This document shows, one piece after another, positions 1 to 64,000 of a stretch of 64,000 nucleotides of DNA. The first letter of the stretch is position 1. Every line of letters begins with the position of its first letter. The notes beneath the pieces were generated by a model, which saw only the letters and a list, made by a program, of their open reading frames with translations, ran no database searches and was not told where the DNA came from. The translations under genes and the position numbers were made by a program. The DNA is from Euprymna scolopes (taxonomy: Eukaryota): NCBI GenBank assembly GCA_053919585.1, contig CM132788.1. One strand, written 5' to 3'.

Positions 1-18
1 TATATCTTCTTCTATCTA

Positions 19-1976
19 TCTATATAAATAAAATGAACTCATTTTTTCCCGTCTGATTTTGACATTAATAGGATTAAAAATCAAGATATTTCATGCAAAT
101 ATAATATGCACAAACGGCAGAACAATATCTGAGGTGTGTTATAGGCTTATTATTTCTCAAATTCCTCGATAATCTTAGATTTCTATGCTTTTTCTGCTGA
201 GAAGTCACGGCCAAAATCGGTTAAGATCAATGGAAGTGGTAAAATATCTTCTCTCTAATAAATTCCTCCTCCCCCTGCCACCACTTAACACCGTTTGGGG
301 ATCGTTCGCAAGGAACAGTTGAGAAGAGAACACCGGTTTGGCTTCGTAGTTCTTTCATGTGAAGTTATTTAAAATCACTAAACTAAGCTGCAGTGCTCTG
401 TGGCGTAGTGGTTAGCGTGCTGGACAATTCACATTATATTTTCACGTTCGCGCCGACCTACCGTAGTCGTTTTTTTTTTTCCTAAACAACTGGAATGAAC
501 TTTTCTTGGTGGCCGAACTGTTAACGCTGCAGATGCTTTTTTTGTTTTTTTTTTCACAGTTTATTTTCCTACTTTTACTCATGACTCCGGGTTTGATCCT
601 TCCTACTTGCCTACCATAACATTTTTTAAAACTCCCCCCCCGTCCCGGAAACAAACACTCGGGCAACGCCGGGTACCCCCGCTATTCTATATAAATAAAA
701 TGAACTCATTTTTTCCCGTCTGATTTTGACATTAATAGGATTAAAAATCAAGATATTTCATGCAAATATAATATGCACAAACGGCAGAACAATATCTGAG
801 GTGTGTTATAGGCTTATTATTTCTCAAATTCCTCGATAATCTTAGATTTCTATGCTTTTTCTGCTGAGAAGTCACGGCCAAAATCGGTTAAGATCAATGG
901 AAGTGGTAAAATATCTTCTCTCTAATAAATTCCTCCTCCCCCTGCCACCACTTAACACCGTTTGGGGATCGTTCGCAAGGAACAGTTGAGAAGAGAACAC
1001 CGGTTTGGCTTCGTAGTTCTTTCATGTGAAGTTATTTAAAATCACTAAACTAAGCTGCAGTGCTCTGTGGCGTAGTGGTTAGCGTGCTGGACAATTCACA
1101 TTATATTTTCACGTTCGCGCCGACCTACCGTAGTCGGTTTTTTTTTTCCTAAACAACTGGAATGAACTTTTCTTGGTGGCCGAACTGTTAACGCTGCAGA
1201 TGCTTTTTTTGTTTTTTTTTTCACAGTTTATTTTCCTACTTTTACTCATGACTCCGGGTTTGATCCTTCCTACTTGCCTACCATAACATTTTTTAAAACT
1301 CCCCCCCCGTCCCGGAAACAAACACTCGGGCAACGCCGGGTACCCCCGCTAGTATATAAATAAAATGAACTCATTTTTTCCCGTTTGATTTTGACATTAA
1401 TAGGATTAAAAATCAAGATATTTCATGAAAATATAATATGCACAAACGGCAGAGGTGTATTATAGGCTTATTATTTCTCAAATTCCTCAATAATCTTAGA
1501 TTTCTATACTTTTTCTGCTGGGAAGTCACGGCCAAAATCGGTTAAGATCAATGGAAGTGGTAAAATATTTTCTCTCTAATAAATTCCTCCTCCCCCTGCC
1601 ACCACTTAACACCGTTTGGGGATCGTTCACAAGGAACAGTTGAGAAGAGAACACCGGTTTGGCTTCGTAGTTCTTTCATGTGAAGTTATTTAAAATCACT
1701 AAACTTAGCTGCAGTGCTCTGTGGTGTAGTGGTTAGCGTGCTGGACAATTCACATTATATTTTCACGTTCGCGCCGATCTACCGTAGTCGTTTTTTTTTT
1801 TTTTTCCTAAACAACTGGAATGGACTTTTCTTGGTGGCCGAACTGTTAACGCTGCAGATGTTTTGTTTTTTTTTCACACTTTATTTTCCTACTTTTACTC
1901 ATGACTCCGGGTTTGATCCTTCCTACTTACCTACCATAACATTTTTTACCCCCCCCCCGTCCCGGAAACAAACACT
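19..1976 (+). mobile_element. Head-to-tail array of ~3 copies (667-bp period) of a non-autonomous Helitron
   Basis: Units start TCTATATAAATAAAATG (19, 686; 1353 lacks TC) and end in the GC hairpin CGGGCAACGCCGGG followed by CTAT (682-685) or CTAG|T (1349-1353). Copies 1 and 2 are near-identical. Copy 3 is more diverged and truncated just before the hairpin. Confidence 0.8.
394..460 (+). other. tRNA-derived (tRNA-Arg-like) segment with Pol III A/B-box-like motifs inside each Helitron unit (also ~1061-1127, ~1714-1780)
   Basis: GCTCTGTGGCGTAGTGGTTAGCGTGCTGGAC resembles the 5' half of tRNA-Arg(TCT). A-box TGGCGTAGTGG at 401-411, B-box-like GTTCGCGCC at 446-454. No intact cloverleaf. Confidence 0.55.
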
Positions 1977-2289
1977 GGACAAATTTGACGTATCCTCGGC
2001 AGACCCCCAGGCTTTGGAGTTTGTGGTGTCATAACTTTAATTACTATTTATCAACTATTGCTTCATCAAATCCTGATAAACTCGAAGTTTTTTTATTTAA
2101 TCATCGGCCCCACCGTTGCTGACGTTATCGAGGGTTGTTCAGGATTTGAACATGCTGTCGAATTACTGAAAGGTGTTTACGACAAGTCTCCAAGCGGTTT
2201 ACATGCTAGACATTTGCTTTCCACGCGTCTGCAACAAGAAAACGAGTCTGTCGACTTCAGGTCTTGAATCGACTTGCCGCTGACTGTTA

Positions 2290-3632
2290 GCAGTGTCAGA
2301 AATCGTCAGTAAAAATTCGTGGTAAAACACTGGAATATTTAGACTTACTGTTTTTCGAAGCTTATAACTTATAAATATAATTCAACCCCTATATTTTTTA
2401 ATTAAAGGAGTAAAGACCAAAATTTAAAAAAATAGGTTTTAATAGCAAATTATGCAATATTTGTTTTTTTTTAAATCGGTTTTCTATAAAAAAAAGATTT
2501 AAAGAAAATCAATGAAAGTTTACTTACTTCGATTATAAAAAATATATATAAATTCCAAAAAATCATTTGCCTACAAAAAATACTATTCAATGTGTACTTC
2601 CATTGTTCATTGTTAAGAATTTATCCATATTTATACTTATATTCCATGTCCCTTTTAAATAAAATACTTTCTTAAAACAAGGATACAAAAAGACGCGAAC
2701 TCAGATTTTTTTCACTGTTCAAATAAAGGGAGACAAATATCTGATATTCTTCACGTTTATCTTCCGGTGACTTCTAAGGGACATAATTAATGTCTCTTTC
2801 TATTGCGTGCTGTAATCTAAAATTAGTATCTTGGGGCCTTCTTAAAGGAGTATTAAAATATATCAATGAAAAACTCATGTATTTCATTAAGAGGATAAAA
2901 AAGTCGGTCGACTGAAATTTATTTTAATATCTAAAAAAAAAGAAAACATTGAATGAAATAGAAAAAATTGTCGTAAGCGCCCGATATTTACTTGACATTC
3001 TAAGCTTCCACTTAAAAAAAAAAGAAATCAACGTGTTTTTTTTTAAAAAAAAGATTTTACACTTTGGATTTTACATGTAAATTTCCAAAAAAAAACCCAC
3101 TTCTTTTTTGTTGTTTTAAATTAGAATATTTTATTTATTGCTTTTTATCTTCAATTTGTGATATATAAAACTTTGGTACGTAAATTAGTTATTTAAATTT
3201 TAATAGACATTTCAAAATGGGGGGGGTGAATTAAAAAAAAACGTTTGTCTAAAATATTATATTTGGTTTATTGGAAAGAGCATAAAATTTCACATTGACC
3301 CTGAAAATATCGTAAATATTGAACCAATAGAAAAATTTTGATAGATTTTTAAAGTTTAAAAATTGAAAAATATTTAACTCGTAAAATTCAATAGATTTCA
3401 TTATGTAAAAAAAAAAAATGGCTGCATGAAGGCGCGCCGGCACTTTGTAAACACTGTTTGTTTTTTTTAATAAAAAAATAATATTTCTATTATTTTTTTA
3501 ACAACTTTAATATTTTATGTTGGAAGTATATTCCATAAAGAAAATAAACAGCCCACTTTAAAAAGAGAGTTTTTTTTATATTTTATTCGCAGTTTGTGTT
3601 AGGGGTGTCAAACATTCCCCCCAAAAACCTAA
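2290..3632. mobile_element. AT-rich non-coding insertion into gag of element A
   Basis: Flanked by CTGACTGTTA (2280-2289) and CTGATTGTTA (3633-3642). Removing it restores gag LAADCYFKDVTA. No clear TIRs or ORF. Confidence 0.7.
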
Positions 3633-5659
3633 CTGATTGTTACTTTAAAGACGTTACTGCTACTACTTACAGGGACGAATCTGTCCGTGATGCATTTATC
3701 CGTGGTCTCTGGTCCTCAGTAATACGTGCTAGACTACTTGAAACTGATACGCTAACTCTCAAAGAGGCTACTCAATGTGCTAGGGCTTCAGAACAAGCCC
3801 CCTTTCGTGCTGAATCATACGCTTATCCGATTGGAGCAGGCGCTACTACTACTACTTCTATTAGAACTAACAATGTGTTTACTGATCCTGCCGATGAGGC
3901 CACTATTACTAAAATTTCTGATTCTACTGGTTCTCGTATGAAGTGTGACTCTGCAATTGTCTGCTGCCTTTCCTGCTCATGGCAAGTGTTATAACTGTGG
4001 AGGGAAGCCGCCACTTTAAGGATGATCGCCGTCATTTTCCTGTCCGCGATAAGGTATGTCGAAACTGTGGTAAACTCGCTCATTTCTCCAAATTTTGCCG
4101 TTCTACTATGCCGACACTTTTACTGCTATTATGGTAGCCCATGCTAAAGGTGGTGATAGGTTCCCTCCCATTACTAAAATTGTTGAATTAAAAGGAAAAA
4201 ATTAACTGCCCTCATAGACACCGGCAGTTCTGATAACTTTATCAGTGCTCGTATTGTAAAAACAATTAAGCTGTCTACTTCAAAACGTAATTCCGTAATT
4301 TCCATGGCATCATCCGCCGTTTCCCTCAAACTATCGGAATATTGCATGGAGAACATTTCCTTCATTGGTTGCGAATATAAAGAAATTGACTTTACAGTGC
4401 TTCCTGATTCCTGTATGGATATTCTACTCGGAGTGCCTTTTTTAAAACTACATCAGGGTATCACTATTTCTTTTGGTGGACCTTAGGATATTCTAAAAAT
4501 CTGCGCCCTAACCAAGATCAGCTGTGCCTCTGTGAAATTGTTTCGAAACTTAACCCCTGATTGCAAACCTATTGCTACTAAATCCTGAAATTACCGTGCG
4601 GAGGATGCTCGATTCATTGAAAAGAAAATTCTACAACTGCTTGAGGATAATGTAATTGAAACAAGTTATTCATCATGGTGTGCTCAGATTGTTGTGACTT
4701 CGTCGCCTTATAAAATGAAACGATTATTGATTTCTCCCAAACTATTAACCGTTTCACCTTAACTTGATTCATACTTTTTGTTCGGATTGAGGATCTCGTG
4801 AACCAAATAGCCCAATATCGTATATTTAGTACAACTGACTTATCCAAAGCGTACTAGCAGATTGAAATCTGTCTCGAAGATCGGCCCTTCACGGCCTTTC
4901 AAGCTGGAAATCGTTTGTACCAATTCAAACGAATACCCATGGGTGTCACTAATGGGGTTTCTGTTTTTCAACGTTTTATAAATTCTTTCATTTCTGACAA
5001 CAAATTATCTGGAACTTTTTCATATATAGATAATATTATTTGTGGTAAAACTCAGGAGGCACGTCATGTTCATTTGGAATGTTTTTTAAAGGCTGCCTCG
5101 AAATAAACCAAGAAAAATCAACGGTTTCACTTCATTTCATCAATTTGCTTGGGTACCAAATTTGTAACGGGACTATACAACCAGACCCTGAGCGTTTGAA
5201 ACCTCTTTTACAAATGCCTCCTCCTTTCAATTCAGATTCGTTAAAGAGGTGTCTTGGAATGTTTTCGTACTACGCGGAATGGGGACCTTCACACATAATT
5301 TATCCACTGAAAATAAACAATTTCCCATGCCTCCTATAGTTACCAATTCCTTTGAAAAACTTAAGAAGGACGTTGCGGAAACGTCTGTAAAAAAAATTGA
5401 TGATGAATTTGAAGAGGAAGAATCAAACGGTTAGACAAGTGCACATACCACGCTTGCTTCAATTTTTATACTCCATAGTAAAAAATAACCAGAAACATGG
5501 ATTGTTAGCGTAGAGTAAAAAAACCCACGAGATATTCTCTTTTATTTACATTGGAATAAAAAAAAAAGTAAAAAGGAAGATAATCCCTAGAGAATTTTCT
5601 AAGAACAAGAGCAGACAACTCTTTTAGACTGTTAGACATTGATATTGCTGACAGTCTAA

Positions 5660-6243
5660 ATTTCCAGTTCTTTAAGACCTAACAGTTCCCCGAACTTCAC
5701 AAACTGTGTGCTCACAAGTTTTTTTGTTAGTATGTCTTCTACCATGTCTTTACTCTGACAGTACTCCAGTTTAACTGTTTTCTTTTCCATCATAGTGGAA
5801 TTTAATGTCAACATGTTTGGCCCTTCCATTATGCTGTGGATTCTTTGCCATACATATTGTTGACTGATTATCCTCGTAGATAAGTGTTGGTGTAACTGAG
5901 GTTTTTAATAAAGCACCTTGAAGGCGCTGCATCCAAACAGCCTCTTGTGCCGCACTAGCTATCAATAGCTTTTCGTCCACTGGGCAATTCCGTAAGATCC
6001 CATTACATATATTAGTATGTAAGGAGGAAATTTCACTTTCCATTGCTTTCATCCATTCATTTTTCTGAAGACTGGACAGTGCTTCTCTCATCGTCAATGG
6101 GTCATTTAAACTATGAGCTATGTAAACCCATTCACCATATCTATCTGGAGCTTTCTTTATTCTTCGTGATCTTTGAGGTACTGTTTCCTGTGTGTGTTTC
6201 ACTAGGTCCTTCCACCTCCTGCAAGTTGTCGTCGTCGTCATCG

Positions 6244-6283
<40 letters not shown>

Positions 6284-7453
6284 AGTTGCCTTGATATTCA
6301 ATTTCTACTGGTGATGGGTTTGCTACTTCCTTTTTCTCCTGTTCAGCTATTGAACCTGTTTCATTGAATATGACATCTCTACTATGGAATACTCTAGATT
6401 TTCTGGTATCATAGAGTCTGTACCCCTTTAAGCCAATACCATAGCCAAGAAATATGCTTTTCTTTGCTTTGGAATCCATTTAAAATCTTTTATCCTTTGG
6501 TACGTGGACAAAGGCATTACATCCAAAAATGCATAAATGTTTCACATTAGGTTTGTGACTCTTCAATACTTTATATGGCGCCATACCCTGTACAGCAGTT
6601 GTTGAGCTCCGGTTTCGAATATATAAAACCTTTGCCCAAAATACTTTAGGCAGCTTCGAATCTGATAACATTGCTCGCACTGTTTCCACTAAAGTTCGAT
6701 TCAATTTCGGCTACTCCATTTTGCTCTGGAGTTTTGGGAACAGTATATTCATGTCGAATACCCTCCCTTTTCAAATAATCTTCAAATTCTCTTGAAGTGT
6801 ATTCTCCACCATTGTCAATGCGTAGGATTTTTATATTATGCCCAGCTAATTTCTCCACCATGGCTTTCCATTCCAGGAACATTTTAAAGGCATCTCTCTT
6901 GTGCTTGAGCACATATATCCAAACAAATCTTGATTTATCATCAATAAATGTTATGAAATATTCAACGCCACCAAACGATTTTGCCTCTATCCTCCCACAA
7001 ACATCGCGATGCACGATTCCTAGGAGTTGAGTGACTCGCTTTCCACCAGATTTTAGAAATGAGGAACGATGGTGGTTCACAAAAGTTTTTATCTTTGGTT
7101 ACATCATAGTCAAGGCCAGTTACGAGCTGGTCCTTTACTAGTTTTTGTAAACTATTTTCTCCAAGGTGGCCAAAACGTTTATGCCAAATTTCCTCTTTTG
7201 TGATACTACCTAAGCAGGAGTTCGCTGTATGAGTTGCTTCATTTACGTCACTGCAGTTCAAATAAAAGATGTCCCCAATGTTTGAACCTGTAGCCACTAT
7301 TTTTTGTCTGTTATCCAGTAGTTGATATCCTAAGTTATCAAAAATACATGTTTTTTTTTCAGATTTAGTGGCTCTAGAAACACTTAATAAATTGTAAGAC
7401 AATTTAGGAACATATAAAGTATCATATAACCTGCATTTTTTGGTATTTCCCAT
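5660..7453 (-). pseudogene. pol: Copia pol remnants: GAG-pre-integrase, integrase, RNase H
   Basis: IWHKRFGHL, VHRDVCG, IDDKSRF, IDNGGEY, TPEQNGVAE, FLGYGIGLKGYRLYD, IYEDNQSTI..RAKHVDIKFH. Multiple frameshifts. Confidence 0.9.
6226..6283. repeat. (TCA/TCG)n trinucleotide microsatellite (poly-Asp in the Copia IN-RT linker frame)
   Basis: gtcgtcgtcgtcatcgtcatcatc... run; ORF 6141-6479 shows a long poly-D tract. Confidence 0.9.
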
Positions 7454-8459
7454 CTGGTACGTTCACATTTAGTTCTATTGTTCCTGTTCCTAGTGCCTCA
7501 ACAGAGAATCCATCACCAAGGGTAATTTCCTCTGTTACATCCAATTTTCTGAAATTTATGAATTTCTCAACATCATGACACATGTGACATGTTGCTCCGG
7601 AGTCCACAATCCAGTTGCTCCTTTTATCCTCGGATAATAACGCATGATGTGTGAGGAGTCCAACAATGCAATCACTAGAGTCACTTGATTCACCCTGTGT
7701 TTTCTTCGTGAAAAAAACTTTCTTTTTCCGAGGGTTCGACTTGAAATTGCCGTTATTTTTAAGTGAGCGACAGTCACGTTTAATGTGCCCGTTCTTCCCG
7801 CAGTGATAACACTTTGACACCCTTTTGTTAACGCGGTGTTTAGACGCCATGGCTTTCAATTCGGTATCATTTAGTTCCCTCTCTTTAATCTTGGTTTCCT
7901 CATGCAGCAATCGTTCAGTGACTAACACCCATTTAGGAACGTCCTGGCTTGCTTTGAGTGCTGTTGCCAACATATTATAAGACTCTGGGAGAGTAGCCAG
8001 AAAATGAACAACTCTATCCTCCTTATCAATTGAATCGCCAATGACTGCTAATTCACCGAATATTTCCATCGTAGTTTTGATGTGTTCATGAACGTAATCG
8101 CCGTCTTTTAATCTAAGAGAATATAATTTTCTCCTCAATGCTAACTTGTTCGCCCACGTCTTCTTTTGAAACTGATTAGCCAATTTCTTCCACACTAATG
8201 CGGGATGGTCAGGGTCTCCAAATAAATATAAGAATGAAGTTTCCACCGATAGCACAATCGTCGCTAATGCACGATCCCTTCTTGATAAATATTTTACGTG
8301 CGATGCAGAATCTGTTCGTTTATCGGGAACGATTTCCGTTTCATTAACAATGTTCCATAAACCATCCTTAATTAAAGCCATTTTACATTGAACCTTCCAA
8401 GTATTATAATTTGTACCATTTAGTGGCACCAAGTTACTAAGTTTTGTTTCCATCGCCAT
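7422..8459 (-). CDS. gag: Copia Gag-protease ORF (345 aa; frameshifted from the rest of pol)
   Basis: LNGTNYNTWK, CYHCGKNGHIKRDC zinc knuckle, WIVDSGATCHM protease motif. Confidence 0.9.
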   Translation of the reverse strand: MAMETKLSNLVPLNGTNYNTWKVQCKMALIKDGLWNIVNETEIVPDKRTDSASHVKYLSRRDRALATIVLSVETSFLYLFGDPDHPALVWKKLANQFQKKTWANKLALRRKLYSLRLKDGDYVHEHIKTTMEIFGELAVIGDSIDKEDRVVHFLATLPESYNMLATALKASQDVPKWVLVTERLLHEETKIKERELNDTELKAMASKHRVNKRVSKCYHCGKNGHIKRDCRSLKNNGNFKSNPRKKKVFFTKKTQGESSDSSDCIVGLLTHHALLSEDKRSNWIVDSGATCHMCHDVEKFINFRKLDVTEEITLGDGFSVEALGTGTIELNVNVPDGKYQKMQVI

Positions 8460-8589
8460 TGTACATTTAAAAGCAATACAAAACTTTCACTACAACAAAA
8501 TTCAAGATGGCCGTACAAGAAAAAAAAAAAATACCGTCACACGTGTTCTATTATCTTCAAGACGTTGACTGGGCCATAACCTATGAAGA

Positions 8590-8845
8590 TCTAATCGAAA
8601 AAAAACCTGGACTCGATTCTCAGCGACACTCTCCACTCTAACCAGGTTCCACCCGGTTCTCGAGAACTCAACGGCTCGACTCACCCAAACATCTTAACTC
8701 CCGGCCTTATATTATCTCATTTATGCAAATTAATGCACAATCGAACCTGATGATTTGTTGCCTTCTCCTCTCCCATCGCTCGGGTTTCGAGTTCGCACAT
8801 GCAGCCCACCTCCGTGACTGCAGTCGTACTACAATTTCCACTACA
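8590..8845 (-). mobile_element. Solo LTR inserted 6 bp inside the end of the Copia 5' LTR
   Basis: TSD GAAGA (8585-8589, 8846-8850). Termini TCTAAT (mutated TG) and CTACA. Absent from the other Copia LTR. TATA-like ATATAAGG on the minus strand. Confidence 0.8.
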
Positions 8846-10825
8846 GAAGAGGAAGAATCAAACGGTTAGACAAGTGTACATATCTCGCTTGCTTCAATCT
8901 TTATACTCTATAGTAAAAAATAACCAGAAACATAGATTGTTAGCATAGAGTAAAAAAAAATACGCACGAGACGTTCTCTTTTACATTGGAATTAAAACAA
9001 AAAGTACAAAGGGAGATAATCACTACAGAATTTTTTAAGAACAAGAGCAGATAACTCTTTTAGACTGTTAGACATTGATATTTTTAACAGAATTACCATT
9101 TACTATTGAAACCGATGCCCCAGAAAAAGCTGTCGGAGGCACTCTCCTACAGGCTGAGAGACCTGTAGCATTCTTTTCTAGATCGCTAAACCCATCTGAA
9201 ACACGACTTCACATAGTCGAGAAAGAGGCTTATGCCATAGTCGAGTGCATCCGAAAATGGAGGAATCTCCTTGCTGGGAAGCAGAAGCACTTACTATTGT
9301 AACAGACCAGCAAGCCGTATCTTTTATGTTTAAACCTGCTAACCGAGGAAAAATTAAAACTTATACGGTGGAAAATGGAACTTTTCCCGTTGTGATACGA
9401 CATAAAAAAAAAACCGCACCGGAAGTGAAAACATTGTTGCCGATGCATTATCGAGAGTATGTGGTGCTGCTGCTTCTTCCTTGGAGAAAGTAAAGTCACT
9501 ACACAATTCATTAATACATCCTGGAACAAAATATGCCATATTCAATTGATGAAGTCCGGCGTGTGACATCTGAATGTATGACTTGTGCCAAAATAAAACC
9601 TCAATTCTTCAATTCTACTAATAATACACTGCTCCCTTTCAGCGCCTCTCCATAGACTACAAAGTACCTGTCCTGGTATCTTCGACGGGATATCATTATA
9701 TATTTACTGTCATCGATGAATACAGTCTATTTCCTTTTGCTTTCCCTTGTCGCGATTGTTCTTCGCAAACCACAATCCAGTGCCTGACAAATATTTTCTC
9801 CATATTCCCCTCATTTATCCATTCCGATCGAGGAACTTGGTTTTGTCGGAAGAATTCAAAAATTTTTTGACGCGACTTGGAATTGGATCCAGCAACACTA
9901 CTGCATATAAACCCACGAGGAAACCGTCAATGCAAGCGTTACAACGGCATTATTTGGAACACCTAGACGATTACCAGTTAGCGCTTGGCAGGATGTTCTA
10001 CAGGATGTTTTAAATGTTATTCGCTCCCTGCTGTGCACTATTACAAATGCAACTCCTCACGAACGCATGTTCAACTTTGAAAGGCGCTCTTCTACTGGTA
10101 CTGCTTTACCTGTTTGGCTCTGTGACCCTGGGGAGGTACTATTAAAACGGTTTGATAACAGGAACAAATATGACCCGATTGTCGAGGTAGTGGAACTCCA
10201 CGAAGCTAACCCTACATATGCAAGAATACGACATAATGATGGCTGGGAAGATTCAGTAGCGCTGAGACATCTAGCTCGCTTTCCACGCTCTGATAGACCT
10301 CAAAATCCTGCTAAAAGTATTCAACCCGACATTGGAAATGCAGACCCGATCCAGTTGACCGGAACAAGCCCTGTTAGTACTACACTGAATACAGAAGATG
10401 AATTTGACTAAAATAGTCAGAACCCTGGGAACCAACTTTCCCAGAGGATCACCGGTCCTTCGAATAGCGAACTACCTCCACGCCGATCTAATAGAATTCG
10501 CAGACCAGTCCAGCGACTGGATTTATAAAACAAAAAACTATTTACAATCACTTTTACAAGTGGAGGAGATTGTTATATTTTCATTTAAATTATTTTGTTC
10601 TTACTATTTAAAAAAAATGCAAATTCAGTTTCTGTCCACGTAATTTTGAACGCGTTCCTTTGTCTTTAAGAGACTGAGTTCTTTCCCTCTTGCTTTAGTA
10701 GCTGTGAATTTTATTCAATAAAGCCTTGGAAAGAGGTTTGTTTTACACCTTCATTCATTTACAACACTACAAATAGTTAACTGAAAATAATCATCGTATA
10801 AGAAAACCGAAACGACTAATAAGGA

Positions 10826-13800
10826 TGTTGCACGAGGGACTAACAAGAGTTTTCACCGTCTCGAGTTTCGTCCCTTACCGGTGTACGTTTTTGCTTTGTT
10901 TACAAATGTTAAATGAAGATGCCATTATGTAAAAGCCAATCTATCGTTATGTCTTTTATAATCCATTGGCCTTTAATAAGATGACACATGGCGGCAGCGG
11001 TGGGATGGAACGAGTCCAAGTAAGATGTAGAAAAGAATAAGAAACGGAAAGTTATTTGCAGAAACAGATAATAACTTTATTGTTCTTGTGGCAAAATGTA
11101 ATTTATACGTACGTCACGTAGACGAAGAAAAAATGTCGGAAGCGGACATGGAAGAAACAAACAGACCAGTGGCTGGCATAAGGCCTTCAGCGCCCCTATG
11201 TATGGAAGACAATTTAGCGGTGAATTGGAAGTTGTTTAAACTGAAATGGTATAACTACCATTATTATATGTTTGATGAAACCGCCATTACAATATCAGGG
11301 GACACTTTTGCTTCATACGTTGGGAAACGACGCATTGAAAGTTTACTACGGGTTTCAATTTTCAACACTCGAGGACGAAAGAACACCCACCGAAATTATT
11401 CAGGCATTTGATAAATATGCTATAGGGGAAACGACTGAAACCTACGGGCGTAACGTATTTCATTCTAGAACGCAAAGAGAATCAGAGACTGTGGAATCCT
11501 TTATTACGGCACTTCGAACGTTGATAAAAACGTGCAATTTTTGCGACAATTGCGTTTCATCAGTACTCAGAGATCAGGTAGTATTGGGAATACACAACTC
11601 CCAGACACAAGCTGAGTCATTGAAAATAAAACAGACTTACAAAAATGTATTGATATCTGTAAGCTGTCTGAAAATGCTACAATCCAGTCCAGAATCCTTA
11701 GGTCTGAAAGAGTGAACAGAGTTGATTTTTAATATGAAAGACATCGGCACAATCTAACAGAGAGTGTTGGGCGTGTGCATTGCAGCATGGAGCGAGCAAA
11801 GAGTTATGTCCTGCATTTGGTAAAATCTGTTATAAATGTAAGGGAAAAACCACTTTGCCGTGAAATGCAAAGTATCAAGGAAAAAGAAGTTGCAGACTGT
11901 CAAAACCCAACATTATGACCAGGAAAACGACAGTAGTAGTTGTTCAAACTATGAACATGTAGACAGCGTAACAATTAAGGAAAAGGTGAATGATATAAGT
12001 CAAGAGGTGATAAAAGCGAAAATGAGGGTGAAAGGAAAACCAATTGCCTTTCAGCTCGATAGTGGAGCGTCCATGAACATATTGAATGAGAAACACGTGA
12101 TTGGAAAAACACTGGAACATTCAAATAAGACTCTTGTCATGTGAAATGAAGCAGAAGTGAAGTCATTGGGAGAATGTCGAGTAAAAATGATAAACCTTAA
12201 AACTGGACAAAAATATGCAGTCAAGTTTGTCATTGTGAAAGAGGATTTCCATCCCTTACTTGGAGCAAATGCAATCCAGAAAATGGAACTTGTCACAATC
12301 AATAACGACAAATTCAAAATGGTTGCCAAAGTTTCTCAAATGAATGAATCCAGCAGCCAGTACTCAGACAGCATTATCAATGACTTCAGAGATGTGTTCA
12401 AGGAAGAATTGTGTCAATTACCAGGAGAAGTACATTTGCAGGTGGATCCAGGAGTAACACCAAATGTTGCAGCAACACAGATAATACCAGTGGCACTTAA
12501 GGACAAGCTAAAAGTCGAGTAAGAAAAACTGGTAAAGAAGAATGTTATTGAACCAGTGAGAGACCCAACACCATCTGTCAGTGCTTTAGCACTGGTAGCT
12601 AAGAAAAATGGAAGCATACGAATATGCATAGACCCAAGACCACAGTTACCTACACTGGACGATTTACTACCAGAAATAGCTTACAGCAAGGTATTTTCTA
12701 CCCTGGATCTACGAGATGGATTTTGGCATGTAAAATTAGACGAAGCCAGCATTTTCTACACCATATGGTAGGTTCCGGTGGAAAGTTTTACTTTTCGGGA
12801 TTGCTCCAGCACCGAAGATATTTCAAAAGACCCTTTTTGACAAGATGTCCGATTTGGTGGTTAACAAATTTTCTGGTGATTGGGAAGGGTAAAACGATGG
12901 AAGAAGCAACAACTGATCATGACCAAAAACTCAGGAACCTGTTGCAGAGATGTTGTGATCGTGGGATGCGATTGAATGCTGAAAAATTGAACCTATGACA
13001 AATGGTTTACATCCTGAAGGTAAGAGCCATAAAAGAGATGCCGTGCCCAACAGACGTGTAGGGAGTGCAACGATTGGTTGGATTCGTAAATTACCTGGAA
13101 AAATTTCTACCACACATATCTGACGTGATGGCCCCTATTAGAAATTTAGTGAAGGCAGATGTGCCATGGACATGGTCCCAAATTCAGGAAGAGGCTTTTG
13201 GGAAAATTAAAGAGTTAGTGAGTGAGGCACCAGTATTAAGGTACTATGACCCCAACAAATCTTTGGTCATTCAATGTGAGAAGGGCATGGGGGCTGCACT
13301 ACTGCAAGAGGGTCAACCGCTAGCTATAATCAGCCGTTCACTGACTGACACAGAAACTCGATATGCACAGATTGAGAAGGAACTACTAGCAGTAGTCTAC
13401 GCATGTGAATGGTTTCACCAATATACGTTTGGTCGACAGATAACAGTACTAACTAATCATAGGTCACTGGAAGCGATCATGAAAAAGAATTGGTAAAATG
13501 CCCAAAACATGCTGATGCGCCAACAGGCTTACGATGCTACAGTTCTGTACCATCCAGGTAACAAAATTTTCCTTGCAAACACGCTATCAAGAACATACAT
13601 CTATGGATTGGGTGGTGAATATATGGACGATGAAGATGATGTCAAGGAAGCAGAATATATTCCGATAACAGAAAGAGGGCTGCTTGAACTGCGCTCAGCC
13701 ACGAAGGAAGACAGAAGCATGCAGCAGTTGCAGCAAGTAATTCTGGAAGGATGGCCAGAAGACAAAATACATCTTGACCCAGAGTTGAGACCATTATTTT

Positions 13801-15165
13801 AATATGTGAAGTGAAATGACGGTGCAAGATAGGTTAATTTTCAGAGGAAGCCGGGTAGTGGTCCTACTGACATAGCGGGGAGTGTTGAAAGAAAAGCTGC
13901 ATTCCACACACCTGGGAGTAGAGGGATGTTGCAGAAGAGTAAGAGAATGTTTGTATTGGCCAAATATGAACAGTGACATAAAGGACTACGTTTCAAAATG
14001 CCCCACGTGTAGAAAATATGAAGTAACCAATCCAGCAGAATCATTAAGGGTCCATGAAGTTCCTGACAGACCCTGGGTGAAAGTGGGAATATATCTCTTT
14101 AAGTTTGAAGATAGAGACTATCTCTGCACAGTTGACTACATGAGCAACTTTTGGGAAATTGATCATCTTCTCAATACACAAGCAAAGACAGTGATAACTA
14201 AACTGAAACATCATTTTGCACGACATGGAATACCAGATCAGGTGGTAACTGATAATTGGCCTCAGTTTAGTAGCCAGGAATTTTCTACCTTATCACCAGC
14301 TCAGGAGCTGATGTCAAGGAGAACAAAAACATTTCTCCCAACCAGAGAGAGTTTACTCAAGCCAGAATTGCCCAAAAATCTAAGAAAAATGGTGAAGCAA
14401 GACCGCAGGAAGCAAGAATATTCTTTCAACCACAAAGTAAAACCACTGAAACCATTGTATCCTGGAGATGTAGTATGGATAAAACCACACATAAACCGTC
14501 AAAAAGAGAGAAGGAAAGCAGTGGTATGGCGGAGACTGGATGAGTGATCATACCATATAAAAGTGGATGGAGAATTATATCGACGGAATAGAGTAGATTT
14601 GAAGAAAACTGCAGAGACACTCCCCCACACATCAGTAATGCACCAGCCATATGAAGTGCAGAGCGAGTTACCCAAGAATGCAGGGTGGAGTACAGAAGAG
14701 ATATGTACCACAGGACCACCTCAATATGAAGGTGAAATAAGAGAAAGCCCAAATCCGACCCCATCCCCAACAAAAGCAAGCCTGGAAAGGTTGCAGACAA
14801 CACGGTCGGGAAGAATAGTAAGAGATCCTGTGAGATTCAGAGATTTCACAACATAAGTGAAAGGCCAGAATAATCCCTGTTAGGTATGAGGGTAGTCAGC
14901 CCAATGAATGCCTAGATCACTATATTTTATAGACTCTGTTTCAATTTTTAGACTTTGGGTTTTTTTTGTTCTGTCTTGTCATTGAGAAAAGGGAAGATGT
15001 TGCATGAGGGACTAACAAGAATTTTCACCGTCTCGAGTTGCGTCCCTTACTGGTGTACGTTTTTGCTTTGTTTACAAATGTTAAATAAAGACGCCATTAT
15101 GTAAAAGCCGATCTATCGTTATATCATTTATAATCCATTGACATCCTCAATAAGATAATGACACA
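10826..15165 (+). mobile_element. Full-length degenerate Gypsy (Mag-like) element B
   Basis: LTRs 10826-10988 and 14998-15165 (TG..CA), TSD AAGGA, PBS TGGCGGCAGCGGTGGGAT (tRNA-Leu type), PPT GAGAAAAGGGAAGA. Fragmented gag, PR (FQLDSGAS), RT (LDLRDGFWHV), RH (YAQIEKELLAV), IN (HLGVEGC..CPTC, VVTDN). Confidence 0.95.
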
Positions 15166-15397
15166 AAGGAATTGATTAAATGAATGTTTAAAAGAATATG
15201 CAAATTAGCTAGATCGTTTGCTAGTAGATGCAATTCCACAGCCCATAAATAAAGTTGTATTTTCTTTTAAAATAAATAGAAAAAAGGGTTTTTAATATGA
15301 ATATCAATACACAAACTTAAAGAAGTAAAGATTGCAAAAACAACTTTCGTCGTTACTTTTTGGCCATTAACTGTGTTGTTGCATTTCACTCGCACTT

Positions 15398-15723
15398 TGT
15401 CTGGTACCATCGCAAGAACAAACAAAAAAGGACATAAAAAATACAACTCAGCATTTTTTTCTAGATGAATACAAAAAGCATTTATTCCAGTAATTTCCGA
15501 TAACACACTTTACTGTGTTTCAAAATATCATTCACATGTCGAACATGACTGTCGAGACGCTCTTTCACACACGTGTCTTTGTCGTCGCTTGCCTTTTCGT
15601 TTTTTCGACCATGTGGAACATTTTCTCTCGCCGTCCAAAAGTCAAAACACGTCTGATTGCTTTGCTCGACCATGTGCTGTCCTTTTTTCTTTTCCTCTCC
15701 TTCTTCTTCCCGTGACGCTAACA
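15398..15723 (-). mobile_element. Solo LTR (326 bp)
   Basis: TGT...ACA termini with TSD CACTT (15393-15397, 15724-15728). AATAAA on the minus strand near 15481. Confidence 0.8.
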
Positions 15724-16549
15724 CACTTTCTTCATTTGCATATGTGCTAAGAAGGCTATTGCTTCTAATATTTTTGCTAATCAGCTATTCTATGGCTGCT
15801 GCTGATTTTCTCATATGCGCCCATACACGCTATGTGTTTTTTTTCCAGTGTAATATAAATCTTGGAGTGGTTAAACTCGTATTTCCCTTATGGGTCCTTC
15901 AAATCCTAATATCGCCCGTGTTATACAAACACTCGGGTGTTTAAAATTTGGTTTCTTTTGAAGTTCTTGAAATCCAACGTCGCCACTGTTATGCGACAAT
16001 GGGATATTTAAACGTGTTTTCTGCATAAGTTTTTTCGGGTTCTTGCAACACTGGGATGTTTAAACTTGTGTTCCCTGCATTTTTAAATCTTTTCGTCGTC
16101 ACTGTTATGATCCTGTTAAAGAGGTCACAAGGAAAACGCAACATGGGAATAGAGTAACAAAATATATTTACAGGAATCTATAAAAGTGAGGGGTGTTTAT
16201 CCAATGTGGTGTAAATGAAGAAAAAAGAAACAAGAACGACCGACCGCGTTTTTGTGTGGCTTACCTCGTGTTCATAATGAAGAAGAAAGAAACAAAAATG
16301 GCTGCCCTGTTTGACCACGAGGTATGCAAATGAGATGCTCCTGATTGGAGATAAAAGAGGAGTGATTTTGGGGAAGGAAGGCATTCTGGAGTTAGATTGC
16401 GAGCAGAGAAGTTGTATTTGTAGAAGAGAAAAGTCGGATTCGGGGAGAGAAAAGCTAAAGTTGCAGAAGTTCGTTTTGGAGTGGAGAGAAGACGCGTCAA
16501 GTGGTAACCAGAAGGTGAAAGTTCGGACAGCAGTGTCACGCAATCGACA

Positions 16550-16561
16550 AGCTATTTCGGC
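16550..16561 (+). promoter_or_regulatory. Primer-binding site complementary to tRNA-Phe nt 1-12
   Basis: AGCTATTTCGGC abuts the 5' LTR CA and is absent after the 3' LTR. Its reverse complement GCCGAAATAGCT is the 5' end of metazoan tRNA-Phe(GAA). Confidence 0.8.
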
Positions 16562-17274
16562 GTATCAAGCAATTAACATGGCTGAGTGGAGACTGAGCAC
16601 TCAGATGTTGAGACCCTTTACTGGGGAGGGCGACCTGATTAAGTGGCTGGAGAAATTAAAAATGGTGGCAAAGCTGCAAAAGATAGAAGATGTGGTCACC
16701 CTGCTGCCGCTATACTTAGAGGGGGAAGCCCTCACGATTTACCAGCAGATGCGAGATGAAGACAAGGAAGACCTCGCCTTAGTAGAGCAAAGGCTGAAAT
16801 TGGCCTTCGCGGAGGGCCCATTTGAAGCACTTCGCAAGCTGTCAAGTTTGAGGTGAACCGGCGAGTCCGTTGATGTCTTTGCGGCAGAGATCAGGAGACT
16901 GGCAGGGTTGGCTGGTTACGTGGGGAGGAGCCTGGAGATGACGGTAAAGCTGTACCTAGTGAACGGCTTCCCAGAGGAAATCTCTGCGAACATGCAGAGA
17001 ATCACGGGGATCCATTCTATGGAAGTGGACGATCTCTTGGTCCACGCCAGAGTCCTAGTGAAAAATGTTAAAAGCCCAATCGTGGCTGCAGCTGTGAGTG
17101 GAAATATGTGCATGAGGCCTCACTTGAATGAGAGGCAGCCGGCGAGGCGACAGGAGGGGAGACCTGCCATCAAGTGTTTCCGGTCCAGGGTCCTCATCTG
17201 ATCAAGGACTGCAAAGAGCCGAGACCGGGGATCACGTGCTACCGATGTGGACAAGTGGGGCATATTAGCCGCTA

Positions 17275-20187
17275 TTGTGTTGCTGCACGGGACCAGGGAA
17301 ACGAGTGAAGGGGAGCTATTGCGCCAGTGGTTACCCCTTCTGTGTGGAAATGGCGCATGATGGAACATTGCCTCGGTTACCGGTGGTAGTCAATGGGAAG
17401 AGAGCCATAGCCCTTGTCGACACAGGCTGCACTACAATGCTGTTAGCAAGGAATGTCGCGAGGTCATGGAGCGGAACCAGGATTATTAGGACCGTGGATG
17501 GCAGGGATGTGAAATGCCTAGGAGAGACGACAGCGGAAGTAATGGTGCAAGGGGTGCCCATTGGACTGCAAGCCCTGGTGTTGAATCATCTGGTCGGTGG
17601 TGTCGACGTGATTATAGGTATGAGTGCAATTAACCGACTGGGGGGCACTACGTTAAGAGGGGGCCAAGTGACGTTTGGACGTCTCGGCGCAGTGGGGATG
17701 GCAGGAGTGGAAGGTGATAGAACCGTCAGAACCCCAAAACCGGAGGTTTGCTGCATTGAGGACAAAGATTTCCTGGCGAAGTTTGATGGCGTGAGGTGTA
17801 CGGTGGAATGGAAATGGATTTCCGGGCCCCCAGAACTACGGAATAAGGTGGGCTGCTACGAAAACACCCTGCGAGGAGAAATAAGAAAAGGATTCGAGGA
17901 AGAAGTGGAGAGGTGGATAAAAGAAGGAATTCTGAAACCGTGGACAGGGGAAGAAAAAGATGTGTTGCCACTACTGGCGGTTGTTCAGCCTACCAAAAAC
18001 AAGATTAGGCCCGTGCTGGATTTTAGGGAATTGAACAGACACGTAGCCTGCCACACTGGAACGGGGATCGACGTATGTGAGGATGTCATGAGGAAATGGA
18101 GAAGAATGGGGCGGGCCACTAAGATTGTCGATCTGAAATCGGCATATCTGCAGATCCATGTAGATGAAAAACTCTGACAGTACCAACTGGTCCGGTACAA
18201 GGGGCGGGTGTATTGTCTGACGAGGTTAGGCTTTGGGCTGAGTTCATCCCCCAAAATTATGACTGCCGTGCTGAAGACAGTGCTGAGCAAAGACTGTACA
18301 GTGGAGGAGGCCACTAGCTCGTACATTGACGACATCCTGGTGGAGGAGGCAGAGGTGACAGCAGAAAAAGTAAGAAGCCATGTCGAGAAGTATGGGTTAA
18401 CCGCAAAACCGGCGGAGGCCCTAGATGGAGGAGCGACGCTGGGGTTGAAACTAAGGCGAGATGGAAAAGAAAGCCTTGTCTTCGAACGAGGGAATGCAAT
18501 ACCCGAAGTCGGATCTGAGCTGACGAGGCGAGAACTCTTCTCAGTCTGCGGGAGGCTGGTCGGGCACTATCCTATCGCTGGCTGGCTCGGGATAGCATGC
18601 AGCTTTATTAAACGACAAACAGGCACTGATGATTGGGAAGGCCGTGTGACGAAGGAGGTCATGAACATGCTGCAAGAAGTCATTGCGAGAGTGAGGAATG
18701 AGGACCCAGTGAAAGGGAAATGGTATGTCAGCGGCGAAGACGCAGGTGTGGTTTGGTGCGATGCCAGTAACCTGGCGTTGGGCGTCGTACTAGAGATAGG
18801 AGGTGTAAGCGTGGCTAAGAAAATCAACGACTTCTCCCATATCAACGTAGCAGAACTAGATGCCGCTATAAAAGGAATCAATCTGGCCCTGAAATGGGGA
18901 TTGAAAATAATTGAAGTCAAAACCGATTCGGCAACAGTAGCGTCGTGGATTCGGTTGGCAGTAACTGGCGATAAGAGAGTTAAGACAAGGGGTGCTGCAG
19001 AAATGCTGATCAAGCGCAGACTCGGAGCGCTCACCAACCTGATAGCGGAATTCCAGTTGAGAGTATCTGTTGTGTTGGTCCCGTCAGAAAAAAACAAGGC
19101 GGATTCGATGACACGCGTGAAGAAGGCCTGGCTGCAGGAGGGAAAGGAGATCTCCTCGGCATGCTGTGCAGGGGAAGAAGTCAAAGAGTCACACGAAATG
19201 CACCACTTTGGTCGAGAACGAATGTTATTCCTAGCCAGAGAGGTTTACCCGGAGACCACCGAGGAGGAGGTTAGGGAGGTGGTGGAGAACTGTCGAGAGT
19301 GCCAATCAATTGACCCTGGACCGTCCAGACACGAAGCAGGAGAGCTACACGTTGCGGAGGACTGGAAGCGATTGGCCATTGATGTGACAAACTATCACCA
19401 CAAATTGTATCTGTCGATGGTCGACTGTGGACCGGGAAGGTTTGCCATCTGGAGAGAGATCAGGGCAGAAGCTGCATGGGCGATCGGAGGGGTCATCGAG
19501 GAGATAGTTTTGGAGAGAGGGCCGGTTGAGGAACTCTTAATGGACAATGGCCCCGCTTTCTGATCAGAAGCCTTTAAAGGGGTGTGCGATAAGTGGGGAG
19601 TAAGGCAATTTTTCAGAGCAACGTATCGGCCGAGTGGCAACGGAACAGTGGAGAGGAATCATCGCACGATTAAAGCCGCTGCGGAAAAAAGCAACGTATC
19701 ACCCATAGAGGCGGTGTTTTGGTACAACATCTCGCCGAAGACCAAACAAGATGAGACAACTGTGCCTCATAGGGCCGTTTTCACATATAAGTGGCGGCAT
19801 TCGTGCAACAAAACAGCAGAAATTGAGAGTGAAGAAGCCACTATCAAAGTAGGTGAAGAGGTGTGGGTGAAACCCCCCAATGCACAGTGTACCACTCGTT
19901 GGAAAAGAGGGGTCGTAACAGGATTGCAGTCGAAGAACAATGTGATGGTGAATGGCGTTCCCTGGCATATCTTAGACCTGCGTCGTGTGACATTGCCGGT
20001 ATGCAGTGAGGGCAGTGAAGAAGAAGAAATCGAGGGCCACCGAGAAGCAAATGATGCTGCTCGACCTGACTTAGGCCCGCGTTGTAGTGAACCTGAAAAC
20101 TTTAACCCCCGAGAAGTTGTCCTCCAGAGGCCTCGACGTGAGAGGAGGCGGCCTGCTTGGATGGAGGATTACGAAGTATCCTATTGA
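17275..20187 (+). pseudogene. pol: pol of element C (PR-RT-RH-IN), one frame with two premature stops
   Basis: ORFs 17275-18177, 18208-19563 and 19582-20187 are in the same frame, separated by single TGA codons. Confidence 0.9.
17296..17340 (+). promoter_or_regulatory. -1 ribosomal frameshift signal at the gag/pol junction
   Basis: Slippery G GGA AAC in the gag frame (Q-G-N-E-stop), then hairpin GAAGGGG-AGCTATTG-cgc-CAGTGGTT-a-CCCCTTC. Conserved in element E (~39287-39331, minus). Confidence 0.75.
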
Positions 20188-20659
20188 TCTCGAAGATCAG
20201 GGGGGCGTGTGGTGTAAATGAAGAAAAAAAGAAACAAGAACGACCGACCGCGTTTTTGTGTGGCTTACCTCGTGTTCATAATGAAGAAGAAAGAAACAAA
20301 AATGGCTGCCCTGTTTCTTTATATGCCTACAGGGTGACCACGAGGTATACAAATGAGATGCTCCTGATTGGAGATAAAAGAGGAGTGATTTGGGGAAGGA
20401 AGGTATTCTGAAGTTAGATTGCGAGCAGAGAAGTTGTATTTGTAGAAGAGAAAAGTCGGATTCGGGGAGAGAAAAGCTAAAGTTGCAGAAGTTCGTTTTG
20501 GAGTGGAGAGAAGACGCGTCAAGTGGTAACCAGAAGGTGAAAGTTCGGACAGCAGTGTCACGCAATCGACATCCAACTGATGAATAATCTTGCGTGGCCC
20601 ACCGAATATTGACTCCCACCCCACCTTTTGTCTTTCAATATTTATTCTGCATGGATCTG

Positions 20660-20850
20660 CCGTGATTGGTCAGGTAACCATTACTAAGTTGCTGTCGGTT
20701 GAAACCTGACTCGTTACGACTACATGTGCTAAAAATAGAAAGGACTATTTTCAAGCAATAAAGAGAAAACACAAAACTTCATCTTTCACAAATTAAACAA
20801 AAAAAAAACAAACTATTATTTCGAAACACCGAAGATACTTTTAACTGTAG
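20660..20850 (+). promoter_or_regulatory. Candidate promoter and non-coding first exon of the IMPase-like gene
   Basis: Reverse CCAAT (ATTGG 20665-20669), unique non-TE sequence, donor TAG|GTAATA at 20850/20851 pairing with acceptor CTAACTTCAG| at 21263. Confidence 0.35.
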
Positions 20851-21312
20851 GTAATATGGTGTAAAATTCATCGTTTAGCAACACTATCACTGGCCGTAGA
20901 GCCTGTATATCCAACAACTCTCCATAAAACTAGTGGCTTTCAGTTCAGCTTATACAGAATATTAATCTATTATAAACTGTTTATAAAATAAGCCAATTAA
21001 ACACAGCCACACTTATGTTTAGATGTTTGCCGATCACTATCTACAGGGTATTTCCAAATACTTTATTGTATTAAATAAGCTCGGTGTGTTTTGATATCAG
21101 TATAGTTTGGATAAATGAACAACTTTGGCATTTATTCATTTCTTCAATAGTATCTGATTGTAAGATTTGGGATCGAAATATGATTACATTTTAGTAGACA
21201 TTCACTTTTCATTTATTTGTTTTATTATTACTATATATATCTCCATATACTTTCTAACTTCAGATTCGTGAAGTCAATTAGTCATCCCCATTGTCAGCTG
21301 TGAATTAAAACG

Positions 21313-21456
21313 ATGTCTGTTGCTGTTGATTGTTCATCAGAAGAAACTGCTGACATTCTCGTTGAAAGCCAAAATAGTTCGTTACTTGAGAATGAAACTG
21401 AGGACATTGAAGAGTTCTTCAACGTTGCAATGGAACTAGCTAAAAATGCAGGCAAG
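21313..21456 (+). CDS. IMPA: First coding exon of an inositol monophosphatase (IMPA1/2-like) gene
   Basis: ATG..48 codons MSVAVDCSSEETADILVESQNSSLLENETEDIEEFFNVAMELAKNAGK, ending at phase-0 donor AAG|GTAAGG. Matches the IMPase N-terminal helix (human ..ECMDYAVTLARQAGE, where I recall an intron at the same position). Upstream acceptor at 21263. No downstream exon recognised. Confidence 0.65.
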
Positions 21457-21665
21457 GTAAGGATGATTAGTTATGGCATTTTTCGATAGCATTACCTACA
21501 CTTTTTCTACACTTTTACTGCACATGCATTCACTAGAAGGCATGTCTATTATTTCCCTGGCACTGAAATTAATTGATATATAAAAAGGGATACACAAAAT
21601 TAATATTCTTTCATCCTGCTGTACCTCACATGAAAACACATGCACATGCATAACAATTTGAGATC

Positions 21666-22052
21666 TGTAAGACATTATCTCTCAACTTCCATGAAGTGTT
21701 CTTGAGTTAGGACAACAAAATTAAAGAAAGAAATAAAAAGAATTCGTCTTTGCAAGCCAATAACCGCCGGGTTTGAGATCACCACTGACACCAACCTTCG
21801 TCTGTCAGCCTCTCTCCGACCTAACCTGTCAACTCCTTTTATACATGTCTCTCGCATGATTTCATGTGATTTTGTGTGACTTCCACCAGAGCACACCTTT
21901 TAAAACTATGGACGCCATCTTGATTTCTCTCTCTCTTTCGCCCAACCTTGCCCGACACACGCGGTAAGACCTCTGTTCGTTTGATCTGTTTTTACCTTTC
22001 TTTTTCTCCTTTCCTTCTGCTAACTTTAAACAACATTCCATACAGTAGAACA
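21666..22052 (-). mobile_element. Probable solo LTR
   Basis: TGTAAG...GAACA termini, flanks AGATC/AGATG (1 mismatch), TATAAAAGG on the minus strand ~21836-21844. Confidence 0.45.
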
Positions 22053-22823
22053 AGATGAGAGGGGTAAATGAGATTTAGAAGCAACGATCATTTTGATTAC
22101 AAGTATTATTTTATTGTGTAGATAGTGAAAACAACATAAATATGACAACCATACATTTTACTCATGTAAAAGTGGACAGTTGTGGTTAAAACAATCTAGT
22201 GTTAAATTCGACGCACTACTGCAAATCTCGGGGCTTTGCTGTCAAAACTCAACTCTAGAATATGACACACTGCCGAGAACACTTGCTGCTCTGACATCCA
22301 AATCCAAAATCAACACAGTCTATGAAAAATCAGGTTTTTATATCCAACCGGAAGCATCTCATTTGCATATTAGGTGACAATATCGCAAGTATATAAAGAG
22401 AGTAGGCGGCCATTTTTTTCTTCTTTTTCTTCATTCTTTTTGTCTGCACACAATTCTACAGTACAGACACGTTTGTACTATTTTTTTAAATGTTTCATTA
22501 CAAAAGAGCAACCTATTCTGCCTTTGCTAGCATTTCAGATGACAACAGTTTGTAAATGCGTAAATGTCAAACCTAATTTAATTGTTAATTACTTCAATTA
22601 TGACCCGTTGACATGAATTTGTCTGTAAATGGAACTGGTATTTTTTGAAGCGGAACAGTGAAAGTATACATAAATTCAGTCAATGATGTATGACTTGCCT
22701 GTCCAGAAGCAATGTAACCATAGTCCAGTAGTTGATCAGGACTATTCAGATTGCAAAAAAAAAAAAAAAAAAACGGGAGAGAGTGTTATATTAGGAGGTT
22801 CTTCGGTCAGGATGGCTGTGATA

Positions 22824-22904
22824 ATAACTGGTTGTTAAACCCTCTGCAACACTCTCATCTTATCCATATAAGAGAGTGTTGCAGAGGGTTTAACAACCAG
22901 TTAT
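22824..22904. repeat. Perfect 33-bp inverted repeat (81-bp palindromic MITE-like insert)
   Basis: ATAACTGGTTGTTAAACCCTCTGCAACACTCTC - 15 nt - exact reverse complement. Confidence 0.9.
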
Positions 22905-24085
22905 AAATGCGGTTGACCGTACAACCAAATGTGGCCCAATGACGTAGCCCCTTTTAAGGGAGCTGGGGGCTGCTACATTAATAACCCCTATATCTAGCTT
23001 CTAACCTTGTGCCTGACTTTGTGATGCAGTTATAAACGTTTCATGCAGGTGTTTTTTTGGGTTTGGGAACGTTAGATCATGTCGGTTGGGTTTGAGTGAC
23101 AGGTGTTATGAAACTTTTAAAGGTCAGATTTACACGCGGATATCTGAAGTTGAAAACTAAAACATTGTGTGAAAAGCATGCTTCTCTCTCTCTCTCTCTC
23201 TCTCTCATTCTCTCACTCTTTCTTTCTCTATTTCTCTCATTGACTTCCTTTCTCTCTCTTTCAATGAAGAAAGAGAGAAATTAAATATAATTTGATTGTT
23301 GTAAAGACAGTTGAGATTTGCTCGCCGTACGCGATGGGTCGACTAAATATGTTTCCTAACTTGTTAACTGTTTAATAAATTATCTATATTTTTATAAAAT
23401 GTATCTTGTCGCTGTTTTTATACAAGTGTTCGATTTCAGCATACCATTAATGCCGACGACAGAAAGCTGCACTGAACACGCAACAAGCGACGATGGGAAG
23501 ATGCCTGCAATGACCACACATAATGCGACCCATACCAAACAGTTATAGCCGACGACGGATCGACCCGTTATCGTTGTGTTTCCAGCATGTGTCTATCGTT
23601 TAGATATTGTTGGATATCGTTCATTCCCCGTGGAGCTGGTTGCATTCCCAAGACGTTCATCAACCAAGTAACCCTTCTGGGGAGCGATAGTACTACATTG
23701 TTGCCGTTAATCCAGGATTGTTTCTCGCATGAGAAACAAGCACGACCCTATGGGAAAATCCACGGACACAAGGAAAAAAAAATCAACCACTAGACAAATA
23801 AAAATCCACGGACACAAAAACTAAAGAAAAGAAACACAAGATTAGTCAGTCAAAGTCCAGGGAAACACAACAACGAAGAACTCAACTCAAAAACAGCCAC
23901 TTCAACCCAGCATCTACAGAAAAAAAGACACCTGAACTCTTAAGAAAAACTAAGGTAGGTGACTATTTTCTCTGCTCTTTTTGTTACTCTGCAAATTTTT
24001 TGGTTTTAATAATTTGTAAAAATTATTTTGTGGATAGAGCTTTTTGTTTAAACGTCGGCTATTTAAAAATATACATTTAGACAAA

Positions 24086-26140
24086 ATGGCTAACACAAAC
24101 CAAGCCCCATTTAACAGAATCCTCACAGGTGGATCGAAGATCCCAATCTTTACTGGAAAACCATCCGACTTTGGTCCATGGCTAGCAGCTCTGAAAAAGA
24201 AAGAGCGGATCTACCAGCTTACAGACCCCGAGCTAGTAAACCTAGCGTATGATTTTACGGACGGACTAGTATCGGAAATGATCGGAGAATTTCTCGATGA
24301 TCATCCGAACTGCACCAGTAAGGATCTGCTCGATCAAATAGCAGCCCAGTACGGCGAGTTTACAAATGCTGCCGACGCTGCTCGGGCTTTAATAAGAATA
24401 AAGCAAGATCGAGGTGAGGTACTCGCCGATTTAGCAAGTAGGATGAATAAAATTGCTAAGTTAGCCTATAGGGACGCAGAGATGAGGGAAGGTCCAGCTG
24501 TGCAAGTGCACTTAGCTGAGTTCTTCATAGATGCGTTAAATAACTCCTTTATCAAGGAGGATGTGGTCAGATCGAATCCGACGACATTATCGGAGGCCTT
24601 GTCTGCTGCTAGACAAAGCGAAATGCTTTATGAACGACTCCAAAGTGGCCACAAGAAGGAGCAGGCTTTCTTAAATAATAGCTTTAACAGGTATCAGGGA
24701 CCAAAGGGGGCTCCAATTAGATTTAGGGTACCCAAATCCGAACCTAACAGTAGCTGTAACGCTGTAAGATATAAGTTTTGTGGGTGTGCTTCAGCAAGAC
24801 TGCAGCGAGGGCGTTCCAGCTATAATAGGCTAGAAAGAGACTGGCAATGCGCACCTGAAGAAAGATTAAATAACTTCACTTCAGGAAAAAGCAAGGTCAA
24901 GTTACACTCGAAACCCACTCACCACCGACCGCCACAGAGGTCAAACACACGGACATGCAACCATGACAAACCCTCAAAGAAAGGAGTAACCCTGGGAAGA
25001 ATAAACACCAGAGGTCATGGATGTCTGGAAAGCCGTGAGAGCAGACCTAAACGGGCCCACCAAAAGAATAAATCGGTCAAGAAAACTCGGGAAAATAAAG
25101 AGACCCAAAGAAATAAAATCCACAACCAGAGCTCCGGAATGGAGTGTATAGTTAAAATAAGAGGTAGACCGATAGAGGCATTGATCGACACTGGATCGGA
25201 AGTCTCGCTCCTCAAAACATCAGTTTTTGAAGAGTTAAAAACGCATAAAGGAGAGTTAAGGGATTCTAACCTAACAGTTACTCTCGCAAACGGGCAAAGA
25301 ATGCCACTGAAAAGCATGGTCCATTTGCCTATTAAAATTAAGAAGGTGCAAACTTTATCTAGGTTTTATATCACCCCAGACTTAGATCGGGAGTTGATAT
25401 TAGGTGCAGATTGGTTAGAAAGGAACCACGCCCAAATAACCTTCCACCCTAACCAACTAACGGTTAAAGGGATGAACATACCACTTGTTAATAATACCAG
25501 TGATAGAGTCAAGTTATCGCCATGCACTGCATCGACGAGCACTGTTAGAGTAATTTCTAAAAAACAAAACAAGAATCCACCCCGTCAACATCGATCTCCA
25601 GTCCGAAAAAGGAAACCTGTATCAGAGGCAATTAAAGTATGCCCCGAGCTATCCACACCACAGGTACCTGTGAATCGTAAAAGCCTCAGAAAAACTGCCG
25701 GCTTTTCACAAGACTTTTCCTTTCGGAAAAAGAATGAGTTTTTAATGACTAATTCCTTCACACAAAAATCCAAGAACTCTCAACCGCGTAGAAAATATCT
25801 GGATAACCCACAACTTACAGAATTCCCGAATTCACCCCTGTCCAACATTATTAGCAGAAGCCGACTACAAAACAAAAAACTTTTGAAAACGGCCAAGAAA
25901 TTTAAAAATAAAAAGAAAGAAAATATATATACAGAGGAGCAAAGAGAAATTGTCACCAACACACACACCCACGCGCGTGCGCGCATAAAGAAAAATGTTG
26001 ACAAATTCAAAACAAGCAAAGCTTCACAAAAAGTCAATGAAAAATCAAATGACTATAAAACGAAACAGCGAACGACTAACGTTTTTCGAAAAAGAAGATA
26101 CAACAAATTGATCAAATATTATATTAAAAAAAAAAAATGA
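24086..26140 (+). CDS. Gag-aspartic protease polyprotein with basic C-terminal tail, copy 1
   Basis: Open 684-codon frame from ATG 24086. Capsid-like IPIFTGKPSDFGPWL..IKQDRGE..FFIDAL; protease ALIDTGSEVSLL..ILGADWL. Confidence 0.85.
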   Translation: MANTNQAPFNRILTGGSKIPIFTGKPSDFGPWLAALKKKERIYQLTDPELVNLAYDFTDGLVSEMIGEFLDDHPNCTSKDLLDQIAAQYGEFTNAADAARALIRIKQDRGEVLADLASRMNKIAKLAYRDAEMREGPAVQVHLAEFFIDALNNSFIKEDVVRSNPTTLSEALSAARQSEMLYERLQSGHKKEQAFLNNSFNRYQGPKGAPIRFRVPKSEPNSSCNAVRYKFCGCASARLQRGRSSYNRLERDWQCAPEERLNNFTSGKSKVKLHSKPTHHRPPQRSNTRTCNHDKPSKKGVTLGRINTRGHGCLESRESRPKRAHQKNKSVKKTRENKETQRNKIHNQSSGMECIVKIRGRPIEALIDTGSEVSLLKTSVFEELKTHKGELRDSNLTVTLANGQRMPLKSMVHLPIKIKKVQTLSRFYITPDLDRELILGADWLERNHAQITFHPNQLTVKGMNIPLVNNTSDRVKLSPCTASTSTVRVISKKQNKNPPRQHRSPVRKRKPVSEAIKVCPELSTPQVPVNRKSLRKTAGFSQDFSFRKKNEFLMTNSFTQKSKNSQPRRKYLDNPQLTEFPNSPLSNIISRSRLQNKKLLKTAKKFKNKKKENIYTEEQREIVTNTHTHARARIKKNVDKFKTSKASQKVNEKSNDYKTKQRTTNVFRKRRYNKLIKYYIKKKK

Positions 26141-27570
26141 TCAAAAGATTGAATGCTTCGGGAGAAAAATGTCCATAAAATTGAATGAGAAAAAAATTTA
26201 ACAGGGGAAGATAAAGGGTTTTCAAAATAAATAAAATAATATTTTATTAAAAATAAAAAATGATCTAAAGAATTAATGCTTAAAAAAAAGGTGATTAATA
26301 CTTGAGAATAACTGAGAGAAGAGAAAAAGATTTTAAAATAATCATTGTGCCAATGACCCGATGATATGACATTTGCCAGTCAGAGCAAAGGTCACAAAAA
26401 GGGAGGGACGAGATGTGGCACAATGACGTAGCCCCTTTTAAGGGAGCTGGGGGCTGCTACATTAATAACCCCTATATCTAGCTTCTAACCTTGTGCCTGA
26501 CTTTGTGATGCAGTTATAAACGTTTCATGCAGGTGTTTTTTGGGTTTGGGAACGTTAGATCATGTCGGTTGGGTTTGAGTGACAGGTGTTATGAAACTTT
26601 TAAAGGTCAGATTTACACGCGGATATCTGAAGTTGAAAACTAAAACATTGTGTGAAAAGCATGCTTCTCTCTCTCTCTCTCTCTCTCTCTCATTCTCTCA
26701 CTCTTTCTTTCTCTATTTCTCTCATTGACTTCCTTTCTCTCTCTTTCAATGAAGAAAGAGAGAAATTAAATATAATTTGATTGTTGTAAAGACAGTTGAG
26801 ATTTGCTCGCCGTACGCGATGGGTCGACTAAATATGTTTCCTAACTTGTTAACTGTTTAATAAATTATCTATATTTTTATAAAATGTATCTTGTCGCTGT
26901 TTTTATACAAGTGTTCGATTTCAGCATACCATTAATGCCGACGACAGAAAGCTGCACTGAACACGCAACAAGCGACGATGGGAAGATGCCTGCAATGACC
27001 ACACATAATGCGACCCATACCAAACAGTTATAGCCGACGACGGATCGACCCGTTATCGTTGTGTTTCCAGCATGTGTCTATCGTTTAGATATTGTTGGAT
27101 ATCGTTCATTCCCCGTGGAGCTGGTTGCATTCCCAAGACGTTCATCAACCAAGTAACCCTTCTGGGGAGCGATAGTACTACATTGTTGCCGTTAATCCAG
27201 GATTGTTTCTCGCATGAGAAACAAGCACGACCCTATGGGAAAATCCACGGACACAAGGAAAAAAAAATCAACCACTAGACAAATAAAAATCCACGGACAC
27301 AAAAACTAAAGAAAAGAAACACAAGATTAGTCAGTCAAAGTCCAGGGAAACACAACAACGAAGAACTCAACTCAAAAACAGCCACTTCAACCCAGCATCT
27401 ACAGAAAAAAAGACACCTGAACTCTTAAGAAAAACTAAGGTAGGTGACTATTTTCTCTGCTCTTTTTGTTACTCTGCAAATTTTTTGGTTTTAATAATTT
27501 GTAAAAATTATTTTGTGGATAGAGCTTTTTGTTTAAACGTCGGCTATTTAAAAATATACATTTAGACAAA

Positions 27571-29625
27571 ATGGCTAACACAAACCAAGCCCCATTTAAC
27601 AGAATCCTCACAGGTGGATCGAAGATCCCAATCTTTACTGGAAAACCATCCGACTTTGGTCCATGGCTAGCAGCTCTGAAAAAGAAAGAGCGGATCTACC
27701 AGCTTACAGACCCCGAGCTAGTAAACCTAGCGTATGATTTTACGGACGGACTAGTATCGGAAATGATCGGAGAATTTCTCGATGATCATCCGAACTGCAC
27801 CAGTAAGGATCTGCTCGATCAAATAGCAGCCCAGTACGGCGAGTTTACAAATGCTGCCGACGCTGCTCGGGCTTTAATAAGAATAAAGCAAGATCGAGGT
27901 GAGGTACTCGCCGATTTAGCAAGTAGGATGAATAAAATTGCTAAGTTAGCCTATAGGGACGCAGAGATGAGGGAAGGTCCAGCTGTGCAAGTGCACTTAG
28001 CTGAGTTCTTCATAGATGCGTTAAATAACTCCTTTATCAAGGAGGATGTGGTCAGATCGAATCCGACGACATTATCGGAGGCCTTGTCTGCTGCTAGACA
28101 AAGCGAAATGCTTTATGAACGACTCCAAAGTGGCCACAAGAAGGAGCAGGCTTTCTTAAATAATAGCTTTAACAGGTATCAGGGACCAAAGGGGGCTCCA
28201 ATTAGATTTAGGGTACCCAAATCCGAACCTAACAGTAGCTGTAACGCTGTAAGATATAAGTTTTGTGGGTGTGCTTCAGCAAGACTGCAGCGAGGGCGTT
28301 CCAGCTATAATAGGCTAGAAAGAGACTGGCAATGCGCACCTGAAGAAAGATTAAATAACTTCACTTCAGGAAAAAGCAAGGTCAAGTTACACTCGAAACC
28401 CACTCACCACCGACCGCCACAGAGGTCAAACACACGGACATGCAACCATGACAAACCCTCAAAGAAAGGAGTAACCCTGGGAAGAATAAACACCAGAGGT
28501 CATGGATGTCTGGAAAGCCGTGAGAGCAGACCTAAACGGGCCCACCAAAAGAATAAATCGGTCAAGAAAACTCGGGAAAATAAAGAGACCCAAAGAAATA
28601 AAATCCACAACCAGAGCTCCGGAATGGAGTGTATAGTTAAAATAAGAGGTAGACCGATAGAGGCATTGATCGACACTGGATCGGAAGTCTCGCTCCTCAA
28701 AACATCAGTTTTTGAAGAGTTAAAAACGCATAAAGGAGAGTTAAGGGATTCTAACCTAACAGTTACTCTCGCAAACGGGCAAAGAATGCCACTGAAAAGC
28801 ATGGTCCATTTGCCTATTAAAATTAAGAAGGTGCAAACTTTATCTAGGTTTTATATCACCCCAGACTTAGATCGGGAGTTGATATTAGGTGCAGATTGGT
28901 TAGAAAGGAACCACGCCCAAATAACCTTCCACCCTAACCAACTAACGGTTAAAGGGATGAACATACCACTTGTTAATAATACCAGTGATAGAGTCAAGTT
29001 ATCGCCATGCACTGCATCGACGAGCACTGTTAGAGTAATTTCTAAAAAACAAAACAAGAATCCACCCCGTCAACATCGATCTCCAGTCCGAAAAAGGAAA
29101 CCTGTATCAGAGGCAATTAAAGTATGCCCCGAGCTATCCACACCACAGGTACCTGTGAATCGTAAAAGCCTCAGAAAAACTGCCGGCTTTTCACAAGACT
29201 TTTCCTTTCGGAAAAAGAATGAGTTTTTAATGACTAATTCCTTCACACAAAAATCCAAGAACTCTCAACCGCGTAGAAAATATCTGGATAACCCACAACT
29301 TACAGAATTCCCGAATTCACCCCTGTCCAACATTATTAGCAGAAGCCGACTACAAAACAAAAAACTTTTGAAAACGGCCAAGAAATTTAAAAATAAAAAG
29401 AAAGAAAATATATATACAGAGGAGCAAAGAGAAATTGTCACCAACACACACACCCACGCGCGTGCGCGCATAAAGAAAAATGTTGACAAATTCAAAACAA
29501 GCAAAGCTTCACAAAAAGTCAATGAAAAATCAAATGACTATAAAACGAAACAGCGAACGACTAACGTTTTTCGAAAAAGAAGATACAACAAATTGATCAA
29601 ATATTATATTAAAAAAAAAAAATGA
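27571..29625 (+). CDS. Gag-aspartic protease polyprotein, copy 2 (identical protein)
   Basis: Translation identical to 24086-26140 in the ORF track. Confidence 0.85.
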   Translation: MANTNQAPFNRILTGGSKIPIFTGKPSDFGPWLAALKKKERIYQLTDPELVNLAYDFTDGLVSEMIGEFLDDHPNCTSKDLLDQIAAQYGEFTNAADAARALIRIKQDRGEVLADLASRMNKIAKLAYRDAEMREGPAVQVHLAEFFIDALNNSFIKEDVVRSNPTTLSEALSAARQSEMLYERLQSGHKKEQAFLNNSFNRYQGPKGAPIRFRVPKSEPNSSCNAVRYKFCGCASARLQRGRSSYNRLERDWQCAPEERLNNFTSGKSKVKLHSKPTHHRPPQRSNTRTCNHDKPSKKGVTLGRINTRGHGCLESRESRPKRAHQKNKSVKKTRENKETQRNKIHNQSSGMECIVKIRGRPIEALIDTGSEVSLLKTSVFEELKTHKGELRDSNLTVTLANGQRMPLKSMVHLPIKIKKVQTLSRFYITPDLDRELILGADWLERNHAQITFHPNQLTVKGMNIPLVNNTSDRVKLSPCTASTSTVRVISKKQNKNPPRQHRSPVRKRKPVSEAIKVCPELSTPQVPVNRKSLRKTAGFSQDFSFRKKNEFLMTNSFTQKSKNSQPRRKYLDNPQLTEFPNSPLSNIISRSRLQNKKLLKTAKKFKNKKKENIYTEEQREIVTNTHTHARARIKKNVDKFKTSKASQKVNEKSNDYKTKQRTTNVFRKRRYNKLIKYYIKKKK

Positions 29626-31007
29626 TCAAAAGATTGAATGCTTCGGGAGAAAAATGTCCATAAAATTGAATGAGAAAAAAATTTAACAGGGGAAGATAAA
29701 GGGTTTTCAAAATAAATAAAATAATATTTTATTAAAAATAAAAAATGATCTAAAGAATTAATGCTTAAAAAAAAGGTGATTAATACTTGAGAATAACTGA
29801 GAGAAGAGAAAAAGATTTTAAAATAATCATTGTGCCAATGACCCGATGATATGACATTTGCCAGTCAGAGCAAAGGTCACAAAAAGGGAGGGACGAGATG
29901 TGGCACAATGACGTAGCCCCTTTTAAGGGAGCTGGGGGCTGCTACATTAATAACCCCTATATCTAGCTTCTAACCTTGTGCCTGACTTTGTGATGCAGTT
30001 ATAAACGTTTCATGCAGGTGTTTTTTGGGTTTGGGAACGTTAGATCATGTCGGTTGGGTTTGAGTGACAGGTGTTATGAAACTTTTAAAGGTCAGATTTA
30101 CACGCGGATATCTGAAGTTGAAAACTAAAACATTGTGTGAAAAGCATGCTTCTCTCTCTCTCTCTCTCTCTCATTCTCTCACTCTTTCTTTCTCTATTTC
30201 TCTCATTGACTTCCTTTCTCTCTCTTTCAATGAAGAAAGAGAGAAATTAAATATAATTTGATTGTTGTAAAGACAGTTGAGATTTGCTCGCCGTACGCGA
30301 TGGGTCGACTAAATATGTTTCCTAACTTGTTAACTGTTTAATAAATTATCTATATTTTTATAAAATGTATCTTGTCGCTGTTTTTATACAAGTGTTCGAT
30401 TTCAGCATACCATTAATGCCGACGACAGAAAGCTGCACTGAACACGCAACAAGCGACGATGGGAAGATGCCTGCAATGACCACACATAATGCGACCCGTA
30501 CCAAACAGTTATAGCCGACGACGGATCGACCCGTTCTCGTTGTGTTTCCAGCATGTGTCTATCGTTTAGATATTGTTGGATATCGTTCATTCCCCGTGGA
30601 GCTGGTTGCATTCCCAAGACGTTCATCAACCAAGTAACCCTTCTGGGGAGCGATAGTACTACATAATATTAGACACAATACAAAGGAAGGAAAGAGCAAA
30701 GACAAAGAAGAATGACAAAACACAGAGATGTCAGTTTAAAAAGGTAGGAACCGTCTCTTTTATTGACAACCAAAAATGTGAGATCGTTAGGCCAAAAAAA
30801 AAAAAAAAAAAAAAAAAATAAAGATAGATCACAAGATCATGAACTGGATGTCAGAGGACACTGTTGAGCTGGACGTCAGTGGATTCCTAGAGGTAGGCGT
30901 CAGCGGGCTGCTGATCAAGACCTCAGTGGATACTGCAAGGGAGCGTCAGCGGGCTGCTGAGCTGGACATCAGTGGATACTGGAGGCAGAAACCGATTGTT
31001 GGTAGGC

Positions 31008-32080
31008 TCAATGGACAAAAATCAGAGGCCTGCAGTATTAATGCTGGAGTCCCTCAAGGGTCAATCCTGGGCACAACTCTCTTCCTGATCTACATCAATG
31101 ATCTCTCAAAACACATACTTAAATCATTCGTTGACATCCATGCTGATGACACGACTATCTACAGCAACACATCAAAGGCTGTAAATGACAAAGTTCTCTC
31201 TGATTCTCTTTCCTCTGATCTCGAGCACGTGGTTCAGTGGGGGAAGAGGTGGCTGGTCACTTTTAATTCATCCAAAACCAAGCTTCTATCTTTACATCAT
31301 CAACGCTCTGATCCCCATCTGGCATCAATTGAAATGGATGGCTCTCGTCTAGGAGAAGCCCCATGTTTTGACAAGCTTCTGGGTTTGTCCTTTACTCCTG
31401 ATCTTAAATGGAACACGTACATCAAGTCTGTTGCCAAGGTCGCTGGAAAGATGGTGGGATCCTTCTACCGCTCTAGAAGATATCTCACTACTGATGCAAT
31501 TCTCTATCTATATTAAAGCCAAGTACGTCCAAGGATGGAATACTGCTGCCATATCTGGGCAGGAGCTGCTAAAAACAGCCTATCCTGCCTTGACAGAGTA
31601 CAAAATAGACTTCGTGGCTTAGTGGGGGATGCCCTTTTCTCTTCCCTGCAACCTCTCTCCCACAGAAGAGACGTTGCGAGCCTATCCTTGTTTTATCGTT
31701 ATTTCCATGGCAGGTGCTCGTCTGAACTCCAATCTCTGGTCCCCCCTCGCCAATCTTTCACGAAAAACTCTCGTCTAGCTGAATCCACTGTCAAAAATTT
31801 TCCCCACTCTTTATCTGTGCCTAAATCAAAACGAAGATTCCATGAACAAAGCTTATTTCTTATAACTGCACGCCTGTGGAACTCTGTTCCGTCTGCCTGC
31901 TTCCCACCTGACTACAACCTGGATGTCTTCAAGTCCAACGTAAGCAAATTCCTAATGAACCGCCCCCTTAAGTAAACACTTCAATAACTAACGTACTGTA
32001 CTTGCAATAGCCCTTATTCCTGAGTGGCTTCCAGGCCTTGATAAGTGGTGACCACCGTGTAAAAAAAAAGCAAAAAAAAA
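31008..32080 (+). mobile_element. 5'-truncated CR1/L2-group LINE with A-rich tail
   Basis: GVPQGSILG, HADDTT, MEYCCHIWAG, HRRDVASL motifs; short 3' UTR ending GTGTAAAAAAAAAGCAAAAAAAAA. Confidence 0.9.
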
Positions 32081-32512
32081 GCCCGACATTGACTGGCACT
32101 GAAAGGGATAGCTTGACAGCTATCGGCACTGGAACTGGCAACCAGACATCGACACGCTCTAGTATAGTAGCCTGACGTCGACCAGCACTGGAAGGCTGCA
32201 GGTGGCACCAAGGGCTGGAAGAAAGACCTGGAGGAGTAGGCAACCGTCTCAGCGGCTTTTCAGCATGCAGGCAGCGAAAGAAGAAAAACTTTCCGAAGGT
32301 TAGCCCTGAAAAAAAAACTTTCTGAGTCTGAGGAAAAACTGTAGCCCTTAAAAGAACTGTTTGTGGAAAACCTTCTGAGTCTGAGTTTGTGGAAAAATTT
32401 GAAGAACTGCTGCTGAGAGCTTTGACTGGCCGTGCCAAAGTGTTGACTCCCCTCTGCTGGAATTACCAAATGGCAGGAGACATGCTGTATTTATGAAATC
32501 GTATTGTTACAA

Positions 32513-35321
32513 TAGGGCAGGTCGATTTGCAACTTTTTTCAGAAAATCAACATGGCACTGGTGATGATAGTTGGGATTTGATGTAATAAGAACATATACC
32601 AAAAATTAGATTCCCATCTTGAACAGAAAATTGAGCATTTCATTTTAAAAATCGTGTAGAAAAATGCTGAAAAATCCTTCATTTTCATAGCATTTTACAC
32701 AACATTGACTTTGAAATTTCACTATTTTTATAAAATATTCAATTAAAATTGATATATTTATATGAAATACATTGAAAGAAAAGTATATACATGAATTATA
32801 ACTTTAATTATGAACCACAACTAGCAAAATATCTCAACTTTTACTGCATTGATTAAACAAAAATTGTAAAAAAAGCTAATTAGCAACTAAGTCTTTTAAA
32901 TTTCACAATTCAAAAAGATATGTGGAGATGTATTACACAATATAACAACTTGATACAAGTTACAGAACCATGTATTTTTTATTAAATGCAATAATATAAA
33001 CTGTTATAATAGAACTAAATTGTTCTGTTCCTTTCGAGGAAAATGGAGATCTATTTGCTGGCACGATGACTTTGTAATAATGTGTCTATGTCTTGCTTCC
33101 TTCCCATATATAACTTTTTAAGAAAAATCAATCAAATTTGACCAGTGTGTGGCTGCAAAATTGATAGCAGTAATCTTTTTATTTATTTTTTTTTGAGTTG
33201 TTCACTATTTCTGTAAAAAACAACAGAAAAATTATTTGAAAACACTTATTTTTTTTATATTTTGCGATGTAATAAAACTAACTATTGTTTGGGTAAATTA
33301 AGAAAACTAATAAAATTTAATGGATAAATATTTATTTACTTAATGGACAAAGCTGTTTGAATGCCCTCTTCTCTCACATCCAATTCATCTTTTATCATTG
33401 ATATTATATTTTCCGGAAGTAGTGCAAAAGCACTATATTTTGTTTAAAACAGTAATTTGAATTTTAGTTAACTGTTTTGTTTCTGTCTTACACTTTACTG
33501 CAAAGTCATCACATCTCAAGACAGAAAGTTTACAGCTACAAGAAAATATATCAAATATTCTGTCTAGCTGTTCCTTCATTCTTTTCACTTTGATTGCTCT
33601 AAGAGATTTCCTGTCAATTTGTTTGGCCCTCTTATAGCAAAATATATTGAACTTCTGTCCTATGTAACGTTCCCTTGTGGATTGACTGCTTGCCAAATAC
33701 TAATTATTTCCTTGGCAATTAACTTAGAAATCTCACTATTTTTAAGTGGGGACAACTGTTTTTGAGGAAGTAACTAAACTGGATGACTTATCGGAAAGTT
33801 GGGGGTGCTGTTTCATCCAAATGACAAGGTGGACCAGCAAACTTTGTGAACCACGGGTTAAAACTGAACGTTCTGCTTTTACTGACATTCTAATCTGAAA
33901 AGTAAAATAAATAAATGGATAATAACTGAAGGAAACTGTATTAGGCTATCTTCCAGTTTCATACATAAAAAAATAAGTGCTAGTTATAAGAAATAATGAA
34001 AAACTTTGTAGAGTTGAATTAGATGTATTGAAGAGAGAGGACCAAACCAAATCAGAGGCATAACAGTGTTTAGTTTAGACATTTTTAGCAGATTTTAGCT
34101 CCGCCTTCGATAACATGAATTTATCCATAAAGAGATTCATTCTTGCTGTAGCTGTGCCATTTTAAACGAGTGTTTAGTGTTTAGAGTTTGAAAAACCAGT
34201 GCTTGTGCATCTATGTTACTATGCTAATAGTATTTTCAAGTTAAATTTAATTTTTATGAAATTTTTGTTTATTAAATTTTTAAGTGAAAGTACAGAATAG
34301 TTACAATAGAACCTCCTGCCCATATTAAGAATGGCTTTCTAAATAACAAAGTTATTTTAGCACAATAACATAAGATGCACACATAACGAAAAACCTTTAA
34401 AGGAGTTTCCTTATTTACTTGTATTAATCTTTGTGGGTTATCTGATTTTAAAACTATAATTTTAGAAGAAAAACACTGCTTAAAAGCAATTACTCCTTAA
34501 AAATAAAAGAAATTAAAATTTGACACTAATTTTCTGCAAATCTACTTATAATAGTAGAAAAACTTGAAAATTTACGTGGTTATGTTTCGTAAAGAATGTG
34601 TAGAATAAAATTGTATGGACTATATTTTTGTTGTTGTTTTAATATAAAACTGGAGTATTACCATATTTTAATAAAAATTTCAAATAGAATTTGATGTGAA
34701 ATATTAGGTTGGTGCAAAAAATAATGCTTTTGACGTTCAAATGAACGTCAAAAAATGACATTGTTTTTGTGTCAACCTCATAGAAAAACAAATTAAAAAA
34801 GATAAAACAAATATGTTTAAATTCACTGCAGACACTTGAAATATAATAATATATATTTTAAACAAGTCTTTTTCGTTTTCCCTTTCGAAATAATTAAGCC
34901 TAAATCGTAATGTTTTCAAATTAAATAATAAACAAACCTTAATTTTCAATATCAATAACGAGCGTGTTTTCCACCCCCCAAAAGGTCCTGAAATGAAAAA
35001 GCGAACTTTGGTCGTTATTATTTAAAAAACATAATTTTGCCTTTACACTTAATATTTATTTATCCTCACTCATTTTATTTTAAAATGTAGTTTAAAAATT
35101 ATTCTAAATAATGATTCTATTTTCTTAACAGTACGGATTGTTTTGATGACGGGGCGTTCTTGACAATTTACCGAAAAACTTTTAATCACTTCAATTTTTC
35201 AACTTTTAAAGTCATTTCCTCAAGCAAAGATAACGATTTTGAGAAAAATATTTTCTATGTCAAACCCCAACTATCATCACTATTGCCTGCCTCACCGGGG
35301 TTCCAAAATCGACCTGCCCTA
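32513..35321 (-). mobile_element. Internally deleted hAT-superfamily (hATm-like) DNA transposon
   Basis: TIR TAGGGCAGGTCGATTT / AAATCGACCTGCCCTA; 9-bp TSD TTGTTACAA (32504-32512, 35322-35330). Minus-strand remnant QLDRIFDIFSCSC resembles hATm transposase N-termini. Confidence 0.8.
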
Positions 35322-35599
35322 TTGTTACAACAGTCGCCACCCTTAGAACCCCCCCCCCCAAAAAAAAATATTTAGAATTTAGAATGAAATCTTTGCTGAA
35401 TTAATCACAATAAATAGAACTTCAGACTTAAGTTTACTGTGTTTATATTCGATTCAACTTGGAATAAAAATCTCTTCTTAATGAAAAAAGAGTTTAATTT
35501 AGATTTCTTTCTTTTAAGTTCGACATAGGAAAACCGGGTGTTTCTATTTTTTGCACAAGGTCAGTGGTTTCGTTTGTCTGCCACGAGACGGCATCTGTG

Positions 35600-36108
35600 C
35601 GAATGTTTACAAATATAACACATGGCCGGCGTATTACAAATCGACGTAAGCGCACTGCGACAGGAGCTTTTATTTGCATGAAGAATGATAATAACTAACG
35701 GCAATAACTCTTCTCAACTTCAGAGTTATGACAGAGGGAACATAATTATTACAACATCTCCCCTCTTCAATTGAGAGTGAACTCATTTAATTGCTTAACA
35801 AAATTTTATTTTATTTTATTTATTTTAAATTGGAGAATATAGTCTATCTGTTTAAGGGTGTGGAACTTTATGGATCTCGTCTCTGTGGGGCCTTTATACA
35901 TATTAGGGATCTTCTAAGCTCGGGGTTGGTCTGCAGGATTCACTGGTGTGTGATTCCGTAGTTGGCTGCTTTATCCGTGTAATTGATGACTAGAGTTACA
36001 ATCAGGATTCGGTTCTGGGGTTCCGGAAGGAGTGAGTAACTTGCTCGACAACAGCATGTTTCTGCCCTCTTCTTTTCCAATCGACCACACTTAGCCTCTC
36101 GCCACCAT
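35600..36108 (-). mobile_element. 3' end of a Gypsy element (pol C-terminus, PPT, 3' LTR; far LTR boundary uncertain)
   Basis: Minus strand LRRSLICIKAPQRRDP*, PPT GAAGAGGGGAGA (35757-35768) abutting TGTTGTAAT. LTR similar to 55428-55588. Confidence 0.65.
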
Positions 36109-39100
36109 TGTCACACCCCACAATCTGAACGTCAACAATACGAAATACTTTTCAAGAGAAGATGTTCACGACTCTTTTCTTTTTGCAATCTCCAGGGAAT
36201 TTTCCCCAGCTTTTATATCCTCCTATCTAGAAAAAAAAAAAAAAAAAAAAAGGAAGAGACAGGGGGAAAAAAATAGCTTCTGCCTTCCCAAGATGCCCTT
36301 TGTGTATATAAATGAGCTAGCCATCCTTTCCTTCTTCTTTCCCAAAGAGCGATGCCGATAGGCCCGGTACGTTATTATTTTTTTTTTCTAACGATTACTT
36401 CACACGACCCCCTGATCTTCGAGATCAATAAGACACTTCATAATCCTTCATCCTAGCAGGCCTCCTCCTCTCACGTTGAGGCCTCCGGGGGAAAACTTCT
36501 TGGGGATTGACGTTTTCAGGTTCACTACGGACATTCTCGTCCGGTTCTAAAGAACCACAATGTGGGGCTAAGCCGAATTGGGGTGCATCGTTAGTTTCTT
36601 GGTGAATCTCGACTTCCTCCTCTTCACTGCCATCACTGCGCACCGGCAGGGTTACACGACGCAGGTCTAGGATTTGCCAGGTGACGCCATTCACCATCAC
36701 ATTGTTCTTTGACTGCGTTCCAGTTACGACCTCCCTCTCCCAGTGAGTGGTACATTTTTCATTGGGGGGGGGGGGCTTCACACACACCTCCTCACCCACT
36801 TTAATGGGAGCTTCTTCACTCTCAATTCCTACCGTTTTGTTGCATGGATGCCGCCACTTATATGCAAAGATGGCTCTATGAGACACAGTTGTCTCATCTT
36901 GTCTGGTTTTCAGTGAGATGTTGTACCAAAACACCGCTTCCATGGGTGCAATGTTGCTTTTTTCCACAGCAGCCTTGATGGTGCGATGATTCCTCTCCAC
37001 TATCCCATTGCCACTCGGCTGATATGCTGCCCTAAAAAATTGCCTTACTCCCCACTTATCACACACCTCTTTAAAGGCTTCTGATCGGTAAGCGTGGCCA
37101 TTATCCATTAACAGTTCCTCAACCGGCCCTCTTTCCAAAAATATTTCTTCGATGACCCCTCCGATCGCCCATGCAGCTTCTGCCCTGATCTCTCTTCATA
37201 TGGCAAACTTCCCCGGTCCACAGTCGACCATCGACAGATACAGCTTATGGCGATAATGGGTCACATCAATGGCCAATCGCTTCCAGTCCTCCGCAATGTG
37301 TAACTCTCCTGCTTCATGTCTGGATGGTCCAGGGTCTATCGATTGGCACTCCTGACAGTGCTCCACTACCTCCCTGACGTCCTTCTCGGTGTTTTCTGGG
37401 TAAACCTCTCTTGCCAGGAATAACGTCCGTTCTCGACCAAAGTGGTTAATTTTATGTAACTTTTTAACTTCCTCCCCTGCACAGCATACCGAGGAAACCT
37501 CCTTTCTATCTTGCAGCCAGGCCTTCTTTACCTGTGTTATCGAATCCGCCTTGTTCTTTTCTGATACCTTCAACTGGAATTCTGCTATCAAATCTGTGAG
37601 TGCTCCAAGCCTGCACTTGATCGGCATTTCTGCAGCACCTCTGGTCCTAACTCTCTTATCGCCAGTCACTGCCGACCTGATCCGTGAAACTACTGTTGCC
37701 GAATTGGATTTGATTTCAATCGTTTTCAATCCCCACTTCAGAGCCAGATTGATTCCTTTCATAGCGGCCTCCATTTTGGCTATGTTGATATGGGAATAGT
37801 TGTTTTTCTTTCTTAGCCACGACGCATCTTTCACAGTTACACCTCTCATCTCTAATACGACGCCCAATGCCAGGCTGCTGGAATTGCACCAAATCACCCC
37901 TCCGTCTCCGCCGCTTTACTGAGTCTTCTTTCATGTCTCTAGCGATGATTTCTTGTAGCATGTTCATGACCTACTTCGTCACATGGCTCTCCCAGCCATC
38001 AGTGCCCATTTGTTTAATAAAGCTGCATGCTATCCTGAGCCAGCTGGCGATTGGATAGTGTCCCACCAGTCTCCCGCAGACCGAGAAGAGTTCTCGTTTT
38101 GTCAGGTCGGTTCCGATTGCGGGTTTTGCATTCCCTCGTCTAAAGACAAGGCTTCCTTTGCCATCTCGGCATGTTTTCAACCCCAACGCCGCTCCTCCAT
38201 CCAGGGACTCCGCCAGTTTTGCAGTCAACCCATACCTCGCCACATGGCCTCTCACCTTCTCTGCTGTCACCTCTGCTTCCTCCATAAGAATGTCCTCAAT
38301 GTATGAACTAGTGGCCTTGTCCACTGTACAGTCTTTACTCAGCACCGTCTTCAGCATGGCAGTCATAATTTTGGGGGCTGAGCTTGGCCCAAAGTCTAAC
38401 CTCGACAGGCAATACATCTTCCCCTTGTACCAGACCAATTGATGTTGCCAGAGTTTTTCATCTACATGGATCTGGAGATAAGCCAACTTCAGGTCAACAA
38501 TCTTAGTGGCCCACTCCATCCTCCTCCATTTCCTCATAACCTCTTTGCATACATCAATCCCCTTTCCAGTGTGGCAGGCTATGTATCTGTTTAATTCTCT
38601 GAAATCCAGTACCGGTCTAACTTTATTCTTTGTGGGTTGAACAACTGCCAGTAATGGTAGCACTCCTTTATCTTCCCCTGTCCACGGTTTCAGAATTCTC
38701 TCCTCTATCCACCTCTCCACTTCTTCTTCGAATCCTTTTCTTATTTCTCCTCGCAGTGTTTTCTCATAGCAGCTTACTTTCTTTCGTAGTTCCTGAGGCC
38801 CGGAGATCCATTTCTATTCCACCGTCCACCTCTCACCATCGAACCTCGCCAGGAAATCCTCGTCCTCGATGCAGCAAGCCTCCGGTTTTTGCATTCTGAT
38901 ATTTCTATCACCTTCCACTCCTGCCATTCCTACTGCATCGAGGCGTCTGAAAGTTACTTGGCCCCCTCTCAACCTAGTGCCCCCCCCCGTTGGTTGATCG
39001 CACTTACACCTAAAACCCCATCAACATCACCAACCAGACGATCCAACACCAGGTCTCGTAGTCCAATAGGCATACCTTGCACCAGTGCTTCCGCTGTTGT

Positions 39101-40073
39101 CTCTCCTAGGCATTTCACCCCCCTACCATCCACGGTCTTAATACTCCTGGCTCCGCTCCATGATCTTGCGACATTCTTCACTACCAACATCATGGTGCAG
39201 TCTGTGTCAACAAGGGCCATGGCTCTCTTCCCATTGACTACTACCGGTAACTGAAGCAACGTTTCGTTGTGTGCTATTTCCACATAGAAGGGGGAACCAC
39301 TGGCGCAATGGCTCCCCTTCACTCGTTTCCCTGGTCCCATGAAGCAATGCAATAGCGGCTAATGTGCCCCACTCGTCCACATCGGTAGCAGGTGACCCCC
39401 GGTCTCAGCTCTTTGCAGTCCTTGAGCAGGTGAGGACCCTGGTACCGGAAGCACTTGATGGCAGGTTTCCCTTCCTGTGGCCTCACTGTCTGTCTCTCGT
39501 CATTCAAGTGGAGCCTCATGCACTTATTTCCACTCACAGCTGCAGCCACGATTGGGCCCTTGATATTCTTGACTAGGACTCTGGCGTGGACCAAGAGATC
39601 GTCCACTTCCATCGTATTGATCTCAGTGATTCTCTGCATGTTCACAGAGATTTCTTCTGGGAAGCTGTTCACTAGGTATAGCTTTACCATCATCTCCAGG
39701 CTCCTCCCCACATAACCAGCCAATCCTGCCAGTCTCCTGATCTCCGCAGCAAAGACGTCAACAGAGTCGCCAGTCCACCTCAAACTTGCAAGCTTGCCGA
39801 GTGCTTCAAATGGACTCTCAGCGAAAGCCAATTTCAGTCTTTGCTCCACTGAGGCAAGGTCTCCCTTATCTTCATTACGCATCTGCTGGTAAATAGTGAG
39901 GGCTTCCCCCTCTAAGTAGAGCGGCAGCAGGGTGACCACATCTTTGATTTTTTGCAACCTTGCCACCATCTTTAATTTTTCCAGCCATTTAATTAGGTCA
40001 CCTTCCCCAGTGAAGGGTCTCAACATCTGAGTTGAGAGTCTCCAGTCAGCCATGTTTACCTGCTTGACTCGCC
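36109..40073 (-). mobile_element. LTR retrotransposon E, close relative of C; 5' LTR and most of PBS deleted
   Basis: 3' LTR 36109-36404, PPT AAGATCAGGGGGTCG, intact gag, fragmented pol highly similar to C. LTR sequence differs from C. Confidence 0.92.
39319..40053 (-). CDS. gag: Gag of element E (244 aa, open)
   Basis: MADWRLSTQMLRPFTGEGD.., two zinc-knuckle-like motifs (CFRYQGPHLLKDC, CYRCGRVGHISRYC), ends QGNE*. Confidence 0.88.
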   Translation of the reverse strand: MADWRLSTQMLRPFTGEGDLIKWLEKLKMVARLQKIKDVVTLLPLYLEGEALTIYQQMRNEDKGDLASVEQRLKLAFAESPFEALGKLASLRWTGDSVDVFAAEIRRLAGLAGYVGRSLEMMVKLYLVNSFPEEISVNMQRITEINTMEVDDLLVHARVLVKNIKGPIVAAAVSGNKCMRLHLNDERQTVRPQEGKPAIKCFRYQGPHLLKDCKELRPGVTCYRCGRVGHISRYCIASWDQGNE

Positions 40074-40200
40074 AGCAATACAATTTTGTGTATCGTAATT
40101 TTCTTTGTACCATTTCCAATAGTTGCATCACAAAATTTTCCTTTCTTCCACAAATCCACCATATTCGCCAACATGCTACTCTGATTATTTGAACAACATA
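40066..40200 (-). pseudogene. BTB/POZ-domain (Kelch-like) gene fragment truncated at element E
   Basis: Manual minus-strand translation: NQSSMLANMVDLWKKGKFCDATIGNGTKKITIHKIVLLAS, matching the BTB N-terminal pattern (L..L...G.FCDV.L......HK.VL.A.S). Upstream sequence to ~40700 is frameshifted. Confidence 0.75.
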
Positions 40201-40886
40201 AGAATCAGAGTCGGAATCTCAGCAGGTTTACTATGGTTCTGGCAACATTTCAATGTGTGAAGAAACCACAGTATCAACATATATTTGTACTCCTGAATTT
40301 TGATTGAAGAGGAGGTACTTTGTATTCATCTACAAACAACATCATGGATTGCAGAACATTTTGTTTATTTTTGGAAGAAGCAGCTGCTTGATATCCACTG
40401 GAAAGAACTGCATTCAATCAAGATTTCCAAAGATTTTCTTCATTTACTAAAAGAAAGGGCTTCTTGATATTAGCTTTGAAGATCGTCATCAATTCTGGAT
40501 TTCAGAACATTTTCTTTACAATTTGATCTTGGCATTGGATCCGGTTTTGTATTCTGCCGAGATGTATTTTTGTAGCTGTAACAACTGATTTTACAGCTAA
40601 GTTTAGGGTTACTAACCATAGTTTCCATGCTGTCTATAGCCTTATCAATATTGGACCTTTTCAATTTACAACATGAAATGTTGCACTAACAAATCTGTTG
40701 TGGAATTTTACTCCTAGCCGACAGGTTCCTTCTTGTTCGGCTGAAAGTAATTAACCATATTGCTGTCGCTTTGAGTGGCAATCCATGCAGTCTTTTTATA
40801 TACTTTCTTGGGCAAAAGGTTGCTCATAGCACATCTATCGACAAGCATTGACGTTTATCTGCATTTGTCTGTTGCCAAGTTTCAAG

Positions 40887-43874
40887 TGTGGGAAAAGCGT
40901 GTGTGTGCCTTGTAGGGATAATTCGCTTGACATAGCAATCAAAAGGGAAATAATTCTATAAAGAAAGTTATCATCTTTTATAGATCCTAAAAAGACAAGA
41001 GAGTTTCACTGGAGGCACAGAAAATAATATGGCGCTTCGCTTGGCACAGGAATATCGTTCTGTAAATAATTAATGTTTCTGCCGTAAATGAATTATATTT
41101 AAATTATAATAAGTTGGTTCATTTAATTTTTTGAATTCCAATGATTCTGACAATCCATTCTCCGAATACAATAACAGGAAAAAAATGGCGACTCACAGTT
41201 ACTTTTGTGCTTGACAGTCATGCATGAGTAACACAAACTCTCACTGTTTCTATGCAAATGGGACTATCTTAGTGCATAAAAGGAATGGTGAAGAGGACGG
41301 AAGGAAGGAGAGGTAATGTGGACAAGAAAACGTACAATAGATTGTTTAAGTCGATTAGAAAAAATGTAGACAAAAAAGATCACAGAACTTTATTGAAACT
41401 AACTTTCAGACTAGAAGTTATTTCGACTGTATATTACCTTTTGGTGATGAAGGGCAACATTGTTGATGTCCTACGGATTCTGGAGCTTAGTGATGCTGCG
41501 ACTAATATACCCATTATCGAGTAGGATATGACATAAAGGTTTACGTCACAAGATCTCCAGCTATGGTATAGCTGGAAATGTCTTCTCAATTATTAAATCA
41601 TTTCTCTCTGATAGGTTCATAAGAGTACTAGTTGATGGGCAAAAATCAGAAGCTCACAGTATTAATGCTGGAGTCCCTCAGGTGTCCATCCTGGGCCCAA
41701 CTCTTTTCCTGATCTACATTAATGATCTTCCTAATCACATCCTTACATCATTCATAGACATTTTTGCTGATTACACTATCATCTATGGTAGCACATCTAA
41801 GCCCATAAACGACCAAGTTCTCTCTGATTCTCTCTCCTCTGATCTTGAGCACGAGGTACAATGGGGAAATGAGTGGCCGGTTACTTTTAATGCATCTAAA
41901 ACCAAGCTTCGATCTTTACATCATCAACGTTCTGACCCCCATCTGGCATCAATTGAAATGAATGGTTCTCGTCTTGGTGAGGCCTCATGTTTTGACAAGC
42001 TTCTGGGCTTGACCTTTACTCCTGATCTGAAATGGAACACGTACATCAAATCTGTTGCCAAGGCCGTTGGAAAAATAGTGGGATCCTTCTATCGATCCAG
42101 TAGATATCTCACTGCTGATGGAATTCTCTATCTATGTAAGAGTCAGGTACGTCCAGGGATGGAGTACTATTGCCACATCTGGGTAGGAGCTGCTAGAAAG
42201 GACTTGTCCTGCCTTGATAGAGTTCAAAATAAACTTCATAGCCTAATAGGAGATGCCCTTTTCTCTTCCCTGCAACCTCTATCTCACAGAAAAGATGTTG
42301 CGAGTTTGTCTCTGCTTTATCGTTATTTTCATGGCAAGTGCCTGACTGAGCTTCAATCTATGGTCTAGTTGAAAACACTATCAATAATTTCCCCCACTCT
42401 TTATCTGTGCCTAACCCTAAACGTAGATTCCATGAACAAAGCTTCTTTCTTAGAACTACATGCCTATGGAATTGTCTTCTGTTTTCCTGCTTTCCAGCTG
42501 ACTACAATATGGTTGTCTTCGAGTCCAACGTAAACAAGTTTTTGATGATCCGTTCCACTTAAGTTAACAAATTTACCAAATTTCCATTACTAACAATTAC
42601 TATATTGTCCAATTGACTACTGTACACTCTTAACCCTTATCCTCGAGTGGTCTCTGGGCTTTGATAAGTGGTTATGCCTATGTAAAAAAAAAAAAAAATT
42701 CGGAACTTGTGTGTGAGCTTTACACTATGAAGAATATTGAGCACATCCTGCCATTGAGATTGTAAGGTGGAGCTTTAGCCATATACAGGTAACTTAGTCA
42801 GGAATAGAAAGCAGATGCAAAACAGATCAAGCAAGCTTTCATAACCGCATATGCTACTGTTGCATTTAATGCAAATGATTAGTTTATCCCTCGACAATTC
42901 GTCCAGATGAAACAGTAGACAAGTTTGTTTTTTTTTTGCTTAGCTGTGATGCCTAGCTTGGTTGGAGGACCATTGTCCAAATGTGGGTCATTGGTTCACA
43001 TACACATGTGTCTCTGAACTACCGCAACATGTTAAACATTTACTATGTGCCTCATCCAGGATAGAAACAATGAGTGCAAAATAACTGTTAACCCAAAGCT
43101 GTCAAAACTGGCAACACAAGCCTTACAGAATTGGCTGCCACTTTTATCAAACGGACACCTTCACAATCAAAGGCACATAATGGTGGTGTAGCATTGGAAG
43201 CAAATGGGACTGTCATTAGAGATGTGTGTTGGTTACATCCAACTAACAATGCTCAGCACATCAATCCAGCTAAACTTGATGTGGCACTCAAAGGAGTCAA
43301 TTTGGCCCTTTATTGGGAGACAACAGTGTTACACTTGGTCACTGATTCAGCATGTCACTGATTAACTGGAAAGGCATGCGTAAACATGAGTGCAGCTTGT
43401 GAGATGCTAGTCAGGCGATGGTTAGGAACCTTGCAATCGTTGGTGAGAATTTTCTAACTATCATTGACTATGATTCCTCTAGATTTTCAACATGACAACC
43501 ACTGCAACAACAAGATGTGACAACTATTATCCAACAGTTAGAGAATATTTTCCTTGAGCAAGGCCTGCTAACTAATAACAACACTGCATTCAGTAGTAAA
43601 GAATTTGGTGAATTTGTGAAGAATTGGGATGAGCATCTGCGGTTTTGCTGTGCATATTCGCCGTGTGGAAATGGAATTGTGAAATGATGTCATAGAACCA
43701 TTAAAACTATCACAGCCAGAAAGAATTGTTCAATATTGAAAGTGGTCTACTGGCACAATGTCATCTAGAAAAATAACGTTTCACCTTCCTCTGTGTCAGC
43801 TGATGCACTACATAGTCTGAATAAAGGGTGTTGAGGTTAACCCGCTGCCTGAAACAGAGATAACTGGAGGGAAG
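40887..43874 (+). mobile_element. Old, heavily deleted element F of the tRNA-Phe-5' PBS lineage, split by a LINE
   Basis: LTR ~40887-41415 (similar to 48283-48573, with a ~245-bp insert), PBS-like AGTTATTTCGAC 41416-41427. gag start continues after the LINE (ELVCELYTMKNIEHILPLRL). RH HINPAKLDVALKG, IN remnants, purine tract before 43875. Confidence 0.7.
41523..42698 (+). mobile_element. 5'-truncated CR1/L2-group LINE, relative of 31008-32080
   Basis: SILGPTLFLIYINDL, FADYT, MEYYCHIW; poly-A at 42684-42698. Confidence 0.9.
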
Positions 43875-45031
43875 TGTGATATTCATCAAAGAAGCAACCG
43901 GCCACGTGTTTGTGCCTTGTGTGGCTATACAAACGATAAATAAATAATCAACACTGACCCCAGAAATGTCCTTATGTCTGTTTGTCCTGTGGGCTAGTAA
44001 GAAAAAAGAAAAATCAAAAAGATCCAAGATGGCGTCCGTGATCTTCTAAAGCCTAGTCTCACATGGTCGCATGATACACCTGCTAATCAGCCATACTCAG
44101 ATTGGGAAAAGCGTCCAAACCTGTATACAGTGAATAGTGCTCTGCGTCTTATCAGACATTTTGATACAACTCGTATAGTGAAATTTGCTTTGCATCTCGT
44201 AAGACATTTTCTTTTTGTTTTGCTACAAGCTATTTTGGCCATTTTTGTTTTCAATCAAGTGGTGTTGGGAGATAAAAAGGCAATGACTGAATCGAAGTTT
44301 GATTTGAAGCTGATACCCGAATTTGACGGGTCCACGTCTGTTGTTGACTGGGTTGAAAGGGTTGAGTTGACCTGCAACCTTTGTGAAGTAAAGAGGATTC
44401 CCTTGAGATTGGCTGGAGGCGCCTTGAGTGTATATCAACAATTTAGTGCTGCCGAGAAGACTGACTTAACGGCAAGTAAAAACGCACTGTACAAGGCATT
44501 TGACATGGATCCATGTACAGCTTATCAGAAATTTGCTTCGAGGAGACTCATGGCAGGAGAAATGGTGGATGTCTTTTTTGCAGAGCTGAAAAAACTTGCA
44601 ATCTAGTTTGGTGGTGGCGTATCGGAATGGACATATGCATATGCGTTTGTGGCCAGCCTTCCAGCCTTCCAACGTAGTAAACAACTGCTGAAAGTCTCCA
44701 CCAACATTTCAGTAACGCCTATGGAACACTTGCTGGAATGTGCTCGAGCCATTATCAGAGATGAGGAAGACCTGGGGAACCAGTGCAGACAGCCTAGAAT
44801 AGTGCAGGGGAGACTCCTAGTATGAGCTCCATGACCAATGGGAGATGTTTATGCTGCGGTCATTTTGCGAAAAGTTGCAATGACAGGGAATGGGAATGCG
44901 CACACTGTTTGCAATGCATTCCAAAGGTATTGGACACTTAGCTCCTAATTGTGTGGGAAATGTGTCAGGGGATAGGACATCAACGTTGCTCTGCTCCCTG
45001 GACAAGATGTAAGTGAGGCACAACCAACAAT

Positions 45032-45034
<3 letters not shown>

Positions 45035-45110
<76 letters not shown>
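45035..45110. repeat. (TA)n microsatellite within element G
   Basis: About 38 TA units with one TG interruption. Confidence 0.95.
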
Positions 45111-47804
45111 CGTAAACCAAGTGCCCTGCTCAGCTCTTCTTGATTCAGGCTGCTCAAATATCACAGTGAATGCCAGACTATGTCGAGCCTGAAATAAGAA
45201 AAACATCAAAGTCACCACAATAGGTGGTGAGATGCAAGTATGCTGTGCAGCCAGAACCATACAGATTTATACAAACTCCAGTGTGGGCGCAGAAATCAAT
45301 GTGTTGCTAATGCAAGGGAATTTGCTGGGGTTCGCCTTATTACTATGATATGACGCCATCAAGGTACTGCGGAAAGTTGTCATTGAATGAAATGGGAGCA
45401 TGCACTTTTTGGAAGCCCCAGAATGTGCTGCAATCCACATTGATCAGACTGATTTCAAGGTGGACTACGACCATCGACAGAAGGCCTGAACTGCATAATG
45501 GAAGTGGACTGAAGGAAGGGTGCCAACCGAACTTAAGAATGGTGTTGTGGAGTACCCCATACCTGACGAGGCTCATGATGAATACGAGCAAGAACTTGAG
45601 GTGTGGGTCTGAGATGGATGGTTGATCCCCTACTCTGACGACAAACTTAAACCTCCCAAAGGTCTGATACACTTAATGGCGGTGGGCCAGCATAATATAT
45701 AAAAAATTAGATTAGTGCTGGATTATCGTGAACTCAACAATCCCATTGAGGCTTATACTGCTGATGCTGATGTGTGCGCCAGCAAATTGAGGGTATGGTG
45801 CCAGAAAGGCTCCAATATGTCAATATAAGATTTGCAGAAGGCCTATTTGCAGGTGCGAGTTGATGAGATGTTGTGGCCGTTCCAGACTGTGTGATTCCAG
45901 GGCCAGAGGTAATACTTGACACGACTCGGCTTTGGTCTGAATGTGCCATCATAGATCATGAAAACTATTATGAATGTTGTCACAGGAAAAGACCATTGAG
46001 GATGCAACATTAGCCTACAGTAATGATATGCTAATGAGGATGTACAGTCTGCATCATGTGTCAGAAAAATTAGCTCAGTTCGACCTGAAGTGCAAGGATC
46101 CTGAACATCTAAAAGATAGAGCATGCATATTGGGGTTAGATATCTGTGAGGAAAGAGGCACCCTACGATGGATACGTGGCAGTGGGGTTCCAGGCAGGCC
46201 TGACGTTATTACACGGCGGACCGTTTTTAACTCGTGTGGGAAGCTTGTTGGTCACTTACCAGCCTGTGGTTGGCTCCGTGCAGACGTAGGTGCTATTAAA
46301 TGTAGAGCAAATTTAGTGACCTCAGGTTTGGATGATGTACCTGATGATTCTCTCCTAGCTTTAATGATAATGGAAACTCTGGAGAAAGTGGATGAAAAGA
46401 ACCCTATCTGTGGGAAGTACTGTGTCGATGGTGACGATGTGAATGTGTGGGTCGACACGAGTTCATTGGTATTGGGAGTCTCATTAGAGCAAAGAGAAAA
46501 TGTGTTTGAGGATGCATCTTGTCTGTGACCTGTAAGTGATGCTCAGCACATCAACCTGGTGGAGTTGGACGCTGTTGTAAAAGGCATAAATCTGATACTG
46601 CAATGGCAGTCCAAAAAATTGTACACAGATTCTCTGTGTATCTACCACTGGGTGTCTGACACACTTTCAGAACGAGCAAGAATCCGTACCAAGGTGACCA
46701 GTGAAATGTTGATCCAGTGAAGACTACACATACTGAATAGTCTGATCTCTGAGCCCGCACTATCATTGAGTGTAACGCTGGTAGTATCACACTGTAATTT
46801 TTCTGACCAATTAACCCATGTGCCTCACAATGCCATGAAAATGGGCGTGGAACACACTGTTCAATCCTATGCAGTTGCAATTGGTGCGATGAGCCTATGC
46901 CAAATAAAGGAGATTCATGCACCGGACATCCAGGTATCAAGAGGACCCTGTATTTTGTGAGGTGCATGAACCCGGCAGTGACAAGGGCAGATGTCAAGCA
47001 GATTGTCAAGCACTGTGAGGCATGTCAATTTGTTAATGTTGCACCAGATAAATGGCAGAAAGGGTGATTGGAAGTGAAGGATGTATAGCAATTGATGGCG
47101 ATGGATATCACCTATTACAGTAGAAAGCCCTTTTTAACTCTTATTGATTGTGGATCTACCCATTTTGTGGTGTGGTGGCAAATGTTGTTTGTCAGTCATC
47201 GTCCATCTTTTCTGAGCAAGGTGCACCGGAAGAGGTTTTGATGGACAATGATGCCGCTTCTTGCAGCCAACAAGTCTGGCAATTGTTAGATGAATGGGGC
47301 CCCCGACTATGATTGTGATGTGCTCATGTGCCATCAGTGAATGGAGCCATTGCAGCATTAAGAGAATTGCTGCCAGAAAGCAATGCACCATTACAAAGGC
47401 CACGTATTGGTATAACATCACACCAAAGGATCAGAAGTCACCTACAACAGCGTCTTCCAATGCTATACACACATACCATGTCAGAGTAAAGGGAATTGAC
47501 ACTATACAGCCAATCGATGGAACACACAACAGATATGGAATAGGGGATCCAGTCTTGGTGAGAACCCCAGGAAACCGGTGCACCACCAAGTTCAAACGGG
47601 GACGAATATTTGGGGTGATTAGCCAGCAGTCGATCCTAGTTGATGGAACTCCACGCCATGTGCGACCTTTTCCCGGCTGCTGAGATACATCACACAACTA
47701 CAGAGGAAAGCAATGAATCATCAAGTGATGAACTGCTGACAAACGCGATCAGTGACCCCCCCCCCCCTCGCAAGAGAGTTTTGGCAATAGTTCGTTTGAC
47801 AAGG

Positions 47805-47862
47805 CAGAACCAGAACCGGAACCAGAATCAGAACCAGAATCAGAACCGGAACCAGAACCAGA
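47805..47862. repeat. Hexamer tandem repeat (CAGAAC/CAGAAT/CGGAAC) in the pol C-terminus of G
   Basis: About 9-10 units, directly visible. Confidence 0.9.
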
Positions 47863-47976
47863 GATGATGAATGTTCCCCTTTGCAGAAGTGAACGGAATA
47901 AAAGACCAACCCCGCAATGCACTCTGTGTGATCATGAGATCAGGGGGGGGGGTGTAATATTCATCAAAGAAGCAAG

Positions 47977-48573
47977 CAGTCTGTGAATATTGATGGGATG
48001 CTTAGTCATGTTAAAGACCTCCGACCAATGATATGGACGCAATTATCATTGAGTGACGAAAGCAATTCTGAAGATAGTGAATGTTTAATTCGAATTCAAA
48101 TACACTAGACAGACTAGATTCCAATGTCAGTAACCTCAAAGCTGATAGAGTGTCTATTGAAACTGGAACCGCAGACAAGAATATGTGCAAGGATGAAGCT
48201 TGCATCGTTCTTCTTTAAAGAAGTACCTGATAAAAACGGATACTACCCCTGTTCTGATTGTGATCATGAAAGAAGGATGAAATGTACGAAAAATCGTAAC
48301 TTACCTGACTATCATGTGCTTTGTAGGGTTAGTCGCTTGAAAAGAAAAAAAATGACGACTCACAGTTACTTTTGTGCTTGACGATCATACATGAGTAACG
48401 CAGACTTTCATTGTTTCTATGCAACTGAGATTATACCAGTGCATAAAAAGTGGAGAGGACGGAAGATTCAGTTGGAAGAAGAGGTAATATGAAGATAAAC
48501 ACGAGCATTGTTTAAGTAAAAAAAAACCGTAGATGGAAAAGATCAAACAACTTTATTGAAACTAACTTTACAA
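47977..48573 (+). mobile_element. 3' end of another element of the same lineage (IN C-terminus + 3' LTR 48283-48573)
   Basis: SVNIDGMLSHVKDLRP.., YPCSDCDHE, purine tract, then an LTR homologous to 40887-41415. Confidence 0.65.
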
Positions 48574-49845
48574 CTAAATTAACTTGGCATACGCCTCTGT
48601 ATTAGTTGACGGTAACTGCTGAACAGAGTGGAAATATATAGCTTTACTTGAACCATTAGCATTGCTTCCATTTTGTGTCGCCATGAGGATTCTCCTGTTT
48701 TTGTGCCACTGTGACTGTGTGTCATTTTTCTGCTTGTTTTGTGTCTCCCATATTAGCAAAATATTCCTTTCATGCACTTTTTTCTTTTGCTGGCCACTCT
48801 GCTCGAGGATGTCCTTTGCCACAAGATTCACACTTTTTATTGTCCTTAACCTAATGTGTTGGCGTTTTATTGTCCTTAACCTAATGTGTTGGCTTTTTAT
48901 TGTCCTTAACCTAAATCGCATGCATACGACACTTTTCTAATGGAGTGCGTATAGCTTCCACTTGCTTGCAAGTTGCCTCCGCTGTCTCTATTATGTGTAG
49001 TGCTCTTGATATAGTCAGATCATTACCTTCCTTAATTGAGGATTTCTGTGCTGACTTTAAATAAATGCCGAATATAAAGAGTTCGACTGCTCAAAATTCG
49101 ACGCACTGTTGTCCAATACTTGCTACTCCAATGTCCAACTCAAAACTAACTGTGTTTCTAAAAAATCTGGCTTTTTATTTACTTCAGAATCATCTTATTT
49201 GCATATCAGGTGACAATGTCGTAAGCATATAAACAGAATCAGCAGTCATCTTTTTGTTTCTTCGTTCTTTGTCTTCATCAGAATCTACAAGCTGCACAAA
49301 AAGTTTATACCAATTTCTAATCACAACCATTTGCTCGTATTCACACTGGTTAGCTATTTTGACAAAGCAATTTTGTAAGAACGAGTGTGCTGATTCGCCT
49401 GAATTTTGTTTGCACTCCAGCAATCTTTGTCTTGCCATATGAAAATTAGACCTTGGGTTTGTATATTGTCTAAAGTATTTAATGTATGTTCCGATGATCC
49501 ATGCTAAAAAACAAATCTGTCACTTATTTCCTGTGTGTATGTGATATCTAAGCTTGACGTTGTCAACGTTATGCATGGGACTTTCAAAATAAAGTTTGAC
49601 TTGTTGAATAAATCTGTCCATTGATTTGGTAAAGTTTGTGCTAAACCAATCTATTGTTAGAGGAATGCGAGATTAAGCTGCCATACTAAATCTTATGGTA
49701 TAAAGATAATTATCTTATCCTTTTTTACTTAACGGCTGAACACGTGTTCATTTTTTTTTTAATCCTTGTGGACCAAAAATAAATTCATTATTTCAATTCA
49801 TTTCATTTTTGTATACGTGTGTCCTTATAATACCACTTCTGATAC

Positions 49846-52800
49846 TGTTGTGGAGACGCCCACTAATTAATATAGGTGGGTGAGTGAGATATATAACGGT
49901 ATCAATCACCAATACCGGGAGAGTTCGGCAACGACCGCCAAACAGGCAAGATGCCTATGTTGCCTCCAGTAAGACATGCAACACGCCACCTGCCGGAATA
50001 TCTCCAATTGAAGTATATCTGAAGACATGTAAATATGTATATAACTTTTCTTCCTAATATATAATTGTATACCTTTACTTTCGTGTTCTTGTTAATTATT
50101 TGTGCAGACAATACAGTGGCGACGGGAATTAGAAAAAAAACTTACGCGGGATAAAATCCACTATTAAACACAACAGTAGCTTCGAGAATTCGAAAAAAGA
50201 CTTACGCGGGAAAATCCACTACTAAACTCAACAGTGGTGTACGAAATATACTTACTCGAGAAAGATTGAAAAAAAAAACGTACTCAAAGAAAAATAAATC
50301 TACTGTTGAACACAACAGTAACATCGAGGATTTTGAAAAAAGATTTACTCGAGAATTCACTGCACAGCAACAGTATTCGAAAAATAATTTACGCAAAAGT
50401 TATGATGGTCGAAAAAAACCAAAAAACAAAAATACAAAAGAAAAACAAAGGAAAGTAACTACAAAATTGTCGAACAAGATATTCGAACACTGGATACTTG
50501 AAAGCAAAATATTAATAATCATTTCAAAGTGACTACGAAAGTCAAAGAAAAAAAAAAGGTGTTTTCACTAGTAGACCGTGAACTAAATTATTCAAATTGT
50601 CTTGAAGGAGAAAAGTGACGATTTCAAAATGACTACGAAAGTCAAAGAAAAAAAAGGGTGTTGTCGCTAGTGCACTGTGAACTAATTTATGCAAATTGTG
50701 TTGAAGGAGAAAAGTGATATTTTTTTTCAACTGTACCAAGAAAGGATTTTTTTCTTGTAAATAATCAAAACTTAATGGATTAAGAGAAAAAAAAAACAAA
50801 ATACATTTTTTTATCCCTCAATAGAAAAAGGGAAAAAGAAAGGGTCAACGCAAAAAATAATATATCGATAGAATTCGGTTGACACAAAAAAAAAGCGAAC
50901 CTAAAAATGGTTGTTCGTAGTTATTGTAAAAAGTGAATTAGTAAAATGGACTGATTTTTTTAATCTTTGAAAAAAAATAACATGGAGGAATTTGTTAAAA
51001 TAATGACACAGTTCATGCAGAATCAGCAGATCCTACAAAAAGAACAGCAAGCGCTATAAGCAGAAAGAGACAAAAGACAAAATGAACGACTCATAAAATG
51101 CCTAGAAAGGCAGGAAGAAAGGTTCGCGCAGGTGCAACTTGAACAGAAAGAACTATTAGAAAGATTAACAGCTAATTCCATACAAGAAAGTAATACACTT
51201 TCCTCAAACACAACAATTGTTAACAGCATAGATGTGTTCACATACGTACCGGAAGAGGATAAAACTTTTGATGCATGCTTCAAGTGGGATGAAGATATTT
51301 TTGAAACAGACTGCGAAAACTGGCCAAATGTAAAGAAAGTAAGTTTATTACTTCGAAAGCTTGGTACCAGTGAACATTTCAAATTTGTTGATTTCATATT
51401 GCCAAGGAGACCGAATCAGTTAGATTTCGCTGAGACCGTTAAAGCTTCTTAAGGAGTTATTCGAACCGAACATGTCTCTTTCCACAAGAGATGGTCATGT
51501 ATGAATCTTAAGAAAACTGAGTAGCAGGACTACTTGACATACGCGTCAGTAGTAAACAAAAACTGCGACAACTTCAAATTATCGGAACTCACGGTGGACG
51601 ATTTCCAATGCTTAATCTTTGCACAGGGTCTAGTATCCACAAAAAATTCAGAGATCCGAAGACGCGTTCTCTCAAAATTAGAGACAGAACAAGGCCTGAT
51701 ATTGCAGAAATTAGAAGATTGCCAAAGGGCAGTATCACTAAAAAAAGATTCCAGGGATATAGAAAAAGCAGGAGTGGCGTACATTAGGAAGATTAAAAAA
51801 CCTTTCAGAAACTCAGGACAAAGAAATTTTGAGACTAGTCAAAAGTCAAAAAAATACTCAAATTATAAATACTCAAATTATAATAACTACAGAAAACGAA
51901 ATTACGATAATAGTCAATATAATAACTACAGAAAACGAAATTACGATAATAATCAAAGGAATTATAAAAAGACAGTATCAGGTAATAATTGCAGAAGATG
52001 TGATGAAAAACATTTGGAAAAGGATTGTTCTTACAAAAATATCAGATGCTACAATTGCGATAAAGTTGGACATAAGAGTGTTTGCTGCAGAACAAAAAAT
52101 AGAGTACACCAAATGAGAACAAACGAGAAAGGGAAAATAATTTACGAAAATATGTATCAGTAAATATTTTCGACAAAAAGTGAAATTTCAGCTTGACTCT
52201 GGATCGGATTTGTCGTTAATAAACGCCAACACTTGGAAAAGGCTGGGTAAACCGACTCTTCAAAAGTCAAGTAAAGGTGCATGAACAGTGACAGGAGACG
52301 AAATAAAATTTGAAGGAGAGGTCATCCTGCCCATTAATTTAAATGGCACGACGAAAAAATTGAAAATCTGCGTAATTAAAGAAAGCGGGAACTTACTGGG
52401 AATTGACTGGGTTGAAAAATTCAATCTTTGGGATAAACCAATGAACGCTTTTTGTAGAAAAATAACCAGTTGCACCACAACATCAGAAAATATTAAAAAC
52501 GATCTAAAAAAGAAATTCCCAGAAATATTTACTACTGGACTGGGAAGATGCAATAAATTTAAGACTTCATTCGAGCTAAAAAAAAGAGGATGCAACACTG
52601 GTATTTAAGAAAAAAATGGAATGTACCGTTCGCCGGTTTAGACAAAATAAATAGCGAGCTATATAGACTCGAAAAAACAGGCATCTTATCAAAAATCGAA
52701 ACTAGCGTTTGGCCAGCCCCTACGGTGTACGTAAAAAAAAGTCGGAACAAATTCAAGTCCGTGCAGATTTTTCTACGGGCCTAAACGATAAATTAAAAGA

Positions 52801-55420
52801 CCCCCACTACCCTTTACCAAGCCCTGAGGAGATATTTGCCAGTCTAAATGGTGGCAAAATGTTTTCAAAAATAGATTTGTCTGATGCCTATTTACAAATT
52901 CTGATGGAAGAAGAATGCTCAAAGATATTATGCATTAACACGCACAAAGGGTTGTTCAAATACAACCGTCTACCCTTCAGGATCAAAGTCGTACCGGCGA
53001 TTTTCCAACAAGCAATGGATACAATGCTGAATGGAATAGATTGTGCTTGTGCATACCTGGATGACATAATCATCAGGACCGCGTCCATAAGGGAACACCA
53101 ACAGCATCTAAAAGAAGTGAAAGAGGTGAAAGAAAACAAAATGCGAGTTTTGTTTAGACGAAATCAAATATTTAGGGCAAATAATAAATAAAGACGGTTA
53201 ACGCCCAGACCCGGAAAGATCGACAGCAATTAAAAACATGCCAGCACCACATAACATGACGACTCTATAGAGCTTCTTAGGTCTCGCAAACTACTACCAA
53301 GTATTTATCAAATGAATGCACGGCCTAAGAGCTCCGCTTAACGAGTTATTAAAGAAAGAAACACTGTGGATATGGACAAAAGAATGTCAAGACGCATTTG
53401 AGAACATCAAAAAGACGCTGACGTCCAATCTAGTTTTAACATATTACGACCCAAAATTAGAAATAAGTGTTGCGAGCGACGCAAGCTTGTATGGCATAGG
53501 AGCATGTATACAGCATATCCTGCCAGATGGATCAAAGAAACCTATATCTCACGCCTCAAGGATACTACTTCCAGCAGAAAAGGCTTACTCTCAAATAGAA
53601 AAAGAGGGGTTAAGCATTATTTTCACGGTGACGAAATTCCACTGCTACCTGTACGGGAGACACTTTATACTGGAAACAGATCACAAGCCCCTAGTGACAA
53701 TCTTCGGCTCAAAAAAGGGCTTGCCAGTATATATGGCAAATCGCCTAGTCTGTTGGGGTACGATCTTGCTAAATTATGACTTTCAAATAAAACATCTGGA
53801 TTCGAAAAAAATAGGTCATGCGGATGGCCTGTCAAGGCTTATACCGAAAATGGAGGAAACCCTTGAAGAGTCAGTAATTGCAGCTATACGTTCCAATTAT
53901 GAGGAAAAAAAAACATGGTGGCGAATATAATAAAAGCATTACCAGTCAAGTTAACAAATATAAAAAGGGAGGCTGAAAATGTCATCACAGACATAAAAAA
54001 AATAAGGGAAAATGATGAAAAAACGCAAAGTATATTTTCCGTATGCAATGATGTTTTGTTATATAGTGAAAGAGTTGTTATCCCGAAAACCTTGCAGAAA
54101 AAGATCTTACGTGATTTTCATACAGGACACCTGGGTATAAATAGGATGAAGACACTTATGCGGAGTCACGTTTACTGGCGTAACATGGATGTGGATATTG
54201 CACTAACAGTAAACAAGTGTAAAGGTTGTGCGTTAGCCGCAAAGGCACCACCGATAGTTCATAAACCTTGGAAAAAAACTGACCATCCATGGTCACGCAT
54301 TCATATAGACTTTGCTGGGACGACCGAAGGACAATACTACCTAATCATAGTAGATAGTTTTTCCAGATGGCCTGAAGTAAAGCTTTTCAAGAAACCGACG
54401 AGAAATAACACAATAAGTTTTCTGCATTAAATATTTGCACGGTTTGATGTGCCAGACATTATAGTAACACATAACGGAATACAATTTACATCAAGTGGTT
54501 TCAAGGACTTTTTTTGACACTTTTCAGGTAAAACATATAACTACACCACTGTTCCATTCAGGATCAAATGGATTAGCGGAAAGGTTCATAGACACGATAA
54601 AACGTGCACTTAGGGACCCCGACGGATAAAGCATTACAACAGTTCCTGCAAATATCCAGGATAACAAAGAACCCAAATACACCGTCGAAATTATCGCCAG
54701 CAGAATTAATGTTTGCTAGAAAAATAAAATCACCATTTGATAAATTAATACCAAAGCAAGCAATCGTCCATCAAACTACGCACACATCATGTAAAAGGTT
54801 TAAACCTGGTGATCGTGTATATTTTAAATGTATGAAAAATAATATTTCATATTGGGAGTTTGGTACGGTAGATAAACGTATCGGCGACTTGGTCTACATG
54901 ATAAAAGGTTCAAAAGGGATACACAAAATCAATTGAGAAAACTTCATATAAAAGACAACGAACATGATAAACCTGATGAAAAGGAAGATCCAATTGATAG
55001 ACTATACAAAGCGTTTCATATCGAACCACCACAAACCATGCTCGAACCGAGAAGATCGGGAAGGAAAAGAAAGTTTACAGAACCAAAGTTTACATGAACC
55101 TCAAGAGAAAAAGATATTGAAATCTACACGACTTTAAATCTTGGGAGGGGGTGTTGTGGAGACGCCCACTAATTAACCTAGGTGGGTGAGTGAGATATAT
55201 AAAGGTATCAATCACCAATACCGGGAGGGTTTGACAACGACCGCCAAATAGGCAAGACACCTATGTTGCCTTCAGTAAGACATGCAACACGCCACCTGCC
55301 AGAATATCTCCAACTGAAGTATATCTGAAGACATGTAAATATGTATATAACTTTTCTTCCTAATATATTATTGTATACCTTTACTTTCGTGTCTTGTTAA
55401 TTATTTGTGCAGACACAGCA
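49846..55420 (+). mobile_element. Full-length degenerate Gypsy (Mag-like) element I
   Basis: LTRs 49846-50115 and 55152-55420, TSD GATAC/GACAC, PBS TGGCGACGGG (tRNA-Arg type), PPT GGGAGGGGG. gag CYNCDKVGHKSVCC, PR LDSGS, RT YLDDII, RH ASDAS..YSQIEKE, IN HLG..CKGC, IHIDFAG. Confidence 0.95.
50130..50720 (+). repeat. Degenerate tandem repeats in the 5' leader of element I (~60-bp units, then a ~100-bp duplication)
   Basis: Recurrent AAAAxACTTACGCGGG..AAATCCACTA..CAACAGT; ATTTCAAAxTGACTACGAAAGTCAAAGAAAA at 50521 and 50621. Confidence 0.75.
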
Positions 55421-56052
55421 GACACCATATTGCATTATTGTGTTGATCAGTCAGGATGGCTGCGATAATAAATAGATAAAACGAGAGCTAGGTAAACACA
55501 TGCTTTTATTTACAAGGTGCGATTATGAAGAAGAACAATAACTTTTCTCAACTTCAAGTTATAACAAGGAGACATAACTATCACAATAGAGTATCAGCCA
55601 CAAGGTAAATACTGGATATCAGCAGAAAATTATGTAATGAAATCCATCTGTTGTAGTTCTCTTGGGGTATTTTTCCTTGAAATGGATGACGTGAGGAAGG
55701 CAATCAAACGCATGTGGTCCATAAAAATAGTTAATTGTCTTCCAACATGACGTAAAATGGGGGGGGGGGAGTCACCTCAAATACACAAACGGAATGTTCA
55801 AGAAAGATTATCGCTACAGTCCTCTGTCTCTTCTCTCTTGGCTGGCCGGGAATCATCTCCCAGCATCCAGAAATGAACATCGTTTTATAGGTTCCATCTT
55901 CACGCACACACAAGATTATGCGAGAACGGACGAAATAAAAATACTGGCCGCCATGTTTGTTCTTCCTTTTCTTCGCCTGTACTCACTCGCTGAGCACCCA
56001 CGGTAAGACTTCTCTTTCTTGCTTCTAACCACATGCCTCCCTGATCTCAAGA

Positions 56053-58330
56053 TCACATTTCATAGTCTCTCATCCACTGTGGCGGTCGCCTCTCTCTACT
56101 TGGCCTCTGAGGTGTCTCGTCCTCCTCCTGTGGCTGCACACTCCCCTCCACTGCTTCGCCCTCAACTGGTCTGACGTCAAGAATGTGCCTCGGGACTCCT
56201 CCCACCACAATGTTGTTACTAGTGTTCCTCCCAGTCACGCGACCCCTACTCCATTGTGTGGTGCAGCGCGCCCCCGGTGGCTTCACCCATACCTCGTCCC
56301 CGAGTTTAATTGTCCCTGTGGCCTCTACTTCTCGGCTTGCCGGCTCCACCCTGGGATGCCTCCAGGAATATGCAAACATTGACAGTTGCGGGACCGTCTC
56401 TGGTACTTGTCCCAGTTTAGGCGACATGTTATACCAGAAGACGGCTTGCTCAGGTTAGGTGCCTCCTCTTTCCGCAACTGCCTTTATGGTGCGGTGGTTT
56501 CTCTCTACGATCCCGTTGCCACTAGGTCTGTAGGCAGCTCTGAAAAATTGTTGGATCTTCCATTTCTTCAGTACTTCTGTCACTGCTACTGACTTGAACG
56601 CAGTCCCGTTGTCGGTTAACAACTCTTCCACGGGGCCTCGCTCCAAAAACACCTCATCAAAGATTGCCGCTATTTCATTGCCTGTTCCTCCACGTAGCTT
56701 CTTCCATAGGGCAAATCGCCTGGGCCCACAGTCAATCATGGTAAGGTAAAGTCCACCCCTGTAATGGGTGACATCGCATGCCAGTCTCTCCCAGGTCCCA
56801 CTCACCTCCAATTGGCCAGCTTCATGCGTGCTTGGAGCAGGATCAATCGACTGACATCTGTCGCATGTCCTGACCACTTGCCTCACCTGCTCCTTGGTGA
56901 TCCTTGGGTTGACTTTTTTCACTAAGTACCAAGTCCTCTCTACCCCCATATGGTGCAAATTGTGCAGTTCTCGCACACCAACATCATCTAGATCCGATGC
57001 AGCAACAACATCTTTCTTTGGCAACAGCCAACTCTTCTTCAGTCTCGTGAGAGCATCTGCTCGGTTCTTTTCAGAAGCCACCATGTCTACGCGAAGCTTC
57101 AAACAAAACTCTTGCATCAGCTCAGCCAGCATCCCAAGCCTGCGCTTCACTAACATCTCAGCAGCCCCTCTCGTTTTTATCCTTTTTTCGCTTGAAATGA
57201 GAGACTTTAGCCAAGCAAACACCGTGGCGGAGTCTGTTTTGATGCAGATGTCACGTAGTCCCCATTTCAAGGTCAGATTGACTCCTTTTATTGTCGCGTC
57301 TAATTCCGCCACATTGATGTGGCTGACGTCATTCTTTTTCCTCAACCAGGCTGCATCTTCTGCAACTACTCCTCCAATTTCCAAAACGACCCCTGTTGCA
57401 ATGCTGCTCGCATCGCACCACACGACTCCATCCAATGTTCGCGGTATGTTCCAGGTTCCCCGGACTGGGTCTTGCCGTTCTGCTTCTTTCAGGAGCTCTT
57501 CCATCATGGCGACCGTTCTTTCTCCCACCTTATCATTCCATCCTTGTCCTTTGGCGTGTCTCTTTATGTAGCTGCATGCTGGTCTAAGCCAGCTAGCAAT
57601 GGGGTAATGTCCGATCAACTTTCCGCATATGGAAAAAAGTTCACGTCTGTTGAGCTCCTGCTTCAGCTGTGGGATCTCGTTTCCCCTGTGAAACTCTAGG
57701 CCGCCTGACGCACCTCGTTTCAGTTTTAGGCCAAAAGCAGCCCCTCCGTCTAATTTTTCCGGCTCTTTGGCGACCAACCTGAACTTCTTCAAATGAGCTA
57801 CCACCTCCTTGGCAGTTACCACAGTTTCATTCACCAGAATGTCGTCTATGTATGAGCTCACTACCCCATCTCCCTTTCCCATTGTCTCCAGAATCTTCCT
57901 GAGGATAGTTGACATAATCTTGAGTGCCGAATTTAACCCGAACCCTACTCGCGTAAGGCAGTAGGTTTTGCCTTTGTACTTGACTAACTGATATTTCCAG
58001 AGTTTCTTGGCAACATGGAGTTGCAAATAGGCAGATTTTAGATCTACCAATGTAGATGCGCCATTCATCTGCCTCCATTCCCTAATGGTCTCACTGCACA
58101 CATCTACGGTGTCGCCTCCCGTATGGCACTTAACATGGCCGTTCAGCTCTCGGAAATCCAGGACCGGTCTTACTTTCCCTTTAGTTGTTTGCAGAACGGC
58201 CATCAACGGCAAAATGCCCGACTCCACATCATCCGTCCAAGGCATCAGTATCCCTTCCTCAATCCATTGGTCGACTTCCTGCTCAAACTCCTTTCTCGCC
58301 CCTCCTCTAAGCGAATTTGTGTAGCACGCC
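56053..58330 (-). CDS. pol: RT-RH-IN of element J (open ~620 aa, one frameshift near 56455)
   Basis: VRPVLDFRELN, SYIDDIL, WCDAS, HINVAELDA, HHMG..CDRC, LTDNG, GIVERNHRT. Confidence 0.9.
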
Positions 58331-58903
58331 ACCGAAGCATGCGATCCCCGGGTTTGGCAGATTCCTGCCCACATCCTGCTGTACCGTTGCTGTCGTTCCT
58401 CCAGGCTCCGTGGGCTGGGTGCTCACTAAAATTTTCGCAGTTCTAAGCAGCTCACTCACATCCAGCGTCTCCACCCCCGGTACCTGCTGCAACCTTTTCG
58501 ATATTTCTTCCGGTAACCCGGTAACAAAAGTCATCTTGACTACGTGACTCGTGGCATATCCTCTGATGCCCGACAACTCAACCAATCTCCTTATCTCATT
58601 CGCATAGACATCCACAGATTCACCAGTCCACCTCTTCTCTTTCAACTTATTAAAGGCCTCGAAAGGCCCCTCTGCAAAAGCTTCGATCAGTCGACCCTTG
58701 ATGGCGTCTGCATCACCCTGTTCCCGCTCACTGAGCTCCAAATAGAGGGCCAGTGCGTCCCCTTCCAGAAACAGTGGTATTACTGCGGCCACATCATCCA
58801 GCTTCTGAATCCTTGCTACAAGGTCCACTTTTTTAAGCCACGCCACCACATCACCGTCGCCATTAAAAGGCTTAATCATACTGCTTAAACCTGCGTTGGC
58901 CAT
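58307..58903 (-). CDS. gag: Gag of element J, truncated at the zinc knuckle
   Basis: MANAGLSSMIKPFNGDGDVVAWL.., homologous to C/E gag. ATG lies 1 nt after the PBS. Confidence 0.85.
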   Translation of the reverse strand: MANAGLSSMIKPFNGDGDVVAWLKKVDLVARIQKLDDVAAVIPLFLEGDALALYLELSEREQGDADAIKGRLIEAFAEGPFEAFNKLKEKRWTGESVDVYANEIRRLVELSGIRGYATSHVVKMTFVTGLPEEISKRLQQVPGVETLDVSELLRTAKILVSTQPTEPGGTTATVQQDVGRNLPNPGIACFGGVLHKFA

Positions 58904-60011
58904 CGCCGAAATAGCTTGACGTAAAATGGGGGGGGGGGTTCACCTCAAATACACAAACGGAATGTTCAAGAAAGATTATCGCTACAGTCCTCTGTCTCTT
59001 CTCTCTTGGCTGGTCGGGAATCATCTCCCAGCACCCAGAAATGAACATCGTTTTATAGGTTCCATCTTCACGCACACACGAGATTATGCGAGAATGGACG
59101 AAATAAAAATGCTGGCCGCCATGTTTGTTCTTCCTTTTCTTCGCCTGTACTCACTCGCTGAGCACCCACGTTAAGACTTCTCTTTCTTGCTTCTAACCAC
59201 ACAACATAAAAAAATGTTTTACTGCTAAATACTACATAGTGAGCAGTTTACCCCCAAAGGTGCAGCGTAGCAGTAAAGAAAGACAGTAGTCACATTTGAA
59301 CATCCGTTAACTGGTGTAGTACAGTCCCAATGGCGACATCAGAAGCATAAGTTGAAAGAAAAATCTTAGCTGTAAGGTCAGGATTGATGAAAGAAAGTTT
59401 TGTGAAATTCACTAAAGCTCCTTTGGAGGTATGAAAAGCTGTCATGGCTTCGTCTGTGAGAGACAAGGTTTTCTTTTGAGTGAGTCTGTAAGCTTTAAAC
59501 ATTTATAAAAAAAAACGGCGATAATAATGAGTCCAACATAACGATGTAATTACTGTATGGGAAAATCCTAGACGGCTTGCACTTTTGCATGTAACGGCTA
59601 TATTTGTCGATTCAGTGCCCAAGGAAATTTAGAGTCAACACTGAATTCACACTTTGTGACATTAACTTTTAATCTGAAGAATTGTGAACATCGGAAGACT
59701 TCAGTTATATGCATCAAATGTTCTTGAAAGGATTTTGCAATCAATGTACGTGAAAACAAAGGGTAGCCCATGAAGGATCTCATTGATGAACATTTGGGAG
59801 GCCTGGGTAGCATTACACAGCCCAAAAAAGTAGTCATGTAAACTTTTACAGTCCGAAGGGAGTATAAATAGTAGTCTTAGCAATGTAAGGACGGATTACA
59901 TTGATGATAGAGACTGACAACTAAGAGGAAAAGTCATCCAAATCCGTAGCTGCATTGAGAGCATGCTAATCACCACACGGTCTCTAGTCTACTTCCATTT
60001 TCTTACCATAT

Positions 60012-62415
60012 TGTTAACATATTACCCGAGTTATTTGCACTTGATAGGAACTTGGTTACTTTGGTATCGGGGGCAATTCCCCTGGCAGAGGTAACAGAAA
60101 ATGGTCATGGCGACCTGAATAAAGGCACTTCCTCCTGTGCTAAGTACTTACTGAATAAAGTGTCCTGTTATTATTGCTTCACATAAAATATCCCATATTC
60201 TAATTATAAATGGTGTCAGAAATGGGATGTACTAAATAAATAAATCGTTAATAGAACAGCCCATCTCGAGTCAAGAATGGAGAAAACTACAGGACAGGAC
60301 AACGGATGCACATGGGTGAGTCTGAATACTTTTTCAACCCCTAGCCTCACATTTACACCCAAAATGGTTAACGCCTCATACATTTTACACATTTTGACAT
60401 ATAACAATTACTGAAAATGTCTAACCCATGCGAACCTCCACCAAAATGGACCGGAATCGACCCGGTAACGTTCATGATGCAAATGAAACAGCAGCAGCAG
60501 CAGAATCAGAAGAAGAAGCAGCAGCAGCAGCAGCTCGCCATGCAAGAGCAAATGACACAACTCATGGCACGTTTATTACCTACCGAGCAACACGCGCCCA
60601 CATGTTAATCCCAACCGCCCAATCATAGAACAAGACTCGTCAGACAATAAATGGATCATCTTCAAAGATGCATAACTCTGTTACAAAGAGATTACCCAAC
60701 TCACCAACCCCACAGAAATCCAAAACGAGCTACAATCCGCATGCAGCTCGTCTATTAATGAAATGCTGTTCAATTTCATTGGCCAACAACCAACGATGTA
60801 CACAACCTCATTCTCCGAGGATATGATCAAATCCCAGATCATTGCCGGCTTACGGGACATTTCCCACCATATCAAAATTTTGATAGAGATTAATTCATTG
60901 CCAAGGCTAAGCAATCTAACCTAACGTTTGTTGACTCTAGAGTCTCCTGTCAGAGCATTGAGCCACTTCCGGCCAGCTGAGACCCCACAAATAGCCCCGA
61001 TCAGATCTGTGTCATCACAAAAATTACTGCCACAGAATAAGACAAGTAATGAGAACAAATGTAAAGGTTGTGGTCACAGAGCACACCGAAAAGGGCTGCA
61101 GGCAATGCCTCGCTTGGGGTAAATCGTGCCACAAATGTGGAAGAGAAAACCACTTCTCGAGCACATGCAACAGCAAAGCATTATTCAATGCCATAATTGA
61201 GGATCACTCTGATGATAACCAAAGTGAGGAGACTTATTTCATATCAACCATGAAATATGCAGCCCAGGTGACTAAAAGAAGAGAGAATTCCGCATGGACC
61301 AACACCCAGTTCACACCAGGACAACCAGAGCCACCATGGCTCACAGGCACCGTAGACAATTGATGCATACTGAGGTGAAACTACGATCAACTCAATTAAC
61401 TGCAAAGGCAGATACTGAGGCGCAAACCAGTACAGCTGGAGAGGATATATTGAAGGATCTCGAGTTCCAAACATCTATTACACACGAAGTATCGATTATG
61501 TTCTGTAAACAACAACAACTTGCCCATCATAGGAGCCTTAATCGCCACATTAAAACTTGGTGATGTAACATGCACAGAGATGATTTACAGATGCCCAAAA
61601 ATTAGGGGCCTATATATCTCACAGGCGGCCCTAAAAAAAACTAAGGTTACTGACAATCACTTTCCAATACAAATTAGGAGTCAAGTGGCCACAACAAAGA
61701 TAAACTGTAAACCGGCTAACTGTACATTATCTTCTTGTAGTTACCCATCCAGATCACCTTGTCCACCACTACCAAACAAGCTGCCATTCCCTGCAACACG
61801 TGATTATCGCAACGACCCAGAAAATTGGATCAAGTGTCACTTCGCCAGCAGTGCATTCAACACGTGCACATACCAAAAGTTGTAGACCATGACAGGTGAG
61901 CCACTCACGATTACATTTTTAGATGACTATCAACCCAAAGCCGTTCACAAACTAATCCCAGTCCTCCACCACTGAAAAGAAGCTGTCAAATCCCAGCTAA
62001 ATGCCGACGTAGCACTGAACATAATTGAATCAGTGCCAGCTTAGACACCAACAACGTGGTGTTCCATAATGATCACAGTTCCAAAAAAGAACAGTTGACT
62101 TGCAGAATTTGAACGCAGCAATAAAACGGGAGACACATCACACACCTTTTCCAATCAACTTTGTCAATACAATACTCCCAGCAAAAAAGAAAACCATCCT
62201 CGATGCATAGAATGGATATCACAGTGTTCCTCTTGCTGCGGAAGCACGGGATGCCACCAACTTCATAATAGAATGGGGCAGATACCGATATTTGCGAGCT
62301 CCCCAAGGTTTTCAAGCATCAGATGATGGCTACACAAAGAGATTCGGCACCATTATGGAAGGTTTCCTTTGTGTGCCTCGTTGTGTAGACGATTCCATTT
62401 TATGGGATGATGATA
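60012..62415 (+). mobile_element. 5' part of degenerate Gypsy element K, interrupted in RT by a mariner
   Basis: LTR ~60012-60210, PBS TGGTGTCAGAAATGGGAT (tRNA-Leu type) 60211-60228, poly-Q gag start, CHKCGRENHFSSTC, PR-like KADTEAQ, RT ..RAPQGF..CVDDSILW. Confidence 0.85.
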
Positions 62416-63109
62416 TACGAGGGGCGTGCAATAAGTAATGCCCCTGACCCACTTCCCACAGCAGTAGAGCAACGAAACTTGGTACAGTTATTAGTCTTTT
62501 TCTACATAGGAATCACCCAGAGTTATGCATTTCTCCCATCGTTTGATGCAGCTCTGGAGACCGTTTTTGTAGAACACCCCAGGTTGTTCCTCCAACCACG
62601 ATGTGACTTCAGAAATCAAGGCTGCATCATCTGGAAACGCTTTCCTTTCAAAAACAACTTCATGGCTGGGAAGAGATGAAAATCAGAGAGTGCAAAGTCA
62701 GTAGAGTAGGGAGGATGGGGGAGGATTTCATCACCACACGCCCGTGCTTCTGATCTAGTGACATGCAAGTTGTGAACCGGAGCATTGTCCTGCAGGAAGA
62801 GGGTACCTTTGCTCATCTCGCCTCACCTCTTGATTTTGATAGTTTCCCTGAATTTCCTCAAAAGTGAAGCATAAGAGGTTTCTGTAATTGTGGTACCCTT
62901 TGCCAGGAAATCTGTCATCACTACTCCGTCCTGGTCCCAGAAAACTGTGAGCATGACCTTGCCAGCAGAGGGCTGCACCCTTGTCTTCTTTGGAGGTGGT
63001 GAGTCCAAGTGCTTCCACTGCATTGACTGGGCTTTGGTCTCTGGACCATAGTGATGGACCCAGGTTTCATCCTGTGTAATCAGTCTTTTGAAAAACTTTT
63101 GAAGCAAAA
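62416..63109 (-). mobile_element. 3' half of a mariner (DD34D) transposon
   Basis: Terminus TACGAGGGG.. at a TA site; ITQDETWVHHY, FLQDNAPVH, HPPYSTDFALSDFHLF. Confidence 0.92.
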
Positions 63110-64000
63110 TGTAGTAGGCAAAACAAAAAAATCAGGAACACAGATAGGAAATGGTCAGTATCGCCCACCTCAAGAAGAGAGGATTTCTTGTCTGTAATAA
63201 CCGTGGAGAAAGAAGAAGACAAAAAAAAACAGAAAGAACAAAAACTCGCTTCTCGCAGACACGTGGTTCATACCCAAGAAAAATCCAATCGAATCTAATC
63301 CAATCTAATCGCCAGAACCACCTACACACAATCTGCAGGACGCCCCCGACTCCTGTCCAGTGTCCTGCCTTTATAGCGGCCGGGAATTATGTATTTGCAT
63401 AATCGTGCGAGAGCAAACGCGATTCTTCGATAATTGCATGGAGTAAACACTAATAAAAACCCATAAACCCATGGACACCATCTTGGAACCCACACTTCCG
63501 CTCGGCCCGAAACACAACAGATGTATCCGAGGTAAGCTCTTTAGTTCCCCTCATTTCAGTTATTGCTAATTCTGCTACACTCCCCCCCCCCCTGATCTCA
63601 CAAACGGGGCAGGGGGGCAGTTGTCTTTGTCGGATACTTCTTCGAAGAGCCAGAGGCAGCACTTCCTCTTTATCATCTTCCTCATTACAACCGTTATTGC
63701 CACCAGTCTGTTCCATAGGCGGTGTTTCACAATCAGGGCAGGGGGGCAATAGCCGTCTTTGTCGGGTACTCCTTCGGGTGGTCCCTCTTCCGCTTCTTCA
63801 GTATGTGCATTATATGGCTCAAAATCCTCTACTTCGTCCTGCATCATATTCTCTGTCCTTTCAGAAGACATTGTACTGTCTGAGTCTTTCTCTTCCTCTG
63901 ATGTAACAACATAATGGCGAGGGCGCAGATCTTGCATGCTTGCCGAGTCCTGCCTTGCCAATTTCCTCCAAATGGAGAAACGCGATGGACCACAGTCTGT
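63110..64000 (-). mobile_element. 3' end of element L (same lineage as C/E/G/J by PPT and C-terminus) inserted in the mariner
   Basis: LTR TGTAG..CTACA 63110-63579, PPT GAGATCAGGGGGGGGGGGAG, acidic pol tail with PPCPDCE / PPCPVCE. Confidence 0.8.

What the first reader, a model, noticed from the sequence alone, without database searches (positions are those of the whole stretch)
16550..58916. LTR retrotransposon lineage apparently primed by the 5' 12 nucleotides of tRNA-Phe
Seen: the same 12-mer directly follows the 5' LTR terminus in four elements with largely dissimilar LTRs and diverged Gag: AGCTATTTCGGC at 16550-16561 (+) and 58905-58916 (-), AGCTATTTTGGC at 44228-44239, and AGTTATTTCGAC at 41416-41427. 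It does not follow the 3' LTRs of C or J. Known: its complement GCCGAAAUAGCU is nt 1-12 of metazoan tRNA-Phe(GAA). Ordinary PBSs start TGG and pair with the tRNA 3' CCA end, as the Leu/Arg PBSs elsewhere in this window do. The exceptions I know are copia-type half-tRNAiMet priming and Tf1 self-priming. Complementarity stops at tRNA position 1 on one side and at the LTR edge on the other. Inference: minus-strand synthesis is primed by a ~10-12-nt 5' tRNA fragment cut in the D arm, a priming mode I do not know to be described.
Basis: partly seen in the sequence, partly recalled or inferred. Interest (0 to 1): 0.92.

Follow-up and report, generated by a model that had tools for sequence, protein, structure and literature searches.

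The report
LTR retrotransposons primed by tRNA 5' end
Four retrotransposon copies in this window, and all their relatives that could be checked in molluscs, crustaceans and environmental DNA, carry in the primer-binding position a 12-base sequence that pairs with the first 12 bases of a host tRNA (tRNA-Phe here) rather than with its 3' end, which points to an apparently undescribed way of starting reverse transcription.

Summary
AGCTATTTCGGC, or a decayed copy of it, directly abuts the 5' LTR of four elements with unrelated LTRs. In the two younger copies, 5-bp target-site duplications fix the LTR edge to the base.

The elements belong to a compact (about 4.0-4.4 kb) gag(2xCCHC)-PR-RT-RH-IN LTR-retrotransposon lineage. 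Relatives occur in cephalopod, sea-slug, mantis-shrimp and crab genomes and on many ~4-kb metagenome contigs. Every relative whose LTR/gag junction was visible has ACA|AGCTAYNNNGGC. Conservation falls to background at -4 and +13. Gag starts 0-44 nt later, so no other primer-binding site fits.

The 12-mer is the exact complement of nt 1-12 of metazoan tRNA-Phe. One relative carries the exact complement of tRNA-Lys3 nt 1-12. Only the bases pairing with tRNA nt 4-6 vary. The same few variants recur across the Pol tree, and where hosts are known they follow the host: molluscs TTC, malacostracans CTA.

Tf1-type self-priming is rejected, because no LTR holds a complement.

Best reading: a 5'-terminal 12-nt tRNA fragment, cut in the D stem, primes minus-strand synthesis. 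This rests on sequence inference only. I found no prior description in the searchable literature.

The parts
16205..16549 (+). Element A, 5' LTR (TGTGG...GACA); target-site duplication TCCAA at 16200-16204
   Evidence: Self-BLAST shows 93% identity to 20208-20571. LTR edges and duplication are read.
16550..16561 (+). Element A, primer-binding site AGCTATTTCGGC, the complement of tRNA-Phe nt 1-12. It has no spacer after the LTR. The gag ATG is at 16578.
   Evidence: tRNA-Phe 5' sequence.
16562..20207 (+). Element A internal region: gag, PR, RT, RNase H and IN with frameshifts and stops. The polypurine tract GATCAGGGGGGCG ends at 20207.
   Evidence: Pfam hits. tblastn covers Pol residues 7-895 of P0001. 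Polypurine tract.
20208..20571 (+). Element A, 3' LTR. It is followed by the duplication TCCAA (20572-20576), not by the 12-mer.
58917..59201 (-). Element B, 5' LTR; target-site duplication TGTTG (59202-59206 on the minus strand)
   Evidence: 97% identity to 55748-56033; edges.
58905..58916 (-). Element B, primer-binding site AGCTATTTCGGC. The gag ATG starts 1 nt later (58903).
56034..58904 (-). Element B internal region: gag ORF 58307-58903, and a 639-aa RT-RNase H-IN ORF at 56455-58374. The protease region is missing.
55748..56033 (-). Element B, 3' LTR, followed by the duplication TGTTG (55743-55747)
43875..44227 (+). Element D, 5' LTR (TGTGATATTC...GCTACA). D is nested inside element C.
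   Evidence: The LTR start matches 47953-47975.
44228..44239 (+). Element D, primer-binding site AGCTATTTTGGC. It has one C>T change, which still gives a G-U pair with tRNA-Phe G4 (duplex -16.6 kcal/mol). The gag ATG is at 44283.
44240..47975 (+). Element D internal region (degenerate Pol, 29-39% identity to P0001), polypurine tract 47940-47952, and a 3' LTR stump at 47953-47975
41173..41415 (+). Element C (old), 5' LTR. Its partner at 48340-48578 is 77% identical.
41416..41427 (+). Element C, decayed primer-binding site AGTTATTTCGAC, followed by a remnant of the gag N-terminus (LPFGDEG...)
36365..40073 (-). A': a second copy of family A (83% identity) with no LTRs. It starts inside the last 4 nt of the 12-mer.

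Best explanation
The 12-mer is the minus-strand primer-binding site of a widespread, compact LTR-retrotransposon lineage. It pairs with the 5'-terminal 12 nt of a host tRNA: acceptor-stem 5' strand nt 1-7, U8, A9, and D-stem nt 10-12. In this window and in molluscs that tRNA is tRNA-Phe(GAA).

Proposed cycle:
1. The zinc-knuckle Gag unwinds the tRNA and anneals nt 1-12 to the site.
2. The tRNA is cut after nt 12. The most likely agent is the element's own RNase H acting at the end of the RNA-RNA duplex, as Tf1 does with its 11-nt self-primer.
3. RT extends U12 into U5, so the LTR ends exactly where the duplex ends.
4. Later, plus-strand strong-stop synthesis copies the 12 RNA bases and runs off at tRNA nt 1. 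This rewrites the site from the host tRNA at each cycle and sets its length to exactly 12.

Shown: the position, the exact complementarity, the sharp block edges, lineage-wide conservation, recurrent host-linked variants, and the absence of a self-complement.

Inferred: annealing, the cut and its nuclease, the primer length, and the run-off.
For: Position:
- The 12-mer abuts LTR ends fixed by target-site duplications in four independent copies: A, B, Argonauta L001 and Oratosquilla L002.
- Gag starts 0-44 nt downstream, so there is no room for another site.

Complementarity:
- It is 12/12 to nt 1-12 of human and Drosophila tRNA-Phe.
- The chance of such a match to a tRNA 5' terminus is about 3e-6, or about 2e-4 allowing any tRNA position. 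The duplex energy is -18.7 kcal/mol.

Conservation:
- 30 non-redundant elements with 30-69% Pol identity all have ACA|AGCTAYNNNGGC.
- Information content is about 0 outside positions -3..+12.
- The one apparent exception, L031, has AGCTATCACGCG.

Variants:
- Variation is confined to the bases opposite tRNA nt 4-6. The part common to many tRNAs (UAGCU) is constant.
- L033 has the exact complement of tRNA-Lys3 nt 1-12.
- The CTA variant is the complement of real tRNA 5' ends. Ten bacterial genes beginning GCCTAGATAGCTCAGTYGG were sampled, and 7 were tRNA-Phe.

Host tracking:
- Three mollusc species carry TTC. Four copies from two malacostracan orders carry CTA.
- The CTA elements are not monophyletic: Petrolisthes groups with Aplysia at 90/92 support, and the AU test against crustacean monophyly gives p=0.016.
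- On the 53-row tree, 7 states need 11 changes.

Machinery:
- Gag has two CCHC knuckles.
- The RNase H DEDD positions, RT YxDD and IN HHCC/DDE are conserved.
Against: - There are no experimental data of any kind: no strong-stop cDNA, no small RNAs.
- No tRNA gene lies in the window, and the host is unidentified.
- The CTA, CAC, CGC and CCC variants could not be matched to a tRNA of the actual hosts.
- No nuclease is known to cut a tRNA after nt 12, and a 12-nt primer would be unusually short.
- The first two bases (AG) could instead be an LTR-end dinucleotide, which would leave a 10-nt site.
- The site-finding pattern was partly defined by the motif, so only the flanks of the conservation profile are unbiased.
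- The crustacean group for the AU test was named after a first tree had been seen.
Confidence: 0.7

Rival explanations
1. Tf1/Tf2-type self-priming: the first ~11-12 nt of the element's own transcript (start of R in the LTR) fold back onto the site and are cut by RNase H.
For: The site is non-TGG, 11-12 nt long and abuts the LTR, as in Tf1 (from general knowledge of Tf1).
Against: In 34 elements, the best match of the reverse complement of each element's own 12-mer in the 600 nt upstream has 3-5 mismatches. The longest exact match is 4-7 nt. Neither is better than shuffles. Self-priming also would not explain identity to tRNA-Phe or tRNA-Lys3, nor the recurrence of the same variants in unrelated LTRs.
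Confidence: 0.03
2. The site pairs with the 3' end of some other host small RNA ending ...AUAGCU, and the match to tRNA 5' ends is coincidental.
For: The host tRNAs for four of the six variants are unidentified.
Against: The site matches the very 5' terminus of two different known tRNAs exactly, 12/12. The constant half is the tRNA-universal U8-U12 segment. The variable half lies in the acceptor stem, where tRNA species and taxa differ.
Confidence: 0.06
3. The primer is a pre-existing host 5' tRNA fragment that is packaged as such, rather than a full tRNA cut after annealing.
For: 5' fragments of tRNA-Phe and tRNA-Lys(UUU) exist in cells (the northern probes).
Against: From general knowledge, described 5' fragments are 14 nt or longer. 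Extra 3' bases would be unpaired against the LTR-terminal CA, because position -1 is A in 29 of 30 elements where G would be needed.
Confidence: 0.15
4. The 12-mer is a different cis element (an integrase end signal, or a packaging or dimerisation signal), and priming happens elsewhere or in another way.
For: The first bases, AG, and the preceding ACA could belong to an integrase recognition end.
Against: In several elements the 12-mer is the only non-coding sequence between the LTR and gag. It is absent from the 3' LTR junction. Its sequence tracks tRNAs and hosts rather than element phylogeny.
Confidence: 0.05

Closest known systems
copia / 1731 / Ty5-type priming by a cleaved 5' fragment of initiator tRNA-Met (Kikuchi et al. 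1986, cited; Ty5 from general knowledge)
   Same: The primer is a 5' piece of a tRNA whose new 3' end is made by cutting inside the mature tRNA. The site does not start with TGG.
   Different: In copia the cut is in the anticodon stem (about nt 39), and only the 3' part of the fragment pairs. Here the cut would be after nt 12 in the D stem, and the whole fragment down to nt 1 pairs. The tRNA is Phe (Lys3-like and others in relatives), not iMet. The element has the gypsy-type domain order, not the copia-type order.
Tf1/Tf2 self-priming (listed with Maggy, Skippy, Cft-1 and others)
   Same: A very short (11-12 nt) RNA-RNA duplex lies directly at the LTR edge. The primer 3' end is presumably made by a cut at the end of that duplex. 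The site length equals the primer length because the primer is copied to its 5' end.
   Different: The primer comes from a host tRNA rather than the element's own 5' end. No self-complement exists.
Canonical tRNA 3'-end priming of Ty3/gypsy elements and retroviruses (TGG... site; described)
   Same: A host tRNA determines the site. The site sits at the U5 edge. LTRs, polypurine tract, target-site duplication and gag-pol layout are ordinary.
   Different: The complementarity is to tRNA nt 1-12, not to the CCA end. The two ordinary gypsy elements in the same window serve as internal controls.
Ty3/gypsy (Metaviridae) and caulimovirus RT-RNase H architecture
   Same: The order is PR-RT-RH-IN. The model shows RT fingers, palm and thumb followed directly by a single RNase H. 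The best length-normalised structural match is cauliflower mosaic virus RT (8r0s: TM 0.70/0.68).
   Different: There is no hit to the Ty3-type RNase H Pfam models, which the window's true gypsy element hits at 1e-31. The integrase is closest by sequence to retroviral integrases. The thumb is annotated only as DUF7047. Phylogenetic placement was not tested.

Membership tests
LTR retrotransposon (Ortervirales) in general | Direct LTRs with TG...CA ends, target-site duplication, polypurine tract before the 3' LTR, and gag plus pol with PR, RT, RNase H and IN | tested here: met
   5-bp duplications in 4 of 4 copies. LTRs run TGTGG...ACA (the Argonauta LTR ends CAAG). Polypurine tract is GATCAGGGGGG. 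Domains. An intact Argonauta copy has identical LTRs.
Canonical tRNA-3'-end-primed elements | The site begins TGG and is complementary to the 3' CCA end of a tRNA | tested here: not met
   The site is AGCTAYNNNGGC. There is no TGG between the LTR and gag in any copy.
copia/Ty5-type half-tRNA priming | The site is complementary to an internal (anticodon stem-loop) segment of initiator tRNA-Met | tested here: not met
   The complementarity is to the terminal nt 1-12 of tRNA-Phe or tRNA-Lys3. A tool-derived tRNA-iMet sequence was not compared.
Tf1/Tf2-type self-priming | The 5' end of the transcript (within the LTR) is complementary to the site | tested here: not met
   No complement beyond shuffles in 34 elements.
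Tf1/Tf2-type self-priming | The element's RNase H makes the primer by cutting an RNA-RNA duplex | not testable with these tools
   Only the conservation of the RNase H catalytic residues could be checked.
Ty3/gypsy (Metaviridae) | Domain order PR-RT-RH-IN, with a single RNase H directly after the RT thumb | tested here: met
   Pfam domain order. AlphaFold model with pLDDT 85. Fold match to CaMV RT.
Ty3/gypsy (Metaviridae) | Placement inside the gypsy clade on an RT or IN phylogeny with reference elements | not tested
   No reference set was available. The Ty3-type RNase H Pfam models do not hit.
Troyka | CG...CG termini and 3-bp target-site duplications | tested here: not met
   TG...CA termini and 5-bp duplications.
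Odin / lokiretrovirus / retrovirus-type Pol | A tether (degenerate RNase H) between RT and a second, acquired RNase H | tested here: not met
   In the model, three thumb helices (= DUF7047) are followed directly by one RNase H. Only about 450 residues span RT plus RH.

The most novel reading that the evidence does not exclude
A phylum-spanning lineage of LTR retroelements starts reverse transcription from the 5'-terminal 12 nt of a host tRNA (Phe, Lys3-like and others). The primer is released by a cut in the D stem after annealing. This would be a third non-canonical priming mode beside copia half-tRNA priming and Tf1 self-priming. The site is rewritten from the host tRNA at each cycle, so its three variable bases report the host group. 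Host 5' tRNA fragments would then be natural competitors, mirroring the control of ordinary LTR elements by 3' fragments.
Probability: 0.5. Interest if true: 0.9.

Novelty: new variant of a known kind. Interest (0 to 1): 0.82.

Why it matters
Primer choice is one of the few steps where LTR retroelements depend on a specific host RNA. Only three modes are textbook: the tRNA 3' end, the copia-type half tRNA, and Tf1 self-priming.

A fourth mode that uses the tRNA 5' terminus would have several consequences:
- It would explain why standard annotation tools, which search for complements of tRNA 3' ends (e.g. the method), report no primer-binding site for these elements.
- It would give a simple 15-nt signature (ACA + AGCTAYNNNGGC) for finding the lineage.
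- It would pose a concrete enzymological question: what cuts a tRNA after nt 12?
- It would suggest that 5' tRNA fragments, so far without a retroelement link, could regulate such elements.
- It would offer a sequence read-out of host switches.

An apparently intact young copy exists in Argonauta hians, so the idea can be tested directly.

Tried and rejected
- Self-priming: searched each element's upstream 600 nt for the complement of its own site. Nothing exceeded shuffles.
- Dual RNase H / Odin-like architecture: suspected from weak RNase_H and RVT_3 hits plus DUF7047. Rejected after the structure model showed that DUF7047 is the RT thumb and that there is only one RNase H.
- Troyka: rejected on termini and duplication length.
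- BEL/Pao: no Peptidase_A17, DUF1758 or DUF5641 hits even at E<=1.
- Host tRNA covariation:
  - No tRNA-Phe gene lies in the window or in about 90 kb of fetched eukaryotic loci; only a tRNA-Val was found.
  - Full-text searches for the variant 5' ends found only tRNA-Lys3.
  - The prokaryote genome scan found only bacterial tRNAs.
- The viral contig collection holds no relative.
- A second protein search with a CGC-variant Pol returned no host-named relatives.
- The Wilhelm & Wilhelm 2001 review could not be read.
- Ten literature searches found no description of a site complementary to a tRNA 5' terminus.
- The extra window hits at 21368 and 49352 were dismissed as chance.


Full report
**1. 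What is in the window**

The 12-mer AGCTATTTCGGC occurs exactly at 16550-16561 (+) and 58905-58916 (-). It occurs with one mismatch at 44228-44239 and with two at 41416-41427. Hits at up to two mismatches number 10, against 3.5 expected, and no shuffle reached that.

Self-alignment defines LTR pairs for three of the four sites. The fourth has a 5' LTR from 43875 and a 3' LTR stump at 47953-47975 behind a polypurine tract.

For elements A (16205-20571) and B (55748-59201, minus strand), 5-bp target-site duplications (TCCAA and TGTTG) fix the LTR edges. The 12-mer begins at the very next base after the 5' LTR. It is absent after the 3' LTR.

The LTRs of the four copies do not align with one another. 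The remaining near-matches in the window have no LTR context. Two ordinary Ty3/gypsy elements in the window carry TGG-type sites at the expected place, so the unusual site is specific to this lineage.

**2. What the elements are**

Pfam finds an aspartyl protease, RT, DUF7047, an RNase H (weak RNase_H and RVT_3 hits), and an integrase zinc finger and core.

Protein searches find hundreds of relatives at 45-69% identity. They occur in Argonauta hians, Aplysia californica, Plakobranchus ocellatus, Oratosquilla oratoria and Petrolisthes manimaculis, and on very many ~4-kb contigs from ENA, Logan and JGI.

The Argonauta copy (L001) is intact. It is 4407 bp long and its LTRs are identical over the 300 nt compared. 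Its Gag is 236 aa with two CCHC knuckles. Its Pol is 999 aa, in the -1 frame.

An AlphaFold model of the RT-RNase H part (pLDDT 85) shows that DUF7047 is the RT thumb, followed directly by a single RNase H. The best length-normalised structural match is cauliflower mosaic virus RT. The architecture is therefore gypsy/caulimovirus-like, with no retrovirus-type tether.

The integrase is closest by sequence to retroviral integrases. The lineage is not Troyka, which has CG..CG ends and 3-bp duplications. It also lacks the tether that defines Odin and the lokiretroviruses. I could not place it on a reference phylogeny.

**3. The site across the lineage**

I fetched 59 metagenome loci with a Pol profile and seven loci from named genomes. 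Every locus that covers the LTR/gag junction has ACA|AGCTAYNNNGGC. The single apparent exception, L031, has AGCTATCACGCG.

In 30 non-redundant junctions, information content is near zero up to position -4, high from -3 to +12, and near zero again from +13. The motif helped to locate the sites, so only the flanks of this profile are an unbiased result.

Gag starts 0-44 nt after the block. In several elements the 12-mer is therefore the only non-coding sequence between the LTR and gag.

Target-site duplications in the Argonauta and Oratosquilla copies again put the LTR end directly before the block.

**4. What it pairs with**

The complement, GCCGAAAUAGCU, is nt 1-12 of tRNA-Phe(GAA). This is shown by a human primer, a Drosophila 5' probe that ends at nt 1, and a human 5'-fragment probe.

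Variation within the lineage is confined to positions 7-9 of the site, which pair with tRNA nt 6-4. The half that pairs with U8-U12, common to many tRNAs, is constant.

One element, L033, has AGCTATCCGGGC. This is the exact complement of tRNA-Lys3 nt 1-12.

The CTA variant is the complement of genuine tRNA 5' ends. Ten bacterial genes beginning GCCTAGATAGCTCAGTYGG were sampled, and seven are tRNA-Phe. This shows only that such a tRNA exists somewhere, not that the hosts have it.

More distant relatives keep the AGCTA core but carry other acceptor-side sequences.

**5. Host tracking**

All three mollusc species and the window carry TTC. All four copies from two malacostracan orders carry CTA.

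On a Pol tree the Petrolisthes element is sister to the Aplysia element (support 90/92), and the Oratosquilla elements lie elsewhere. Forcing the crustacean elements together costs 16 log-likelihood units (AU p=0.016).

On a 53-row tree, seven states need at least 11 changes. TTC, CGC and CAC each appear in several separate clades.

Repeated arrival at the same few three-base states, out of 64 possible, is what an external template would produce. That template would be the host's tRNA, copied back into the site at each cycle. Free drift of a cis element would not produce this pattern.

**6. Rivals**

Tf1-type self-priming requires the transcript's 5' end, inside the LTR, to complement the site. 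In 34 elements the best upstream match to the reverse complement of the element's own 12-mer is no better than in shuffles.

A different small RNA, or a different cis function, cannot be excluded without experiments. But neither explains the exact matches to the termini of two known tRNAs, nor the host-linked recurrence.

**7. Mechanism proposed**

Gag anneals tRNA nt 1-12 to the site (12 bp, -18.7 kcal/mol). The tRNA is then cut after U12. By analogy with Tf1, I favour the element's own RNase H, whose catalytic residues are conserved. RT extends into U5.

In plus-strand strong-stop synthesis, the 12 RNA bases are copied to the tRNA's 5' end. This would explain both the exact 12-nt length and the stop of complementarity at nt 1.

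From general knowledge, nt 1-12 of eukaryotic tRNA-Phe carry no modification that blocks RT; the only one is m2G10.

An open sub-question is whether the leading AG is part of the duplex or is an LTR-end dinucleotide, which would leave a 10-nt site.

All of these steps are inference.

**8. Novelty**

Ten full-text searches returned only tRNA probes and primers, and reviews that list 3'-end, copia-type and self-priming modes. These searches included the literal 12-mer, its complement and 10-mers. A recent large survey searched only for complements of tRNA 3' ends.

I therefore rate this a new variant of a known kind: tRNA-fragment priming. The caveat is that older subscription literature and Repbase notes were not searchable.

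Noticed in passing
window 36365-40073 (-): A second copy of family A (83% identity) has no LTRs. It begins inside the last 4 nt of the 12-mer and ends about 38 nt into the LTR sequence. Upstream it abuts a BTB-like reading frame (MANMVDLWKKGKFCDATIGNG...), which it seems to interrupt.
   Followed up: partly
window 22929-30664: A 3.48-kb unit is repeated in tandem about 2.2 times at 99.8% identity. Each unit has a 698-aa ORF with retroviral-type aspartyl-protease hits.
   Followed up: partly
window 19-1976: A tandem repeat of roughly 660-bp units, 94-97% identical.
   Followed up: no
window 5411-9090 (-): A copia-type element: a gag of LTR copia type plus a zinc knuckle at 7425-8459, between 88%-identical LTRs. 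Its primer-binding site was not examined.
   Followed up: no
window 10824-15165 and 49846-55415 (+): Two Ty3/gypsy elements with canonical TGG primer-binding sites: TGGCGGCAGCGGTGGGA directly after the LTR, and TGGCGACGGGAATT 6 nt after it. The second hits the Ty3-type RNase H Pfam models at 1e-31. They were used as internal controls.
   Followed up: partly
window 31011-31978 and 41635-42569: Two fragments, 81% identical, of a non-LTR-type reverse transcriptase. The second lies inside old element C.
   Followed up: no
L002:2095-2167 (Oratosquilla oratoria): A tRNA-Val(CAC) gene lies about 200 bp upstream of the element's 5' LTR. No tRNA gene was found near the six other genome copies, so there is no evidence of tRNA-gene targeting.
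   Followed up: partly
L004, L007, L010, L011, L019, L020 and other ~4-kb contigs: Most relatives sit on contigs of about one element length, and these are often circularly permuted (Pol, then LTR, then primer-binding site). L007 holds two copies of the site 4017 nt apart. This fits collapsed LTRs in assembly, one-LTR circles, or tandem copies; which of these applies is unknown.
   Followed up: no
L001:2625-7031 (Argonauta hians): An intact copy with LTRs identical over the 300 nt compared and open gag and pol frames, so it was probably active recently. Its LTR ends CAAG instead of ACA.
   Followed up: partly
L058:1744, L059:2044, L005:3233: Some relatives carry CA|AGCTACGCATGA (L058 and L059, about 33% Pol identity) or CA|AGCTATTCTTTC (L005) at the same place. 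The core is the same but the acceptor-side sequence differs. The tRNAs they would pair with are unknown.
   Followed up: no
Pfam DUF7047 (e.g. L001 Pol residues 437-495): In the structure model this domain of unknown function corresponds to the helical thumb subdomain of the reverse transcriptase.
   Followed up: partly

Follow-up and report, generated by a model that had tools for sequence, protein, structure and literature searches.

Does element C, an LTR retroelement of Euprymna scolopes, prime its reverse transcription with the 5' end of a host tRNA, and is that primer cut out by the element's own RNase H (RH)? Known primers of retroelements are tRNA 3' ends, tRNA halves and the element's own RNA, so that pairing with tRNA nucleotides 1-12 would, if true, be a further priming mode. 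The question came from a reading of one 64,000-nucleotide stretch (G000:C6:101804001-101868000, hereafter the window) based on its sequence only, which proposed that five elements share an atypical RH, that they form a distinct clade, and that this RH cleaves tRNA-Phe annealed at the primer binding site (PBS). An RH that cuts a 12-nt host tRNA primer in trans would, if real, be a priming mode that we did not find described for any retroelement in the papers searched.

Element C and its relatives in the window

The window is a nest of retroelements, and the letters used for them here are mapped onto those of the sequence-only reading. Element C (16205-20571, + strand, as are all its parts) is an LTR element of structure gag-PR-RT-RH-IN with stops. 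Its 5' LTR (16205..16549) has TG..CA ends, its 3' LTR lies at 20208..20571, and a 5-bp target site duplication (TSD), TCCAA, is found at 16200-16204 and 20572-20576. The PBS (16550..16561), complementary to tRNA-Phe nt 1-12, follows the 5' LTR with zero gap. The gag frame (16566..17268) is broken and contains a CX2CX4HX4C knuckle at 17237; the protease and the N-terminal part of the RT (17269..18177, DTG at 17413) end in a premature stop, and the C-terminal part of the RT (18178..18738) carries YIDD at 18322 and a thumb, at about 18523-18696, that corresponds to Pfam DUF7047. The RH (18739..19131) comes next, without a tether domain between it and the thumb; its D-E-D-D residues are intact and it scores 160 bits against the profile of the lineage. 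Its motif blocks read WCDAS, HINVAEL, TDS..V..W and NKAD..R, the WLR block being absent because of a 5-residue deletion. The integrase (19180..20187) has the HHCC motif, the DDE core, an SH3-like tail and one internal stop, and is followed by a TGATC..GATCA inverted repeat and a G-rich polypurine tract (PPT; 20185..20207).

Scanning the window with the lineage RH profile gave five copies, in C, E, F, G and J. Element E (36365..40073, - strand), 83% identical to C, is devoid of LTRs and PBS, and its RH (37517-37900, - strand, 138 bits) has lost three catalytic residues, the first three in order, which are replaced by N, K and N. A comparison of C with E for G-to-A editing gave an excess of 146 versus 99, too weak to call. 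Element F is a remnant (42637..43720, + strand) composed of a gag piece, an RH piece (43182-43472, + strand, 68 bits) and an integrase piece; the RH fragment has K in place of the catalytic E, and its first strand is missing. Element G (43875..47975, + strand) belongs to a divergent subfamily, with 35-41% amino acid identity to J; its 3' LTR is cut short, its PBS (44228-44239, + strand) has one mismatch, and its RH (46433-46828, + strand, 133 bits) keeps D-E-D-D and contains stops. Element J (55748..59201, - strand) has a 5-bp TSD, CAACA, two LTRs (58917-59201 and 55748-56033, 97% identity), a PBS complementary to tRNA-Phe nt 1-12 (58905..58916) and an RH with the full motif (57028..57432, 192 bits), all on the - strand. 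The open frame that had been ascribed to J holds over RT-RH-IN (56455-58422, - strand, 655 aa), whereas an internal deletion near 58333 has removed the protease and the last part of gag. Other copies of the J family have a 1014-aa frame spanning PR-RT-RH-IN, and D-E-D-D is intact in 29 of 30 J-family loci. RNA contigs from two studies cover J in 27-30 of 30 bins, a figure which by itself does not show transcription.

The RHs of elements A, B and I score to the Gypsy RH profile, and none of them to the lineage profile. The YAQIEKE/TDH signature given for them is not uniform: in B, YAQIEKE goes with TNH; in I, YSQIEKE goes with TDH; and A has HIVEKE without a readable TDH. The RH common to C, E, F, G and J is supported by the five profile matches, but the motif as it was written is found in J only. 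The LTRs with TG..CA ends, the 5-bp TSDs (for C and J) and the DDE integrase were all confirmed.

A separate lineage, widespread in animals

At E≤1e-20, we found 57 relatives among 7985 candidates (proteins of 1148-3275 aa), the named ones being from Nymphon, Trichuris, Amphibalanus and Sycon. Pfam DUF7047 and the order PR-RT-RH-IN are found in all of them; in the structural model, DUF7047 is the RT thumb, and the RH follows directly, with no tether. When RT-RH was searched alone (5562 candidates, word-limited), 55 matches were obtained at E≤5e-77; Gypsy came next, with five matches between 9e-4 and 0.2. A profile of the RH alone retrieved 1758 representatives at E≤1e-3, 293 of them at E≤1e-30, among 1.84 billion. 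Given this score gap to Gypsy and the starred branches formed in the RT, RH and integrase (IN) trees described below, the RH very probably belongs to a sharply separate lineage of LTR retrotransposons, as the proposal of a distinct clade had it.

The lineage is widespread in animals and spans sponges, molluscs, arthropods and nematodes. A sponge-type subclade has its RT-RH in common with the main subclade, while the integrases of the two are only about 25% alike. The lineage is apparently unnamed: no description of it, and no mention of DUF7047, was found in the literature searched; Repbase, GyDB and subscription journals, which lie outside that search, may list it as Gypsy. Its motifs were not found in the accessible parts of the supplements of PMC11673190, PMC8556966 and PMC6238403, the last two of which hold little sequence. 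A tblastn search of plasmids with the RH gave no matches.

The primer binding site matches tRNA 5' ends

In both C and J the PBS, AGCTATTTCGGC, complements nt 1-12 of this genome's tRNA-Phe(GAA) at every position, and it directly follows the CA of the LTR, with no gap. The window has no exact match other than these two, where about 0.008 would be expected by chance, and both abut an LTR end. Over the whole genome, CA+PBS+G is present in 1365 exact copies, and the reversed pattern in 0. We then considered 40 loci of the main subclade, which were picked by protein similarity, have 1500 nt or more upstream of the RT, and include some near-duplicates. CA followed directly by AGCT[AG]N4GGC was found in 30 of the 40 (28 of 38 outside the window), and in 0 of 40 on the opposite strand; the exact pattern is absent in 10 of the 40. 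A TGG complementary to the CCA end of tRNAs is absent in all 30 positive loci.

The site is not uniform, with 10 variants among 37 rows. The positions facing tRNA nt 1-3 and 9-12 do not vary; the changes lie at nt 4-7 and, in one variant, also at nt 8; the G following the PBS is not conserved. One variant (loci L073 and L074) is complementary to the 5' end of the tRNA that this genome's annotation gives as tRNA-Lys(CTT). Three loci of a single assembly have a variant in common across two starred clades. On the element tree, the variants require 15 changes (minimum 9, shuffled mean 23.5). As far as the site sequences tell, such a pattern would fit a tracking of host tRNAs. To speak of a tRNA-Phe lineage, as had been done, is therefore correct for C and J and too narrow for the lineage, which has 10 variants, one of them of the tRNA-Lys(CTT) type.

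Self-priming of the Tf1 kind was considered as well. The best self-complement of the LTR reached 7-8 of 12 positions in C and J, and 6-8 of 12 in four elements outside the window (seven were tried, three of which had no usable LTR end), which does not support this mode. Since the PBS equals the complement of tRNA nt 1-12 and self-priming is unsupported, a 5' tRNA fragment is, to judge from these sites, quite probably the primer. We found no description of a PBS directed against tRNA 5' ends in the literature searched, Repbase being outside this search.

An RNase H of the LTR-retroelement type

Across 47 members of the lineage, the catalytic residues are D10 (45/47), E46, D70 and D129 (47/47 each). 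By its modelled fold and its D-E-D-D core, the RH is an RNase H of type 1, with predicted catalytic competence. The AF2 model (pLDDT 92.8) shows a compact RNase H that lacks a basic protrusion, and its top match among solved folds is the Halobacterium RNase H1 (4e19, Z 17.1, rmsd 2.3, 123 residues aligned), followed by the RNases H1 of LC11 (3u3g, Z 15.3) and S. tokodaii (3aly, Z 14.9). Further matches are with foamy virus (Z 13.2), HIV (12.9), human (12.7), CaMV (11.8) and Ty3 (9.2, only 87 residues aligned); among the PDB fold matches listed, there is no RH of BEL, Copia or DIRS. In terms of TM-score, the model is at 0.69-0.76 from predicted caulimovirus RHs, versus 0.64-0.70 from the archaeal types, a group to which Rv2228c also belongs. 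Sequence searches of the PDB with the RH and its profile gave nothing genuine at a significant level: de novo designs came on top, and human RNase H1 and 4e19 appeared only at E 0.4-0.5.

Pfam recognised RVT_3 in 47/47 members, RT_RNaseH in 7/47 and Peptidase_A17 in 0/47, and hhalign probabilities were 96% with Gypsy (middle out of register), 95% with archaeal-type RNase H (aRNH; in register) and 32% with BEL. Archaeal-type RNase HI has a conserved active-site Arg, and the C-terminal loop of LTR-retroelement RHs is without His and Arg (PMC4408406, accessible text). In our lineage, the diagnostic Arg is present in 0 of 138 motif-bearing representatives, and the loop position is S or T in 47/47 members, so neither His nor Arg. 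Six residues, H41, I42, N43, W77, R100 and R101, are invariant and specific to the lineage; their conservation makes them candidate substrate contacts, and none is tied here to double-stranded RNA (dsRNA).

All trees and AU tests used LG+G4 with no mixture model, and DIRS is absent from all trees. The RH tree has 45 rows, including 9 Gypsy and 7 Planctomycetota aRNH, the references being few and mostly from the same genome. The lineage (support 100/98) is placed within the LTR-type RH clade (99/96) and outside Gypsy+Caulimoviridae (98/89), and adjoins BEL+Copia at 86/77, unstarred. With groups that were named after the tree was seen, the AU test rejected nesting in Mag-type Gypsy (p=0.010) and union with aRNH (p=0.028); it did not reject a position as sister to Gypsy (p=0.094), BEL (p=0.21) or Gypsy+Caulimoviridae (p=0.32). 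The sequence-only reading would have been abandoned had this RH grouped with ordinary Gypsy RHs; it lies outside those sampled, with sisterhood to Gypsy not rejected. By its place in the tree and its loop residue, the RH is of the LTR-retroelement subtype.

Ancestry of the RT and integrase

In the RT tree (37 rows, after 2 were dropped for want of an anchor and a further 22, redundant or incomplete, were set aside), the lineage stands apart from Gypsy+Caulimoviridae (87/94) on a long starred branch. The AU test rejected none of the placements (union with Mag, p=0.23; sisterhood, p=0.21; union with BEL, p=0.32), and a grouping of the lineage with Copia (86/79) was put down to a meeting of long branches. 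The main subclade has an IN that falls among Gypsy-type INs on a long starred branch and ends in a Mag-like tail, and the closest outside matches of the sponge-type IN are Gypsy and retrovirus-like proteins; for the INs of both subclades as one clade, p=0.085. A profile search of the PDB gave Ty3 Gag-Pol as best match, within the IN part.

HINxxEL is a motif of DIRS RNase H. The RT-RH might accordingly be of DIRS ancestry and have been joined to a Gypsy-type gag, protease, integrase and LTRs, a history that fits either model of the nuclease discussed below and that we regard as possible, with the balance tilted against it. It would account for subclades that have RT-RH in common and integrases so little alike. 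The distance from FG to YxDD points the same way in the main subclade, where it is 30 residues, as it is, by eye, in three DIRS RT rows available in the PMC11673190 supplement, whereas it is 26-28 in Gypsy/Caulimoviridae and 34-37 in BEL; these DIRS rows and the main subclade also share, by eye, RPVLD..LN, D.K.AY and FGL..AP.I. However, the distance is 26 in the sponge-type subclade, and the likeness is one by eye; the N-x-A-D spacing at the RH end is that of BEL and Copia rows, and the RH tree leans to BEL+Copia. The lineage further differs from DIRS in having a DDE (rve) integrase, an aspartyl protease, direct LTRs and TSDs, and no tyrosine recombinase. A G-x-x-Y spacing in the RT was dropped as a DIRS mark, for retrovirus-like rows have it too. 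Looking for DIRS in the same genome, we obtained two matches with PF00589, both bacterial-like, and no DIRS by motif patterns among the matches inspected (30/47 and 1/4); none was found in viral contigs, where three caulimoviruses were met instead and used as references.

Which nuclease could release the primer?

We consider it slightly less than an even chance that the RH is native to a deep-branching lineage with a 5'-tRNA PBS, and that it cuts the tRNA after about nt 12, releasing the primer. In such a scheme, element RNA would invade the tRNA acceptor stem and pair with nt 1-12 (12 bp, -18.7 kcal/mol). The paired tRNA's own 3'-OH would lie far from the template, so that an internal cut at nt 10-12 would be needed. 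The element RH, already packaged with the tRNA-PBS duplex, would make this cut inside the tRNA, leaving a primer that ends at nt 10-12, and would also perform its usual jobs, template removal and those at the PPT. The invariant AG beside the CA could be either paired or spacer. RNase H cleavage leaves the 3'-OH that RT needs.

A precedent is Tf1, whose RH cuts in cis between bases 11 and 12 and frees the primer (PMC7175516, accessible text). Tf1 is a Ty3/gypsy element (PMC7175516), and an odd RH sequence is therefore neither implied nor required for a dsRNA cut; the step from an atypical RH to a primer nuclease, as initially proposed, does not follow by itself. A cut by the RH is in line with the nearest solved folds, which lack both a His loop and a basic protrusion; among them is S. 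tokodaii RNase HI, an enzyme that cuts dsRNA (PMC9719913, accessible text). If the primer is indeed a 5' tRNA fragment, the cut would be made by the element RH with a probability that we place somewhat above even.

Alternatively, the 5' tRNA fragment may come from a host nuclease, through over-processing of the RNase P type or through some other enzyme that leaves a 3'-OH; the RH would then be an ordinary LTR-type enzyme, its odd motif only mirroring the age of the lineage. This is the main rival, and we hold it to be less probable than a cut by the RH, although the RH does fall within LTR-type RHs (99/96) and, like other LTR RHs, is without the His/Arg loop residue. The register is fixed at nt 12 over 10 variants and at least two tRNA species, which fits a cut measured from the duplex, and many host tRNA nucleases leave 3' phosphates. 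According to the accessible text of PMC5371799, host RNase P is held responsible for the internal tRNA 3' end used by Ty5, and copia primes from a half-tRNA; the primers known to be cut by the host have their ends in the anticodon arm, however, and not at nt 12.

It is improbable that no tRNA is cut at all, the 12-nt site holding an uncut tRNA or the RNA of a tRNA-derived repeat, with priming elsewhere, either in a Ty3-like bipartite arrangement or from element RNA. The bipartite sites of Ty3 and Ty1 do bind internal tRNA arms (PMC5371799), and many repeats of this genome begin like tRNAs. Yet the site abuts the CA of the LTR and has no TGG complement to the CCA end in 30/30 positive loci, the LTR self-complement never exceeds 8/12, and the solo geometry is that of a canonical PBS.

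Finally, capture of an archaeal-type cellular RNase HI, from a family with dsRNA cutters, in place of the element's own RH would agree with the best solved folds (Halobacterium, LC11 and S. tokodaii RNase H1, likewise without basic protrusion and His loop), with RVT_3 in 47/47 against RT_RNaseH in 7/47 and with the in-register hhalign match, but is highly improbable: the AU test rejects the union, so that the likeness of fold is not one of ancestry, the RH has an LTR-type DAS start and AD.LTR end and lacks the diagnostic Arg, no degenerate tether RH lies between thumb and RH, and the PDB matches listed offer no BEL, Copia or DIRS RH for comparison.

Comparison with known systems and implications

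With Tf1/sushi, the lineage shares a short PBS (11-12 nt) against an RNA 5' end and, if the RH or another nuclease acts as proposed, a primer freed by an internal cut (PMC7175516); however, the partner is here a host tRNA in trans and there the element's own transcript, and in the free trees the RT and RH of the lineage fall outside the Gypsy elements sampled. Ty5 and copia (Pseudoviridae) likewise have tRNA-fragment primers with an internal tRNA 3' end, but theirs end in the anticodon arm of tRNAi-Met (PMC5371799), whereas the lineage faces nt 1-12 of tRNA-Phe/Lys types and has the domain order PR-RT-RH-IN.

Resemblance to Ty3/Gypsy (Metaviridae) is broad: gag(CX2CX4HX4C)-PR-RT-RH-IN, TG..CA LTRs, a 5-bp TSD (the Gypsy criterion is 4-6 bp), a single RH without tether, and an SH3-like IN tail as in Mag-type rows. 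The lineage is set apart by RT-RH matches at E≥9e-4, the RH motif, the N-x-A-D spacing, the DUF7047 thumb, its 4.1-kb size and a PBS that is not of the TGG type. BEL/Pao (Belpaoviridae) has in common with it the TDS..V..W/Y of the RH, the N-x-A-D..R spacing and the T[RK]R..LS thumb start, and differs in that the lineage shows no Peptidase_A17 (0/47), an hhalign probability of 32%, an RT and IN not joined to BEL in trees, a single knuckle and a much shorter length.

Troyka/Kuafuorterviruses provide a precedent for an overlooked LTR superfamily of aquatic animals with the same domain order, and are described in the accessible parts of PMC12440569 and PMC11673190 as having CG..CG ends, a 3-bp TSD, CX2CX8-10HX4C and xADD. 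Membership was rejected, as termini, TSD, knuckle and RT motif all differ from the TG..CA, 5-bp TSD, CX2CX4HX4C and Y[IV]DD of the lineage. That the latter is an unnamed group of superfamily level, with a DIRS-related RT-RH, a DDE integrase and an RH that cuts a 12-nt host tRNA 5' primer in trans, is a composite that we judge rather improbable as a whole.

In this genome the lineage runs to more than a thousand copies, and relatives are found across the invertebrates. Priming from tRNA 5' ends would evade silencing by 3' tRNA fragments, and PBS finders built to expect TGG would overlook such a site. The isolated position of its RT-RH bears on the relations among Gypsy, BEL, Copia and DIRS, and the lineage offers a simple in vitro test, of a retroelement RNase H acting on RNA:RNA duplexes in trans. 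As leads only, the ESM Atlas gives matches of the RH at 0.90-0.92, most of them unnamed.

Inverted repeat at the PPT

At the 3' end of element C, a TGATC..GATCA inverted repeat followed by the G-rich PPT, the tract preceding the 3' LTR, occupies positions 20185-20207 of the window. GATCA lies immediately 5' of the PPT at the 3' ends of window copies J and E and in 26 of 61 loci; 20 of these 26 carry TGATC a little upstream, which yields a small conserved inverted repeat. The GATCA-before-PPT arrangement was found on the reverse strand in none of the 61 loci. This repeat may mark the PPT for the RNase H of the lineage.

Integrase of the Sycon-type subclade

Proteins of the sponge-type (Sycon-type) subclade (P0047-P0059 and P0211-P0239) share the RT-RH common to the lineage but have a different integrase, a combination hinting at a module swap. 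Elements from the animal lineage were present in three bacterial MAGs (GTDB MAG contigs, L254-L260), likely as eukaryotic contamination.

Other repeats

A minus-strand Copia element with an LTR pair (window 5411-9090) separates the RT of a Gypsy element (4729-5309) from its RH (9093-9410) and is a nested insertion. At 22929-30664, tandem 3485-bp units, 99.8% alike, each encode a 700-aa gag-protease frame; no RT match was found in them. This is a non-autonomous element arranged as an LTR-like tandem array. The window also holds a 667-bp unit in three tandem copies (19-1976) and two LINE RT fragments (30791-31978 and 41532-42569), 81% alike.

Elsewhere in the genome, two Gypsy elements (L207, L226) have an integrase-type tail upstream of RT, a Gmr1-like order. 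A 219-bp tandem array (G000:C28:101706348-101720813) starts with a sequence resembling tRNA-Phe, and a 500-bp tandem array of tRNA-Lys/tRNA-Gly spans G000:C18:104176400-104206567. Two small contigs with phage-integrase matches, G000:C503 (L172) and C240 (L173), are probably bacterial; one contains three in-frame TGA codons, and one of the two perhaps reads TGA as Trp.
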